64,000 nt of DNA from an uncultured Nitrospiraceae bacterium (GTDB taxonomy: Bacteria > Nitrospirota > Thermodesulfovibrionia > Thermodesulfovibrionales > Dissulfurispiraceae): assembly GCA_963727805.1 (NCBI GenBank), contig CAVSHF010000005.1:1-64000 (forward strand). The letters run 5' to 3'. The notes below the pieces were generated by a model that was not told where the DNA came from, searched no databases, and saw nothing but the letters and a program-made list of their open reading frames with translations. How positions within the stretch are numbered: position 1 is the first letter of the stretch; each line of letters opens with the position of its first letter. The position numbers and the translations under genes were made by a program. Of the stretch, positions 1-64,000 are shown in pieces.

Positions 1-1443
1 GACCCTATGATTAAAAAGTAGAAGACAAGTCCCCCGATCGGATATGTTGTATCTGGAGAGAATCAACAAACCGAAAGAAGGAGGACTTGTCATGAATAAG
101 ATTAGCAAACTTAATTTTAAGGGTCAACAGATTTATGTCGGCATGGATGTTCACAAGAAGAGTTGGAGCGTTAGTATTTTTACGGATGCGTTTGAACATA
201 AGACCTTTACGCAGCCCCCTGAGGTGGACACATTGGTGAATTATCTCAAACGCAATTTTCCTGGTGCGTCATACAAATCGGTCTATGAAGCCGGCTACTG
301 TGGTTTCTGGATTCACGATCGACTGCAAGAACATGGGGTACAGTGTCTTGTAGTCAATCCGGCCGATGTGCCTACAAAGGACAAGGAGCGAACAAAGAAA
401 ACCGACCGAGTGGACTGCCGCAAGCTGGCAAGAAGTCTCCGAAGCGGAGAGATCGAGGGCATATATGTTCCTTCCCGTCCCAAGGTGGAAGACCGTAGCC
501 TTATCAGAACTCGACAAAGTATGGTCAAGAAACAGACGCGCTGTAAGAACCAGATCAAGTCTATATTGCATTTCTACGGAATCCAAATACCGGAAGAACT
601 GGCAAACGGTAACTGGTCCAAGCGCTTCATTACGTGGATTGAAGATATAAGGATGGAACGGGCCAGCGGCAATTTTGCATTGAAAGTTCATTTGGAGGAA
701 CTCAATAACATGCGGAAGCTAATTGCTGATATTACCCGTGGCATCCGTAACCTTGCCAACTCGGATGAGTACCGGCAGAATGTCCGCCTGCTGAAGACCG
801 TGCCGGGGATTAGTACTCTGACCGCCATGATACTACTTACGGAACTGTATGAACTCAGTCGTTTCAAGAATTTCGACAAACTTTGCAGTTACGTCGGACT
901 TATTCCTGATACGGATTCTAGTGGGGAAACGGAACGGAAAACCGGCATAACCAACAGACGGAATGCTCAGCTTCGTGGCATATTGATTGAGAGCTCCTGG
1001 GTGGCGGTACGCAAAGACCCAGCTCTGCTGATGACTTTTCATACACTGTGCAAGAAGATGCCGAAGACCAATGCAATCGTCCGAATTGCCAGGAAACTGT
1101 TAAACAGGATTCGGTACGTCTTAAAGAACCAGCAAGAATATGTATCGGCTGTTGTTCAGTAGAGTGTGATGATAAAGCATGGGAGCATATCTTCAAACTG
1201 ACGTGTACCGTGGGTATCGCATTTTGATTACTACAGCGGCTCAAAAGATGCTGACTGTCCACTCACAGACTACGAACCCACGTCTTCAAATACATGACCA
1301 AGGTAATGCAGCGTCTTCATTAATGAAGGCTGTCTGCTCATAGAAGATTGGGTTTGAGGATGGCACCTGTTATAACGACATTACAGCATACTACGCGGGG
1401 GTAGACACGGGATTAGAAAAGTCTTGCTTTTTTAACATAGAAG
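1..1443 (+). mobile_element. IS110/IS1111-type insertion sequence (left end probably just outside window)
   Basis: DEDD transposase; imperfect sub-terminal IR CTATG(A)TTAAAAA at ~5 and ending ~1440; ~280-nt downstream non-coding region. Confidence 0.75.
92..1162 (+). CDS. IS110 family transposase
   Basis: YVGMDVHK, YEAG, KTDRVD and SYVGLIP...SSG motifs; start after GGAGG RBS. Confidence 0.92.
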   Translation: MNKISKLNFKGQQIYVGMDVHKKSWSVSIFTDAFEHKTFTQPPEVDTLVNYLKRNFPGASYKSVYEAGYCGFWIHDRLQEHGVQCLVVNPADVPTKDKERTKKTDRVDCRKLARSLRSGEIEGIYVPSRPKVEDRSLIRTRQSMVKKQTRCKNQIKSILHFYGIQIPEELANGNWSKRFITWIEDIRMERASGNFALKVHLEELNNMRKLIADITRGIRNLANSDEYRQNVRLLKTVPGISTLTAMILLTELYELSRFKNFDKLCSYVGLIPDTDSSGETERKTGITNRRNAQLRGILIESSWVAVRKDPALLMTFHTLCKKMPKTNAIVRIARKLLNRIRYVLKNQQEYVSAVVQ

Positions 1444-1756
1444 TAATCAAGATACTCCTCGACACGGTGAAGACGCTTTGATTTTATCGGTAATCATCGG
1501 GTTCGATATTCACACCCACTCAAGCAGTGATCATTATTATGAACATCTCAGAAGTGAAGATATTAAATATAATCTGTTCGTCTCGGATAGTGATACGGCG
1601 TAATGTACATCCTGCTGAATCATCAGATGCGATATTGATACCGGCACTTCAGAAGCCTTATCAAGCCTAATTAGACAGCAAGCGGCGCAGAATAGTCTCT
1701 AAATCTTTGCGGAATTGGTCCAGAGCCAAAGGCTTCTGAATATAGTCGCTAGCACC

Positions 1757-2137
1757 TCAGGCCTTTTGGCCAAGAAACTTTTTGAGCTTCTTTATCTCAT
1801 CAGGAGTCATCTTGATCGTGGTCTTCGGCACCTCGCTTGAGACCTCGGCCATGACCTTCCACATCTCTGGTCTGACAAATCCGTAGGTGTCGACGAATGA
1901 CTGCATATCCGAGTTGAGATAAGGGATGAGCTTCCTTATATCTGAAGCCGCCTCTTCCATCCTGTTTAGTAGAGAGAAAGCTGTGCCTCGGGCCAAAAGA
2001 GCCAGACTGAAGTCGGCTTTCAGGTCCATTGCTTTGTTGAAATCAATTATGGCAGCTTCGTTTTTACCAGACATCATGGAAGCCATGCCTCTGATCGATG
2101 TGGAGGGGAAAGCTAATATATTCAGAGATATCGTCAC
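1757..2137 (-). CDS. TPR-repeat protein, probably 5'-truncated
   Basis: AIIDFNKAMDLKADFSLALLARG TPR pattern; no clear start. Confidence 0.5.
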   Translation of the reverse strand: MTISLNILAFPSTSIRGMASMMSGKNEAAIIDFNKAMDLKADFSLALLARGTAFSLLNRMEEAASDIRKLIPYLNSDMQSFVDTYGFVRPEMWKVMAEVSSEVPKTTIKMTPDEIKKLKKFLGQKA

Positions 2138-2169
2138 CGAGGGAAGAACAGGGTATTAGTGATTAAAGT

Positions 2170-2591
2170 ATGAACTCTAGCTTGAAAATAACCTCGTTTG
2201 TTTTTATATTTGTAATTCTGCTTTTTTCTTATGCCTATGCTGAAAATAAAGTTTCAGAAGGCTACGATGAAAATACCGAGGTCACCATAAAGGGAACGAT
2301 CAAGGATATTGACCGTGGAATGAGAGGCCCAGTGATTGTTTACTGCAGGCTGGCAACAAGAACTATCAGGTCATAACGGCGCCGCCACGGTATATCGCCC
2401 AAGAAGGCATTGAACTCAGACCTGGAAGTTCGTATGCAGTGACCGGCTCAAAATTTATCTCCCGTGACGGCAATCCCTATATCATCGCAAGCCGCCTAAA
2501 AGACTTGTCTACCGGGGAGATAACGCAACTCAGGGATTCATCCTGCATGCCTCTGTGGAAGGGAATACGAATGAGTAGAAGCATGAATTAA
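2170..2591 (+). pseudogene. Frameshifted exported OB-fold-like protein
   Basis: Signal peptide then YDENTEVTIKGTI; continues in another frame after ~2340 (NYQVITAPP...VTGSK...LRD...PLW) to a stop at 2591. Confidence 0.6.
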
Positions 2592-2644
2592 TAATATTAA
2601 ATAGCATTAGTTCGATTGCCTATGCATAGCCGCGCTCAGTTGCT

Positions 2645-2863
2645 TTATGATAGCTTTGACAATACCTCTTTAATCATTGCAATATTTTCTTTAAGTTGCC
2701 CTAACCTTTCCTCATCCTTTCTTACCTCGCGGCCGCCAATATGCGCCGAAGTATATATGAAGTTGAAGTTTATCGTTTCCTCTAGATCTTCGAATTCGGT
2801 CTGCAAACGTGCTAGCAATGTCTTAAGTGCAGCGGCGTCAACTGAATTGCAGTCCATCGGCAT
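2645..2863 (-). CDS. Small hypothetical coiled-coil protein
   Basis: 72-aa ORF with AAGGA RBS. Confidence 0.55.
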   Translation of the reverse strand: MPMDCNSVDAAALKTLLARLQTEFEDLEETINFNFIYTSAHIGGREVRKDEERLGQLKENIAMIKEVLSKLS

Positions 2864-3001
2864 TTCCTTTTATTTATACATCAATTCTGTATCGCTATGA
2901 TAACAGGGCGGTGCGCAGACGCACAATATTTTTAAATAAAAAACGTACTGGTCTTCCTGACCTTGAAATATAAAATAGGTTATATTGGATGCGATTCGGT
3001 C

Positions 3002-3547
3002 CTAATTTAGGACAAAGTGATCTCTTCTGTTTTTTGTCCAGCACTCCTCTGTGCTTTGGGTGCAGAGGGGCTTTTCTTTTCCGTAGCTGATAGTGTCAAT
3101 ACGTGCTGATGGAATGCCTGCCGAAATCAGGTATTGTTTTGCAGCATTTGCTCTCTTATCGCCGAGGGCGAGATTGTACTCCTTTGTGCCTCTCTCATCG
3201 CAGTTACCCTCAATGATGACTTTCAGTTTCGGATGCTTCATAAAGACATTAGCCAAATCATTGAGTATAGGTTTTGCGTCGGCTTCCAGATCATATTTAT
3301 CAAAATTAAAATGAATATCCTTCAGCTTCGCTTGGATTTCCTTTTTCAAGCGCTCCATTTCCGCTAGTCCTTTTTCATTTATATTTTCCGGCGGCACCAC
3401 CTGACCTGCTGTTCGTGCAGCAACGGGTTTGCTCTCAACCACTGTAGCCGGCTTTTGAACGGGAGTCTCACTCTGCACAACTGCTTTGTGAGCGCATCCC
3501 GCACCTATCATTCCGACTATCATCGAAACCACAATAAGCTTTTTCAT
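3002..3547 (-). CDS. pal: Peptidoglycan-associated lipoprotein (OmpA-like C domain)
   Basis: Lipobox GAGC; IHFNFDKY, IEGNCDERGTKEYNLALGDKRA, SYGKEKP, KNRR. Confidence 0.9.
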   Translation of the reverse strand: MKKLIVVSMIVGMIGAGCAHKAVVQSETPVQKPATVVESKPVAARTAGQVVPPENINEKGLAEMERLKKEIQAKLKDIHFNFDKYDLEADAKPILNDLANVFMKHPKLKVIIEGNCDERGTKEYNLALGDKRANAAKQYLISAGIPSARIDTISYGKEKPLCTQSTEECWTKNRRDHFVLN

Positions 3548-3679
3548 TCGTCCTCCTAAAAAGATAATTTCGCTTCCTAAATTGACGTGAATAATATTCA
3601 TGACAATTTTCGGATTGTCCATAAATGGCATAATGGATCTCTTAAAAAGAGATGTAATAAATTTCGTGAAATTAGCTGC

Positions 3680-4114
3680 TCATGTGGATTGAGGCGGAGA
3701 CAGACCTGAAAACAATAGTGGGTAATTATCGTAGGAGCTAAATGTGGAAAGCCTGGATAATGACAACGAGGGATCACTAAAAAATGTCAAATGCTCATTC
3801 AGCTTTGCTATGTCTGCAAGGCGGATAAGGTTAGAGACCTTGTCATCTGAAAGAATTGCTCTTTTCTTCAGGAGTAGAACTCCGGCAATTGGCTGGGGTT
3901 TTTCCTTGCTATGCTTTGACTCGAGAGTCAAGCAGATAAGCTCATAAAGAAAAATATGTGAGTCCGTTCGATATGCTGAGCCGGTTCCTGCTGCATGAAG
4001 ACTTTCAGATGACCGTATAGCGTAAACACAAAGAAGCGGTGATGCCGCATAAATGGAAAAATATAGAACGATAGCGAGACTTAAAATCCGCTTTCTATTG
4101 CAAAACGATGGCAT
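3680..4114 (-). CDS. Hypothetical membrane-anchored protein ending in FSGLSPP
   Basis: N-terminal hydrophobic helix; C-terminal SPP motif; lies upstream of pal. Confidence 0.55.
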   Translation of the reverse strand: MPSFCNRKRILSLAIVLYFSIYAASPLLCVYAIRSSESLHAAGTGSAYRTDSHIFLYELICLTLESKHSKEKPQPIAGVLLLKKRAILSDDKVSNLIRLADIAKLNEHLTFFSDPSLSLSRLSTFSSYDNYPLLFSGLSPPQST

Positions 4115-4529
4115 AGACTCCTTAGTTTTCCACAAATTCCAAATCAGATGATGACATAATAACATAGAACATTTGATCATTCTACTCCGCCATTTGCCGC
4201 GTCGAAGTTCAGAGTTCATTCATCGTATGCTTTCTTCGGGACGTAAGTTTGGGAGACAACTGTTTGTTTATCTTTTCAAGAAATATATAAATTTAAACAT
4301 TACGAGTAGAAGGTTTTTCCAGAAACAAGTTTCAAGGACTGAAATGCTGTATTTTTACCGAAAAGTTTGCAAGATTGAACAAGCAAGGAGTCCTGATCGA
4401 AAGAGACTTGCTTGACATAATTGACGAATCCTCCGCAACCGGAAAATATCCTGAGGATCTCTTTTTGTCAAGATGCATCCCAAAGCATAAATTCTGTTCT
4501 GCCTGACAGAATATTACGGTTATCCTTTC

Positions 4530-4793
4530 ATGGAATACGATGAAGATATTATGGTTTCTTCAAAAATAGTGCGGATAATGGATTTGGAGCGAATGAAAAA
4601 GGTTCTATGGATCCCGTTCTACTCAGGCAACGATCAGGCCGAAGTCATTGCATGCAATCCCGACGCTTCCTGTATCGTTGAAGTAAAACAGACCCTGAAC
4701 GTCAAGATAGTCAGCTTTTTCGTAGCGCTTCCTGCAGATATTATCAGGATCATCAAGAACAACCTTGACCTGAATCCTAATTTCTGTGTTTAA
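4530..4793 (+). CDS. Hypothetical protein
   Basis: 87-aa ORF only. Confidence 0.35.
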   Translation: MEYDEDIMVSSKIVRIMDLERMKKVLWIPFYSGNDQAEVIACNPDASCIVEVKQTLNVKIVSFFVALPADIIRIIKNNLDLNPNFCV

Positions 4794-5442
4794 GCAGGCC
4801 GCACTCAGCTTACAAAGTGACGTACCATCCTTGGCGAGAGCGGAACGATTTGCCTATTGAATATTATGCGCAGAGATTCAAAGAGGGAAACTATGAGTTG
4901 ATGGAGGACGGAGGCGAGAAGTAAAAGCTCACGCAGATTCGGTCCATATGCAAGGTGCACACTTAAAAAGACAGAACTGCCTGGATCCTTATAATAGAAG
5001 CACTAAAGAGATTTTGCCGAATATGACGAACCCTAACAGCTGAAGCGATAACAATTAGCAGGTGATACTATTTATTTTTTTCTGGTTCATAAAGGAATTG
5101 CAGGGTTTGGATCGGCGGAACCTAAGTCTGATAGTTTTGGTGAAAAACGCAATTCACAATTCTTCATAATTTCTTCATCACAGCTTCACAGTTATTTTGC
5201 ATAATTATATGATGCGATTGTCCTCAACCATAAAGAATTCATGTCCTCGTTGTCTTGATGCTGCTTTCACGCCGAAGCACCAAGCAGTAGCAGTATTAGG
5301 GACATAAGCGTTGACGACCAATAGTTACACAACTGCACATTTATATATGGGTGTCTTTAGGCAAAAAAAGGGGGAGGTTGATGACTGACCCGCATATTGA
5401 CAAAGCTCTTGAGGATTTGCTTAATATTAGTCAGAGGTATAT

Positions 5443-5856
5443 GTGAATAACCGCAAGATATATAAGATCAGCACGGCGTTAGGGGTCTGTCTTGCCACAT
5501 TTCTATTTGCACACTGTGCAGTGGCCGACAGCAAAACAGTTCATGGAACTTTCATTCTCAACGGGGCAGTTTCTCCGGCATCAGTAATCCAGCATATCGT
5601 CGATAAAGTTCCATATAGTGCTTTTGCTCACAAGGGCGGCGTGAACCCCCATTCTAATGTCCCAATATGCCTTTGCAAGATGGGGATGGTCCTTGATGAC
5701 GATTGGATCGAAAAGATTACAGTCTCCAAACCTGCTGCAAAATTTGCAAAGCCGCCCCTTTATTTATGCGGTCAGTTCCCGGTAATACTTTCAGAACTGA
5801 CATCATCACAAGGGTTCTACTTATCGTCCTCAGACCTTTCCCCGCCTTCTTTATAG
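5443..5856 (+). CDS. Hypothetical exported protein ending in SSDLSPP
   Basis: GAGG RBS, TTGACA promoter-like element upstream, signal-like N-terminus. Confidence 0.55.
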   Translation: MNNRKIYKISTALGVCLATFLFAHCAVADSKTVHGTFILNGAVSPASVIQHIVDKVPYSAFAHKGGVNPHSNVPICLCKMGMVLDDDWIEKITVSKPAAKFAKPPLYLCGQFPVILSELTSSQGFYLSSSDLSPPSL

Positions 5857-6096
5857 TTCTATTGCCGGGAAACAAGTGACTCTAAAGTTTTTGATTAGAA
5901 GTCGAAGAACAACAATGATTTTCGAAGGCGGAATCTCATTTATGTTCACTGATCTTGCTAATCAATAAAGAGTTTATCCTCACCAGCATTACAAGTTTCC
6001 CTGCGCAACACAAATGTCATTCCTAAAATAAGGGTTCATCGAATCAACTTACGAACTGTAGGATGATATAGAAATTGTTTAAATGGAGGAAATACC

Positions 6097-6690
6097 ATGA
6101 AAAATAATGGAACAAGCGAAAATATCATTACTAAAACGAAATCGAACGGAAAAGCATTAAAAGCTCACGACCAAGGCAGTAAACATAAAGTAGCTCCTGT
6201 CGCAACTGTGCGGAATAATGACAGATCTCGCGTAGATCATAGTCCGCAAATGAAAAACCTTGTTTGGAGCTACCATTTAATTACGGTGCTGACGGCCAAA
6301 GGTCGGGACATTACGATTTTGACGATCTTCGATGAGCATACCAAGGAATGTCTTTACAGCCTTGCTGCTAATCATATAACAACTGAAAATGTGATCGATG
6401 ATTTATTCAATCTTTTTCTGCATCGAGGTATTCCAAAATATCTTATTGCGTTCACTGACAATAACTCGATGCCTAGCTCCATTTGTGAATGGCTGGAAAA
6501 GCTCGAACTTATTAGTACTTTTGTGGAGTTGAAGCAATACGGAGAAAACGGATATGGCGTATTGTTCAAGGGCAAATTTGTTAAGAACCTTCTTAACGAA
6601 AGAAGTTTTGCATCATTAGCTGATGTTCAGTTATGGGCAGCAAACTGGATGTATCAGCATAACCGCTCGGTTAATCTTGAGCGGTCATAG
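6097..6690 (+). CDS. Degenerate IS3-like integrase core (rve) protein
   Basis: WSY..., LTIFDEHTKECL, RGIP...DN and ENGY motifs, but catalytic residues are altered. Confidence 0.6.
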   Translation: MKNNGTSENIITKTKSNGKALKAHDQGSKHKVAPVATVRNNDRSRVDHSPQMKNLVWSYHLITVLTAKGRDITILTIFDEHTKECLYSLAANHITTENVIDDLFNLFLHRGIPKYLIAFTDNNSMPSSICEWLEKLELISTFVELKQYGENGYGVLFKGKFVKNLLNERSFASLADVQLWAANWMYQHNRSVNLERS

Positions 6691-6742
6691 AAACACGAAC
6701 ATTATTCTAAAATTCGCATATCGACACTGGAGGTTAGGAAAT

Positions 6743-8212
6743 ATGTGTAGGCAAATCAGGAAGACGAGTATCATCGCTGTGTTTTTCTCACTCATCGGGC
6801 TGATATTGGGACTTGGCATTTCGTCGAGTTTGAATATGAATTCAAATGCATATTCAGAGGAACCCAGGATATCCAATGAGACAATCCATATCCTCTCAAA
6901 GACGAATGAGGCCATGGCAGAGGTCGCTGCAGCCGTCAAGCCGGCGGTCGTCAATATATCATCCACACGAACCATAAAATCACAGGGCATCGAGAATCAT
7001 TTCTTTAACGATCCTCTTTTCAGGCGGTTCTTCGGCGAACAATTCGGCGGGTTGGAACACCCCCGTGAATTCAAACAGGCTAGTTTAGGTTCAGGGGTAA
7101 TCGTTGATAAGGATGGCTATATTCTCACCAATAACCATGTGGTAAAGGATGCCGACGAGATCAAAGTAAAGCTTTCGGACAAGCGGGAATTCAAAGGAAA
7201 GGTCATAGGTACTGACCCTAAGACAGACCTTGCAGTCGTCAAGATCGAAGCACATAAACTGCCGGTGTTGAAACTCGGAGACTCCGATAAGATGAAGGTG
7301 GGTGAGACTGTACTTGCAGTAGGCAACCCATTTGGGTTGAACCAGACGGTAACATCGGGAATCGTAAGCGCTGTCGGAAGGGCTGATGTGGGAATAGCTG
7401 ATTATGAGGATTTCATCCAGACGGACGCAGCCATAAATCCTGGCAACTCGGGCGGTGCGCTGGCAAATATTAACGGAGAATTGGTAGGAATCAACACAGC
7501 CATTTTCAGCACGTCGGGGGGCTACCAGGGGATAGGCTTTGCTATACCCAGCAATATGGCTAAAGCAGTGCTGAGCAGTCTCATCAAGAACGGGAAGGTT
7601 GTCAGGGGATGGCTCGGGGTTTCCATTCAACCGATAACTGCCGAACTCGCGAAGCAGTTCGGCCTGAAGGAAGAGAAAGGAGTTCTTATAGGCGACGTCA
7701 CCGAAGAAAGTCCGGCCGACAAAGCGGGTATAAAAAGAGGGGACGTCATTATTGAATACAATGGAACCCCGATCTCTGAACCGGCGCTGCTCAGGAACCT
7801 TGTGGCAGGTACTGCGCCCGGTGCTGAGGTCTCGCTCAAGCTGCTGCATGAAGGAAAGTCTCATTCCATAAAGGTGACTGTAGGCGAATTGCCGATATCT
7901 CTACAGAAAATAAGCAAGGAATACGACAATCTTCTTAAGTGCGTTCAGGTGCAAGACCTCACCCCCGAAATCAGGAAGGAGTTGGACATACCAAAGCAAG
8001 TAAATGGCGTTATAGTCTCGAACGTCGAAGGTGGCAGTACCGCGGAAGGCATACTGACCCGCGGCGACATACTCCTTGAGATAGACAAGAATAGAATTGG
8101 ATCACTGAAGGATTATGAAAAGGCGGCATCTGCGATCAAGTCTGGCGAGAACATCCTATTGCTCATATTCAGAAACGGAGCGACCTTTTACGCGACGGTT
8201 TCGGCTCATTAA
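6743..8212 (+). CDS. DegP/DegQ (HtrA) serine protease with two PDZ domains
   Basis: LTNNHVV, DLAVVKI, IQTDAAINPGNSGG. Confidence 0.95.
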   Translation: MCRQIRKTSIIAVFFSLIGLILGLGISSSLNMNSNAYSEEPRISNETIHILSKTNEAMAEVAAAVKPAVVNISSTRTIKSQGIENHFFNDPLFRRFFGEQFGGLEHPREFKQASLGSGVIVDKDGYILTNNHVVKDADEIKVKLSDKREFKGKVIGTDPKTDLAVVKIEAHKLPVLKLGDSDKMKVGETVLAVGNPFGLNQTVTSGIVSAVGRADVGIADYEDFIQTDAAINPGNSGGALANINGELVGINTAIFSTSGGYQGIGFAIPSNMAKAVLSSLIKNGKVVRGWLGVSIQPITAELAKQFGLKEEKGVLIGDVTEESPADKAGIKRGDVIIEYNGTPISEPALLRNLVAGTAPGAEVSLKLLHEGKSHSIKVTVGELPISLQKISKEYDNLLKCVQVQDLTPEIRKELDIPKQVNGVIVSNVEGGSTAEGILTRGDILLEIDKNRIGSLKDYEKAASAIKSGENILLLIFRNGATFYATVSAH

Positions 8213-8295
8213 ACGACGCAGAGTGTATGGCTCTAATGTATAAATGAAGAACAAGCTTTTGGGTATATCCAAGGGAAATGGAAGAGAGGTGAAAT

Positions 8296-8598
8296 ATGCA
8301 TATCATACAGGTCAAAAAGAAAGATAATATGAATATTGAGTTGCAAGCTGAGGAGGTGGGTGCAAGCGCCCTGAAGGCGTCATCTCAAAATGCTGATCAA
8401 ACTTTGGCAAAGAAATTCCAAGAGCCGAGGGTTCTTGTTGAATGTGACTTCATTGTTGAAGTCAGCCAGTCGGTGGCATCAAAGGGTAAACATGCAGACT
8501 ATATCCAGCAGTTGCTAAGAGGCATGCTGGAGCGGAACAAAAATATCAAGAATATCTTCGACATAGACGCCTTCGAACCGTGCACGAAAGGAGCATAG
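8296..8598 (+). CDS. Hypothetical protein
   Basis: ORF with GAGG RBS. Confidence 0.45.
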   Translation: MHIIQVKKKDNMNIELQAEEVGASALKASSQNADQTLAKKFQEPRVLVECDFIVEVSQSVASKGKHADYIQQLLRGMLERNKNIKNIFDIDAFEPCTKGA

Positions 8599-8759
8599 TG
8601 CAGTTTCTTTTGAAGTCCATCGGGTCCACCGCCCTGGGCATGCTGGGCGGGTGGCTCGGTGGCTTAATAGGCTTCAGTACCGGATTATATATCAGCATCG
8701 TCCTTAGCGTAGTGGGCTGGTACCTGACAAAGCATTTTTGTGATGAGTACTTGGGATAG
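8598..8759 (+). CDS. Small glycine-rich membrane protein (53 aa, not in ORF track)
   Basis: AAGGAG RBS, GTG start, GMLGGWLGGLIG hydrophobic segments. Confidence 0.55.
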   Translation: MQFLLKSIGSTALGMLGGWLGGLIGFSTGLYISIVLSVVGWYLTKHFCDEYLG

Positions 8760-8850
8760 TCAGGAGCATCAACGGGCAACGAACGATTCCTTGGAATCCC
8801 ATTTTTAAGCAAGGTATCAGATTTCTTGTACAGGTAAAGGTTATTTTCAC

Positions 8851-8896
8851 AAATCACCAAATTCCCGGTACTGATAAAATCGATGATAGTCAGTCG
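8851..8896 (-). repeat. Type-B dispersed site (inverted copy)
   Basis: AAATCACCAAATTCCCGGTACTGATAAAATCGATGA is reverse-complement-like to the 10148/17952/63481 copies. Confidence 0.75.
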
Positions 8897-8959
8897 CACC
8901 AATTGTTTCTGGAGAAGAGCGCCGGTATGGACTTCGCGACGAAAGCTTGTGTAACGAGC

Positions 8960-9078
8960 CGTATCCCTGTGGTAACGATAACGACATGTACCCTCACTCG
9001 TCAAATTATCGGCAGTGAGGGAGAGTACGAACGGTAATCATCGCACCGCAAGAAATTTGAAAATAGCGACTTGTCGGT
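8960..9078 (+). repeat. ~120-bp non-coding repeat (inverted copy at ~58370-58490)
   Basis: Shares ACGACATG..TCGTCAAATTATCGGC.GTGAGGGAG.GTACGAA.GGTAATCATC..ACCGCAAGAAATTTGAAAAT. Confidence 0.75.
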
Positions 9079-9226
9079 ATTATCTCGAACAGAGCACTAA
9101 AGACTTCCGGTCGTACACTCCCGTGCATTCGGGATACCCTCGCCCAATAGTTACTTCTATGTGAGATCTAATGCAGAAACAACAATACCTCCTATACAGC
9201 CGGAAAGAAAAAAGGTAAAATATTTA

Positions 9227-10102
9227 ATGCCTGAATACGAAGGGACCGTGATCCGGCCCCCTAGCGAGGCCGACAGCCTTATCTTCCAATTCACCATCGG
9301 GTGTTCCCACAACCAGTGCGTATTCTGCCCCGCTTACAAGCAGAAGCAATTTCGCATCCGCAGCATCGCGGAAATGGAACGGGATATCTTGAATTGTGTT
9401 TCGGGGTTCAACAGCACGCGGCGGATCTTTCTTGCTGACGGCGACGCCCTTGTAGCTCCGCAGCAAGACCTGCTCGCGTTGTTCGCGCTTCTCCGGCATC
9501 ATTTCCCACGGCTCCAGCGGATCGGAATGTATGCGAACGCACGGAGCATCTTGGGCAAGAGCGTGAACGAACTGTCGAATCTCCGTGAGCAAGGTCTCGG
9601 CATCCTCCACCTCGGCGTCGAATCCGGAGATGACACGTTGCTCGCATGGATGCGGAAAGGCGTGACCGCCGCAGAGACGATCGAGGCGTCCCGCCGCGTA
9701 AAAAAGGCAGGCATCAAGTTGTCGGTAACAGTGTTGCTCGGCATCGGCGGCAGCACCGGGAGCATACAACACGCACGCGCGACGGGAAAGCTGCTTACAG
9801 AGATCGGGCCGGATTATGTGGGCGCGCTCACGACCATGGTGGTTCGCGGTACGCCGCTTTATCTGCTCCAGGAATTAGGGGATTTTATGCTGCCGGACTC
9901 CTTTGCTATTCTGGAGGAGCTTGCGGAAATGATCGAGCATACAGAGATGCGCGGGCTTTTCTTTGCAAACCATGCTTCGAACTACTTGCCGGTACGGGTC
10001 AGAATGCCGCAGCAGCGAGACGAAGCGGTAAAGATGATCCGTGAGTTCGTGCAGAAGGGTGATGCGTTCTCTTTGAAACCCGAGCGATTGCGGAGACTGT
10101 AA
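9227..10102 (+). CDS. Radical SAM protein
   Basis: IRPPSEA, GCSHNQCVFC, FLADGDAL, GVESG, NHASNY. Confidence 0.9.
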   Translation: MPEYEGTVIRPPSEADSLIFQFTIGCSHNQCVFCPAYKQKQFRIRSIAEMERDILNCVSGFNSTRRIFLADGDALVAPQQDLLALFALLRHHFPRLQRIGMYANARSILGKSVNELSNLREQGLGILHLGVESGDDTLLAWMRKGVTAAETIEASRRVKKAGIKLSVTVLLGIGGSTGSIQHARATGKLLTEIGPDYVGALTTMVVRGTPLYLLQELGDFMLPDSFAILEELAEMIEHTEMRGLFFANHASNYLPVRVRMPQQRDEAVKMIREFVQKGDAFSLKPERLRRL

Positions 10103-10147
10103 CGCAGGAAAACTTTTCTTTGAAGACTTCGAAGTCACAAGATGTAA

Positions 10148-10241
10148 CTACTGAAAGTCATTGATTTTACCGGTACCAGTAATTTGGTGATTACCCAGAT
10201 AACCTATCATCACCGGTTTGTCGAGTGTCTCCTTGTAACAC
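10148..10241 (+). repeat. Type-B dispersed site, interrupted by IS21
   Basis: CTACTGAAAGTCATTGATTTTACCGGTACCAGTAATTTGGTGATT; colinear with the 63481 copy for ~100 bp. Confidence 0.8.
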
Positions 10242-10456
10242 TGCGTATTTCGGAGCATCGCGACCAGTCATTTCGGTCCATCGCGACCACCTGTTTCGGA
10301 GTATCGCGACCACCCATTTCGGACTGAGCGCGACCACTTTTGGTCGTAGTCCGAAACGAGAGGTCATATAGGAGCTGACGAGAGCGTCGTCTTAGTTGGA
10401 TATAGCAGGGGGTTATAAGTCATTGTTTCTTCTTGACCATTCATCAAGGAGGCACA

Positions 10457-12001
10457 ATGTCCACCCCGACCATAACCATGCAAAAGACGAGAGAGATATT
10501 AAGACTACACTTCGACCTGAAGCTACCCAAGCGGCAGATTGCCCGCTGTGTGAAGGTTTCGCACAGCACCGTCGTAAAGTATCTTGAGAAGGCGGAACAG
10601 GCGGCGATCACCTGGCCGCTGCCCTCTGATCTCGACGACACCGGACTTGAGCAATTGCTGTTCGGCAAGGAATCTGTTGCCCGGGATACAGTCCGGCCAC
10701 TTCCGGCAATGGATGAACTCCACAGGGAACTGAGGAAGAAGGGCGTAACGCTCTATCTCCTATGGCAGGAGTACAAAGAGAAGTACCCCGACGGGTATCA
10801 ATATACTCAGTTCTGCGAGCATTATCGGCGCTGGGCCGAGACCGTTGAAGTCAGCATGCGACAGGTTCATCGTGCAGGCGAAAAGCTCTTCCTGGACTTC
10901 GCGGGCAAAACCATCCCCATCATCAATCCCCTGACGACGGAAGTTTACGAAGCCCAGATCTTCGTCTCAGTACTTGGTGCCAGCAACTATACTTATGCCG
11001 AAGCGGTGCTGCGTCAAGACATCCCGTCCTGGATCAGCTGCAATATAAACGCCCTGGAGTTTATAGGTGGGGTCCCTATGATTATGGTGCCTGACAATCT
11101 CAAGGCTGCAGTGACTAGGGCCTGTCGATACGAGCCGGAACTGAACGCCACATACCAAGAGTTCTCCGCCCATTATGGCACAGTCATCATCCCTGCCAGA
11201 GCAGCAAAGCCAAAGGACAAAGCCAAGGGCGAATCAGCCGTGCTCGTTGTTACTCGATGGATACTTGCGGCCCTTAGAAACCGAACCTTCTTCAGCCTGC
11301 GCGAGTTGAATGAAGCAATCCGAGAGCTCCTTGAGCGACTCAACAATCGTCCCTTCAAAAAGCTGCCCGGATGCAGACGCGAGATGTTTGAGGCGATCGA
11401 CAAGCCGGCATTGAGACCGCTTCCACTGGAACGATACCAATATGCCCAGTGGAAGAAAGCCACCGTCAACATCGACCATCACATCGAGGTCGAAGGTCAC
11501 TGCTATAGCGTTCCTTATCAACTTGTTAGAAAGCAGGTTGACGTCAGGATGACTATGAATACAGTAGAGATTCTATTCAAATCCAGGCGAGTAGCCCTGC
11601 ATCAAAGAAGCTTCCAGAAGGGAGGCTTCACGACGATCGCAGAGCATAGACCCAAGTCCCATCAGCGTTATCTTGAGTGGTCGCCATCGAGGATCATCCA
11701 TTGGGCTGCAAGTACAGTAGGCCCGCATACTGCAGAACTGCTTGAACAGATCATGCTCGCCAGGCCGCATCCCGAACAGGGATACCGCTCATGCCTCGGA
11801 ATCATGAGACTTGGCAAACGATACTCTGCCGAGCGGCTTGAGGCCGCAGCTCAAAGGGCACTCCTTATCAGGTCGTTCTCATACAGAAGCGTTAACTCAA
11901 TCCTTGAGCATGGCATTGACCAGCTACCGATAACCGAAGACAAGGAGGTGACAGCTATCGTCTATCACGACAACATCAGGGGCAGCGATTACTACAACTG
12001 A
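10457..12001 (+). CDS. istA: IS21 transposase
   Basis: HRAGEKLFLDFAG, VPDNLK, KPKDKAKGE. Confidence 0.93.
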   Translation: MSTPTITMQKTREILRLHFDLKLPKRQIARCVKVSHSTVVKYLEKAEQAAITWPLPSDLDDTGLEQLLFGKESVARDTVRPLPAMDELHRELRKKGVTLYLLWQEYKEKYPDGYQYTQFCEHYRRWAETVEVSMRQVHRAGEKLFLDFAGKTIPIINPLTTEVYEAQIFVSVLGASNYTYAEAVLRQDIPSWISCNINALEFIGGVPMIMVPDNLKAAVTRACRYEPELNATYQEFSAHYGTVIIPARAAKPKDKAKGESAVLVVTRWILAALRNRTFFSLRELNEAIRELLERLNNRPFKKLPGCRREMFEAIDKPALRPLPLERYQYAQWKKATVNIDHHIEVEGHCYSVPYQLVRKQVDVRMTMNTVEILFKSRRVALHQRSFQKGGFTTIAEHRPKSHQRYLEWSPSRIIHWAASTVGPHTAELLEQIMLARPHPEQGYRSCLGIMRLGKRYSAERLEAAAQRALLIRSFSYRSVNSILEHGIDQLPITEDKEVTAIVYHDNIRGSDYYN

Positions 12002-12018
12002 ACAACACAAGGAGGTTT

Positions 12019-12771
12019 ATGAACAACCAGACAGTAGAGAAGCTCTACCATATGAAGTTGAGCGGAATGGTTACGGGCTTCAATGAGCAACGTGAGCAGC
12101 CCTCCATGACGGAGCTGTCCTTTGATGACCGCTTCGCCATGATCGTAGAAAGAGAGTGGCTGTACCGGGAAAACAGAAAACTCGCCATAAGGCTCAAGGC
12201 GGCGAAACTAAAAAGGCAAGCGACTATTGAGGACGTTGACTACAGGCACTCAAGGGGTCTCGACAAGTCTCTTATTCTCTCTTTGGCAAACTGCGAGTGG
12301 ATCAAGAACCACCACAACGTTATCATCACGGGGCCTACGGGCATTGGCAAGAGCTACCTCGCTGAAGCATTTGCACAAAAAGCCTGCCGTGAAGGAATGA
12401 CGGCAATCTACTACCGCTATCCACGGCTCTTCAGGGAGCTCGCAATAGCGAGAGGAGACGGCAGTTACCTGAAACTCTTGAACAAGATAGCCAAGACAGA
12501 GCTTCTCGTTATCGACGATTGGGGCTTATCTTCAATGAATGAGGCAGAGAGAAGGGACTTCCTGGAAGTCATAGAGGATCGGCACGGACTCAGATCAACG
12601 CTAATAACGAGCCAGTATCCTGTTTCAAAGTGGTTTGAGTTGATCGGAGAACCGACGCTGGCCGATGCCATACTCGATAGGATCATTCACGCTGCGCACA
12701 AGATCACGCTGAAGGGAGAGTCGATGCGGAAAAAGAAGCAAAACTTGACGCATCGCGACCACTCCGAGTAA
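12019..12771 (+). CDS. istB: IS21 helper ATPase
   Basis: GPTGIGKS, LLVIDDWG, ADAILDRI. Confidence 0.95.
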   Translation: MNNQTVEKLYHMKLSGMVTGFNEQREQPSMTELSFDDRFAMIVEREWLYRENRKLAIRLKAAKLKRQATIEDVDYRHSRGLDKSLILSLANCEWIKNHHNVIITGPTGIGKSYLAEAFAQKACREGMTAIYYRYPRLFRELAIARGDGSYLKLLNKIAKTELLVIDDWGLSSMNEAERRDFLEVIEDRHGLRSTLITSQYPVSKWFELIGEPTLADAILDRIIHAAHKITLKGESMRKKKQNLTHRDHSE

Positions 12772-13155
12772 TATGACTAACCCCAGTGCGACGACGTTCT
12801 CGCAGTGGTCGCCATCGACCGAAACAGCTGGTCGCCATCACCGAAATCCGCACACCTTGATCTGTATCGCTGAGCAATAAGGTGTACTCAAAGTACTGGT
12901 GGTTTCGATAAGTCGCAACTCCATGAAGAGTAGCCACAAAGTCGCATTTCTGCATGGAGAGTTCTGGTATCACTTGCATAGAAAACTATCGAAAGCTCGT
13001 TCTCGACTGCAACCTCTATCTAGGGCAATTAGCGTTTTTCAAATGTCACTAAGATCGCCGCTGGATAGAAAAGTGAAAAAAGCAATGGATGGTAAGCGAC
13101 AATTGGTCACATCGAGCAGGGACAGGCATTCACCCACGTCCCTGCTCGATGCACA

Positions 13156-13530
13156 TCAACAACCTTCAATCTTCTTCTTTTTGGCTGGCTTCCCTTTTAT
13201 AGTTTTCATATAAGCGACCATGTTTGTCATGTCCTGAGACTTTGTATCGAGGGCTTTACCCTTCAAAGCCATGACTACACAAGTGTTGATGGCTTCCTCC
13301 AAGGTCTTATGCTTTCCTCCCGGCGTCTGCCATTCTTTCTTCTCCCCCACGCCCTCCAATCCCTTGCCGGCTGGATGGCAGGTGTTGCATGATTTACCGG
13401 ATGTGCCTCCGCCTAGCTTCGGATCATTGAAAAGGGCCTTCCCCCTTTCTATGTCGCCTGCTGCAAAGCAAAATGACGCTATTAGGCTAAGAGCCACCAT
13501 AGCCATAAGCCCGATTTTAATGCCTTTCAT
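13156..13530 (-). CDS. Exported monoheme cytochrome c
   Basis: Signal peptide, GKALF, CNTCH. Confidence 0.85.
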   Translation of the reverse strand: MKGIKIGLMAMVALSLIASFCFAAGDIERGKALFNDPKLGGGTSGKSCNTCHPAGKGLEGVGEKKEWQTPGGKHKTLEEAINTCVVMALKGKALDTKSQDMTNMVAYMKTIKGKPAKKKKIEGC

Positions 13531-13568
13531 TTTTGTCACCTCCTTTCCTCTCGTCATGTGATCTGCGT

Positions 13569-15017
13569 CTATTCGCAGGCCCTGCCCTTAAGACTGAAGA
13601 AAAACTTGAGCGTATTTTTCACCTTGTCCGAAAAAATCTTCCCAGAAAAGTAGTTGCCCACAACCCTCTTGTTAATCTCAGCAAGGGTCGGATAGGGATG
13701 CACTGCACCGGCAAGGGCAGAGAGCTTTACTCCACCGTTCAGCGCAGCCACCCATTCACTAATAAGTTCCCCAGCATGGAGTCCGAGTATCTGCACGCCA
13801 AGCGGTTTATCCCTTTCATCGAGAATAAGCTTGATCCTGCCAAGTCCTTCTCCCTCAGTCAGGCCTCTGTCGTTCATTCTAAACTCCTCTGTCCATATAG
13901 AATACTTCAGTCCCGTCTCCTTGACCGCGTTCTCGTTCATTCCTATGCTCGCAAGCTCAGGATCTGTATAGGTGCACCAGGGGAGAAAAGTGTAGTTAAC
14001 CTTACGAGGCAGATGCAATATCGCATTCGTCAGTACTACGCCACCCTCATAGCCTGCTGCATGTGTGAACTGATATGTCCCGGTAACGTCCCCTGCGCCA
14101 AAGATATGTTTCTGTGTTGTTCTGAGTCTGCTGTCAAGCTTGAGTCCTTTGCCGTCGTAAGCAACCCCAGCATTTTCCAGCCCCAGCCCTTTGAGATTCG
14201 GCTCGCGTCCGAGGGCGACGAGGATCGCTTCGGCTCTGATTACCTCGTTAGTTCCGTCTTTAGATTTGATCGTAACCTCCCGCTCTGAGCCAAGGTCTTT
14301 GACGGAGAGGATGGTTGTATTGAGATAATACTTCACTCCTTCAGCAGCAAGTGTCTGCATCACGGCGTCAGCCATATCCCTATCCTCTTTGCCGAGGATC
14401 TGGCCGCTGCGCTGAATAACCGTAACGTCAGTGCCGAGTCTGCAAAATGCCTGCGCCATTTCGGTCGAGATGGGACCAGCGCCAAGCACAATCATCGACT
14501 TTGGCAAGCGATCAAGATAAAAGATATCTCTGTTGGTTAGAAATGGTGTCTGCTCAAGACCTTCAAACTTTGGAATTGCAGGTGATGAACCGGTAGCAAT
14601 GACCCAGTTCTTAGCTGTGATATCCTTCCCATTCAGATTAACGGTTCGTTCGTTCTTGAATGTGGCTACGCCGAATTCGACTTTTGCACCAAGTTCGCAG
14701 AATCTCTCCACAGAATCATGTTTTTGAATGGTTGCGATTACCGCCTTTATCCGGTTCGAGACATCCCTGAAATCAACAGGTCTTATCTCATGCCTTGGAA
14801 GACCAAAGCTGGTGGCGTTGTGCATGAGGTGATATACATGGGCTGTCTTTATCAATGTTTTGCTGGGGACGCAGCCATAATGAAGACAGTCGCCTCCGAG
14901 TTTGTCTTCTTTATCGATAAGTAGCGTCTTTGCACCGAACTGTGCCGCCCCTGCTGCAATCGTCAGCCCAGCAGACCCACCACCGATAATACCGATATCA
15001 TAATCGTTTAAAGACAT
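13569..15017 (-). CDS. Pyridine nucleotide-disulfide oxidoreductase (MerA/LpdA-like)
   Basis: GGGSAG, GGDCLHYGCVPSK, GAGDV, HPYPT. Confidence 0.9.
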   Translation of the reverse strand: MSLNDYDIGIIGGGSAGLTIAAGAAQFGAKTLLIDKEDKLGGDCLHYGCVPSKTLIKTAHVYHLMHNATSFGLPRHEIRPVDFRDVSNRIKAVIATIQKHDSVERFCELGAKVEFGVATFKNERTVNLNGKDITAKNWVIATGSSPAIPKFEGLEQTPFLTNRDIFYLDRLPKSMIVLGAGPISTEMAQAFCRLGTDVTVIQRSGQILGKEDRDMADAVMQTLAAEGVKYYLNTTILSVKDLGSEREVTIKSKDGTNEVIRAEAILVALGREPNLKGLGLENAGVAYDGKGLKLDSRLRTTQKHIFGAGDVTGTYQFTHAAGYEGGVVLTNAILHLPRKVNYTFLPWCTYTDPELASIGMNENAVKETGLKYSIWTEEFRMNDRGLTEGEGLGRIKLILDERDKPLGVQILGLHAGELISEWVAALNGGVKLSALAGAVHPYPTLAEINKRVVGNYFSGKIFSDKVKNTLKFFFSLKGRACE

Positions 15018-15218
15018 GGTACCCCCTTAGTTGTTTTCGATAAGGTTATCCGCTGAGAAGTGGGCAGCATACCACTTCTGTAACTCCTGATTACTTGTTA
15101 GGTAACGTCCTCCACCCCAAGACAGCCGACCGATTCAAACGAAGGCGCGAGAATCCACTGCTCGTGTCCATAATTTTCCAGTTCTCTTTTGCTATGACTC
15201 CGTACCTCCCTTGTCATT

Positions 15219-15941
15219 TCACTTATTCGATTTTGCATCACCATACTTCTTCTCTTTTCTGATCTTATAGATAGAAAGCATTTTCTTGACAACGAGAGGA
15301 AAGAGCCCCAGAAGCGCAAAGGAGATGATCAACCCCGGAGAAAGAATTCCAGAGAGCGAGTCGATCTTTGCTATTTCCTTACCTGCATTCACATATACTA
15401 CGGTCCCAGCCAACATTCCAATCTGAGAAACCCAGTAGAAGGTTCTAAGCGGCATCTTCGTGAGCCCCATAACAAGATTGATAAGCCAAAAAGGAAAGAT
15501 AGGGATCAATCGTAAAGTAAACAAGTAAAAATTTCCCTCCATCGCGATCCCCTCGTTGACCTCTTTGAGCTTGTCTCCAAACCTCCCCTGTACCCAGTCT
15601 CGTAAGACAAAACGAGATACGAAACACGCTAAGGTTGCACCGATTGTGCTTGAGAAGGAAACTACAATGGTGCCTATCAATAATCCGAAAAGCGCTCCCC
15701 CTGCAAGAGTCATGATTGCGGCACCTGGCAAAGATAATGACGTCACGAGGATATAGATAACCATATATGCCGAGATCACGATGAGGCGGTGATTGGCGTA
15801 GAGGACAGCCAAAGTCGCCTGAGACGCCTTGACATAAGAAAGGGTAAAATACTGTCCGAGGCCGAGCACCTTAAAGAGTACTGCCAGTCCGACCACGAGG
15901 GTTACAACTATTATCCTCTTTGTGATGTTTTTATTAATCAC
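15219..15941 (-). CDS. TVP38/TMEM64 (DedA-like) membrane protein
   Basis: LSLPGA, LRLIPIFPF, SQIGMLAGT. Confidence 0.88.
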   Translation of the reverse strand: MINKNITKRIIVVTLVVGLAVLFKVLGLGQYFTLSYVKASQATLAVLYANHRLIVISAYMVIYILVTSLSLPGAAIMTLAGGALFGLLIGTIVVSFSSTIGATLACFVSRFVLRDWVQGRFGDKLKEVNEGIAMEGNFYLFTLRLIPIFPFWLINLVMGLTKMPLRTFYWVSQIGMLAGTVVYVNAGKEIAKIDSLSGILSPGLIISFALLGLFPLVVKKMLSIYKIRKEKKYGDAKSNK

Positions 15942-15989
15942 TCTTTTTGCCTTGACCCCTCATGATCGGGTAATCCTGGGCCAACATTG

Positions 15990-16598
15990 TCAATGCCCCG
16001 CCGAGCTCCCCCACAACTCCTCAAGCCGGTGGTCACGACCGCACCTGCCACGGTAGTATTTATAGCGGATCGGGTTCTTCTTATAATAATGCTGATGGTA
16101 GTCCTCGGCGGGGTAGAACTCAGTCGCTTGCACGATCTCGGTAACAATTGGCTCCTTGAAGGGTTTGCTCTTCTCTAATGTCTCCTTCGACTTCATTGCC
16201 AACCGCTTCTGCTCCTCATTATGATAAAAAATAGCGCTGCGATACTGATGCCCCGTATCGCAGAACTGCCGGTCCTTGACAGTCGGATCGATATTGTGCC
16301 AAAACACGTTGAGGAGCTTATCATACGTCACTTTTGTAGGATCATAAACGACCTGAACTGATTCGGCGTGCCCAGTCCCGCCTGCGGATACTTCTTTGTA
16401 AGTAGGATTTTTTTTCTGACCGCCAGTGTAGCCCGATGTGACTGAAATAACACCCGGAATCTGGTCAAAGGGGTGCTCCATGCACCAAAAGCAGCCACCA
16501 GCGAAGGTTGCTTTCTCAAGATTCCGTTCCGCCATGACCATCGTCATGGTTAAAAGCGCCGCCGACAGTCCTATTACCAAGATAATGAGAGTTTTCAT
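15990..16598 (-). CDS. msrA: Peptide methionine sulfoxide reductase A (exported)
   Basis: FAGGCFWC, GYTGG, TGHAE, AEDYHQHY. Confidence 0.95.
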   Translation of the reverse strand: MKTLIILVIGLSAALLTMTMVMAERNLEKATFAGGCFWCMEHPFDQIPGVISVTSGYTGGQKKNPTYKEVSAGGTGHAESVQVVYDPTKVTYDKLLNVFWHNIDPTVKDRQFCDTGHQYRSAIFYHNEEQKRLAMKSKETLEKSKPFKEPIVTEIVQATEFYPAEDYHQHYYKKNPIRYKYYRGRCGRDHRLEELWGSSAGH

Positions 16599-16713
16599 AG
16601 TCGTTCCTCCTCAATAATTGTTACAAGTAAATGCTCTTCGAGCTGGGTTGCTATCAGACAGCTGTATTAATACTGGCGATTTCAACCCTGTTATTGAAAA
16701 TATGGTCATTTAA

Positions 16714-17010
16714 CTATTTAACTGTTCCGAGATAAGTACCAGCCTTCTTTAAGGCCCGTTCCATTTCCTCAATCGTAATCACTGCTGGATCATAATAGAC
16801 GGTGTTTATTTCTTTAAAGTATTGAAAGCCTTTTTCGACCCTCGTCACTCCCTTCAGCCCTTCCAGGGCCTCCTTGCCAACGTCAAATCATTTGACATAG
16901 AAGATCACCTCAGATGTTACAGCATCCAGTGCGAGGGAAACCCCATAACCTGGAATGAGGAACATCGCTAGAACAAAAAGAGTCAGAGACTGAACGATTC
17001 GCTTCTTCAT
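16714..17010 (-). CDS. Putative selenoprotein with HMA-like fold (in-frame TGA at codon 41)
   Basis: Signal peptide-FYVK-TGA-FDVGKEALEGLKGVTRVE...VYYDP; reading frame open on both sides; hairpin GCCCT-GGA-AGGGC 18 nt after the TGA. Confidence 0.65.
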
Positions 17011-17303
17011 ATCATCACCTTCCCTTCAGTTTACTCTCTAGCCACGTTGTGTCAAGTGCTCATAAGCTAATATCCATTCGCCGTGTTCGTTCAAACGAGG
17101 ACCAGTCTAATCGAACTTAACGATTGTGATCTGAATAAAACCATGCAGAACTTTAGCATCAAGAAAAATATCATGAGGAGCTTGGCAAATCAACGTACTA
17201 TGTCCAGAAGAATCAGATCCCGGTGAAACTCAAGCTCGAAAAATATAGCCTCATCTGTGGCAGCAACTTTTATCTTATCCATTGTCTTGATATACTTATA
17301 TTC

Positions 17304-17906
17304 ATGAAAAAGAATTATCTCATTCACTTGCTTATCGGCATCCTCCTTCCGTCAGTCATCATTATGAATGCCTGTTCACAGAATTCTGATCGGCCAGTAA
17401 CGAAGGTCTCTGACACCGCATCAACAGTAGTCTCCGCCAAGGATGCTGCCAATGATCCATGGAGAACCTACGTGAAACCATCTAAAGAAGAGTTGAAAAA
17501 GAAACTTACCCCAATGCAATACAAAGTGACTCAGGAAAAAGGCACGGAGCCGCCTTTCAGAAATGAATACGATGACAACAAGAAGGAAGGTATCTATGTC
17601 GATATCGTATCCGGGGAGCCGCTGTATAGTTCAATAGATAAATTTGATTCAGGAACAGGGTGGCCGAGTTTTACAAAGCCGCTCGAACCCGGCAACATAG
17701 TCGAAAGAGAAGATCGTGGGCTTTTTACGACGAGGACGGAAGTACGCAGCAAGCATGCCGACTCTCATCTTGGGCACGTTTTCACCGATGGTCCCAAGCC
17801 GACCGGATTGCGTTATTGCATGAACTCAGCGGCCCTACGCTTCATCCCTAAAAAGGATCTCGAAAAAGAGGGATACGGACAATACCTGCAACTGTTTCAA
17901 AAATAG
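17304..17906 (+). CDS. msrB: Peptide methionine sulfoxide reductase B (lipoprotein-like N-terminus)
   Basis: [29 protein letters not shown]. Confidence 0.95.
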
Positions 17907-17951
17907 CCCCGAACCGCCTCTCGCCATATCTCCGACCAAACCACAAAACTC

Positions 17952-17995
17952 CTACTGAAAGTCTTTGATTTTACCAGTATCAGGAATTTGGTGAC
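17952..17995 (+). repeat. Type-B dispersed site
   Basis: CTACTGAAAGTCTTTGATTTTACCAGTATCAGGAATTTGGTGA. Confidence 0.8.
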
Positions 17996-18293
17996 AGCTG
18001 TTAGAAATATTGATTCTGTGCTTTCTTTAAACAGGGCAAGCCTGCATTCAAGGGTATGTTAGTTATAAACAGTCTGTATGATCAAATTTTCTGCATATAT
18101 CCCCAGCATGTTTACCGAACAACCTCTGTCTGGCTGCCTGTCCGAATGTGTTAGTTGCCGGCACTAAACATTCACACGAAATATCGAGACATACGTTTAC
18201 CCCACCTCTCTAAAGCATTTTTTTTTGAGTGCTTTGGGAGGCAATCAACGGTCAGAAGGACGCTTTCGCACGTATCAAATGCGTCAATTAACA

Positions 18294-18665
18294 TTAAAGG
18301 GTTTGCTTGATCGAAGTTACCGTAACTTCAAGGACACGAGTTAAAAAGGAGAATTTAGCCTTCATCATATCGAATTCTGCACCTGAGGATATGAATTTTG
18401 CAGTCCCCTCAATAAGGAAACCAGCACCAAGTCCTCTATGCCCATTTACTTCTTTACTCCCGACGGTGAGCAGAACTTTATTATTCTTAAGCACTTTCTT
18501 TTCAGTCTTTCTCATCGCATAAGCAGGAATGAGCAGCCTTCCGTCGTTTGGGATTACGAGATAGGTATTCCAGGTATTTACCACGTGCGCTTCATTATCA
18601 GCGCATGAAACTATAGAAACAACGCCTTCTTTACTTATTACCTCCAAAAACTTGTCTGTGAACAT
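18294..18665 (-). CDS. FMN-binding / pyridoxamine 5'-phosphate oxidase family protein
   Basis: EGVVSIVS, HVVNTWN, GFLIEGTA. Confidence 0.8.
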   Translation of the reverse strand: MFTDKFLEVISKEGVVSIVSCADNEAHVVNTWNTYLVIPNDGRLLIPAYAMRKTEKKVLKNNKVLLTVGSKEVNGHRGLGAGFLIEGTAKFISSGAEFDMMKAKFSFLTRVLEVTVTSIKQTL

Positions 18666-18803
18666 ATTCACGCTCCCCCCTGAAATTTTATTATGGATAT
18701 AATGTATCCATGATGTATAATATAATATGCTGAAAGAATAGTCAATACATTCTTTCATAAAAAAGTTATACTATTTTGCCGAAATCGTGAGAGGAGATAA
18801 TAG

Positions 18804-19292
18804 ATGCAATTCAGTGTTGGGGTTGAATATGCGTTTCATTCACTTTTTTACCTGGTTGATCTGCCTGAACACAAAACAATAGGAATCAGGGAAATAGCTA
18901 AGTTGCATGGAATTACCGAAACGTATCTCTCGAAGATTTTTGCAAAACTCAGAAAAGCTGGAATTGTCCGATCAGTTGCCGGTGTAAAGGGGGGCTACGA
19001 GTTAGCAAAAAGAGCGGAGGATGTCTCCTTTTGGGATATTATAGAGGCAATTGAAGGGACGTCTCATTTATTTCAATGTGCGGAGATTCGCAAGAAGAAC
19101 ATTTTTGTCACTGATCCCAGAATATATACGGATAAGTGTCCTTGCCTAATAAAGGTGGTCATACAGGAAGCAGAGGAGCTAATGCGAGACAAACTTAGGA
19201 AGAAGTCACTTCATTGGTTGTACAGACAAGTACATAAGGATTTTTCAGTGGAGAAAGAAAAAGCAATAGCTGGTTGGTTAAAAAAGTTATAA
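18804..19292 (+). CDS. Rrf2 family transcriptional regulator
   Basis: VEYAFH, YLSKIF..L.KAGIV.S..GVKGGY.LA; divergent from the FMN-binding gene. Confidence 0.9.
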   Translation: MQFSVGVEYAFHSLFYLVDLPEHKTIGIREIAKLHGITETYLSKIFAKLRKAGIVRSVAGVKGGYELAKRAEDVSFWDIIEAIEGTSHLFQCAEIRKKNIFVTDPRIYTDKCPCLIKVVIQEAEELMRDKLRKKSLHWLYRQVHKDFSVEKEKAIAGWLKKL

Positions 19293-19645
19293 CCTTTCAG
19301 CAATCGCTTCAACACGTAGCGGCTAGTTCATCATGTGTTAGTCATCAACTGCTCAGCGGAATGACGCTTATTCGGAATCGAGCCGGACACCTCAATGCGG
19401 CTAATGTAAGTATAGCGACATGGAAGCGATAGAACTATTCCGGGTGAAGTTTGAAGGGACTATCGATGATTTCCATTTCTACCCACCAGTGTAAAAAGGA
19501 TACCCTCCGGTGTTGCTTCCTGTGAGCAGGCATTAAGCGTCGAGAAATTTCCCGATACAAGGTTAGCAGGCGAAATCATCGAAAGTAAATAATCGTCCAC
19601 CATAGAGACTTCTTGGTGACATTGAGATACGACCACTGTGATGTG

Positions 19646-19705
19646 CTACTTAAAGTCATCGCCTCAGAGACACGGCATATCATACAAGCTTTCTTCCAGA
19701 AATCT
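19646..19705 (+). repeat. Type-A dispersed site
   Basis: CTACTTAAAGTC-N30-GCTTTCTTCCAGAAATC. Confidence 0.8.
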
Positions 19706-19864
19706 ATATTGAAGTTTTCTCCGATAAGGTGCGCTGTACACCTGATCATTGTCATCAGCATCCTATGCTCAAGACTGATGATTTCTGAAATAATCTGATA
19801 CTTTCGTGCCAGTCATAAAGATGCCATGCTTAACGAAAATTGTGATCTATGTTTTTTTGCCAAA

Positions 19865-19969
19865 TTAGTTCATGCAGTATCTACCTCGCTGAAGCACGAA
19901 GCCGAAAATAATGCCGTCTAGGATACCACTCGTCAACAATCTGTAATGCTCATGCTGGATTACCTCCAT
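19865..19969 (-). pseudogene. YeeE/YedE N-terminal fragment
   Basis: GIIFGFVLQRGRYCMN followed by a stop. Confidence 0.5.
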
Positions 19970-20154
19970 GTTGCATCTCCTTATTATTTCAATTCCGAGA
20001 CAGATAGCGAAGTGTGCTGCCAGATATTCACTTTTTTTAATTTGCATTACAAATTCCGTTAAGAAATCTTCATAATTTATTAATCTTCTCTTAATAAAGT
20101 CGCGCTATAATAGTTGGTAATAATTAGATTATAGTCTTGCTCTTAGAAAACTTG

Positions 20155-20240
20155 AGTGTTGAAAAAGGCTACCTACCCGCGAGGATAGGGCGCAAAGATA
20201 CGGGTCCCTCGGTATCGAAGGATTGCCGGTCTGCCATGAC
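20155..20240 (+). ncRNA. c-di-GMP-I (GEMM) riboswitch
   Basis: GGCTA-CCTACC-CGCGAG-GATAGG-GCGCAAAG...GGGTC...GATTGCCGGTCTGCC matches the GEMM-I pattern. Confidence 0.8.
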
Positions 20241-20263
20241 AATATTTCGATGCAGTTATGTAC

Positions 20264-20297
20264 GCCCGCTTCTTCGGACAAAGGAGCGGGCTTTTTT
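20264..20297 (+). terminator. Intrinsic terminator (riboswitch expression platform)
   Basis: GCCCGCTTCTT...AAGGAGCGGGC followed by T6. Confidence 0.85.
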
Positions 20298-20639
20298 GTA
20301 CCGATCAATCGTATAAAGCATTAGAAGCAGAGGCACAAGCCTAAGCTTTGTATAGCTTATAGCTTTGCTCGGAAAATCTCCTGTGAGTCCGATCTGTTTT
20401 GCACTTTTAGATGTCGAGTACTTTTCCAGTTTGATTAGCTGTCTGCATTGTTTCTTGAGGTGTCCGAATGGCAGATTCTAATGCAGTAAAAAAGAGCAAA
20501 CTCGGGATGAGATCTGGAAGATGTGCCGTAAATATCTTTTCCAGTCGTCATAAAAAGCTGGGATAGCAGTATGGATGAAACTTAAGATAATCTATATAAA
20601 ACAAAGGTGCGTGCGGCTTTGAAGCTTCGGCCCAAGAAC

Positions 20640-21959
20640 ATGAATATAGCCAAAAAAATATTGCTCGGTTACGGGATTCTTCTAATCCTAGTCTTTTTCC
20701 ATCTCGTTTATGCCCTTTCGAGCATCGATCAGATGGACAACATCAATACAACTATCACGAAGGTCAATCAACCCCTTCATGAACTCACAGGCGAGCTTGC
20801 CGAAAATCTCCTGGAACAGGAATTTTACAGTCAGCGTCTTGTAATCCTGAATAATGAAGAGAGTTTCGAGCTCTTGCAGATGAAATTCCGGGACTTTGAC
20901 AATCTTCTAAATCAGATTGGTTCGATCAACAGCACTTTTGTCCCAGTCCGGAAGCTGTCCGAAAAGTGTGCAGTTTTCCGTGTCCTTTTGTACGAGCACT
21001 ATGGCTCACTGAATGCGGCCCTTGCCCTGTCAAGGCAGAATATTGATCTTGTCGGTGAGAAGCGGGAGGAACTTATAGAAAACGCCAAACATGTCGGTAC
21101 CGAGATACGCCGGGACCAGAACAGCAGGATCGAACTGAGCGGAGAGATCGGGACAAGGGCGTATCGGCTGCTTTTGGTCTTCGGCATTGGGTCGATCTTT
21201 ATGGCAGCAGGTATCACATTCTTACTTGCGCGCTCCATTGCACGCGCCGTCGGTCAACTGAAACTATCGACGAGGCAGATCGCGGCCGGTAAGTTTGAGG
21301 AGGTCAGGTGCCTGATGCGTGCCGACGAGTTCGGCGATGTGTCGCGAAGCATTGCAGGAATGGCCAGGAAGCTTGCGCACCTCGAAAAACTTTATCTCGC
21401 TACCAATCCCCTTACGCTGCTGCCTGGAGGACTCGCTATCGATGATACCCTTAAATCACGCCTTGACGCAGGCGTGCCAACGGCTCTCTGCGTTATCGAC
21501 CTCGATAACTTCAAGGCCTTCAATGACCGGTATGGCTACTCGCGGGGCAATGAAGTCATTCAGACTACAGCAATGATTATAACAGCTGCGGTCAAAGAGT
21601 CGGGAGCAGCCGATGACTTTATCGGGCACATAGGTGGGGACGATTTCATAGTCGTAACTTCGCCGGAAAGGTATGAGGACATCTGCAAGGTCATCATCAG
21701 GAGTTTTGATGAGAATATTCTTTCATTCTATGACCAAGAAGACAGGCAGGGAGGGACCATTGTCGGCGTGAACCGGCAGGGTGTTGAGGTAGTTTTTCCG
21801 CTCATGACCATATCGATAGCAGTTGTAACCGACCAGGGCGGGTCAATCAAGGAAACACATATTCTGAGCAGGCGGGCTGCCGAGCTGAAGGAACATGTCA
21901 AATCCATGTCAGGCAGCGTCTATGCAGTCGACAAACGACGTTTCAATGAAGAGAGATAA
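20640..21959 (+). CDS. Membrane sensor-HAMP-GGDEF protein
   Basis: Two TM segments, HAMP (DEFGDV), DLDNFKAFNDRYG, GHIGGDDF. Confidence 0.9.
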   Translation: MNIAKKILLGYGILLILVFFHLVYALSSIDQMDNINTTITKVNQPLHELTGELAENLLEQEFYSQRLVILNNEESFELLQMKFRDFDNLLNQIGSINSTFVPVRKLSEKCAVFRVLLYEHYGSLNAALALSRQNIDLVGEKREELIENAKHVGTEIRRDQNSRIELSGEIGTRAYRLLLVFGIGSIFMAAGITFLLARSIARAVGQLKLSTRQIAAGKFEEVRCLMRADEFGDVSRSIAGMARKLAHLEKLYLATNPLTLLPGGLAIDDTLKSRLDAGVPTALCVIDLDNFKAFNDRYGYSRGNEVIQTTAMIITAAVKESGAADDFIGHIGGDDFIVVTSPERYEDICKVIIRSFDENILSFYDQEDRQGGTIVGVNRQGVEVVFPLMTISIAVVTDQGGSIKETHILSRRAAELKEHVKSMSGSVYAVDKRRFNEER

Positions 21960-21962
21960 ATT

Positions 21963-22502
21963 ATGAATAAAGGCTTTTTCACGCATCCGCGCTGCACTGC
22001 CGGCAAAGTCTTTGCGGCAGTCCTCACAGGAATACTTATTCTGATAACCCTTGACGGGTGCGCGATTATTCAGCGCGTACCTGTTGAGAAGGACTGGGTG
22101 AATGAAGAAAAGCGATTGACTGAGAGTATCGCTGCTGAAAGCAATCCCGTCGTTCTCGCTGATTTCTATCTCAGTCGAGCCGGACTGAGGCTGATGGCCG
22201 ATAACCCACAGATCGATTACAGCGGCGCACTGGAAGATTTGAAAAAAGCTGTCGATCTCAAGCCTGAAACAGCTACGCGCAAGGATGTTAGGGATTGGAT
22301 GGCTGTGCTCGGCAGGCTGGCTCATCTCAATCAGGAGGTTGCTCAACTCAAGGCCAAGAATGATCAGACTGGACATCAGAACTGGGCGTTGCGGAGCAAT
22401 GTCGAACAGCTCGCAAAGCAGGATCAGGAACTTCGAAAAACTGTCGAAGGACTTCAGGCATTGGAACTTCAGATGGAGCGGCGTCGACAGGAATTGCGTT
22501 AA
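21963..22502 (+). CDS. Coiled-coil lipoprotein
   Basis: LDGC lipobox; C-terminal coiled coil; translationally adjacent to the GGDEF gene. Confidence 0.7.
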   Translation: MNKGFFTHPRCTAGKVFAAVLTGILILITLDGCAIIQRVPVEKDWVNEEKRLTESIAAESNPVVLADFYLSRAGLRLMADNPQIDYSGALEDLKKAVDLKPETATRKDVRDWMAVLGRLAHLNQEVAQLKAKNDQTGHQNWALRSNVEQLAKQDQELRKTVEGLQALELQMERRRQELR

Positions 22503-22644
22503 AATAACGCATGACTTATCGTGCCGGCAAAGATCAGTTTGACCAGCTTATCGGACAATGCTGGGGGATTCTGCAGTTGTTCGATACGGGTCGGTTTCAC
22601 GCTTTGATTAGGCGGAATGCACGCTCTACTTGCTGCTATCCGCG

Positions 22645-23043
22645 TCAGATGAATGTAATCTCTTGGGTGGCTGAGGCGATTACATAGCAGCGTTCGTTGT
22701 TCGATCTGGCATCCGCCGGAATGACGAAGAGCCCCTGGCGTCTAGGTTGATAACCTGGTGTGATTCCTACAAGAACTTCGCCGTCCCTGAACACCACCCT
22801 GATTCGGCGCCCAACCGGAGTGCAAGCTGGGTCAAACTCGTTCTGGTTGACGTGCTGCGGATCGCCTGCGAAGTCCTTCACAAAGAACAACGATTTCATA
22901 TCCTTCGTGAAGATTTCGACAGGCTTCGCCCCGGCTGGTGCGTGCGTCACACTCACATGAAAAATATCTTTCCCCGGGGAGAAGTCGGCTGTCATGCCCT
23001 TGATCATCTGACCGTCAATTAACCTTACTACGACTTTGTTCAT
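22645..23043 (-). CDS. Conserved hypothetical protein (duplicated V.F.DG...G unit)
   Basis: KVVVRLIDG...KSLFFVKDF.G...RVVFRDGE; GAGG RBS. Confidence 0.7.
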   Translation of the reverse strand: MNKVVVRLIDGQMIKGMTADFSPGKDIFHVSVTHAPAGAKPVEIFTKDMKSLFFVKDFAGDPQHVNQNEFDPACTPVGRRIRVVFRDGEVLVGITPGYQPRRQGLFVIPADARSNNERCYVIASATQEITFI

Positions 23044-23119
23044 CGGTTCCTCCTCTCGAAAAGCTATGGCGACAACCAATTCTCATTCTTGCTCTGCTAG
23101 CCATCTGCCACCAATCCAT

Positions 23120-23200
23120 GACAGTCAAACGAATGAGCTCACTGAGAGGCGTGGGCAGTTTTACGCCGATCCCTTATCCCTGCATGGTGGCTATCACAAG
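23120..23200 (-). repeat. Degenerate attC-like site
   Basis: GGATCGGCGTAAAACTGCCCACGCCTC core shared with sites near 36133, 62267 and 62641. Confidence 0.5.
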
Positions 23201-23217
23201 CCGAGGCTTCCGCCCGC

Positions 23218-23700
23218 TCACTTGGAGCATTGGGAGGTGAGCACCTCACATCGCTGGCCATGGTCTTTGGCGCACTCTTTCATGGCGACGTTTCGCGCCT
23301 CGCCTTGGGATTTGCCTAGACCCCAATAGCCGACCTTGGTGTCGCCGCGCACCACCACCGCCCCGCACTGGTTCTTGAACCACACCATCACTTCGCAATC
23401 GTTGCCATATTGACGACATTTCTGCATGGCCACGCTTTCGGCCTTAGCCCGACTGCCCCAGCCATGGGAAGTGCCATACGCCTGGTTGGCGCGGCCATAG
23501 GCGATGGCGCCAAAGTCGGGGGTGGCGTAGGTTCCCTTGTCAGTACAAGTCTGCGTATACTCGACGCATCGACCCTGATCATATCTGCTGCAGCTGGTCC
23601 AGCAATCTCGCCAGCCCCATGCCGGTGCGCTCCCAGCGAGCACGGTGGCCAGGCCGATAAGGAGGAATCGCCAGGTTCTCATTTTGCACCCCCATTTCAT
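23218..23700 (-). CDS. DUF4189-like Cys-rich secreted protein
   Basis: FGAIAY...A...C...C.V..WF.N.CGA. Confidence 0.75.
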   Translation of the reverse strand: MKWGCKMRTWRFLLIGLATVLAGSAPAWGWRDCWTSCSRYDQGRCVEYTQTCTDKGTYATPDFGAIAYGRANQAYGTSHGWGSRAKAESVAMQKCRQYGNDCEVMVWFKNQCGAVVVRGDTKVGYWGLGKSQGEARNVAMKECAKDHGQRCEVLTSQCSK

Positions 23701-24197
23701 GTAAACATACCTTCCTTCATATTTATAAATGTTCTCTGTAATTAGCAGATTATATCAAATAGCAATGAGTAATATTATGGAAAGTTTAACAGGCAACAGA
23801 TACTGTGAGATTCTTACGGAAATAAACAACCGGAGAGAATCGCTGGACTGCCGACTTCTTGGTGTTCTCGAAAACTAACCACTGGGAAGTTCGAATAAGC
23901 GTCAATCCGCTGCGAAGTTGCGGATTGACGTGTGAAGGACTAAGCCGCTGTGCGGATATGTCAATTCAATCGAAGATTATCCTTCCTTATACTATCGGCA
24001 GTGGCATCTTTTAGGATATATAGGAGCAAGTCTTGCTGAACAAGGCTGATAGGCAGCGTCTTTAATGCCCCTGTTTGACCTTTGCGATGATGTGCAAGGG
24101 CCGAAAGTGGCGTTTTCGGACAACAAGACCGTGTTGCGAAAAGAGATGTTTTTTTCGCGGGGCGATATTGAGGCGATTTTTGAAACGACCACGGTTT

Positions 24198-25394
24198 TCA
24201 TCGGCATTGCTCCGGAGGATCGTTGCAGCGGCGGGGAGGCAGAATCTCAATTCGGCGCATCTTGCCTTTTTTGCAAACGGGGCAGGTGGTGACGTCAATG
24301 CCGCAGATCCTTAGCAGCTGTTCCTGCCAGGTCTCAGGCTTGTCCTGCTCTTTCATTACGGTGTTGTGACTGTCAAGAAGCTCGCGGCATGCAGCAATGT
24401 TATCTCTACGTTTCCTGTTTGCCAGCAGGCCGAAGTGCCTTATCCGAACGTATCGATTCGGCAGTACATGCAGAAGGAATCTTCTGATGAACTCATCGGC
24501 CTGCAGAGTCATCACCTTGTGCTTATCGTCATCTGCGTAATCACGCCATTTGAACGAGACCTTGCCGTTTTCGGCCTCGATTATACGATTGTTGCTGATG
24601 GCGATCCTGTGCGTATATCGGCCGAGATATTGCAGGACGCCGCCAACTCCGTCGAAGGGCGGTTTGCAGTAGACAACCCACTTCTTGTGATAAAGCTTTC
24701 TTCTGAGCATCTCGAAGGTATGGGAATCGCCGAGATGACTTATTCCTCCGGGAAAGATAAGATCACCCGCTTCAAAGATCCTTTTCAGATGATCGAGGAA
24801 CTTTCCCCGGAACAACGCCGACATTACCCTGACCGGAATGAAGAAGCCTTTGCGGCAGGATACCCAACTGTCTCCGTCGCAAGACAGGCCGCCTCCGGTG
24901 ACGACACAGTGGATATGGGGATGGTCCATCAGATTCTGCCCCCAGGTATGAAGGATGCTGATGAAGCCGATGCGGGCACCGAGATGCTTCTGGTCATTTG
25001 AGAGTTCGGTGAGAGTTTCGGAGACACAACGGAACAGCAGATCATACATGACCTTCTGATTCATTATGACAACCGGATTGAGTTCCGACGGGATAGTGAA
25101 AACTACATGGAAGTACTGGATGGGCAAAAGGTCCTGTTGTCTGGCCTCAATCCACTGTTCTTTTTTCAGGGTCTGGCATTTGGGACAGTGCCTGTTCCGG
25201 CAGGAGTTGTAGGATATCTCGACGTGGCCGCAATCCTCGCACTTGTCCCTATGGCCTCCGAGTGCTGCCGTCCTGCATATCTCCACGGCGTGCATGGCCC
25301 GCAGATGACGAAGAGGCAAGGAATGAGACTGCCGATAATCGGAGCCGTAGCGGCGTAAGATATCCGCCACCTCCACACCACGAGACTGGCGCAT
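24198..25394 (-). CDS. IS91 family (Y2 HUH) transposase with Zn-binding domain
   Basis: CRTAALGG, SCRNRHCPKCQ, HTWG...HPHIH, YLGRY. Confidence 0.93.
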   Translation of the reverse strand: MRQSRGVEVADILRRYGSDYRQSHSLPLRHLRAMHAVEICRTAALGGHRDKCEDCGHVEISYNSCRNRHCPKCQTLKKEQWIEARQQDLLPIQYFHVVFTIPSELNPVVIMNQKVMYDLLFRCVSETLTELSNDQKHLGARIGFISILHTWGQNLMDHPHIHCVVTGGGLSCDGDSWVSCRKGFFIPVRVMSALFRGKFLDHLKRIFEAGDLIFPGGISHLGDSHTFEMLRRKLYHKKWVVYCKPPFDGVGGVLQYLGRYTHRIAISNNRIIEAENGKVSFKWRDYADDDKHKVMTLQADEFIRRFLLHVLPNRYVRIRHFGLLANRKRRDNIAACRELLDSHNTVMKEQDKPETWQEQLLRICGIDVTTCPVCKKGKMRRIEILPPRRCNDPPEQCR

Positions 25395-25415
25395 CTGGAT
25401 TTACGGCTCAGAGTG

Positions 25416-26261
25416 CTACAGATATTTTTTAGTTGCTATGTCCAGCGGACTGACAACTTTTGCCAGATTCATCTTGCTGACATGAAGATAAACGGTCGTG
25501 GTCGTCGGTGACCTGTGCCCAAGAAGCAGTTGGACATGATGAAGACTAGTCCCCGCCTCGATAAGGTGTGTCGCAAAACTATGCCTCAGAGTATGCACGC
25601 AAGCATTCTTTGCGATGCCGGCGCGTTTCTTGGATTTTTGGAATATCTGGTAGATGGAGCTTATAGTGATATGGGTGTTGTCCTTCTCGCCTTCAAATAA
25701 CCACTCCTCCGGGCGATATTCCCTCCAATACTGTCTTAAGCACTCAAGGGCAGTCTGCGATAAGATGGAGTAACGGTCCTTTGCCCCTTTTCCAAGACGG
25801 ACATAAACCAGCATACTCTTGCTGTCGATATCTGTCACCTTCAGTCGCGCAGCTTCACTTATTCTCAACCCGGCAGAATAGGTGATCATCAGAAGCGCCT
25901 TGTGCTTGATGTTTTCAGTGACTGAGAAAATCGCCTGGACTTCGGACAAATCCAAAACGAGAGGCAGCTTCTTCTGGGCTTTCGGATATTGAATATTATT
26001 GACTACATCCGCACGATTCAGGGTCGTATTATAAAGGAACTTGATCCCGGCCACATAGGTTCTGTATGTCCCCCTCGTTAAACCCCTTTCTTCCATAAGA
26101 TGAACCAGATACTGCTTCACTTCCTCTGTACTCAGTTCTTCAGGAGACTTGCCGAAATAATTCTCAAGGTTACCGACTTCCCGGAGATATTTCCTTTGGA
26201 CACCAAGCGTAATGCCCTTCAACTGAAGATCCTGCAGCAACCGTTCTTTCAACGCGCTCAT
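25416..26261 (-). CDS. Tyrosine recombinase associated with IS91-like transposase
   Basis: YSAGLRISE, GKGAKDR, HTLRHSFATH, LLGH, TTVY; no IntI-specific insertion. Confidence 0.92.
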   Translation of the reverse strand: MSALKERLLQDLQLKGITLGVQRKYLREVGNLENYFGKSPEELSTEEVKQYLVHLMEERGLTRGTYRTYVAGIKFLYNTTLNRADVVNNIQYPKAQKKLPLVLDLSEVQAIFSVTENIKHKALLMITYSAGLRISEAARLKVTDIDSKSMLVYVRLGKGAKDRYSILSQTALECLRQYWREYRPEEWLFEGEKDNTHITISSIYQIFQKSKKRAGIAKNACVHTLRHSFATHLIEAGTSLHHVQLLLGHRSPTTTTVYLHVSKMNLAKVVSPLDIATKKYL

Positions 26262-26447
26262 AATACAATCTCCTTTGAAACTGTTTTCTGCCAGCTCATG
26301 CCGGCAGCACAGCAAAGAGAGATTGTAAAAAGACTTCGATGGTTCAACAAAGAAATGTGATCAGGCAAAAGTGGCTATTCGAAAAAGATGGTACTACTAC
26401 TGATAGGCCCTTGCTAATCGAATCCACCGCGCAGCGGTTTAGTCCTA

Positions 26448-26507
26448 CTACTTAAAATCTCAATCGAGGCGCATGGTGCCTGGGGTAGAGATTATTCCTG
26501 GAAATCG
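26448..26507 (+). repeat. Type-A dispersed site
   Basis: CTACTTAAAATC-N30-GATTATTCCTGGAAATC. Confidence 0.85.
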
Positions 26508-26551
26508 TTGTGCAAGCAGCCACCCAAAGTTATCTCTCGCCGTCAATTTTC

Positions 26552-26580
26552 TTGACAATGGCGCCATTTTCTGCTGTAAT
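26552..26580 (+). promoter_or_regulatory. sigma70-like promoter within repeated module
   Basis: TTGACA-17-TGTAAT; same arrangement at 29049-29077. Confidence 0.65.
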
Positions 26581-26624
26581 GTGAGAAAACTCGGTAATAA
26601 CAATGTTGGGGCAAGGATCAAAGA

Positions 26625-27002
26625 ATGATCACTGAGAACGAATTAACTGAAGCCTTTGATAAGGCTCTGATTAAAGGACCAGAGAATTTGGATGGACGTG
26701 ATCGTCAACTTTACCTCATTCAGGATTTCATACTTGAGTGGGAAAACGGGGCTTTTACTGGATACTTATATAATAAGATTCCAGATTGGAAATATATTAA
26801 CGAGACAATTTCAGCCATGAAGACTCATGGGTTAACCGATCTGTCAAACATTGTAAAAGAAGCAGTCGACCTTTTTCAAAACTATGAGGAACCCTATCCT
26901 ACAACCACTTGGTCAGGCGTTCTTAAATTGTATGATCCATCTGGCAAATTGCAGGATTTGGACGGCAAATGCAAGAATCTTACTAACTATGGAATACACT
27001 AA
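26625..27002 (+). CDS. Hypothetical protein (DUF4375-like), cassette-like gene
   Basis: E.ENG.F..Y.YN; preceded by GTTGGGG and followed by an attC-like site. Confidence 0.7.
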   Translation: MITENELTEAFDKALIKGPENLDGRDRQLYLIQDFILEWENGAFTGYLYNKIPDWKYINETISAMKTHGLTDLSNIVKEAVDLFQNYEEPYPTTTWSGVLKLYDPSGKLQDLDGKCKNLTNYGIH

Positions 27003-27005
27003 TAA

Positions 27006-27066
27006 CCCCAACAATTTGCTGCAACTGAGCGCAAAAAGCCGCGCTTGGTGAGCCCTATGTAATATT
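27006..27066 (+). repeat. attC-like site
   Basis: ACCCAAC...GCTGCAACTGAGCGC...GCGC...GTGAGC...GTAATAT directly after the stop codon. Confidence 0.55.
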
Positions 27067-27245
27067 GTTTGTTTCTTTCGGCAATTATCGAATGCGTGAT
27101 ACTTGCGCTAGTAATGACTTCTTGGTGAAATTATTGACCCGATAGTCAAAAAAGGTGATCACCCAAATCGATTGTTTCTGCACGTACCCTTGATTGCCGG
27201 CTTGCTCTGTTTAAAAAAAATACAGTATCAAGGTTTCTAATGGCT

Positions 27246-27295
27246 ATCACCAAATTCCTGATACTGGCAAAAGAAATGACTTTCTTAGTTACATC
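27246..27295 (-). repeat. Type-B dispersed site (inverted) downstream of recombinase
   Basis: ATCACCAAATTCCTGATACTGGCAAAAGAAATGACTTTC-TTAGTTACATC; matches the reverse complement of 10141-10192. Confidence 0.8.
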
Positions 27296-27485
27296 CAATG
27301 GCCGGGCTCCAATGATACCTCTGAGTCAGTATAGGCAGTCTATGCTCAAGAGTAGTGATTTCTATAATAATCTGGTACCTTTTGACATGCTTCGGCATAT
27401 AAACCCAGTAGCGATACGGCAGTTAAAGTACAATCGTCGCTCTTAAACTCTGCAGACCTTGGCAATCGAAATTTAGTTTATGTTC

Positions 27486-28325
27486 CTATTTACCATGCAG
27501 AATGTCCATCCACCTGATGGCCTCGGTGTCGCTGATCTTTCCCAAGTAGATCTGGGTAGTTTTCAGATCCTGATGCCTGAGTAAGACTTTTGAGATGATC
27601 TCAAGTGGGACACCATTCCTGCTGGCATAAGTAGCTGAGTGCCTTCGAAGATCATGAGGCGATATGCTTACGTTCAACTTCATGCCGAGTCCGGTGACCA
27701 GGTTCCATACCGTACTGTAACAAACAGGAAACACCCTGTCGGACGGGGACAGTTTCTGACTGGCAATATACTCAGCTAACCTAACAGAGATATGTTCTGG
27801 CATGAAGGCCAACTCCTCGTCCTTGCCCGATTTGGGGCCTTGGATAATGATTTTCCGGCCGGAGACATCTGCTGCGCGAAGGTTAAGAACTTCCCCAATT
27901 CTTAGCCCGCAGCGCGCTTGAAGTTCCAGTATTAGCCGATCTCGGGTATTTTTGGACTTGAAGATGATCTCATCCACTGTTTCTTTGTCCAGAATCTTTC
28001 GGGGCCGATGTTGGGCCATTTTGAATGTTTTTGACAGTGATGCCGTACTGCAGGGACTCTTGATGTTCAAGTCGGTAGCTTCGATGATGTAGTTAAAAAA
28101 CGATTTTATCTGAGCATACCGGAGATGGCGCGTGGACCTGCTCAAACGTTCGGTGCACTCCTCTAGAAATCTGCAGATGTCATCGGAAGATACAGACTCC
28201 ACCGGTTGATCAGAAAAGCTCATCTGTAACTGGGTTAGAAACCCTCCGTAACTCCTTATGGTATTTTTCTTCACGTTACCCTTCTGATGCTGCTTGAAGA
28301 GTTCAACTGCCTCTCGGATAGTCAT
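27486..28325 (-). CDS. Stand-alone Xer-like tyrosine recombinase (279 aa)
   Basis: GLRIGE (R), PKSG (K), HDLRR (HxxR), LRH, TQIY (Y); GGAGG RBS; all catalytic residues intact. Confidence 0.92.
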   Translation of the reverse strand: MTIREAVELFKQHQKGNVKKNTIRSYGGFLTQLQMSFSDQPVESVSSDDICRFLEECTERLSRSTRHLRYAQIKSFFNYIIEATDLNIKSPCSTASLSKTFKMAQHRPRKILDKETVDEIIFKSKNTRDRLILELQARCGLRIGEVLNLRAADVSGRKIIIQGPKSGKDEELAFMPEHISVRLAEYIASQKLSPSDRVFPVCYSTVWNLVTGLGMKLNVSISPHDLRRHSATYASRNGVPLEIISKVLLRHQDLKTTQIYLGKISDTEAIRWMDILHGK

Positions 28326-28497
28326 ATCACACCTCCGTTGTTTAGCCAGGGTCTGCATAGTTTCAGTGTACGACACAATCAGCCATGTGGTATTATTGTG
28401 CCAATCATGAGCGAAAAACGCCCAAGAGTGGCAGTCAATATGATATTGGAAGAAATGCATCTTTAATAACAGTTATCCGGTGAGGGGGTATCTAGAC

Positions 28498-28821
28498 ATG
28501 GCCGAGATGACGTGGTCCAAGACTGAAAAAGAATTAGCACGCCGGATATTTGACAACGCGTATCGAAGGGAGTGTGATTCGATCGCCGCTAGGCTCAAGG
28601 AAATGATTGCATGGGTGTCCAAGCCATCCGACATGTGGGAAATTCATAACTATCTCACTGAGCAAAGGGACTTAACTGACGCCAAATACGATTACAGATA
28701 TAGTAGGCTCATATTAGTGTTCGCACAACTCTTGGATGAGGGATGGATCAATGAGAAGGATCTCGAAGGGCTGCGCGAAGAGAAGATTGATAAAATAAAA
28801 AAGATGGCTGCATTTAGATAG
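28498..28821 (+). CDS. Conserved small hypothetical protein
   Basis: WSKTEK...AY.RE...YDYRYS.L..VFA.L..EGW. Confidence 0.7.
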   Translation: MAEMTWSKTEKELARRIFDNAYRRECDSIAARLKEMIAWVSKPSDMWEIHNYLTEQRDLTDAKYDYRYSRLILVFAQLLDEGWINEKDLEGLREEKIDKIKKMAAFR

Positions 28822-28945
28822 TACTGGTCTCCATTCTGTAAAAACTGGATGTTGCCCCAAAACTTCTTCTGAAAGGCTTCAATGCGCAGAGTATGACGAA
28901 ATCAATGATTATCAAAATTTATTATTGAAATCGGATTCGCGCTAA

Positions 28946-29100
28946 CTAATTAAAATCTCCATCGTGGCACATTGGGTTCGAGGGAAAGATTATTTCTGGA
29001 AATCGTCGCTGCCATGGCACCCAACGTCATCTTTCGCCGTCAGTTTTCTTGACAATGTCGTCATTTTCTGCTGTAATTTTAAAAGCTCGTTAATAACATT
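28946..29100 (+). repeat. Type-A site plus promoter module (paralog of 26448-26600)
   Basis: CTAATTAAAATC-N30-GATTATTTCTGGAAATC...TTGACA-17-TGTAAT...TAATAACA. Confidence 0.85.
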
Positions 29101-29196
29101 CTTACGATATGTCAGCCGGCTCGAAGAAGATAATAATTTGAGTAGTCGGCATTTGTCCCTTCATCGAGCAAATATGCCGGCACAGTCATGAAGAGG

Positions 29197-30297
29197 TTAC
29201 TTTTTTGCGCCGGCTTTCTTTAACATCTCGACCAGATATATGCGTTGCCAGGCAATAGCAGCTCTTAGAGCGGTAGTATTATTATTGCTCCTCGCATTAA
29301 CATCTGCTCCCTTATCGATAAGGAGTTTAACAACTTTTTCCTGGCCTGCCGCCCTTGATTTACTCTTGGTCTCGGTGCATGCCAGCATTAATGGGGTAAG
29401 ACCTCCGCCGCCCTTCGCGTTCAGATCCGCACCTTTGTCAATGAGGATCTTTGCCATATCGCTATTCCCCGCAAATGCAGCGTTCCCTAAAGCGGTTCCA
29501 CCCGTATTATCTTTTGCATTGACATCAGCTCCATTATCGACAAGCAGTTTGACAACGTCTAATCGGCCATCTGCCGTTTCCTTGTCATCCAACAAACACG
29601 CCAACATTAATGCAGTATATCCGGCTTGGTCCTTCGCGTTCAAATCCGCACCGCTGTCAATAAGGATCTTTGCCATGTCCACCATGCCAGAATCTGCGGC
29701 CGCCATTAAAACGGTTTTGCCTTTTTTATCTTTAGCCTTAACATCGACACCTTTTGCAATTAGCATTTTTAAAATCTCGGGGGTTTTATTATTGTAAACG
29801 GCAACAAAGAGCATATTCATTCCTGTAGTGGGCTCTACAAAATTAACATCTGCTCCCCTATCAATAAGTAGCTTTACTATCTCTACGCTAGGACTGGTCG
29901 TCGTGTGCGTTTCTGCACCAGTAACATACTCATAAGACTTGCCGTTGACCGCATAAATTAAAGCCGTTCTACCAAAAGAATCTTTTGCATTCACGTCAGC
30001 CTTATTGTCTAACAGCAGTTTTACAATTTCTATCCTCTGATTAGTTATCGCGACCATGAGAGGAGTCATCCCAATCCTGTTAGTATCCTTATCGTTAACT
30101 CCAATGCCTGCTTTGATGAACAAGTCTACCGTTTCTTTGTTGCCAGCAGCGATCTCCTTCATAAAACTCGCGCGCGAGTATTGAAGCCCTTTTCGTTCAA
30201 CATCCTTCTTATAGTCTTCACTGCCTTTACAACCACCTATCAGAAATAAGATGGAGCACAAGCACAATGACATCATTATTTTTACTAGCTTATTCAT
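29197..30297 (-). CDS. Ankyrin-repeat lipoprotein
   Basis: IGGC lipobox; multiple GADVNAKD..G.T.L repeats. Confidence 0.92.
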   Translation of the reverse strand: MNKLVKIMMSLCLCSILFLIGGCKGSEDYKKDVERKGLQYSRASFMKEIAAGNKETVDLFIKAGIGVNDKDTNRIGMTPLMVAITNQRIEIVKLLLDNKADVNAKDSFGRTALIYAVNGKSYEYVTGAETHTTTSPSVEIVKLLIDRGADVNFVEPTTGMNMLFVAVYNNKTPEILKMLIAKGVDVKAKDKKGKTVLMAAADSGMVDMAKILIDSGADLNAKDQAGYTALMLACLLDDKETADGRLDVVKLLVDNGADVNAKDNTGGTALGNAAFAGNSDMAKILIDKGADLNAKGGGGLTPLMLACTETKSKSRAAGQEKVVKLLIDKGADVNARSNNNTTALRAAIAWQRIYLVEMLKKAGAKK

Positions 30298-30547
30298 ATG
30301 CGCCTCCTCGACTGTACCTCCTAAATGGTACTTGACAGCGAAACAATTTTCAAGGAAATCTTTTGAGTTAGATTCTTGGGTACTTTCGACCAGTTTATGC
30401 TTCCATTTTTAACTTTCGGCCAATTTATGAGTACAGTCATATTGTGTGCGATGGAAGTTATTAATGGCGCAAGCGCCACTTTTGACTTCCACTCTGAGCA
30501 GGCCTCTTGAATTCCGAAATTAATCGTCGAAATCGGATCCTCGATAA

Positions 30548-30652
30548 CTACTTAAAGTCATTACCGCAGTGATACGGCTCATTACTCAAGTTTTCGTTCG
30601 GATGTCGATACCTGCGCTCGTCGGTTGAGAATGTTTGTGCCTACTGAAAGTC
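30548..30652 (+). repeat. Type-A site followed 93 bp later by a type-B start
   Basis: CTACTTAAAGTC at 30548; CTACTGAAAGTC at 30641. Confidence 0.75.
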
Positions 30653-30967
30653 CGCACATTGCGATAGACCGTCGCAATGTGAATTTCTGAGAATAACCTT
30701 TATCAGCAAGGCAGTCTCGCTCAAAAGAGTGAAAATAAAAATATTTGTTGCCGACATGTATGCAAAGAAGTATCATTGTGTCTAGGATGGCTCTATGGAA
30801 GCAAGATCGAGTTGAGGGACGAAATATTATATTGCAGACCTGACCCCGATGATTATTCTTTCCCCCATTGCATGTTACAATGACTCATGAATAACGAAGG
30901 ATCCATACTGATTTTTAAAGCACCCTCCTGTCCCTCGACCGGTCCAGCCTGCTGATTTGATATCTCT

Positions 30968-31654
30968 ATGCTGACACCTCCATATCTTGTCAATGAACAC
31001 TATGATGACCGTTACTTTGATGTTGTAAATGCCATTGAAAAGGCCAAGCATATCTATTTTGAGGGCACATGCATTATCGACATGCTTAAAAAACGCTCCG
31101 GGCTCAGCATTGGCGAAACGGGCTTTGGCGCTGGTCGCCTGCTTATCTCGCTCATGGATTATTTAGACGACTCCGACATGACTGACATTGCGATAACCTA
31201 CAACTCCGCAGAACTGCATCCAATCTCCAGCGAGCGTATGGCATCCATACTGGAAGGATTCATTGAACCTGTCGGACATTTAATAGATCAGCTCGTGCGG
31301 GCATACGGCAGCATTGATACAACAAGATCCGGATGGCACCAAATACAACTGACCCAGCCTTTTGGCACAATTACCCTTAATCTCTACATCGGCGAAGCCC
31401 TCGAAATGGTCAACGCACTTGCAACGCGCTGCGACGCCTGGTTTTTGGACGGCCATGGACCAAAGAAAAATCCAGCCATCTGGCGGCCTGAGCTGCTTAT
31501 GGCGATCGGAGAAAAAACAGCTTCTGGCGGGACTTGCGCCACATTTACAGTCGCGGGAGCTGTCCGCCGCGGCCTCGCATCAGCAGGATTCAGTGTTGAA
31601 CAGGTCCCCGGCTTCGGCGGGAAAAAGGCTGTGCTTAAAGGAGTGAAGAATTAG
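30968..31654 (+). CDS. MnmC N-terminal-like (MnmD) methyltransferase domain protein
   Basis: IGETGFGAG, DAWFLDG..PKKNP, TFTVAG.VRRGL, GFGGKK. Confidence 0.8.
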   Translation: MLTPPYLVNEHYDDRYFDVVNAIEKAKHIYFEGTCIIDMLKKRSGLSIGETGFGAGRLLISLMDYLDDSDMTDIAITYNSAELHPISSERMASILEGFIEPVGHLIDQLVRAYGSIDTTRSGWHQIQLTQPFGTITLNLYIGEALEMVNALATRCDAWFLDGHGPKKNPAIWRPELLMAIGEKTASGGTCATFTVAGAVRRGLASAGFSVEQVPGFGGKKAVLKGVKN

Positions 31655-31832
31655 AAATGAAAATGCAGGCAAAAAGGGGCAGACTGATATCAAGAACATT
31701 ACGGTGTGTCCATCAAGAGCAGCACCCTTATCTATAAGAAGATTAATTATTTCGTTATCCAGGCTGTGAGCGGCATTATATTTAATGTGTGGAAATAAAG
31801 GAGAAATCATGATAGGCTTACAACAAACGACA

Positions 31833-32162
31833 TCAGAATATTTTTAAGATGATAAAAGCGACTGTCACATATAGGATGAATCCAGTTATGAGCGAGGAGA
31901 CAAAGCCAACTCGCGGCGACAAATAAATAATAGAAAAAATATACATCAACCATGGGAAGAGCATAATGATCAGCCCTTTGGCATAAGGTACAATACCCTT
32001 CTGTCCAACTTCATTATAAATAGTAAGGAATGTGATAAGAGTGATAACAGGCATAGTGGCAAGAAATGCTGCGAGAAGACTCTTGGTATGACTAGCAAAA
32101 TAAGTAACGCTACTTATTACTATCCCACCGATTAAGAAGTAAAGAATATATTTTAAGGTCAT
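31833..32162 (-). CDS. Small membrane protein (DUF3147-like)
   Basis: FLIGG...AAFLATMP; four hydrophobic segments. Confidence 0.65.
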   Translation of the reverse strand: MTLKYILYFLIGGIVISSVTYFASHTKSLLAAFLATMPVITLITFLTIYNEVGQKGIVPYAKGLIIMLFPWLMYIFSIIYLSPRVGFVSSLITGFILYVTVAFIILKIF

Positions 32163-32250
32163 ACAATTTTACTTTCAAAATTAATGCATTTGTCGGCAAA
32201 AGCGAAGTGACACTCCCACGCGGCAAGCCGCGGGGCATCTTGAGCGCAGC

Positions 32251-32679
32251 TCAAAAGAGCTGCGCAGGCCCTTGCTCATCTTGACGATGATGCCTTATAT
32301 ACTTTTCGACAATTTGCCGAGTCATACGGTCTCCGACAGTTCGGGCGAAATATCTATCCTCCCACAACTGCCCGCTCCACAATCGTTGCTTGATTCGAGG
32401 GAACTCACGAAACAGCTCCCTTGCGCTTATACTTTTCAGTGCCCTAACAACTTGCCCAATTGAATACTTCGGATGAAACGACATCAGTATATGAACGTGG
32501 TCTACTCCGACTTCCATCTCCTGTATCTCAAATTCATACTCGTCGCTGATTTCACGAAAGAGCTGTTCCGCTCGTTGCCTAAGTTCAGCATCCTGAAATA
32601 TTGTCTTGCGTCGTTTCGGACACCATACCAGGTGGTATGTCGTGTCGTAGACCACATGACTCGCCCTTTTGAGTGCCAT
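32251..32679 (-). CDS. tnpA: IS200/IS605 Y1 transposase
   Basis: YHLVWCPK, DHVHI, LKSISAR, LW...YF, YI..H. Confidence 0.92.
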   Translation of the reverse strand: MALKRASHVVYDTTYHLVWCPKRRKTIFQDAELRQRAEQLFREISDEYEFEIQEMEVGVDHVHILMSFHPKYSIGQVVRALKSISARELFREFPRIKQRLWSGQLWEDRYFARTVGDRMTRQIVEKYIRHHRQDEQGPAQLF

Positions 32680-32785
32680 ACCATATGTTATACCACACTA
32701 CGCAAGGGCCTTAGCGGATAAGGGAGACTCCCTGTCTCCCTTATAACCCTCTAGGCAAGGCATGCATTCATCCCACGCGGCAAGC

Positions 32786-34466
32786 AGGCTGTCCGACAAT
32801 TATCAAGTTATCCGGTGGTAGAATATATTTAAGAACGATATCAAGGAGTACACCCGATGGCATACATTGAGTCGTATGGAGGGCAATCCTGGCTACTGCC
32901 GCCGAGTTTAGAAGATATGATACCCGAAGATCATATTTGTTTTCTCATTGAAGGATTGGTTGACTCCCTGGATTATGGTTGCTTCGATATCCGCTATTCA
33001 GGTGCCGGACATCCGGCATATCATCCAAAAATGCTGGTGAAGTTGCTGATCATGGGAGTTCTGGACAGGGTGCGCTCATCTCGTCGACTGGCACGCAATG
33101 CCAGAGAGAACGTGGTGTATATATATTTGGCGGAGAAGCTGACTCCTGACTTCAGGACTATCAGCGATTTCAGAAAGAACAACCCTGATCTACTAAAGGA
33201 AGTCTTCAAGCACACAGTTAGTTTTGCCAAAGAGGAAGGATTGTTGGATTTGTCGCATCTGTCGACAGATGGAACCAAAGTGAAGGCAAATGCATCAAAC
33301 AGGCGAGTATTAACAAAAGAGGAGTTGGCGGTTCTGAGAAGCTTTGTCGATGGTGAGCTTCAGGAGTGGGCAGAGATTGATGAGAGTGAGGATCGGCAGT
33401 TCGGTGAACTACGGGGTAGCGACCAACTGTCCCGGCAGGGCAAAAAACTTGTTCAGAAAGCTGCACAGTACTATGTTAAGAGGGCTAAAGAAGAAGGGCA
33501 TGTTTTTATAGGTCGACTCAGAGAAGGTCTTCAAGGAGCTCAAGACAAAGTTAATGAGGAAGGGCTAAAGCAGGTAAGCACGACAGATCCTGATAGTCGT
33601 TTTATGAAAAATAAGAAAGGCAGGATAGAGCTTTCTTATAATCCTCAGGTGACAGTGGATAAGGGTGGGTTCATTTTGGCTAGTGACGTGGGGCAGAATG
33701 CTGCAGATGTCAGCCAGTTGCAACCTCAGGTTATACAAACCACAGAGAATCTTGGCGGAATTGCTGATAGTATTATTTGGAGTTTTGATTCTGGATATTT
33801 TAGCGGTGAGAACATTGCATTTCTATCGGACAGGAAGATAGATGCATACATGCCTGACAATAGTGGGACGCGGGCAAACAACCCATACGACAAGAAGAAC
33901 TTTACATACAATAAACAAAGGGATGAGTATATTTGTCCTGCTGATCACCCGCTAACATTCTTGGGCGAACATTTTGACAGACAGAGGGACAAGATGGTGA
34001 GAGTCTATCGTGGTCAGAGATGCTTGGGATGTGAGCATCAGCGACTGTGTACCAAACAGAAGGACGGCATACGCTCTCTGAAGGTGTTCCCTCACGAAGT
34101 TCACTGCAATGCGATGACTGAAAAAATGAAAACGCCTGCAGCAAGATATATATATAAGCTTAGACAACAGATTGTTGAACCTGTGATCGGCGATATCAAG
34201 GAGAACAAAGGATTGCGAACATTTCTGACGAGAGGAATTAATTCGGTAAGGTCGGAATTTAACCTTGCCTGTACGGCAGTAAATCTGAAAAAGATATGGG
34301 AATGCCTGAAGGGAAGAGGAAAGCCTCCGAAAGAGGGCAACTACTGCCATACGCCAAGGAAGCTTTTGCTGGAGATACTATGTATAAAGCAGATAGCCCC
34401 GTTATGTTTTCAGGATGGCGAGGCATCCGTCATTTGTCTCTAATTTCGATAATTGTCGGACAGCCT
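32786..34466 (+). mobile_element. IS1182 family element, copy 1
   Basis: IR AGGCTGTCCGACAATTATC; flanked by GCAAGC on both sides. Confidence 0.92.
32857..34443 (+). CDS. IS1182 family transposase
   Basis: PAYHP.ML, SSRRL, PDFRTISDFR, DGTKVKANAS, VEPV.G.IK. Confidence 0.93.
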   Translation: MAYIESYGGQSWLLPPSLEDMIPEDHICFLIEGLVDSLDYGCFDIRYSGAGHPAYHPKMLVKLLIMGVLDRVRSSRRLARNARENVVYIYLAEKLTPDFRTISDFRKNNPDLLKEVFKHTVSFAKEEGLLDLSHLSTDGTKVKANASNRRVLTKEELAVLRSFVDGELQEWAEIDESEDRQFGELRGSDQLSRQGKKLVQKAAQYYVKRAKEEGHVFIGRLREGLQGAQDKVNEEGLKQVSTTDPDSRFMKNKKGRIELSYNPQVTVDKGGFILASDVGQNAADVSQLQPQVIQTTENLGGIADSIIWSFDSGYFSGENIAFLSDRKIDAYMPDNSGTRANNPYDKKNFTYNKQRDEYICPADHPLTFLGEHFDRQRDKMVRVYRGQRCLGCEHQRLCTKQKDGIRSLKVFPHEVHCNAMTEKMKTPAARYIYKLRQQIVEPVIGDIKENKGLRTFLTRGINSVRSEFNLACTAVNLKKIWECLKGRGKPPKEGNYCHTPRKLLLEILCIKQIAPLCFQDGEASVICL

Positions 34467-34744
34467 GCAAGCCGCGGGGCACTCTGCAAAGGCTTTCGGT
34501 AGTCGCCCTAAAATAGCAAGAAATGCAAGCAAAATAGCTATGACAATGAGAAAGATAAACCACCATTTCGTCGGTTTCGCGAGTGATCCTGAAGGATTCT
34601 TCACTAGACCGAAGGTTTTAATATTTTTCCCCATCCTTACATGATTAGTATAACCTATTGATGTCGTATACAAAAGCCATTGACTAGTATTTTGGGGACA
34701 ACGTTCATCTACACCCGCAAAGCTTTATTTCAACCTAGAAACTT

Positions 34745-35445
34745 CTACTTATAATCGCGAGTCCGCCCGTTAAGCTACAGATACGATGGTCGAGTAGGCC
34801 GGTGGAATCGCACCACCAGCCCCTCACAGATTCCGTACGTGAACCTCTCGATTCATACGGCTCGTGTCAATCATCAAGTTGAGTCTTTGCAGTCTCAACC
34901 ATACACATTGAGCGATAGTTCCTCCTGGTCACCCAGTTGACTGGTACTCTTTGTGGATTGACCCATCCCCTTCCCTCCACGGCTTATTATCACCGCTTCA
35001 TCGGTACTATTGGACGGTCCGACCCCTTCACCTGCATCGATACTTTCCCCCTTCGTTTGCACTTATAGGGTTTTCTCTTAGCATCAGATGAAGAGTTCCC
35101 GCGTTCCACACAGGAGCCTAGATCAGCTTCATGCCGCCTCTATGCCGGACGCCGTTCAGGCAGTAAACAGGTATCTCCTGAACTAATCCTGATGCAAAGT
35201 AAGAACATCAGTTTTGACGTCGTCCTTTTCCTTTCGACACCTCATCAGCGGTTCGCTTACGCTCATCTCTCTGATCCATCCCTGACACGATCTAGTCGTG
35301 CCTTTTCCTTTAACGCTCACCACCGGAGCCTTTCGACTACAGCAGCTTAAGGTGGGTTGAAGCCTGCTCCTGCAAGCCGGCTTCGAGGGGCCAACCCTCA
35401 TCTTCCTGTGCAGCCTCGTGGCGCACTTACGACCGGAAAGTATCT
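34745..35445 (+). repeat. Type-A site interrupted after +44 by an ORF-less intron
   Basis: CTACTTATAATC...TG|intron|TTACGACCGGAAA. Confidence 0.8.
34789..35426 (-). ncRNA. ORF-less group II intron, copy 1 (638 nt)
   Basis: 5' GTGCG; domain V GAGCCGTATGAA...CACGTACGGA; 3' ...CTCGAC; 5' domains highly similar to the RT intron at 45111-46945. Confidence 0.9.
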
Positions 35446-35503
35446 TGCTCAGTTCTCAAACCGAATCCTTTGCTGCCGAATGTCACAAGGTATAGCGACC
35501 TAG

Positions 35504-36094
35504 TCAGTTTGCGCCCGCTGGTTGGCCTTTCCTATCAATCCCCATGGAAGGGCTGCGATCATGCTTGCTTGCTCTCGCTCTATCAGCAATTGACCTGATT
35601 TCACCCAAAAAATCTTTCATTGCTATTTCAGTTTCGTTCTGAATACTCCCCATAATATAGCTGTTCGTTTTTTTAACAGCATCGTTGATAACTTTCAGTT
35701 CGCGCTGACCTTCCGGGGTTTTGTAATGCGCGATTGCAGCACGCATATCACTTTCTGGCAGCCCATCAACTAAGGATGCTGAATATATTCTTGCTGCCTC
35801 CGCCGAATTCCAGGAATTAGTAACTCTGTGACCAAACTCCTGCGCCGCTACTTTAAATTCTTTCAAGGCTGAGTCGGGTATATTCGGATTGGAGTTCTGA
35901 AGCTGTGCAATGATGCCATCCATTTGTCCCTCAACCATTTTGATTGTATCCTTGCGTACCGATTCTAGCATTGAATCAAATCCAAGAACCTGCATCAAAT
36001 CTTTTGCTAGTTCCGTTTGGTCTGCCGCTAATGCAATATTTGATGTCGTACCAATCAGAATAACAACCACAAACATAATAATTTTCTTCATAAT
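35504..36094 (-). CDS. Exported hypothetical protein (DUF2059-like)
   Basis: Signal peptide; Y...L...D......HYKTPEGQ. Confidence 0.65.
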   Translation of the reverse strand: MMKKIIMFVVVILIGTTSNIALAADQTELAKDLMQVLGFDSMLESVRKDTIKMVEGQMDGIIAQLQNSNPNIPDSALKEFKVAAQEFGHRVTNSWNSAEAARIYSASLVDGLPESDMRAAIAHYKTPEGQRELKVINDAVKKTNSYIMGSIQNETEIAMKDFLGEIRSIADRARASKHDRSPSMGIDRKGQPAGAN

Positions 36095-36112
36095 CATCTC
36101 CTTTTGTCTTGC

Positions 36113-36178
36113 CACTAAGAATCTCACTGGGAGGCGTGGGGAGTTTCACGCCGATCCAGTGAAGCGTGATGTTATATC
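36113..36178 (-). repeat. attC-like site between lepB and the next gene
   Basis: Minus strand ATATAAC...TCACTGGATCGGCGTG...CACGCCTCCCAGTGA...CTTAGTG imperfect palindrome. Confidence 0.65.
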
Positions 36179-36185
36179 GGCTTTA

Positions 36186-37034
36186 TTATTGAACAGGCTT
36201 ACCAATCCTGTCCCAACGAACCTCGCGATTCACTTTATCCCATGACCAATACAAACTCATGACCTTGCCCTCAATTGTATCCTTTGGAACATAGCCCCAG
36301 AAGCGGCTATCGTAGCTCTGATCACGATTGTCGCCCATAACGAATAATTTTCCCGGCGGAATGGTAACTGGACCAAAATTGTCTCTTGGGTCTCGAAAAC
36401 TGCTGGAATCAGTATTGATCTTGTAAGGTTCTGATTGTTCTTTACCATTAATATAAAGTCTTTTGTCTCTGATCTCGACAATATCGCCTTCAACAGCAAT
36501 GAGTCTTTTGAGCCAAGCACGTGAGGGATCCTCAGGATAGGGGAATATGATGATGTCGCCACGCTTTGGTTCTGCAGTTTTATATATTAATTTGTTCACC
36601 AGAATATGATCGCCGAGTAGCAATGTCGGCATCATGGCACCGGAGGATATGTTGTATGCCCGAATCAAATTGGCTTTTACGCCAGCAGATACAAGCGTTG
36701 ATACCAAAAATGATAAAACAACAACGTAGCCAACATATACAAACCATCTGTTATATTTTGCTACTTCGTAGTTCTCTTTATGTTTTTTTGCGATTGATAC
36801 CGCGTCGACGACACAAAAGACGATAAAAGCTAGGCCGCCAACTAACGCGAAGACCAAGGAAGCAGGGTTGGGTACAATGATAAGCACTGAAACTGCAAAG
36901 ACAATCAATAAACATTGCTCAATACCGAATAATATCAGACCTCTTTTGGGGCTGCCCGAGTATAGGTGACCAAGACCCCTTGTCAGTAATGTTAGTAGTG
37001 CAGCGATCCATGGTCGCCTGGGCTTATTGGTCAC
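36186..37034 (-). CDS. lepB: Signal peptidase I (accessory copy, cassette-like)
   Basis: MMPTL..GD, KRLI, GDNRDQSYDSRFWG; box B reads SGAM instead of the usual SGSM. Confidence 0.85.
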   Translation of the reverse strand: MTNKPRRPWIAALLTLLTRGLGHLYSGSPKRGLILFGIEQCLLIVFAVSVLIIVPNPASLVFALVGGLAFIVFCVVDAVSIAKKHKENYEVAKYNRWFVYVGYVVVLSFLVSTLVSAGVKANLIRAYNISSGAMMPTLLLGDHILVNKLIYKTAEPKRGDIIIFPYPEDPSRAWLKRLIAVEGDIVEIRDKRLYINGKEQSEPYKINTDSSSFRDPRDNFGPVTIPPGKLFVMGDNRDQSYDSRFWGYVPKDTIEGKVMSLYWSWDKVNREVRWDRIGKPVQ

Positions 37035-37168
37035 AGTATGCCCCCCAATATTTGATAAATAACAATTATTAAGCCAACTTGGTATTTACTGCCAAAAGTA
37101 TATCACATTGCAACGGAGATTAGAACAAAATCCATTAAAAGTATTTGTCACAATTGCGTTCGTGTGTT

Positions 37169-37228
37169 CTACTTATCATTGCGATTGCGTCACCCACGCC
37201 GCGGACGCTATGTTTCAGCTGATAATTG
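37169..37228 (+). repeat. Type-A dispersed site (divergent)
   Basis: CTACTTATCATT-N30-TGTTTCAGCTGATAATT. Confidence 0.6.
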
Positions 37229-37344
37229 TCAATATTTGAGCCGGAGCATCGCAAATCTTAATTCCTCGACGCCCCGGCTAAGGGGAAGGTCTTGCTGCGT
37301 TGATCTCCTATGTCAGAACTCTGGATGTTGTTTGTCTGCTCCGC

Positions 37345-37527
37345 TTATTTCCTCTTTAAGCCAGGCGCCCTTAGTGCCAGTCTCGGTCTGATGGTGGGAA
37401 CAACACGTTCAAACTGGCGGGGCCGATCTTCCTCTCGCATGTACCCTCTGGCAGTCTGGAATTCACCAGCCTCGGCAAAGGTAATAGCTAAAAACATATT
37501 TTCTAGATTCTTTCCAAATGTTTTCAT
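37345..37527 (-). CDS. Small hypothetical protein (AITFAEAGE motif)
   Basis: AAGGAG RBS; sigma54-like promoter upstream. Confidence 0.65.
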   Translation of the reverse strand: MKTFGKNLENMFLAITFAEAGEFQTARGYMREEDRPRQFERVVPTIRPRLALRAPGLKRK

Positions 37528-37574
37528 AATAATCTCCTTTGGTACTTACATTTTGATATCGTCGATATTTACAT

Positions 37575-37591
37575 AGCATTTATCATGCCGA
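37575..37591 (-). promoter_or_regulatory. Putative sigma54 -24/-12 promoter
   Basis: CGGCATGATAAATGCT (GG-N10-GC). Confidence 0.55.
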
Positions 37592-37867
37592 TTTGCATTC
37601 TGTGGATATATAAGGAATTAGCTCGGAATTAAACGCTCACAGGCGTTTCAATTTGTAATAATTTAATTAAGCATAGAGCACCCGTCTATGTAGGAATGGG
37701 CTTCCCTTTGTATGTTTGATGGCAAATATCAGATTAACGGGAGCAACGTTGCATTAATTATTTCCCCATTGCTAATTGCAACATACGGAGTGGAAATAAC
37801 CATATTACTGATGCTACTGAATTAGCAGACTTGCAGATGGCATCGAGAACTTGCTCGTTCGGTGTTT

Positions 37868-37927
37868 CTACTTAAAATCTCGATCATGTCATTTGGGGCC
37901 AGAGCTGGAGAATATTTCTGGCAATCA
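37868..37927 (+). repeat. Type-A dispersed site
   Basis: CTACTTAAAATC-N30-GAATATTTCTGGCAATC. Confidence 0.8.
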
Positions 37928-38053
37928 TCGCATTAAACCATGTCGAAATATGAAGCTAATTTGACCGAAACACCACGACGTGTCAGACTTAATCATTCCC
38001 GCATGCATTAGGGAAATCAACATTCTGGTTTTTGATGGTAAAGTAACAGTGCT

Positions 38054-38641
38054 ATGAAAAAGCTCGGCCGGTCATTTTTTCATCAAGACGCGATCAAGCT
38101 TGCGCGCGCTTTGATCGGAACAATTCTCGTGCATCGTGTTCGGGGCAAGGAATACCGGGCGCGCATCGTAGAAACCGAAGCATATCTCGGCCCCAATGAC
38201 CTTGCTTCCCACTCCTCCAAAGGCAGAACAAAACGGACCGAGGTCATGTTCGGCCCTGCTGGTCATGCGTACGTCTACCTCATCTACGGGATGTACAACA
38301 TGTTCAATATTGTCGCGGGTGAAACTGGCAAACCACAGGCCGTGCTCATCCGCGCGGCCGAACCTCTCGATGAGTGGCGAGCTGATCTTTCCGGCCCTGG
38401 CAAACTCACGCGCGCTCTCAAAATCACTCGCTCTTACAATAGCATGGATCTATGCGGCGACAGGTTGTATCTTCTCTCCGGTTCCCGAATACGACTGCGG
38501 ATAAAAAGAAGTAAACGTATCGGCATTGAGTACGCAAAAGAATGGAAAGATATGCTGTTGCGTTTTTATGATGCGGATAGTCCAGCAGTGAGTGGCAATG
38601 TAAGCTGCCGGACACGCCCCAGTAATGCCATGCTAATATGA
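38054..38641 (+). CDS. mpg: 3-methyladenine DNA glycosylase (MPG/AAG)
   Basis: RIVETEAY, MFGPAGHAYVYLIYGM, AVLIRA, GPGKL, RIGI. Confidence 0.92.
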   Translation: MKKLGRSFFHQDAIKLARALIGTILVHRVRGKEYRARIVETEAYLGPNDLASHSSKGRTKRTEVMFGPAGHAYVYLIYGMYNMFNIVAGETGKPQAVLIRAAEPLDEWRADLSGPGKLTRALKITRSYNSMDLCGDRLYLLSGSRIRLRIKRSKRIGIEYAKEWKDMLLRFYDADSPAVSGNVSCRTRPSNAMLI

Positions 38642-38759
38642 AAAAAAAAGGAACAGTAACGGGCATGGACAACACGGAAACAAGCGCAGGCATTACCGGG
38701 CGGCATGCGGAGTCTAAGTGGGACGTCTCAGCTACCCGATCCTCGATAACTACTCCTAC

Positions 38760-40405
38760 CCCAGTTAATTCATAAATTTTCAGAACTGAGCCGAATTGAA
38801 GCTGTTTCATCGCTGAGAGCACGGTAGAATGGATTGTCAGTCAACTTTTTGAGGTGACGAGAGGCTTGTGGTCGCATGCAATACGATGTATGGGACACTG
38901 CAGCCCTGTTTTGAGCGCACTTCACCCGTTGGAACTTTACTGTGCTTTTGGGCTTCGGGAAATTTCAGCAGGTATCAGCGGCAAGTCGTCGATATGCCAA
39001 GGCAAAGATGTCTTTCCAAGGATAGCCGCTCGCCAGGCGGAACCATACCCGTCTGGCTGTCTGAACTACTTGGCCGCCGATCTTTAAGATCCTTGTCCTG
39101 AGCTGCTGAATCTGCATCGATGAGAACTCTGTTTCAGCAAGCGCTTGTCTGAGCCGCAGTACGAGCCAATATGCAGCCATGTGCAGAAAAAGCCTGAACT
39201 GATTGGCAGCAAAACGATGGCAACTTAACCGATCCGCCTTCAGCCCGTTTTTGAATTCATCAATGCGCACCTCGCAAGTGCCACCGCGCTCTGTGTAGAA
39301 CTCGTAGAGTTGTTTGGCCTCCATAGAAAGATTCGTCACCACAAACCGACGGTTTGGTCCCTGCGGCAGCCATTCGGCCTTCATGATTACTCGGCGTTCT
39401 TTTTCCCAGCTCTGTGCCTGATAAAAACCCTCTGCAAAGAGTCGTTGCTTCTGTCCTGTCTTTTCGTGGAGAGATTGTACCTTCTCAAGAAGTCTTTCGA
39501 TCATTCGCTCCAGTACGTCGTTGCGAATAAGGCCGATTACATAACTCAGCTTTTCTTTCTCGCAGTACTCATATAAGGCCGGGATCGCAAACCCCGCGTC
39601 ACCTCGTATGATGATCTCAGCATTGGGAAACGCTGCCTGGAGCTTCGCCACTATCCGCTTCAAGATTGAAACCACGCCATAACTTGCGTGTCGATTGCCT
39701 GCCCTCAATACTGCTGTGATCATCTCTCCTGTATCAGCATCATAGACCAACAAAGGATGATACATATACTGATCATAGTAGCCGTGAAAAAAGGTGAGCT
39801 GTTGGTCCCCATATGTAGGATCGTCGGTGCCGTCGACATCAATGATGATTCGCTTTGGCTTACGCTTCCGGTTGCGACGGACATACAGATCAACAAACCA
39901 CTGCCCCATCCGATAAAGATCTTCTTGGGTTACGGTGTTCTCCAACCTCGACAGTGTAGGCTGCGATCCCAGTTCCTTGTCGCTTGGCATCCTGCCGCAA
40001 GCTGCTTTCAATGCGGGATCTTTCCTCAGAAAGTTCGCGTCATTGCAGTCTTCATAGCCTGCCACTATCTGATATATTCGCTGTCTCAGAAGAGTCAACA
40101 AGTCATGATCTGTGTACCGACAATCCCGCCGGTCTGTGATGCAGCTCGCCAATCCTTTCAAGAGTCCCAATGCTTGATCGGCCTGCCTGACAAGCAGAAG
40201 TCCGGAGTCAGATGTGATCTCTCCGCCTCCAAAATCCACCGTCAGTTTGCGCTTCCGCAGGAATGAAAATCCAAGCTGTTCTGTGTTACACTTTGTCATA
40301 GTAGCCAATGTCCTTTCTTGGGTTTTTGTTGCTCGCACCTTCAATAATACCAAGGTTCAAAGGACGTTGGCTATTTTTTTGCCGATTATTTATGAATTAT
40401 CTGGG
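38760..40405 (-). mobile_element. IS1380 family element inserted in a type-A site (site starts at 38750)
   Basis: IR CCCAG(T/A)TAATTCATAA; 4-bp CTAC duplication. Confidence 0.92.
38965..40299 (-). CDS. IS1380 family transposase
   Basis: F.GG.ITSDSG, GYED.ND, SQPTLSRLEN, RGDAGF, Y..RG..E..I.E.K. Confidence 0.93.
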   Translation of the reverse strand: MTKCNTEQLGFSFLRKRKLTVDFGGGEITSDSGLLLVRQADQALGLLKGLASCITDRRDCRYTDHDLLTLLRQRIYQIVAGYEDCNDANFLRKDPALKAACGRMPSDKELGSQPTLSRLENTVTQEDLYRMGQWFVDLYVRRNRKRKPKRIIIDVDGTDDPTYGDQQLTFFHGYYDQYMYHPLLVYDADTGEMITAVLRAGNRHASYGVVSILKRIVAKLQAAFPNAEIIIRGDAGFAIPALYEYCEKEKLSYVIGLIRNDVLERMIERLLEKVQSLHEKTGQKQRLFAEGFYQAQSWEKERRVIMKAEWLPQGPNRRFVVTNLSMEAKQLYEFYTERGGTCEVRIDEFKNGLKADRLSCHRFAANQFRLFLHMAAYWLVLRLRQALAETEFSSMQIQQLRTRILKIGGQVVQTARRVWFRLASGYPWKDIFALAYRRLAADTC

Positions 40406-40778
40406 CTACACATCACCGCAGGGATATTGCTCATTATTCAAGCTTTCTTCCGGTAATCTAGACCGAAGCTCTTCCAATGGAAATCTTACCTGCACCTGAT
40501 ACACAACATTCGGCCATCTAAGAGACAGTGTTGGTTTCCAGTATAATCTGCTAAAACATTTTGTCTCAATTCCTTCCTGTACACCGCAAGAAGAGCACCA
40601 TGTGAGGCACTGCGATTTTTGTCTGATAAGTAACGAGCCAAAGGAGATACATGAGATGCGACCTGCACCGGGATTATTGTGCTTGTCGTCTCATCCATTT
40701 GGGGCTATAGTGTTAGTACAAAGGTGAGTGGTGAGTATTGCAATGCACTGCAGTGAACTTAGAGGAAGGAGAAACACA

Positions 40779-41873
40779 ATGAACCGGTCTATTAAAGAAT
40801 TGACAAGGATCTTGTTGGTTGTTGCCATTCTTGCTGGTGGGACGCGGTCTGGAACTTCGGATGTCTTGGCCCAGGAGATTGATGGCAATGCCGCGAACGC
40901 CCAAAAGCTCGCCATGGAAGAATTCATAGTGCCGACGGCGGACCCCGGCATCAGTCTTTACCTGCGCAACAAGCATCCGCAAGGGGTAATGCAGTTCCCA
41001 GGCGAAAAGATCCTGCTCTTCGTGCATGGTGCCACCTACCCCGCCGAGACCACGTTCGATCTAAAGCTGAACGGCCTGTCCTGGATGGACTACATCGCGA
41101 GCCATGGCTATGACGTGTATCTGGTCGACGTACGCGGGTACGGCAAATCCACGCGCCCGCCCGAGATGGACAAGCCGGCTTTGGACAACGAGCCAATCGC
41201 CCGCACCGAGACCGCGGTCAAGGACGTTAGTGCGGCTGTGGATTTCATCCTTAAGCGTCGCGGCGTTTCGAAGATCAACCTACTGGGCTGGTCATGGGGC
41301 ACCGCCATCATGGGCTGGTACACCGCGCAGAACAACGACAAAGTCAACCGGCTGGTGCTCTTCGCACCAAAATGGATCCGCAACACCGCAGCGCTCACGG
41401 ATCCTGGCGGCAAGATCGGTGCCTACCGCACCGTGTCGCGCGACGCTGCGAAAGCCCGCTGGCTCACGGGCGTGGCGGAGGACAAGAAAGCGGCCTTGAT
41501 CCCGCCGGGCTGGTTCGATGCATGGGCGGACGCCACCTTCGCGACCGACCCGGCGGGCTCGAAGCAAACACCCCCCGTGCTGCGCGCGCCCAACGGGGTG
41601 GTGCAGGACGAGCGCACGTTCTGGAGTGCGGGAATGGCGTTGTACGACCCTGCAGGGATCCGCGTCCCTACCTTCCTGGCGCACGCCGAGTGGGATGCCG
41701 ACCTGCCGAGCTACATGCTGCACGCCTACTTCGCCAAGCTGACTAGTGCACCCTATAAGCGATACGTCGAAATAGGCGAAGGCACGCACACGGTCTTTAT
41801 GGAGAAGAACCGCATGCAACTATTCCGGGAGGTTCAGCAGTTCCTCGATGAAAGACTCAAGCCTAACCAGTGA
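40779..41873 (+). CDS. Exported alpha/beta hydrolase
   Basis: FVHGAT, DVRGYGKS, GWSWG nucleophile elbow, GTH. Confidence 0.88.
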   Translation: MNRSIKELTRILLVVAILAGGTRSGTSDVLAQEIDGNAANAQKLAMEEFIVPTADPGISLYLRNKHPQGVMQFPGEKILLFVHGATYPAETTFDLKLNGLSWMDYIASHGYDVYLVDVRGYGKSTRPPEMDKPALDNEPIARTETAVKDVSAAVDFILKRRGVSKINLLGWSWGTAIMGWYTAQNNDKVNRLVLFAPKWIRNTAALTDPGGKIGAYRTVSRDAAKARWLTGVAEDKKAALIPPGWFDAWADATFATDPAGSKQTPPVLRAPNGVVQDERTFWSAGMALYDPAGIRVPTFLAHAEWDADLPSYMLHAYFAKLTSAPYKRYVEIGEGTHTVFMEKNRMQLFREVQQFLDERLKPNQ

Positions 41874-41890
41874 CACTCCCCGTGGCTAGC

Positions 41891-43571
41891 AGGCTGTCCG
41901 ACAATTATCGAAATTAGAGACAAATGACGGATGCCTCGCCATCCTGAAAACATAACGGGGCTATCTGCTTTATACATAGTATCTCCAGCAAAAGCTTCCT
42001 TGGCGTATGGCAGTAGTTGCCCTCTTTCGGAGGCTTTCCTCTTCCCTTCAGGCATTCCCATATCTTTTTCAGATTTACTGCCGTACAGGCAAGGTTAAAT
42101 TCCGACCTTACCGAATTAATTCCTCTCGTCAGAAATGTTCGCAATCCTTTGTTCTCCTTGATATCGCCGATCACAGGTTCAACAATCTGTTGTCTAAGCT
42201 TATATATATATCTTGCTGCAGGCGTTTTCATTTTTTCAGTCATCGCATTGCAGTGAACTTCGTGAGGGAACACCTTCAGAGAGCGTATGCCGTCCTTCTG
42301 TTTGGTACACAGTCGCTGATGCTCACATCCCAAGCATCTCTGACCACGATAGACTCTCACCATCTTGTCCCTCTGTCTGTCAAAATGTTCGCCCAAGAAT
42401 GTTAGCGGGTGATCAGCAGGACAAATATACTCATCCCTTTGTTTATTGTATGTAAAGTTCTTCTTGTCGTATGGGTTGTTTGCCCGCGTCCCACTATTGT
42501 CAGGCATGTATGCATCTATCTTCCTGTCCGATAGAAATGCAATGTTCTCACCGCTAAAATATCCAGAATCAAAACTCCAAATAATACTATCAGCAATTCC
42601 GCCAAGATTCTCTGTGGTTTGTATAACCTGAGGTTGCAACTGGCTGACATCTGCAGCATTCTGCCCCACGTCACTAGCCAAAATGAACCCACCCTTATCC
42701 ACTGTCACCTGAGGATTATAAGAAAGCTCTATCCTGCCTTTCTTATTTTTCATAAAACGACTATCAGGATCTGTCGTGCTTACCTGCTTTAGCCCTTCCT
42801 CATTAACTTTGTCTTGAGCTCCTTGAAGACCTTCTCTGAGTCGACCTATAAAAACATGCCCTTCTTCTTTAGCCCTCTTAACATAGTACTGTGCAGCTTT
42901 CTGAACAAGTTTTTTGCCCTGCCGGGACAGTTGGTCGCTACCCCGTAGTTCACCGAACTGCCGATCCTCACTCTCATCAATCTCTGCCCACTCCTGAAGC
43001 TCACCATCGACAAAGCTTCTCAGAACCGCCAACTCCTCTTTTGTTAATACTCGCCTGTTTGATGCATTTGCCTTCACTTTGGTTCCATCTGTCGACAGAT
43101 GCGACAAATCCAACAATCCTTCCTCTTTGGCAAAACTAACTGTGTGCTTGAAGACTTCCTTTAGTAGATCAGGGTTGTTCTTTCTGAAATCGCTGATAGT
43201 CCTGAAGTCAGGAGTCAGCTTCTCCGCCAAATATATATACACCACGTTCTCTCTGGCATTGCGTGCCAGTCGACGAGATGAGCGCACCCTGTCCAGAACT
43301 CCCATGATCAGCAACTTCACCAGCATTTTTGGATGATATGCCGGATGTCCGGCACCTGAATAGCGGATATCGAAGCAACCATAATCCAGGGAGTCAACCA
43401 ATCCTTCAATGAGAAAACAAATATGATCTTCGGGTATCATATCTTCTAAACTCGGCGGCAGTAGCCAGGATTGCCCTCCATACGACTCAATGTATGCCAT
43501 CGGGTGTACTCCTTGATATCGTTCTTAAATATATTCTACCACCGGATAACTTGATAATTGTCGGACAGCCT
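41891..43571 (-). mobile_element. IS1182 family element, copy 2 (inverted)
   Basis: Same IRs, same 1681-bp length and identical protein to copy 1; GCTAGC on both flanks. Confidence 0.92.
41914..43500 (-). CDS. IS1182 family transposase
   Basis: Identical protein to 32857-34443. Confidence 0.93.
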   Translation of the reverse strand: MAYIESYGGQSWLLPPSLEDMIPEDHICFLIEGLVDSLDYGCFDIRYSGAGHPAYHPKMLVKLLIMGVLDRVRSSRRLARNARENVVYIYLAEKLTPDFRTISDFRKNNPDLLKEVFKHTVSFAKEEGLLDLSHLSTDGTKVKANASNRRVLTKEELAVLRSFVDGELQEWAEIDESEDRQFGELRGSDQLSRQGKKLVQKAAQYYVKRAKEEGHVFIGRLREGLQGAQDKVNEEGLKQVSTTDPDSRFMKNKKGRIELSYNPQVTVDKGGFILASDVGQNAADVSQLQPQVIQTTENLGGIADSIIWSFDSGYFSGENIAFLSDRKIDAYMPDNSGTRANNPYDKKNFTYNKQRDEYICPADHPLTFLGEHFDRQRDKMVRVYRGQRCLGCEHQRLCTKQKDGIRSLKVFPHEVHCNAMTEKMKTPAARYIYKLRQQIVEPVIGDIKENKGLRTFLTRGINSVRSEFNLACTAVNLKKIWECLKGRGKPPKEGNYCHTPRKLLLEILCIKQIAPLCFQDGEASVICL

Positions 43572-43794
43572 GCTAGCCACGGGGCATCTATAACACAGCG
43601 GAAGACCGCTGTGTAGGTTCTGGACTACGCCAGAACCTCAGAGGATAAGGGGAACTTCCAGTCCCCCTTATAACCCTCCGGCAAGGATGCCATTCATCCC
43701 ACGCGCCAAGGCGCGGGGCATTCTGGCATGGCTTTGGTAATTGTAGACCGGACAAGCCCGGTATGGAAGTCGCGAACCGACACGAACGATGAGA

Positions 43795-43866
43795 GGGCTA
43801 ACCACCGTCATGCGCACTGACGCGCGCAACAGTGGCTCCTGCCGGTGATGCGGAGTGTTATGCACT
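43795..43866. repeat. attC-like site
   Basis: GGCTAAC...GCACTGAC...CCGGTGATGC...GTTATGC. Confidence 0.55.
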
Positions 43867-44021
43867 CAGCGGACTATATTTCGGGTAACCGCCTTCAGTG
43901 TATTCAGGATACCAGCCGGCGATGATTCCTGTGAGCATCTGTTGCCGCAATGACAACACCTCAGCCCTCTCGCTGATTATGTTTATAACTGAAATAACTA
44001 TCGAAAGCAGATTCTCAGTAA

Positions 44022-44082
44022 CTACTCATAATCTCGAGTCCGCTCGATATGGTACAGATACTAGGTTACGACCGGTAATTGT
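44022..44082 (+). repeat. Type-A dispersed site
   Basis: CTACTCATAATC-N30-GGTTACGACCGGTAATT; close copy at 44551. Confidence 0.85.
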
Positions 44083-44178
44083 TACCCAGCTTAGATCATG
44101 GCGTACTTGCACTTTAGGCGTAAATCTACTTCTTCCGTTAATGATGATGCCTTTGGCCCGTCCCTGCTTTCAGCCCTA

Positions 44179-44475
44179 TCATATGAAGAAGTAGCCAATA
44201 TAACTCACCAATAAAACTAAGGGAGGCACCGCGATGGCTAAACGCGCAGTCAGAGAATTCAGTTGTTTACTCATCACTGCTGTTATGATATATATTGTCC
44301 ATGTCGCTACTCCACACCAAAACATGGCACTGGCTAAATGAGTCCAGAGTTGCCAAGACTGAAGGTCGCCAATGCCTGCTTTATCCATCGCGGTATCCGC
44401 TCTATATATGGCATATATAAAGCAACCTATGCTGATGAGCTGAGTTGCCCACAGAATGAGAAAGACCTTCTTCAT
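44179..44475 (-). CDS. Small membrane protein
   Basis: Three hydrophobic segments; sole gene between two type-A sites. Confidence 0.65.
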   Translation of the reverse strand: MKKVFLILWATQLISIGCFIYAIYRADTAMDKAGIGDLQSWQLWTHLASAMFWCGVATWTIYIITAVMSKQLNSLTARLAIAVPPLVLLVSYIGYFFI

Positions 44476-44550
44476 TTATCTATCACCATAACGCTAAATA
44501 TGTGACATTATCTATTGTCACCTTTCTGCAAATATAGCACAAATTTAGTA

Positions 44551-44612
44551 CTGCTTATTATCTCGAGTCCGCTCGTTATGGTAAAGAGACTAGGTTACGA
44601 TCGGTAATTGTT
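44551..44612 (+). repeat. Type-A dispersed site
   Basis: CTGCTTATTATC-N30-GGTTACGATCGGTAATT. Confidence 0.85.
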
Positions 44613-45110
44613 AAGCCTTCCCACCCAAGTGACCAGATTATTGCCAAGGTCGTCCCGTCGGACTCCTTTCTTCTTTGATAAATCCGCACGGCACTGCTGG
44701 TTCATTTATTTAGTTGCTGTTGCTTGACTCTGCCTGTTTCGTGATAGAATTGAGAAACCATAGAATAATCTTAAAGGAGACTATTAGATCAAGGAGTTGA
44801 TAAATGGAGAGAAATATTCAACGCGAATTTATGGCAGCGCCGTGGTTTGTCGGTCTTTGGGCAGTTTGGGGAGCTGCATGTTTACTCACTGTATTTCTAA
44901 AATTGCTAATGGGTAAATGGATAATTGCAACATGCTATTTAATAATGGCTTCCTCAATGGCTTTTCTTGTTTATAGATTTTTAAATAACCCAATAATTAA
45001 ATTCCGCATTGACTCAATTGAAATTCTGAACGGGCCTATGTTCTCTGTGAGACATATCTCGAACTCTGATATTTCGCGTCTCGAAAATAAGAGCAATTCT
45101 AAATATAGGA

Positions 45111-46945
45111 GTCGAGTGGCGCGAGGGAATCTCACCCTCACGCTCTCCCAGATCCGGACGTGACAGTCTCCCGTCATCCGGCTCCTATCATCCAGCCTAA
45201 GGTTGAAACCCAGCAATCCAATGGGCGAACAGAGAAGGCTGTCGACAGGCTATCTGTCTCAACCATATTGTCGCCCTCCGGTTATTGGATTTAAACCATT
45301 TGTATTTCCTTTGCATGCATCGGACTAGAATACTATTGAAAGTTTTGAAGATCGGGTACAGTGCAGATTTGTAGTACTGACCATAGTAGTTGATCCAACC
45401 CCGAAGGACTGGATTACAGAAACGTGAAAGCTCTTCAAGGCTCTTGTCACTGCGCCGGTGAATGAACCAACTCCTCATGACTCCACGAATTGCACTGGAC
45501 GCCTTATTACTCACAGCTGGGCTGAAGTTCACAAAGTAATTTCCAGACCGACTCTTTGATCTCCGGGGTCGAAAAGTGTACCCGAGAAAATCAAAGCTCT
45601 CATTCAGGTAACTCTCTTGTCTCAATCCATCCTTACAATAGACAATCTTTGTCTTTTCAGGATGAAGCTCCAGCTTGCACTGCGTAAGCCGCCGTCCAAT
45701 CTCCGTTCTGAGCCATTTGGCTTGCTTCTCACTTTTACAGTGCACAATAGCGTCGTCGGCGTAACGCTCGAAAGGAATGGTTGGAAAGTTTCGTTTCATC
45801 CACTCATCAAACGCATAGTGGAGGAAAAGATTAGCGAGCAGTGGACTTGCGACACCCCCTTGGGGAGTGCCCTTGTCACGGCTCACTCGCGTTCCGTCTT
45901 TCAATTGGGCAGGGGCCTTAAGCCATCGCTCAATGTATAACAGAATCCACTTGCATTCAGTATGCTTTCTAACAGCACGCATAACGAGGTCGTGATCCAG
46001 ATTATCAAAGAACCCTTTGATGTCTAAGTCCACAACCCAGTCATAACGCCAGCATCTCTGACGTGCTACCCCTACCGCTTCAATCGCTGACTTTCCCGGC
46101 CTGTATCCATAGGAATCCTGATGAAAATGAGGCTCCACTTCAGGCTCCAGATACATCTTAACCACCATCTGCGCAATCCGATCTCCTACCGTAGGAATAC
46201 CCAGAGGCCTTATACCTCCGTTATCCTTCGGTATTTCCACGGTGCGCACCGGTGGCGGAAAGTAGCTCCCCGACGACATCCGATTCCAGAGCTTGTAGAG
46301 ATTATCCTTAAGATTCCTCTCAAACTCCTCGATCGATTCCCCATCCACGCCAGCAGCACCACCATTTGCCCTTACCCGTCTAAAGGCTTCCAATACTACT
46401 TGCTTAGAAATACTAAACGGCTTTGCCTTACTCAATAGCTCCTCCCAACAAATGGTTGACTATTCAATAAAGCTGGACGATGTAGCCCCTTTGCTCCGGT
46501 CCCATTACGAACCTTCATCGCTACTGCTGGCTACTCCGCCTCTGTGCTCCGCATCGGTACTCTCATTCTCATGGGGCCACCACTTGAACTTCTCCCTTAG
46601 CATCGGAGCGACAGTTTCCCACGTTCCACACAAGAGCCTGGATCAGCTTCATGCCGCCTTTATGCCGGACGCCGTTCAGGCAGTAAACAGGTATCTCCTG
46701 AACTAATCCTGATGTAAAATAAGATACATCAGTTTTGACGTCGTCCTTTACCTTTCGACACCTCATCAGCGGTTCGCTTGTGCTCATCTCTCTGATCCTT
46801 ACCTGACACGATCTTGTCGTGCCTTTTCCTTAACGCTCACCACACTGGCTCTTTACCAGTGCAGCTTAAGGTGGTTTGAAGCCTGCTCCTGTAAACCGGC
46901 TTCGAGGGGCCAGCCCTCATCTTCTTGTGCAGCCTCGTGGCGCAC
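45111..46945 (-). mobile_element. Group II intron, bacterial class D (RmInt1-like)
   Basis: GTGCG 5' end; domain V GAGCCGGATGAC...CACGTCCGGA; ...CTCGAC 3' end; RT ORF inside. Confidence 0.92.
45197..46435 (-). CDS. ltrA: Group II intron reverse transcriptase/maturase without endonuclease domain
   Basis: AAGVDG, RPLGIPTVGDR, GTPQGG, RYADD, FDFLGY, LRGWINYY. Confidence 0.95.
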   Translation of the reverse strand: MSKAKPFSISKQVVLEAFRRVRANGGAAGVDGESIEEFERNLKDNLYKLWNRMSSGSYFPPPVRTVEIPKDNGGIRPLGIPTVGDRIAQMVVKMYLEPEVEPHFHQDSYGYRPGKSAIEAVGVARQRCWRYDWVVDLDIKGFFDNLDHDLVMRAVRKHTECKWILLYIERWLKAPAQLKDGTRVSRDKGTPQGGVASPLLANLFLHYAFDEWMKRNFPTIPFERYADDAIVHCKSEKQAKWLRTEIGRRLTQCKLELHPEKTKIVYCKDGLRQESYLNESFDFLGYTFRPRRSKSRSGNYFVNFSPAVSNKASSAIRGVMRSWFIHRRSDKSLEELSRFCNPVLRGWINYYGQYYKSALYPIFKTFNSILVRCMQRKYKWFKSNNRRATIWLRQIACRQPSLFAHWIAGFQP

Positions 46946-47164
46946 TTATCTTGGCAAATCATAAATCAATTGCACTTCCTATTAAATGGTTGAAAAAGGT
47001 GGAGCGCAAATTGGTAATTTCTGAAATAGAAAAAAGAGTTACTAAGACGGTCAGTAAAAATGTCGGATGATTTTCCCAATAAAATTATACGCTTGGCAAT
47101 CTTCACTGCTGTTGACTGCAGCTATCATCATTTGGTGGGATCGAGAACAGACCACTGAAAATTC

Positions 47165-47224
47165 CTACTTAAAATCTCCATCTCTGCATATGAGGCGCGG
47201 GGTGGAGATTATTTCTGAAAATCT
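47165..47224 (+). repeat. Type-A dispersed site
   Basis: CTACTTAAAATC-N30-GATTATTTCTGAAAATC. Confidence 0.85.
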
Positions 47225-47241
47225 AGACTGACGCTCTTCTC

Positions 47242-48186
47242 CTAGAAATACCGCCTGCACCAAAGACACTGACTGAGACTACACAGTTTATACGATTTGC
47301 TCCGTTTTGAAGCCATTGGCTGTCGTTTCATAGTAAAGATTAAAAGGGTCCCGCTGACAATACCGGTTAATAATCCACTGGCTAGTGAAACAGTATAGTG
47401 ATAAATAGATAGAACCAGGTCTGCGGTCTCTTTGCTTGTAAAATAGAACTTCATGGCTCCAAAAATAACGGATAAGAGTACATTCATCATGAAATAGCAG
47501 CTGAATCCCGTCAGGCCGGCAAGGACAAGCAGCCATGTTTGTGTCCTATCCCTTCGGGCCATACCAAGAGACAAGCCGATTCCACATCCCATTAATGCAT
47601 GAGCCAGAGTTAAAGGGTATCCTGGCACCAACACCCAGGCAATACGAGACAGTCTCTCCGGATATAATGCATCGAGGATCAAGAATCCATAGGACATGCA
47701 CACCATATAGCCTATGCCACAAGTTATCGCTCCAACCAAGACGGACAATTTAAGCCGGGGATTGTAATTGCGCTTTAGAAGATAAAATACGGTTAATGCG
47801 CTACCGACTGAGTAAATCGCACAACCCACATACAATGGATAGATCGAATGTGTCAGCCGGTAGAGGACCGGTCTTACGATAACCTCAATAACGGCCCAGA
47901 GAAGTCCTAACCCCAAACCGTCCGGATATAGATGTGTTGCAAGCTCTCTGGAGCATTCAGCAAGCCAAGCCCTCACAGATGGGCTCTGGGTTGCATCCAT
48001 ATCGACAAGTACCGGATGATTTCTCTGCTCAGGCAGGCTGCCTGTGCGCTCCAGCAGCGTCTCGCGAATGGCGTCAAAGGCTTCATCTGTCCATTCGTCC
48101 CTGTTGTTGCGGACCCAAATGGCTTCAATCTCCTCCGTCTCCATCCTGGCTATGCTGGCATGCACTTCCGATAAGTCGCTGTCCAT
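47242..48186 (-). CDS. Multi-pass membrane hypothetical protein
   Basis: N-terminal EWTDEAF motif followed by ~6 TM segments. Confidence 0.65.
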   Translation of the reverse strand: MDSDLSEVHASIARMETEEIEAIWVRNNRDEWTDEAFDAIRETLLERTGSLPEQRNHPVLVDMDATQSPSVRAWLAECSRELATHLYPDGLGLGLLWAVIEVIVRPVLYRLTHSIYPLYVGCAIYSVGSALTVFYLLKRNYNPRLKLSVLVGAITCGIGYMVCMSYGFLILDALYPERLSRIAWVLVPGYPLTLAHALMGCGIGLSLGMARRDRTQTWLLVLAGLTGFSCYFMMNVLLSVIFGAMKFYFTSKETADLVLSIYHYTVSLASGLLTGIVSGTLLIFTMKRQPMASKRSKSYKLCSLSQCLWCRRYF

Positions 48187-48439
48187 TACTCCCTCTTTAT
48201 CCCCGCACGTGAAATGGATTGCCCCGTGTTACGTTCCTGTATGAATATATGCCCATGCGACCTTCCTTTTATCATCTTTTCGCAACCTACAGCACAAATT
48301 TGTTCCTACTTATAACCTTTAAAAAAGCCTACCATGAGTACACTGATGGGTACGAGCGCAAATCTTGAGTGGTCGGTTAGCAATAACACCGACTTATTCT
48401 CAGTTATTGAAAGCTGCAACTACTGACGATTTGCGAGAG

Positions 48440-48511
48440 TACCACGCGGAAAGCCCGGCTTCAGGCGCGCAGCACTTGAGGCGCGTCGATCTGAAAGCCG
48501 CTGTTAGGTGG
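48440..48511. repeat. attC-like site downstream of GC-rich gene
   Basis: CGGCTTCAG-GCGCG...GCGCG-TCGATCTGAAAGCCG-CTGTTAGGT palindrome. Confidence 0.55.
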
Positions 48512-48645
48512 CAGCCCCATATGCATGTGCCTGGCGAGTGTCGGCTTTCGGCACATAAACAGTCAGTAAATCACAAGCGTTGCTGCGCTGTCCTTTCGAC
48601 GCCGTTCTTTACCCTCAGGTGAACAAGCGGAGCTCCGTGTCGCGC

Positions 48646-49995
48646 TCAGCGCTTCCACTCGTCGTGTGCGGCTTTGATCGCACCCGGAAAGGCGACAACG
48701 TCCGACGGAAACACCTCGATAAACAGACTGTTTGCGCTCCGCCCCGCCCCCCCTTGCGGATACATGCCCCGGCGGAGCATCTTGAGGAAGGACTGCTCGT
48801 CGCACGGGATTGGGTTCTGCAACTTCTCCAAGAATCCCTTGCCTCGCCCACCGCAGGCTGCGCCCTTGCCGTTCTTGCCGAGCCACATGTTGGTCTGCCA
48901 GGCGACCCCCACGTTGTTGGCGCGCGCCAAGGCGACAGTTCGCTGGTCCGCAGGCTCATCAGCAATCAGGAAGCAATCCTGCACCACGAAGTGCCCCGGG
49001 AGAGCCTTCGCGGCCGTGCGAACCAACTCGTCGAGCAGTTGGTCATTGATCCCCAGCGCCTGAAGCCGCGGCCTCGGTCGCCCGTCTTCGCCAATGGGCG
49101 GGAACGCGAACTGGACGATAATGGGGAGAACGACCGCCGTGCTGGGGAAGTACCGTTCGAACGACGCGGCGATCCCCGCCATCGCGCGGACCACGAGCGA
49201 TGGTCGATACCCGGCCTCTTGCCACACGCGCGGCTGGTCGTTGACGCACTGGCTTCTGGCTTCCGCGGGGGTCGCACCAGGCAGTCCGAGTTCCTCCGTG
49301 AGGGTTTGGATGCCCGTGAGCTTGATGAAGACGACGTCGCGGTCATAGCCCGTCTCCCGCAGGTGAGCGGCCAGCTGCTCCAGCATGCCAGCGAATGCCA
49401 CCTGGTAGCCGGCATCCCAAGGTGGAGGCATCGAAATCCTCTGGCAGGGTTCGTTGCCACCATGGTAGTTCACGGCGAAATCGAGGCGCCGGAGGGCAAG
49501 GCCGTGCGGAGGCTTCTCGAACAGCCACTCCGGATTGCCTTTGCCTGCTATGACTGAGAGCTCTACCGCCAGATGGTGTGACCGCGCGAGCGCGAGCTGG
49601 CGGTCCATCGCCGTGAAGTCGTAGGTCTTTCGCGTCGGCGAAATCTCTGCCCAAGTGAAGTGCACACCGATCCCATCGACCCCCGGGACGGCGAGAGCTT
49701 TGTCGAAGTCGCCGTTCTGGATCATCCATTTGGTGGGCCACACGAAGATACCGCGGGCGGAGTCATTCCTGGGGTTCGGGTTCAAGCTTGCCCGGCATGC
49801 GGCCGAGAGTTCTGAAGAGTGTTGCTTGAGGCACGCGATGATTCGCCCCCCACCGGGCTGGACATCCTTGCATAGGGCTTGCGCTTCGGCCTGGCACGGC
49901 CAAGGCTCCGGAGTCGCGGCCCACGCTTGCGAGGCGCAAATGATAATCCCGACCATGATCGTAGAGATCGACAGTTCGATTCTTTTCATCGCCAC
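48646..49995 (-). CDS. Secreted glycoside-hydrolase-like protein with Cys-rich repeat
   Basis: C......LC..VQPGGGRI..CLK...ELS..C repeat; W.EI.P....YDF..MD and P.W TIM-barrel-like motifs; GC-rich. Confidence 0.65.
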   Translation of the reverse strand: MAMKRIELSISTIMVGIIICASQAWAATPEPWPCQAEAQALCKDVQPGGGRIIACLKQHSSELSAACRASLNPNPRNDSARGIFVWPTKWMIQNGDFDKALAVPGVDGIGVHFTWAEISPTRKTYDFTAMDRQLALARSHHLAVELSVIAGKGNPEWLFEKPPHGLALRRLDFAVNYHGGNEPCQRISMPPPWDAGYQVAFAGMLEQLAAHLRETGYDRDVVFIKLTGIQTLTEELGLPGATPAEARSQCVNDQPRVWQEAGYRPSLVVRAMAGIAASFERYFPSTAVVLPIIVQFAFPPIGEDGRPRPRLQALGINDQLLDELVRTAAKALPGHFVVQDCFLIADEPADQRTVALARANNVGVAWQTNMWLGKNGKGAACGGRGKGFLEKLQNPIPCDEQSFLKMLRRGMYPQGGAGRSANSLFIEVFPSDVVAFPGAIKAAHDEWKR

Positions 49996-50195
49996 TCCAT
50001 CGGAACTTGCAAGAACGTGTTTGCTACGCGAGTCGTCCGTAGGCCCGCTTTGGGTCGAAAGCAGCCGCTCTACTCATCGGGGCACCGAACATTATTTTTT
50101 ATGTCGCATGCGTCTTTTTGTTCATTATATCTTGCATGCCTTGTCCCGTCCTATTCCTGAAGTGATAACGCAAAAAGCCATGGGGCGCGGCAGTG

Positions 50196-50393
50196 TTATT
50201 CCTCGTCCCTCTTGCGCGTGTTAGGCGGAGATATTCCCCTTTTTTTCATTTCTTTAGTAACCGTTGCCGGAATGGGACGGCACCCGCAGTATTTTGCATG
50301 TTCACGGTGCCATTCAAGCCTTTGTTCCATTGTGGCTTTGGCAGGCATCCGGTTCTCGAGATGCCAATCTCTATTTAACTTTGACTCTTTCAT
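50196..50393 (-). CDS. Small hypothetical protein
   Basis: LN.DWH..N.MP..AT.EQR..WH.EHA..CGCRPIP. Confidence 0.65.
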   Translation of the reverse strand: MKESKLNRDWHLENRMPAKATMEQRLEWHREHAKYCGCRPIPATVTKEMKKRGISPPNTRKRDEE

Positions 50394-50492
50394 GATTAAG
50401 GGTGGATCAACCTTCAATGCACGTTATTCCATTTGGAATTATGCCATAAGAATAATTCTAAATGGAATGATCCCTAAGCAGAGTCTCGACTC

Positions 50493-50552
50493 CTACTTAA
50501 AATCATCATCGTGAGGACACTGCTCATTATGCAAGATTTCTTCCAGAAATCT
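50493..50552 (+). repeat. Type-A site interrupted at +58..60 by IS1111
   Basis: CTACTTAAAATC-N30-GATTTCTTCCAGAAATCT; resumes AGACTGAAGCTCTTC at 52145. Confidence 0.85.
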
Positions 50553-52144
50553 GATATGTATTAAACCTGTCAAGTGCTGATGATCAGCGTCTTTGTTTTT
50601 TTGTTATAACCTCCTTTTTGGATCATACATTTGGGTCAGGACAGCAGCGATAAACGACGGTAGATCACTCTGATATGCGCGGGTTGGATACCGCATGACT
50701 TGTCTTCGTCGTGGAGCTGCCTGTGTCTAGAGTCGAGGGTCAGCCTTTAAGAAGGCGCCTCTTAGATTTCCCGAGGGTTCTCCCAACCGGCTGCTATCCT
50801 GGCCAAAATGCACACCCGTCGAATCAATGTCCACAGTTGTCTAAGTTTAGAAGAACACATTTATGATTACGAAGCCACTAGGGGCAACAACTTTCTTCTA
50901 CTGTGCATGTTTGCATGTTATGCAACTTTCACCGCAGCACTATTGTTCTTTCCCATAACCTCGCGACCAATAGCCCAAATAAACCCTGCCAACTCCCTTG
51001 CCACTGCAGTGCATGCCTGCACCTTTAGTTTTCCCTTTTGTGTCAGATGCCAGTATCGGCCGCACAAACGTTTTTGCGCTTTCCACGCAATTGCCTGTAC
51101 CGCCTCACTTGCCTTTTCGGCCCTCCGTTGAAGATGAGCTGTTTTCCTAGCAGCAAAACGATAGCTCCAAGAAGCCTCTACAAGTAACCTGCGAACATGT
51201 CCATTGCCTGTTTTGGTAATGCCTCCTCTTTTTTGACGATTACCGCTTGAATCCTCGCTCGGTACTAATCCAAGATAAGCCATTAATTGTCGAGGACTTT
51301 CAAAACGGTTTATATCTCCAATCTCTGATACAATCGTCATCGCCGTTACAAGCTTAACTCCCCGTAATGCCATCAATGCTTCCACCACAGCTCCCAACGA
51401 CCATCCCGCAAGCGCTTTGATCATCTGTTCTTCCAGCGATACCACGCGTCCCTGAAGGTGTTTAACTGCATCTATATACTCTTGAAAGACGATCTGCTGG
51501 ATAGGACTTTCAAAGCTGATCTTTTCAAGCCAGCGGAAATGTGCTTGTGTCCATTTATTTTCGCCGGAGTAGATTCTTTTATTTCGCAACAAAAAGCCGT
51601 TCAATCGTTGCCGGGCACGCCGTTCCATGCTCTTCATATCTTCACGAATTCGTGTGAGGTCTCTAATCGCCTCTTGTTGCTGATCAGGAACCCACACCGC
51701 TGTCAGTTCATTTGCTCTAAGTAAACGCACCAGTGTCACAGCATCGCGCCGATCTGTCTTCACTCGATCTCCGGCTTTCTTCGGTATTAATGAAGGGGCT
51801 ATAACATCGCATCGATGCCCCATGTCCGTTATTTGCCGATATACTCCGTATCCGCACGGTCCAGCCTCATAACAAAAAACAGCCCGACTTCCAGATGGCA
51901 CTACCTTTTTTACCAGCTTCGTTATAGCCTCGGCTGTATTGGCAATCTCCCCATAGTATCGGGGCACTCCATGCTTCCCTGCCGTTGCTACTGCTATCTT
52001 TTCCATGTGTACGTCCATGCCGATAAATGTGCTAAAATTCTTCATAACCTGTCCTCCTTAATTGTGGCTCTGAGCCTTTGGTTTCGTTACCTTAAAGCTT
52101 AACCCACGTCCTTTAAGGTTGGACAGGTTTAATACATTATGTCT
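50553..52144 (-). mobile_element. IS1111-type IS110 element
   Basis: 16-bp sub-terminal IR ATGTATTAAACCTGTC located 7 and 3 nt from the ends; TCT core; long downstream non-coding region. Confidence 0.9.
50918..52045 (-). CDS. IS110 family transposase
   Basis: IGMDVH, YEAGPCG, KTDRRDA, YLGLVPSEDSSG. Confidence 0.95.
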   Translation of the reverse strand: MKNFSTFIGMDVHMEKIAVATAGKHGVPRYYGEIANTAEAITKLVKKVVPSGSRAVFCYEAGPCGYGVYRQITDMGHRCDVIAPSLIPKKAGDRVKTDRRDAVTLVRLLRANELTAVWVPDQQQEAIRDLTRIREDMKSMERRARQRLNGFLLRNKRIYSGENKWTQAHFRWLEKISFESPIQQIVFQEYIDAVKHLQGRVVSLEEQMIKALAGWSLGAVVEALMALRGVKLVTAMTIVSEIGDINRFESPRQLMAYLGLVPSEDSSGNRQKRGGITKTGNGHVRRLLVEASWSYRFAARKTAHLQRRAEKASEAVQAIAWKAQKRLCGRYWHLTQKGKLKVQACTAVARELAGFIWAIGREVMGKNNSAAVKVA

Positions 52145-52590
52145 AGACTGAAGCTCTTCTCCTGAAAATATAGCCGACACTTGGATCGCCTATCCGCAGC
52201 AGTTGGCAGCAGTTGAAGGTCAGCACGAATGCGTGAGGGCTGAGGGCCATCTACTTGACCCGTTTCCAGACGCTGTAGTTGGTTCCGCCAATGGTTGTGG
52301 TGGGGTTAGTTCTCTTCAGTTCGTCTCCGATGACGGTAATGATCCGCGTCTGATCTTTACCATCCCAGTTGGGGAACGTACACCCGTCGATGTGTAGAAT
52401 TACCGTGTGCTCCTTCTCGCTCGCCACCGCGTACGTGCCGAAAAAGACAAAGGACCCTTGGACAACAGCTTGGTTCTCCTCGACGGTTCCTTTCATGCGG
52501 TTGTTGGCAGCGAATTGCGGGAGGTTCGCTCGCATGATAATGTTTGCGAAGCGGCCATCGGGCGTAAAGATCATGGAGCCTTTCGGATTA

Positions 52591-53695
52591 TTAACTCGGC
52601 AACTAAACAGGTCAATAGAATGTTAAGATATAAGCATGGAAAAGACCGATGCGCGAAAATTAAGTCAGGATGCACAGTATCAGATTCGGCGACAGGTAGT
52701 GAAGTTACGTCAGCGTGATATGTCATACGCCGAGATAGCCAACGTGGTAGGAGTTGCTTTATCTTATGCCTGTCGAGTCTACAAGCGATATGAGCGTGAG
52801 GGGCTGCAGGGGATATCCAAGGGACAGCGAGGTCGCAGGACAGGGCAGCAGAGGACACTTGGCACAGAGCAAGAGGCGGCAGTTAAGAAGACGATACAGG
52901 ATAGGACGCCCGATCAGCTGAAGATGCCTTTTGCCCTGTGGACCCGTCAGGCGGTACAGGAGCTAATCAAGCGTGAGCACGGCATAACAATGCCAATCCG
53001 GACGGTTGGGGAATATCTTATGCGGTGGGGTTTTACGCCGCAGAAGCCAATCCGTAAGGCATATGAGCAGAGACCAGAGTGCGTTCAGAAGTGGCTTAAG
53101 GAGCAGTATCCCGAGATAACCAAGCGCGCAAAGGATGAAGGCGCTGAAATCAGCTGGTGTGATGAGACCGGACTGCGTAATGACGAAAACAGGGCCAAGG
53201 GGTATGCGCCAAAAGGGAAAACACCTACCATCCGGCTCAATGTGAATCGGACGAGTATGAGTATGGTTTCGGCAATTACGAATCAGGGTAAGGTGCGGTT
53301 CATGATATATAAAGATGCAATGAATGCAGATCTGATGATCCAATTCATGGAGAGACTGGTTCGGGATGCGGGACGAAAAGTGTTCTTGATAGTGGATAAC
53401 CTGAAAACTCATCACAGCAAGGTCGTCAAGCAATGGCTTCAGGAGCACACAGAGCAGATCGAGGTTTTCTACTTGCCTTCCTACTCACCGGAACTGAACC
53501 CTGACGAATATCTGAACTGTGACCTCAAATACGCTGTGCATTCAGGCTTGCCGGCACGCAACAACAAAGAATTGAAACGGAAGATGGTCTCACATATGAG
53601 AAAACTTCAAAAACTGCCCGGCCGCGTTAGAAAATACTTTGAACATCCGAGGATAAGGTATGCAGCATAGTTTACATATTAAATTGCCGGGTTAA
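52591..53695 (+). mobile_element. IS630 family element
   Basis: TA duplication; IR TTAAC(T/C)CGGCAA. Confidence 0.9.
52636..53670 (+). CDS. IS630 family transposase
   Basis: WCDETG, VDNLKTH, LPSYSPELNPDE. Confidence 0.95.
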   Translation: MEKTDARKLSQDAQYQIRRQVVKLRQRDMSYAEIANVVGVALSYACRVYKRYEREGLQGISKGQRGRRTGQQRTLGTEQEAAVKKTIQDRTPDQLKMPFALWTRQAVQELIKREHGITMPIRTVGEYLMRWGFTPQKPIRKAYEQRPECVQKWLKEQYPEITKRAKDEGAEISWCDETGLRNDENRAKGYAPKGKTPTIRLNVNRTSMSMVSAITNQGKVRFMIYKDAMNADLMIQFMERLVRDAGRKVFLIVDNLKTHHSKVVKQWLQEHTEQIEVFYLPSYSPELNPDEYLNCDLKYAVHSGLPARNNKELKRKMVSHMRKLQKLPGRVRKYFEHPRIRYAA

Positions 53696-54185
53696 TAGGA
53701 CCGAACTGATCGATCTTCTTGCCGTTCTGCTCGTTATACATTGAGACGAGAAGCCAGGTTCCCTGGATCTGCTGTGCCAAACTGGGACCCTTGTCCTGGG
53801 CCCAGACATCAGACGCTCTAGACAGCGCCCCACTAGCAAGAACGGCAACAACCAACAAGACCTTTATCGCTTCCTTAATAGACCAGTTCATTGTGTTTCT
53901 CCTTCACTAAGTTCAGCACAGTCCATTACATTACCTTCCTGTTGCATAAAATATTCTTTGATTGCCTGTCCGCAGCAGTTGAAAGCCAGCAAGAATGTGT
54001 GAGGCATCTTAGTTATACTGTCTTTGTTCCATCACACAATTATACTCCTGGATGAGCGTATCATTTCAAGAACGTTACAACATAGCGAGCTTTCTTCCGG
54101 TAACATTTATCCATCTTCTCTGCTAAAATGGTGAGGAGTACAGACGTTTTTTCTAATATACAGTGACCAGTATAAAAGAGGAGGA

Positions 54186-54464
54186 ATGATGGCTAACTAT
54201 AAAATCAAATGTGAAGCTATCGACATCCGCGGTGAATCCGGAATTTGCCCAGGTTCAGCCAAATGCAAAAAGGGGGAAACTTATATCCTGACAGCTCGAA
54301 CACCTGAAACCATAGGAATGTGCGGGCGAGCATTTGCTGCCATACATCCAATGGCATTTGCCATGCGGTGGTCGGAGAAGATGGAGTGGGAGAAGGGTGA
54401 CCACGTTAATGTCATTTGTCCAGACGGTTTCGTGACATACAGACTCTCGAGAATAAAAGAATAG
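54186..54464 (+). CDS. Small Cys-containing protein (TIGR04076-like)
   Basis: C...GMC.RAF..I.P...CPDG.V.Y.L.R. Confidence 0.65.
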   Translation: MMANYKIKCEAIDIRGESGICPGSAKCKKGETYILTARTPETIGMCGRAFAAIHPMAFAMRWSEKMEWEKGDHVNVICPDGFVTYRLSRIKE

Positions 54465-54500
54465 GCTGACAATTTGATGGCAAGAAATCGCTGCAAATAA

Positions 54501-54560
54501 CTACTTATAATCGCGAATCTGCCCACCACGTCACAGATGCTTTATTACAACCGGAAGTCC
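54501..54560 (+). repeat. Type-A dispersed site
   Basis: CTACTTATAATC-N30-TATTACAACCGGAAGTC. Confidence 0.75.
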
Positions 54561-54639
54561 TCAGTGATTCAGTTCTCGGAGAGGCAAGGGCAGTGTTGCC
54601 TATCCAATTCAGTGCGGCGCCACATACGGGTTAGCTGGT

Positions 54640-55290
54640 CTATTGCCAAGAGTTTACGGCTGCTTCAGTCTGCTTCAGCATATCTTTCATCAGCTCACGC
54701 AGGCTATCAGCCATAGTCACCTTCATTGCTTGTTCGATGAATGTCACCTGCGATCCAGTATACTCCTTATCCGCGTCTGTGACTCCCTTCTCGAACTTCT
54801 GGTCAAGAAGGACTTTACCTTTCTGTTCGAACGTTACATGTAAGGAACTGATTCCCGCAACACGGATAATCAGAAAGCCGACTGACTGGGAACACAATGC
54901 ATGAATTTCCGTCTTCATAATGACATCATCGGGTCCTGTGGGTGTGGTCGAGACCTCCGAGAATAGGTTCGAGGCCTGAAGCTCTTTTGCCAATCTCTGC
55001 TGGATTATCTGTGAGGCATCCGTCCCCCACAAAGGATCAGTTGAACAGCCCATCCATTTCGTACCAGCCACATGCTCACTATAGTGCAGGGAACGCTGAT
55101 CAACTGGGGTTGATATCAAAAGGACATGAGGATAACTTGTCTTGGCTGTATAACCGGTTGGAGTCTCCGGAAACGATAGGGAGGCGCCAGGGACACGCAA
55201 CGCAGAACGGTTACACCCGCAACCGAAAAATACGATGACTATCAAAAAAGCAGAAAAAAAAGAACCAGCGGATTTTGCCTTTGGCGTCAT
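54640..55290 (-). CDS. Hypothetical lipoprotein
   Basis: Hydrophobic signal followed by FGC. Confidence 0.7.
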   Translation of the reverse strand: MTPKAKSAGSFFSAFLIVIVFFGCGCNRSALRVPGASLSFPETPTGYTAKTSYPHVLLISTPVDQRSLHYSEHVAGTKWMGCSTDPLWGTDASQIIQQRLAKELQASNLFSEVSTTPTGPDDVIMKTEIHALCSQSVGFLIIRVAGISSLHVTFEQKGKVLLDQKFEKGVTDADKEYTGSQVTFIEQAMKVTMADSLRELMKDMLKQTEAAVNSWQ

Positions 55291-55374
55291 ATTCTCTCCT
55301 TTCTTGATTCTACGGCTTTCCCCAGGTGGTTCAGTTACTATTTTGCTTAACCGTGGGAAATATTATCAATCAGC

Positions 55375-55444
55375 CTACTTATAACTACTTAAAGTCATCG
55401 CCGCAGCGATACGGTTCAAGGCTCAAGATTTCTTCCCGTAATCA
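55375..55444 (+). repeat. Type-A site with duplicated start (CTACTTATAA-CTACTTAAAGTC)
   Basis: Box 2 GATTTCTTCCCGTAATC at +43 from 55385. Confidence 0.85.
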
Positions 55445-55547
55445 AGAGGTATGCCTTTCCCAGTGAGAATGCGGTATACACCGACTCCCATTTAGAGGAC
55501 ACATGTCAAGTAACAAAACATCTGCGTTCGAAGTTTTTTTGACTTCT

Positions 55548-57003
55548 CTCATTGTTATGAGCTCCGATGATCATTACCATTGCCGTTTTTTCTTTGAGAT
55601 TCGGCTCCAGTATTAACTGTGCCAGACTCCCATCAGGATCAAAGCCACACCCAGAGATCACTCCCCGAAGAGGGCCCCTTCCGCTTCATAGCGGTCCAGA
55701 AAACCTTCGGATCCGTGCCGGGTCCATTTCGAATTTGCTATTCTTATGGTTTTGATTCACCAGTCCTATAGGGCTCCCGGCCCAGCCAGTAAGGATACCG
55801 GTAACTCTTATGTTGCTGGGTGAGACAGTGTTCCAATCTAACCGTTGGTTTAGTTCCAGTCGGTGTACAGGTTAGCTGCTTCACCCAGTTCTTCATGCAA
55901 ATGCTTTATCAGTCATAAACGGAACTCCATCCCTCATAATGTAATACGCCGCCCTCGCCAGTTTATGTGACAGTGCACTGTGCGCAATCGGTGCGTTTGT
56001 CCTCCTCAGCTTCCGGTCATAATAAGCCCTTGCTTCAGAGTCAAAGCGCCGTGATAGCTCTCCTGCCTCGGCAAATGCCCAGGACAGATACTTGTTGCCG
56101 TTCTTCCTGTTATTTGTCCCTTTCTTTTTGTCATTGCTGAATCTAGCGGCGGGGACCTTCCGGCAGTACGACACATAGTTGCCAACATCTGCAAAGCGAT
56201 CAATAGGACCCGTCTCCATCATAATCGTCAACGCCAGGACCCTTCCAACTCCCGGCATAGTTAAAAGAAGATTATATGGCCGCTTGAGATCTATCTTTTT
56301 TTCTACGGCCACTTCTATTGCTGTGATCTGCCTTCTCAGTGAGTCAATCGCATCTTTACTTACCTTACCGACAAGGGATAGATCATCGTCACCTGCCAAT
56401 AGTGGTGTCACCCGATCCTTCTTCAATGCCTTTATATCATTTGTCTTCATCTTTGCACCTATGTTCCTGGCAACGATGTTTTGAAGGCTCAAGATGAGTG
56501 ATGTCCTCAACCTCACCAGATGCCCGCGCTTCCTCAGAAGATCTCTCAGAGGTCTTTGCTCCTTTGGATAAATGAATCCCTCAGGCAGTATCTTTAGTCT
56601 CAGCATCTCGGCAAGCCAGAACGCATCATCTTCGTCATCTCCATGCTTGAGTCCACAATACTGCTGCACTCTGGAGGGATTCGCCAAGTGGACCCGATAG
56701 CCTTCCCCCATCAGAAGATCTACCAACCAGTACCAATTGTATGTCGATTCCACAACAATCCCTTCAACATCCTTCTTCAACGGTCTGAGCGTCTCTAAAA
56801 TCAGACTCGGATCGTTCCGGAGTTTCTTCTTCCATAGCCTTCGCCCATCCTCATCGATGATCCCCACATATGAATTGTTTGAATGAAGATCAAAACCTGT
56901 GTACAGTCTCATACAGCACCTGCTTAAGGTTAAGATTGTTTCTCTTACCTCAAGCATACCGCTAACCGATATGCTCGGGGAGGTCCCCTCTATATGATTA
57001 TCT
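55548..57003 (-). mobile_element. IS110/IS1111-type element (downstream boundary tentative)
   Basis: Transposase plus ~345-nt downstream non-coding region; removal at TCT gives GACTTCTACTCTACAC. Confidence 0.65.
55893..56912 (-). CDS. IS110 family transposase
   Basis: GFDLHS, VVESTYNWYW, K..D..DA, SYCR.VP...S. Confidence 0.92.
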   Translation of the reverse strand: MRLYTGFDLHSNNSYVGIIDEDGRRLWKKKLRNDPSLILETLRPLKKDVEGIVVESTYNWYWLVDLLMGEGYRVHLANPSRVQQYCGLKHGDDEDDAFWLAEMLRLKILPEGFIYPKEQRPLRDLLRKRGHLVRLRTSLILSLQNIVARNIGAKMKTNDIKALKKDRVTPLLAGDDDLSLVGKVSKDAIDSLRRQITAIEVAVEKKIDLKRPYNLLLTMPGVGRVLALTIMMETGPIDRFADVGNYVSYCRKVPAARFSNDKKKGTNNRKNGNKYLSWAFAEAGELSRRFDSEARAYYDRKLRRTNAPIAHSALSHKLARAAYYIMRDGVPFMTDKAFA

Positions 57004-57253
57004 ACTCTACACTGCGGATATTTTGCCACAGTAACAGTTACCGTTTGTAACCCTCGCACCAAGACCACAATTCAAAATGCGGTGTTCATGTCGTAAATCT
57101 CACCGAAGTAGATCAGCAGAGCCAGGTTAACGCCCCCACTTCAAGCAGTCAATAAGCACAATAAACCTGTGATTGCTAACGGTAGTAGGACATTTCCTCG
57201 GGGTCACCGTGGGAATGTTTCACTGTCAATCGCCATTTCTGCTACTATCTACT

Positions 57254-58162
57254 ATGTCACATGCAAACAGTTCCTTAAGAGCGATTATCTATGCCTTGGC
57301 GGCAAATTTAGGAATTGCGGCGGCGAAAGGGCTTGCCGCATGGTATACGGGGTCAAGTGCCATGCTCGCGGAAGCCATTCATTCAGCAGCTGACTCTGCC
57401 AATGAGATTCTCTTGCTGCTTGGCCTCAGAGAGGCGCGGCGGCCGGTCTCCGATGAGCATCCACTGGGGCATGGAAAGGCGATCTATTTCTGGTCAGTCA
57501 TTGTCGCGATCATGCTTTTTAGCATGGGCGGTATCTTCGCAGTGTCCGAAGGCCTGCACAAGCTGCACTATCCAAAGATGCCTCAGTCGCCGTGGGTCGC
57601 GATGGTGGTGCTGGTTGTTTCGATGCTGCTGGAGATCAGTTCTCTGCGTGGGGCCCTTGCAGAGGTTAGGAAGGTACAGGGCAAGCTTTCTTTAACAAAA
57701 TGGTTCAGGGTGAGCAGGCAAAGCGAGCTTATTGTTGTGGTTGGCGAAGACATTGCGGCTCTCGTGGGACTCTCCCTTGCTATGGTAGCTGTTCTCACGA
57801 CGATTTTGACAGCAAACCCACTCTTTGACGCGCTGGGCACTATCGCGATCGGTCTGGTCCTCGTGCTTGTCGCCGTTGCCGTCGGCATAGAAGTGAAGAG
57901 TCTACTGATCGGTGAGAGTGCAGACCCGGAAATGAAGGCCTCTCTACTGGATTTCCTTTCAGGTCGGCCGGAGGTCGACCATGTCTACAATCTCATTACT
58001 CTCCAACTTGGCAGCGAACTCATGATCGCAGTTAAGGTGAGAATGCATGAAGACGCAAGTGCCGCCAGACTGATTGCAGATATCAACAACGTTGAGGCTG
58101 CAATAAAGGAGAGATTTCCCATGGTGCGCTGGATTTTTTTTGAACCTGATGTAACCGATTAG
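57254..58162 (+). CDS. Cation diffusion facilitator transporter
   Basis: AEAIHSAAD, HPLGHGK, EDIAA, FFEPD. Confidence 0.9.
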   Translation: MSHANSSLRAIIYALAANLGIAAAKGLAAWYTGSSAMLAEAIHSAADSANEILLLLGLREARRPVSDEHPLGHGKAIYFWSVIVAIMLFSMGGIFAVSEGLHKLHYPKMPQSPWVAMVVLVVSMLLEISSLRGALAEVRKVQGKLSLTKWFRVSRQSELIVVVGEDIAALVGLSLAMVAVLTTILTANPLFDALGTIAIGLVLVLVAVAVGIEVKSLLIGESADPEMKASLLDFLSGRPEVDHVYNLITLQLGSELMIAVKVRMHEDASAARLIADINNVEAAIKERFPMVRWIFFEPDVTD

Positions 58163-58369
58163 GCCTGCTCAATATCCTAAACTCTCCCCCGGTGAGGCCG
58201 TAATAGTGTCTTGCCTCATGAAGTATGCTTGTGCATATCTTCTTATGCAATTTCTCTTCTTGCCGCCCCCCCACTGCCCGCGAAGATGAACCCAAATGTC
58301 GAACCGCAAACTTGATAAGTAGTAGACGAAGTCTTGCGGGATTAAACCTCGCTGAGACCTGTAGCTTTC

Positions 58370-58490
58370 ACCAACAAGTTTCGATTTTCAAATTTCTTGC
58401 GGTTTGATGATTACCCTTCGTACCCTCCCTCACCGCCGATAATTTGACGAACGGGGGTGCATGTCGTAACCATCGCGGAGGCCATATCAC
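58370..58490 (-). repeat. Inverted copy of the 8960-9078 repeat
   Basis: Direct by-eye alignment. Confidence 0.75.
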
Positions 58491-58862
58491 GGTTGCCGAT
58501 GTGGTTCTAATAAAATTTTCAGATTTCCGAGTACCACACATTTGATGATTTGCGGAATCAATCATCGTATCGAATGCTGCGACGAAGTTTACAAGAAAAA
58601 CCTATCGTTTTTCCGAAATGTAGAACTCGATAAAGAAAGCTGTTTGCATGGGAGATATTCGTGTCCATAAAAGAAGTGTTTTATGAACAGTTCCCTTACG
58701 AAAAATATCTTCTTGATTAGGCATTAAAAAAGTAAATCGATATTCTATAGATATGTAAGTAATGCCTTCAATGGCTATTGGCGGTTACAGAACTTTCAAC
58801 TAAAGTTCTGTAACTGATTAATAACTGGTGTGATTACACATAGACAATGAAAGGAGATCAAT

Positions 58863-59582
58863 ATGGCTGGAATACCTGATTCGACTGTAAAGACAATAGT
58901 TCTCGTCCACGGCGGCTTTGTGGATGGCTCCGGTTGAGAAGCAGTCTATAAAATCCTCAGGAAAGACGGCTACACCGTCAGCATAGTTCAGAATCCAACG
59001 ATATCACTCGCGGATGATGTTGCCGTAACCAAGCGCGTTCTAGCGACGCATAGCGGTCCCGTGATTCTCGTTGGCCACTCCTACGGAGGAGCGGTAATCA
59101 CAGAAGCCGGCAACGATCCAAAGGTCGCTGGGCTTGTTTATATCACCGCCTTTGCTTTGGATAACGGTGAGTCGGTATCGTCGCTTATTAAGGACCCGCC
59201 GCCGGGCGCTCCTGTGCCGCCGATACTGCCACCGCAGGACGGCTATCTGTTCCTCGACAAGGAGAAGTTCCCTTCCTCATTCGCTGCCGACGTAGATGCG
59301 GAAAAGGCCGCGTTCATGGCTGACTCTCAAGTTCCATGGAGCGTCGAAGCACTCAGTGGCACGATCAGTGAGGCGGCTTGGAGAACCAAGCCGAGTTGGT
59401 ATTTGGTCGCCACCGAAGACAAGATGATCCCACCGCCGGCCCAGCGTTTTATGTCTAAGCGCGCGGGTTCGACGGTCGTCGAGGTTCCGGGCAGCCACGC
59501 GATCTATATGTCGCAACCAAACGCCGTTGCAATGCTGATTGAAAGTGCCTCTAAAGAAGCGAACAAAAAAGCTGGTTCCTAG
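58863..59582 (+). pseudogene. alpha/beta hydrolase with nonsense mutation
   Basis: LVHGGFVDGSG*EAVY: TGA at 58935 where Trp is typical; GHSYGG motif. Confidence 0.8.
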
Positions 59583-59870
59583 TATTTAGCAAGTTGATGC
59601 ATGGATTACAAATGCAGTGGAAATTAACCACTTAGAATTGAAGTTCAACGCCTACCAACGTGGAGTTATAATCTCCTCGCAATCAAGAGCGGCACCCTTT
59701 TCTGGAAAATGTGGGCTCCACCGACGAGTCTTGAATTTTACTTTCACCAGGCAGAATGATTTTCAGTTGTACTGTAGCTCACCGACAGAAAATTGACGTT
59801 ACGTATAGCATGTCGAAATCATCGATAGTAAATAATCGCCCACCATAGAGACTTCTACTCCTACACATCA

Positions 59871-61292
59871 AATATGGTATAACCAGAGTATGGACGGTTG
59901 TTAACCGTTCATAAGGGGCAGGAGGACGTGGTTTCCTACAGGGTCAAGAATCCTTTAATAAGTCAGTCCCCTGTCTCCCAAAGCCATGATAAATTGATAG
60001 GGCTACGAGCTCTTGTAAAGATGGAGATATGGTTGGGAGGCATTCCTGCCTAAGGTCCTATGCGGGAGGTGGTTGGAAATGAGCAAAGCATTCGTTGGCA
60101 TCGATGTGTCAAAAGAGCACTCGACTGCCCAAAGCATCGACAGTGACGAAAAGAAGCTTTTTTATTTAAGGTTCTCAATGGACTCAGCGGGGTTCGCAGA
60201 GCTTCGGACTGCTATTAAAGGATGCGGGGTGAACCCGGAGGATATTGTAGTGGCGATGGAGTCCACCGGCTGTTATCATATCAATCTCTTTTCCTTTCTA
60301 TGTGCGGAGGGACTTCGTTGTGCGGTAGTAAATCCGCTTCTGATATCCAAATTTGTTCAGGGATCATTGAGAAAGACCAAGACAGATAAGAAGGATGCGA
60401 TGACCATAGCGCAGTTTCTTCTGAACAATGAGAAGAAGCTGTGCGTGGTAACGTCATCCCAAGATGCGCAGGATCTGAGGGATCTGGCCAGGGAACGAGA
60501 GTCTCAGTCATGGATGATTGCATCACTTAAGAATGACCTCAAACGGCTGCTGCAGAGCACCTTCCCCGAGCTTGAGACACTCCGCAAGAATATTTACACT
60601 GAGACGATGCTGAACTTTGTTCGACAGTATCCATCGGCCAGATTAATCCGGGAGGCAAAGAGGAAAGATATCGACAAAGCACTCATCTGCCCCGGGGAGA
60701 AGCGCAAAAGAGTCCAGATTAGCGCCGACGATCTTATTGAGGCGGCAAAGCGTTCGGTGGGCTCAGCTGCTACAGCGAAGGAGCTTATCGTCTCTGAGAA
60801 GGCAACCACGATCCTGTATCTTCAGGAAAAGTGTGAGAAGATTACCGAGGCATTGGTGGATGCGTGTGAGGCAACACGGATCGAAGATCTTGAGATAATG
60901 AAGACGCTCGACGGGGTGAAAAACATCCTTGGCAGCAGCTTTCTAGCGGAGATGGGAGAGTTGTCCAACTTTAAATCATATAAGAGCTTGATAGCATACA
61001 TGGGGTTCGATCCATCGACTCATCAATCGGGGAAGCATGTGGGGCCAAGCAAAATATCCAAACGAGGGAATCGTCATATGAGGCGCATCACCCATATAAT
61101 GACACTCGGTTCAATAAAATCTGACAATATATTCAGAGAATATTATCTCAGAAGGATAGCCGAAGGATTGCCTAAGATGAAGGCATTAATGGCGACTTCT
61201 CACAAGCTAATAAGAGTGATCTTCTCTATGCTTACACATAGGATGCCGTTTAAAAAGGAGGTGGCTGCTGTATAGTTGACTTATTATCAACA
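59871..61292 (+). mobile_element. IS110-group element inserted at a CA core in a type-A site (site starts at 59855)
   Basis: Removal restores CTACTCCTACACAT-CA-CCGCAGGGATATTGCT, matching the IS1380-free site at 38750. Confidence 0.85.
60079..61275 (+). CDS. IS110 family transposase
   Basis: VGIDVSK, MESTG, KTDKKDA, YMGFDP..HQSG. Confidence 0.93.
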   Translation: MSKAFVGIDVSKEHSTAQSIDSDEKKLFYLRFSMDSAGFAELRTAIKGCGVNPEDIVVAMESTGCYHINLFSFLCAEGLRCAVVNPLLISKFVQGSLRKTKTDKKDAMTIAQFLLNNEKKLCVVTSSQDAQDLRDLARERESQSWMIASLKNDLKRLLQSTFPELETLRKNIYTETMLNFVRQYPSARLIREAKRKDIDKALICPGEKRKRVQISADDLIEAAKRSVGSAATAKELIVSEKATTILYLQEKCEKITEALVDACEATRIEDLEIMKTLDGVKNILGSSFLAEMGELSNFKSYKSLIAYMGFDPSTHQSGKHVGPSKISKRGNRHMRRITHIMTLGSIKSDNIFREYYLRRIAEGLPKMKALMATSHKLIRVIFSMLTHRMPFKKEVAAV

Positions 61293-61444
61293 CCGCAGGG
61301 ATATTGCTTATTAATCAAGGTTTCTTTCGATAATCAAGACAATTACTGTCTGCGTTATTGGATTGATTTCGGGATTTTATGGTATGTGTAACCGATATCC
61401 CGAAATCGGAAAAGCTTCTTGAGATAAGATTCAGCTCCTCACGC

Positions 61445-61774
61445 TTATCGACTTACTTTGGCGGCAACAAGACGATTCAAGCTTACTCCAGTTTCAGCAG
61501 ATTCGATAGCAAGCAATCTGTGTGTTTCGGGTGTAACGCGAACCACAAATTTTCCACTGTAGTGCCGATTTGCGATCGGTTCTGGAATAGGCTCTCCAGT
61601 CTGTTTCATATCATTAACCGCCTCGGCGACAACTTTGCGGATGCCTTTCAGGGCAGCTTCGGGCGTTTCTGCTAACCAACTTAAGCTTGGAAATTCGGCA
61701 CAAAGTCCGACATACTCCTCGTCGTCTGTCGACCAAGTCACCCTATATGTATAATGATCATTCTTCAATTCCAT
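61445..61774 (-). CDS. hicB: HicB family antitoxin
   Basis: EFPSLSW.A.TPE.AL, YSGKF.VR.....H..L. Confidence 0.88.
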   Translation of the reverse strand: MELKNDHYTYRVTWSTDDEEYVGLCAEFPSLSWLAETPEAALKGIRKVVAEAVNDMKQTGEPIPEPIANRHYSGKFVVRVTPETHRLLAIESAETGVSLNRLVAAKVSR

Positions 61775-62018
61775 AATTCACCTCCAAGATCTCAATGGCT
61801 TTAATCACCTGTTTTACCTGATAGCTCTTAGCTTTCCCTTTAGCATTTTGAATGTTTATCCGCGGATCTCCCTGCCAAGGCGTTCTATATATTCTATGAC
61901 TGCTTCCTTTTTGCCTAGCAGCGCCAAAGTAGTGGTCACAGACGGTGCATAAGTCAGCGAATCTGACATTGCCAGGATTATTCTTCATCTGTGAAACCAT
62001 TTCAGCAATGTTTGGCAT
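61758..62018 (-). CDS. hicA: HicA family toxin
   Basis: NP.NVRF.DL, GSSH, AK.YQVKQV; overlaps hicB. Confidence 0.85.
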   Translation of the reverse strand: MPNIAEMVSQMKNNPGNVRFADLCTVCDHYFGAARQKGSSHRIYRTPWQGDPRINIQNAKGKAKSYQVKQVIKAIEILEVNYGIEE

Positions 62019-62187
62019 GGTTTAATTATAGTATCAATAATAGTACTATGTCAATGGCTGTCAATATAAATATCAACATTGCACTTGAAAATCTAAGGTA
62101 TGACGAATCAGCATGATAATCCGACGGCCATTTATTTATTGCGGACGGGCGGATGGATAAACAATGGATGTGCCCAGTTCTCAGTAA

Positions 62188-62246
62188 CTACTTAAAATCA
62201 ATACCTGAGGGCTTCCTGAATGTACTTGTGAGTACGTGGAAATCAT
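62188..62246 (+). repeat. Type-A dispersed site (divergent)
   Basis: CTACTTAAAATC...GAGTACGTGGAAATC. Confidence 0.6.
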
Positions 62247-62314
62247 CGGCGGTTCAGTTCGCCCCGAGGCGTGGCAATTTTACACCGATCCACGAAGCGC
62301 TTCGTTATGGAGCC

Positions 62315-62614
62315 TTATTCTTTCTCATCCTCTGGATACCAAGTAAACCCTGGCTCAACTTTTCCGTTTAACCCGTCAAAACTCTTCAGTTCGACAATAT
62401 CTTCAACATAAAACAGCGGCGGATCGTCTTCTTTATTATGAAGTTGGGTGTTAATGTCCTCTCTTCTTCTTATAGTCTCTATCGCCTTTAATGCGGCGTC
62501 ATCAGGATTAGTCGCCTCAACCTGACATGATGTATAGAAACCATGTCTGGCATTCCCATTGCCAAGGTTTATGATGAAGTTATGACCATTTATCAATACG
62601 CGATATTTATTCAT
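62315..62614 (-). CDS. Hypothetical cassette-like protein flanked by attC-like sites
   Basis: GGCGTG..TTT.AC.CCGATCC cores at ~62267 and ~62641, each ending GTTATG. Confidence 0.65.
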   Translation of the reverse strand: MNKYRVLINGHNFIINLGNGNARHGFYTSCQVEATNPDDAALKAIETIRRREDINTQLHNKEDDPPLFYVEDIVELKSFDGLNGKVEPGFTWYPEDEKE

Positions 62615-62749
62615 ATTGTTAGGCATAAAGCTCAACGGGAGGCGTGTGAAGTTTCACGCCGATCCCGCGCAGCGCCTTGTTATGTTTCATTTCTTTTAAT
62701 CGTACACGTCCCTTTGTCATCTTTCTGAGACTATAACACAAAATTACTT

Positions 62750-63580
62750 CTACTTATAATCTCCAATGCGGGGAAACTGCTCATTTTGTAAGGGTCGAGT
62801 AGGCCGGTGGAATCGCACCACCAGCCCCTCACAGATTCCGTACGTGAACCTCTCGATTCATACGGCTCGTGTCAATCATCAAGTTGAGTCTTTGCAGTCT
62901 CAACCATACACATTGAGCGATAGTTCCTCCTGGTCACCCAGTTGACTGGTACTCTTTGTGGATTGACCCATCCCCTTCCCTCCACGGCTTATTATCACCG
63001 CTTCATCGGTACTATTGGACGGTCCGACCCCTTCACCTGCATCGATACTTTCCCCCTTCGTTTGCACTTATAGGGTTTTCTCTTAGCATCAGATGAAGAG
63101 TTCCCGCGTTCCACACAGGAGCCTAGATCAGCTTCATGCCGCCTCTATGCCGGACGCCGTTCAGGCAGTAAACAGGTATCTCCTGAACTAATCCTGATGC
63201 AAAGTAAGAACATCAGTTTTGACGTCGTCCTTTTCCTTTCGACACCTCATCAGCGGTTCGCTTACGCTCATCTCTCTGATCCATCCCTGACACGATCTAG
63301 TCGTGCCTTTTCCTTTAACGCTCACCACCGGAGCCTTTCGACTACAGCAGCTTAAGGTGGGTTGAAGCCTGCTCCTGCAAGCCGGCTTCGAGGGGCCAAC
63401 CCTCATCTTCCTGTGCAGCCTCGTGGCGCACTTACGACCGGAAATCGAGACCAGCGCTTGTCGGTAGAGAATGTTATAGCCACCTGAAAGTCATCTATTT
63501 TACCAGTACCAGAAATTTGGTGATTTCCCGAACAAACTACCATGACCGCTTAGTTGAGTGCTTCCTAGTTACACGCTGAG
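62750..63580 (+). repeat. Type-A site interrupted after +44 by an ORF-less intron, followed by a type-B site at 63481
   Basis: CTACTTATAATC...GG|intron|TTACGACCGGAAATC; CACCTGAAAGTCATCTATTTTACCAGTACC. Confidence 0.8.
62794..63431 (-). ncRNA. ORF-less group II intron, copy 2 (638 nt)
   Basis: Appears identical to 34789-35426. Confidence 0.9.
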
Positions 63581-63583
63581 GCC

Positions 63584-63613
63584 CTCAATGCCGGTAAAAT
63601 AACCGGCATTGAG
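63584..63613. terminator. Hairpin, probable terminator
   Basis: CTCAATGCCGGT-AAAATA-ACCGGCATTGAG. Confidence 0.55.
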
Positions 63614-63691
63614 ATGGCAAACAGAATGAGATATCTTTTGAGCCCAGACAAAAAAAGGTCAGCGGCTCTCCTTATGGACCATTCCCCGCAA

Positions 63692-64000
63692 CTATTGCAA
63701 CTGCAGGTTGAACACAACGTTGTCTATCTTACTCGCCGCCTTGATGGTAAAGGTCATGGTCCACCATCCGGGCATACTGAACTTTATTCCCTCGACAAGG
63801 TAAGTACCGTCACCGAGGTTTTTGGTCACCTTCGGCTCTGTGGGGAGACCGTGGCCATGTTCCGGCATACCACCGTTGACAGTGATCTCTGCATCCTTTA
63901 CTGGCTGACCATCAATTGTCTCGACCTTCAGTTTCCAGCTTATGATTTTATTTACAGGAATCACTTCAGGGTCACTGAAATAGGTGACCTTGAAACTGCC
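63692..64000 (-). CDS. FixH/YtkA-like protein (5' part outside window)
   Basis: GGMPEHGHGLPT.P.V....GDG.Y.VEG.KF.MPGWW. Confidence 0.75.
   Translation of the reverse strand, partial: GSFKVTYFSDPEVIPVNKIISWKLKVETIDGQPVKDAEITVNGGMPEHGHGLPTEPKVTKNLGDGTYLVEGIKFSMPGWWTMTFTIKAASKIDNVVFNLQLQ

Follow-up and report, generated by a model that had tools for sequence, protein, structure and literature searches.

A ten-copy family of ORF-less group II introns in an uncultured Nitrospiraceae bacterium, probably mobilised by the class D reverse transcriptase of a related intron

Two identical introns and their ribozyme anatomy

The window, a 64,000-nt stretch of DNA from an uncultured Nitrospiraceae bacterium, carries on its minus strand two copies of a 638-nt element lacking a reverse transcriptase (RT) gene, together with an RT-encoding group II intron and a set of intergenic repeats that house both copies of the element. 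The features of the element itself are as follows.

34789..35426, minus strand: copy A of the ORF-less group II intron, 638 nt, delimited by matches to RF01999 and RF00029, by its sequence boundaries and by a metagenome contig that skips the intron (GT..AC)
62794..63431, minus strand: copy B, 638 nt, zero differences from copy A
34829..34863 (copy B 62834-62868), minus strand: domain V, an RF00029 match, with a GAGA-capped helix and a 2-nt bulge in the fold
34789..34827, minus strand: domain VI of copy A, from the fold, in which an A bulges out 7 nt before the 3' end
34918..34978, minus strand: domain IV remnant with no ORF and with DIVa-like motifs (GGAGGGAAGGGG, AGTCAAC and AGGAGG), from a by-eye comparison with the stretch of the RT intron upstream of its ORF

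The first-pass annotation had described identical ORF-less introns at these two positions, and both the sequence and the Rfam matches bear this out. There are no differences between 34788-35087 and 62793-63092 (100% identity), and the match extends to 35429 and 63434, respectively. Read on the minus strand, each 638-nt copy begins with GTGCGCC, preceded by ...TTTCCGGTCGTAA, and ends in ...CTACTCGAC, followed by C. At Rfam gathering thresholds, RF01999 (group II domains 1-4) matches the minus strand at 35280-35399 and 63285-63404 with 109.8 bits, and RF00029 (domains V-VI) matches at 34789-34865 and 62794-62870 with 45.4 bits (cut-off 40). Its 5' GTGCG and 3' ..CGAC fit the GUGYG and AY expected at the two ends of a group II intron. 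Its predicted fold (z = -3.9) shows the further hallmarks, a domain V of canonical form and the bulged A of domain VI, and places the EBS1 sequence in a hairpin loop. Domain V differs from that of the RT intron in having one extra A, and a G faces an A at its catalytic triad. The longest ORF within the element is 72 aa, in keeping with the earlier description of a non-autonomous intron, while the domain IV remnant may represent a putative RT binding site. Together, these features support the identification of the element as an ORF-less, IIB-type, non-autonomous group II intron. In the sole RNA run searched (X5), contigs were found only within the intron interior, and ligated exons were not found.

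Ten full-length copies are present genome-wide, nine of which are identical and one of which carries a single change. Since nine of the ten are identical, a recent burst is supported, as the first-pass annotation had proposed with regard to timing. Across 26 genomes (the source and 25 relatives), high-identity copies of the ORF-less intron and an intact class D RT were found in the source genome only.

The RT-encoding relative and exon recognition

The closest relative of the ORF-less intron in the window, and the elements predicted to recognise its exons, are listed below.

45111..46945, minus strand: RT-encoding class D group II intron, 1835 nt, with EBS2 at 46745-46753, EBS1 at 46715-46725 and the EBS3 region at 46657-46664
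45197..46435, minus strand: class D RT/maturase and proposed helper, 412 aa, with Pfam domains RVT_1 and GIIM and a TIGR04416 match of 437 bits
35195..35205 (copy B 63200-63210), minus strand: EBS1 loop of copy A, UUCUUACUUUG, in which UUACUU(UG) is predicted to pair with IBS1 AAGTAA (alignment A1); a hairpin loop in the fold
35226..35231 (copy B 63231-63236), minus strand: EBS2 of copy A, GGAAAA, predicted to pair with the TTTTCC-like IBS2 bases -14 to -9; in an 11-nt loop of the centroid fold
35140 (copy B 63145), minus strand: EBS3 of copy A, a G at intron position 287, predicted to pair with the 3' exon +1 C; the RT intron has A
35427..35440, minus strand: 5' exon IBS2-IBS1 of copy A, CTTTCCGGTCGTAA; that of copy B, ATTTCCGGTCGTAA, at 63432-63445

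Pfam finds RVT_1 and GIIM only in the RT at 45197-46435, which thus has no DNA-binding or endonuclease domain. The protein is 57% identical over 405 aa to a 419-aa RT from Sinorhizobium medicae which, from its species, length and motif, we take to be Sr.md.I1/RmInt1-like. Its C-terminus (LRQIACRQPSLFAHW, residues 391-405) matches exactly the class D motif described as LX3AX3PXLF[V/A]HW (PMC4615759). These features support its assignment to bacterial class D, within the RmInt1 family, in agreement with the class given to it at first pass. A second copy of the RT intron lies on contig C3, with 1833 of 1835 positions matching.

The 5' domain of the ORF-less intron had been noted as close to that of the RT intron, and within domain I the two are identical at 324 of 356 positions (91%). 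Identity falls to 72% in domains V-VI, so the ORF-less intron did not arise simply by deletion from the RT intron as it now stands; over domains II-VI its identity to either genomic relative is only ~72-78%. This divergence leaves some room for a reading in which the ORF-less intron is a real retroelement whose helper is another or a lost RT rather than the class D enzyme, or whose family is now immobile. The genome does encode six group II RTs of three kinds, so that four further genes stand beside the two intact copies of the class D RT, and sequence does not reveal the specificity of an RT. The other two kinds, however, share only 33-36% protein identity with the class D RT and have C-termini without the class D motif, and no DNA match to the ORF-less intron was found in their introns; only the class D kind sits in an intron with related RNA. 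The closeness of domain I and the similar motifs in the domain IV remnant also argue against a different helper, while the nine identical copies argue for recent activity in a genome where the class D RT is intact. We therefore regard another or lost helper as unlikely, although it is the best placed of the alternatives.

The recognition sequences of the two introns differ by one base each, in EBS1 (UUACUU in the ORF-less intron, UUAUUU in the RT intron) and EBS2 (GGAAAA versus GGUAAA, the sole difference in that loop), both from alignment A1, and in EBS3 (G versus A), so the earlier remark that the loops differ is correct. The folding likewise places EBS1 in a hairpin loop and EBS2 in an 11-nt loop, but the hexamer previously assigned to EBS2 was misplaced: TTTCGA is present at 35232-35237, but the homologue of TTTACC in the RT intron is the adjacent TTTTCC at 35226-35231. 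The exon match had also been called imperfect. At both window sites the weak part is IBS1, which pairs at 5 of 7 positions, including one wobble, and not IBS2, which pairs well with the corrected EBS2, at 5 of 6 (wobble counted). Across 46 related introns, a set that includes near-duplicate rows, the EBS3 position and the +1 base form a Watson-Crick pair in 37 cases (A:T 28, G:C 5, T:A 4), a G-U pair in 3 and a mismatch in 6.

Occupied sites pair at 9 to 13 of 13 positions, most of them at 9-11, whereas 157 genomic sites that have a +1 C but no intron reach 12 or 13 of 13 (wobble counted); pairing by itself is therefore insufficient to explain site choice.

The host repeat

Both copies in the window lie in an intergenic repeat, to which the following features belong.

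34741..34788, minus strand: 3' half of host repeat A, from the +1 C to box 1 (GATTATAAGTAG); families D8 and D9, nhmmer match 34743-34786
62746..62793, minus strand: 3' half of host repeat B; families D8 and D9, nhmmer match 62748-62785
63476..63569, minus strand: a further repeat module, termed 'D12 type', immediately upstream of host repeat B
44019..44088, minus strand: unoccupied repeat of the same subtype (..ATTACCGGTCGTAA/CC.., the slash here and below marking the insertion point), with a second one at 44549-44620

From copies A and B alike, the distance to the start of the common box ACTTCTACTTATAATC (34741 and 62746; repeat family D9) is 48 nt, confirming the shared register that had been reported as 44 nt, counted from CTACTT. 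The repeat is genus-restricted and modular, ~90-130 nt long, and forms co-oriented arrays that separate accessory genes unrelated to one another: on contig C5, 20 of the 21 repeats in the interval from 8.9 to 67 kb share one strand. Its box 2 is conserved and near-palindromic and constitutes the preferred intron site, GAyTTCC-nn-AAGTAA/C, which is why the copies within repeats entered at one register.

The annotation had spoken of an intron retargeted to box 2. The changed EBS sequences and the box-2 sites agree with this, but the RT intron is itself found at such places: the copy on contig C3 lies antisense within a recognisable repeat module, and the copy in the window is preceded by a box-2-like sequence with no clear box 1. 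The comparison therefore supports a narrower version, in which the ORF-less intron would have moved between variants of one box through single changes in EBS1, EBS2 and EBS3.

Mobile introns concentrated on a repeat of this kind bring integrons to mind, since both IIC-attC introns (as described in PMC3001079) and the IIB introns that occur in integrons or CALINs (as described in PMC7923331) are likewise specialised on a short repeated site separating arrayed accessory genes. On this view the repeat would be an attC site of the integron type, and the intron would play the part that IIC-attC introns play at such sites. In addition to the arrays, this would fit the insertion point ..TAA/C, a hicAB segment whose homology to another species sets in right where box 1 ends, and the IS110-family elements that also target the repeat, as IS110/IS1111-type elements share the IIC-attC target in the same accounts. 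However, an attC is an imperfect hairpin with R''/R' and L''/L' boxes, and the RYYYAAC...GTTRRRY boxes are absent from the repeat; RNAalifold found no consensus pairs on either strand of 40 copies; z ranged from -1.87 to +1.46 across ten folds of single-stranded DNA, with no conserved hairpin; and no place in the genome scored above the TIGR02249 cut-off for an integron integrase. The intron is also of IIB type rather than IIC, whose ribozymes lack EBS2 and are guided by a hairpin; it has an EBS2 loop that covaries with the exon, and a class D relative. Finally, whereas IIC-attC introns are described as lying on the 'bottom' strand, opposite to cassette transcription (PMC3001079), the intron here is mostly co-oriented with its repeat (four of the six clearly repeat-borne copies). 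An attC identity for the repeat is accordingly very improbable.

A broader proposal casts the repeat as more than a passive target: an integron-like cassette system operating with neither attC hairpins nor a canonical integron integrase would use it as its junction site, and class D introns, group II introns of a second RT kind and IS110-family elements would each have specialised on it independently. We regard this as unlikely. An association of IS91-type elements with the repeat is also suspected.

Insertion and mobilisation in trans

Only about six or seven of the ten copies lie in recognisable repeats, and two of these are in the opposite orientation, antisense in D12-type modules elsewhere. 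The remaining three or four have only the pairing motif (the IBS motif and the +1 C) in common. In all ten the 5' exon ends in a GAyTTCC..AAGTAA-like box (TTCC/TGCC..(A/G)GTAA-like), the +1 base is C, and the distal flanks are unrelated to one another. Outside the intron, the resemblance between copies A and B is confined to box 1 and the 13-nt box of the 5' exon, so that their host sites are otherwise as different as had been claimed. A metagenome contig from run X2 joins 34788 directly to 35427, omitting exactly 638 nt (its shorter side is 120 nt), and both occupied junctions of the 34789 site are present in run X1. This exact joint means that an intron-free allele of the 34789 site exists in the environmental population, taking run X2, by guess, to be DNA; were it RNA, the joint would be the spliced product. 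Because the flanks differ and an exact intron-free allele exists, independent insertion of copies A and B, as opposed to the segmental duplication raised as an objection at first pass, is supported. A DNA-level route, whether segmental duplication or gene conversion from one repeat copy to another, could draw on both window copies sitting in one repeat family that might support homologous exchange, but is the least credible reading, given that identity stops at the intron ends and the 13-nt box, that the intron-free allele is cut precisely at GT..AC, and that copies lie outside recognisable repeats or antisense in another module.

We consider it likely that the ten copies form an IIB-type family that cannot move alone and retrohomes in trans via the class D RT of the related intron, and that the burst was probably driven by this nearby intron's enzyme. 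By analogy with RmInt1-type class D introns, from which we infer splicing, helper identity and priming route, the intron RNA would be transcribed together with its host locus and spliced with the aid of the 412-aa RT/maturase encoded by the two genomic copies of the related intron. The resulting RNP would reverse-splice into DNA wherever a site can pair with EBS2 (GGAAAA), EBS1 (UUACUUU(G)) and EBS3 (G), and DNA copying would proceed without an endonuclease, with priming probably at replication forks. Relative to the site of the RT sibling (TTTACC-AAATAA/T), specificity would have shifted through the single substitutions in EBS1, EBS2 and EBS3. As domains V-VI are only 72% identical to those of the helper intron, cross-recognition by the class D RT is an assumption of this scheme. 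The G-rich strand carries eight of the ten ORF-less copies and both RT copies, a bias of the sort described for endonuclease-less class D introns (PMC4615759), although it is confounded here because the repeats are themselves mostly on that strand.

The nearest precedent is in Thermosynechococcus elongatus, where TeI3 introns are ORF-less and TeI4 introns supply 'driver' RTs (Mohr, Ghanem, Lambowitz 2010, PMC2882425). As described there, ORF-less IIB-type introns outnumber their ORF-containing relatives, lie mostly outside genes, pair well with their flanks through EBS/IBS and have diverged in target specificity. The intron here shares these traits, and resembles them further in having no RT ORF, near-identical copies, EBS/IBS pairing at each site and a related RT in the genome. 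In that account, however, mobilisation by the related intron's RT was proven by assay, whereas here it is proposed by analogy; the TeI4 RTs carry an endonuclease domain, which the class D RT does not; and TeI3 derives from one common deletion of a known ancestor, whereas the present intron looks mosaic (domain I versus domains V-VI). Unlike TeI3, the copies here also concentrate on one repeat box.

In the RmInt1 family (class D/IIB3), the RTs described in PMC4615759 likewise lack D/En domains and share the C-terminal motif; identical copies suggest recent spread, insertions favour one replication strand, and RmInt2 homes into the inverted repeats of ISRm17, a repeated sequence offering sites on both strands. 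RmInt introns, in contrast to the 638-nt intron, encode their own RT, and the RmInt2 target is an IS end rather than an intergenic repeat. Unlike RmInt1-family examples, the host here belongs to a Nitrospirota-type lineage, as judged from the closest RT relatives.

The family is a clean example of an already known kind of mobile element, with a textbook mechanism. It nevertheless offers a compact natural case of a group II intron changing its address, in which three single-base differences in recognition are accompanied by exons that differ to match. Endonuclease-less class D introns serve as gene-targeting tools, and the intron pair is a ready system for working out their target rules and for probing the limits of a class D RT's tolerance of ribozymes other than its own. 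Should the host repeat be a cassette junction site of the kind outlined above, the ORF-less intron would be a class D counterpart of the IIC-attC introns, and if it proves to be a recombination site, its arrays would merit study in their own right.

Copies and build of the ORF-less intron

The first-pass annotation had described two identical group II introns without a reverse transcriptase (RT) gene, inserted at the same register of two copies of a repeat. In a direct sequence comparison, the two minus-strand elements, of 638 nt each, were found to have no differences; both begin with GTGCGCC directly after ...TTTCCGGTCGTAA and end in ...CCTACTCGAC, followed by C. At Rfam gathering thresholds, both copies match RF01999 (group II domain 1-4; 109.8 bits, cut-off 36) and RF00029 (domain V-VI; 45.4 bits, cut-off 40) on the minus strand, families that also mark the RT-encoding intron of the window with higher scores. 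Since the sequences are identical, since the distance to the start of a common 16-nt box is 48 nt for both (34741 and 62746), and since the flanks differ except for this box and a 13-nt 5' exon box, the description proved correct at both loci.

Elements of the window discussed here
34789-35426 (-), ORF-less group II intron, copy A
62794-63431 (-), ORF-less group II intron, copy B
45111-46945 (-), RT-encoding class D-type group II intron
45197-46435, 412-aa RT
60073-61275, IS110-family gene adjoining an insertion point at 61277

A DNA search of the 3.89-Mb genome (five contigs, the window being the first 64 kb of contig C5) recovered ten full-length copies of the ORF-less intron, nine of which a script comparison found to be identical and one of which carries a single G-to-A change at position 433. 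The same search returned one more ORF-less relative (74% identical over the whole length), one partial relative (82%) and two RT-encoding relatives, which match at positions 1-356 only (89-90% identity). Segmental duplication had been raised as a possible source of the second window copy; because the distal flanks are unrelated, the ten copies represent separate insertions, and the nine identical sequences argue for a recent burst. We also noted two copies of an IS1182/IS5-type transposase gene with identical Pfam scores (528 aa; 32857-34443, plus strand, and 41914-43500, minus strand), which in inverted orientation bracket about 7.5 kb containing copy A.

5' exons of the ten ORF-less copies
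Copy 1: GATTTCCGAAAGTTA
Copy 2: GATTTCCGGTCGTAA
Copy 3: ACTTTCCGGTCGTAA
Copy 4: GACTTCCGAAAGTAA
Copy 5: GACTTCCAGAAATAA
Copy 6: GATTGCCCAAAGTAA
Copy 7: GAATTCCGGAAGAAA
Copy 8: GGATTCCCGAGTAA
Copy 9: GATTTCCCGAAGTAA
Copy 10: ATTTTCCCGAGGTGG

The whole intron folds with z = -3.9 relative to shuffles, giving a domain V (34829-34863) in the form of a GAGA-capped helix with a two-base bulge, and a domain VI with a single bulged A seven bases from the 3' end. Sequence comparison places the G of the catalytic AGC in domain V opposite an A, with one A more there than in the RT intron. Domain IV lacks an ORF (the longest within the element is 72 aa) and contains motifs similar to the sequence that immediately precedes the RT start codon in the sibling intron; they form a putative RT binding site.

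The close likeness of the 5' domains of the two introns, also claimed at first pass, was confirmed: domain I (1-356) shares 324 of 356 positions (91%) with the RT-encoding intron. In domains V-VI the figure is 65 of 90 (72%), which rules out a plain deletion derivative of the present RT intron. Against the other ORF-less relative, domain I reaches 74% identity and the remainder 78%. Because domain V is usually the best-conserved part of group II ribozymes, the drop in identity near position 356 points to a mosaic, in which a domain I of the RT-intron lineage would have been joined to 3' domains from an older ORF-less lineage.

The 412-aa protein contains RVT_1 and GIIM and no other Pfam domain, scores 437 bits on NCBIfam TIGR04416, and ends in ...LRQIACRQPSLFAHWIAGFQP, which fits the C-terminal motif LX3AX3PXLF[V/A]HW described for class D in PMC4615759. 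Over 405 aa, it shares 57% identity with a 419-aa RT from a plasmid of Sinorhizobium medicae, in which LRKLARENPGLFVHW occupies the equivalent place. Domains, motif and identity thus support its earlier designation as a class D maturase. The genome holds six group II RT genes of three kinds: two are class D (the second on contig C3; the two introns agree at 1833 of 1835 positions), one is of a second kind and three are of a third. RTs of the second and third kinds share 33-36% identity with the class D RT, the class D motif was not seen in their printed C-termini, and their introns gave no match to the ORF-less intron in the genome DNA search. In a comparison of 26 genomes (this one plus 25 relatives), we found neither high-identity ORF-less copies nor an intact class D RT in any other genome; one congener carries a lone ORF-less copy (80%) at an unrelated site, together with a class D RT fragment (residues 2-255). 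These comparisons point to the class D RT as the candidate helper of the ORF-less intron.

Exon recognition and site choice

In an alignment of the two introns, the sequences are nearly identical around two hairpin loops, and EBS1 and EBS2 differ between them, bearing out the first-pass statement on the loops.

Predicted exon-binding sites of the two introns
EBS1 loop, ORF-less intron: UUCUUACUUUG (EBS1 UUACUU, perhaps extended to UUACUUUG)
EBS1 loop, RT-encoding intron: AUCUUAUUUUA (EBS1 UUAUUUU)
EBS2 context: ORF-less AGGAAAAGG; RT-encoding AGGUAAAGG
EBS3 context: ORF-less CAUAGAGG (G); RT-encoding CAUAAAGG (A)

EBS1 of the RT intron has the partners AAGATAA and GAAATAA at its two sites, and its EBS2, GGUAAA, is matched at the window site by TTTGCC, with one G-U, and at the other site by ATTACT in five of six positions. 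EBS2 of the ORF-less intron, GGAAAA, has the partner (T/A/C)TTTCC, present before most copies. The TTTCGA (plus strand) that had been proposed as this element is its neighbour, the homologous hexamer being TTTTCC at 35226-35231; IBS2 at both window sites forms five of six pairs with the EBS2 derived from it. The imperfect match reported at the same time does exist, but its weak part at the window sites is IBS1, where GTCGTAA forms five of seven pairs, one a wobble.

A third difference between the introns sits 55 nt downstream of EBS1. Across 46 related introns with a readable position and +1 exon base, this base and the +1 base form Watson-Crick pairs in 37 cases (A:T 28, G:C 5, T:A 4), G-U in 3 and mismatches in 6, a count that overstates independence because some rows are near-duplicates. 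With three pair types present, we assign the position to EBS3. The ORF-less intron has G there and a +1 C at all ten copies; the RT intron has A there and a +1 T at both. On this alignment, the two predicted specificities are thus set apart by a single substitution in each of EBS1, EBS2 and EBS3.

Among related class D-type introns we further noted that 12 of the 44 with a readable 5' end (loci L027, L031, L033, L034, L055, L056, L061, L062, L065, L073, L087 and L090) are inserted directly after ..GA(T/C)GA(C/T)N, where the flank resembles the YADD-motif stretch of some other reverse transcriptase gene; on this reading, these 12 introns would be nested in RT genes.

Pairing was then scored at every genomic +1 C site after removal of the introns in silico (13 positions, wobble counted). 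Only two of the 159 sites with 12 or 13 of 13 pairs are occupied, and the remaining eight occupied sites score 9 to 11. Twelve of the 41 uninterrupted strong repeat copies have +1 C, and none pairs at 11/13 or better with the ORF-less intron; the empty repeat copy at C3:1-72 scores 10/13, equal to both occupied window sites. Three window repeat copies (at 26.5, 29.0 and 47.2 kb) reach 11/13 for the RT intron, with +1 T, yet are empty. Site choice is not explained by pairing alone. Occupied sites are alike beyond the needs of pairing, for example in the GA preceding TTCC, a likeness that would be consistent with the RT recognising distal exon bases, as PMC4615759 describes for RmInt1.

Recent mobility and strand

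Public sequencing runs were compared over 34300-35900. In X2 (a bioreactor metagenome, DNA by our guess), a 400-nt contig joins 34788 to 35427, omitting exactly 638 nt (GT..AC) with 120 nt on the shorter side, and thereby provides an independent fix on the intron boundaries. The same run contains the intron joined to the 5' exon of another genomic copy. Both occupied junctions are present in X1, which may be the source sample. Therefore, taking X2 as DNA, the site at 34789 is empty in one population and occupied in another. RNA contigs of X5 over this region cover the intron interior only and include no spliced joint, which is no evidence against splicing.

The strand that is G-rich over 200 kb around the copies, taken as the leading strand, carries eight of ten ORF-less copies and both RT copies. 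Insertion of the RNA into the lagging-strand template is reported for class D introns in PMC4615759, and the observed orientation would be expected if this occurs here. The bias may also be inherited from the targets, since the repeats are mostly on the same strand.

The host repeat and its occupants

The repeat is modular, about 90-130 nt long and ends in ..GAyTTTAAGTAG; its rough minus-strand consensus is ..AACATTCTCAACCGACGAGCGCTGGTCTC-GAyTTCCGGAAGAAAGCTTG-(about 30 nt)-GATGACTTTAAGTAG, often with another conserved block within some 10 nt after it. The intron site lies in box 2, the near-palindromic GAyTTCC.GGAA part. Using an nhmmer profile built from 14 window copies, we found 67 matches in the genome at E up to 1 and 45 at E up to 0.001, clustered and locally uniform in orientation (20 of 21 on the minus strand at 8.9-67 kb of contig C5), with further arrays at C3:775-808 kb, at C5:551-567 kb and on contig C4, among unrelated accessory genes and many IS elements. 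A second, D12-type module (35 matches) often lies directly upstream of the main module. The repeat is essentially genus-restricted: searches detected it in three of seven further congeneric genomes, gave a weak signal in one genome from a different genus, and returned nothing for the remaining 33 relatives.

Of the ten ORF-less copies, four occupy the main module and run in the direction of the repeat, two lie antisense in the D12-type module, and one or two more, judged by eye, lie in degenerate repeat copies; the rest are in other sequence. The C3 copy of the RT-encoding intron is antisense in a module with a clear box 1; its window copy is preceded by box-2-like sequence, with no convincing box 1 seen downstream. 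None of the close intron relatives examined in other phyla sits in the repeat, with the possible exception of L023, from a Thermodesulfovibrionia MAG, where inspection by eye suggests similar flanks.

Other elements share this target. An IS110-family element breaks box 1 at the same point (..ATAATAAGT|CAACTATACAGC..) at 61277 and C3:796390, and lies directly beside a repeat copy in another species (G004:C102); besides the intron, this element too is specialised on the repeat. A group II intron with a second RT kind (C3:6831-8800, minus strand; open frame of 500 aa) has its end directly adjoining a D12-type module at C3:6761-6830. A hicAB segment is 89% shared with another species; as homology begins exactly at the end of box 1 and the preceding repeat bodies differ between the two species, the repeat may mark junctions of exchangeable segments. 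The HicA/HicB toxin-antitoxin pair itself (61445-62018, minus strand) has a perfect TTGACA-18-TATAAT promoter match at 62054-62025, and its neighbourhood differs in that other species, a member of the same genus. At 24198-26315 we noted an IS91-type Y2 transposase and tyrosine recombinase pair, whose recombinase recurs with identical scores at eight genome places (the window and seven on C3 and C5), several of them less than 0.5 kb from a repeat variant with a different end (..GACATG..).

Several identities for the repeat were considered. An ARAGORN search for a tRNA or tmRNA remnant found none in the window, and a promoter and terminator scan of 47000-64000 gave no more sites than shuffles and none at repeats. 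A link with the recombinase at 27486-28460 was rejected, since some genomes in which no repeat was found have a homologue of this recombinase, and the homologue in G003, a relative, is not adjacent to repeat arrays. Preferential placement behind co-oriented genes was not supported (31 of 45, against 28 of 45 in an opposite-strand control). An attC/integron site was rejected for want of an integrase above cut-off anywhere in the genome and of a conserved hairpin: both window tyrosine recombinases score far under the integron integrase cut-off, ten single-strand DNA folds had z-scores between -1.87 and +1.46, and RNAalifold predicted no pairs on either strand. The repeat can also be read as a C-terminal coding end (..ERWSRFPEESLYNEPCPCGDDFK and a stop), a reading rejected on short frames, missing tail carriers and mixed frames. 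In the 29 of 45 copies examined in which the terminal stop was located, the open frame before it is at most 58 codons, and in four the picked stop gave one codon only; no genomic open frame of at least 60 codons carries the tail, all 12 motif matches being unrelated; and the frame relative to the upstream gene is 0, 1 or 2 in 3, 6 and 6 cases. In this protein-like reading an in-frame TGA recurs in several copies, including the window copy at 19649-19744, where it stands in place of the Cys codon of other copies (..PCL*GDDFK versus ..PYHCGNDFK); the most likely explanation is coincidence in non-coding sequence.

A third repeat (23135-23190, 36120-36175 and 62628-62683), intergenic and on the minus strand, forms a GC-rich hairpin (GGGAGGCGTG..CACGCC..TCCC) flanked by ..GTTAT, with compensating changes between copies in its stem. 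A c-di-GMP-I riboswitch (20157-20238, plus strand; Rfam 48 bits) lies upstream of a HAMP-GGDEF gene at 20607-21959.

The behaviour of the ORF-less intron matches known systems. The TeI3 ORF-less introns of Thermosynechococcus are described in PMC2882425 as driven by the RTs of related introns, and the ORF-less intron here would behave likewise, with a related RT in the same genome as predicted helper. RmInt2, a class D intron that homes into IS inverted repeats and occurs as identical copies according to PMC4615759, resembles it in both its identical copies and its homing into a repeated sequence. Like the IIC-attC introns described in PMC3001079, it is specialised on a repeat that forms arrays, but it differs from that family in both intron class and site. 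The ORF-less intron is a real and well-defined case. Its best features are the retargeting by one base per element, an apparent mosaic build and an empty allele that still survives; within this system, the repeat alone might prove to be new.
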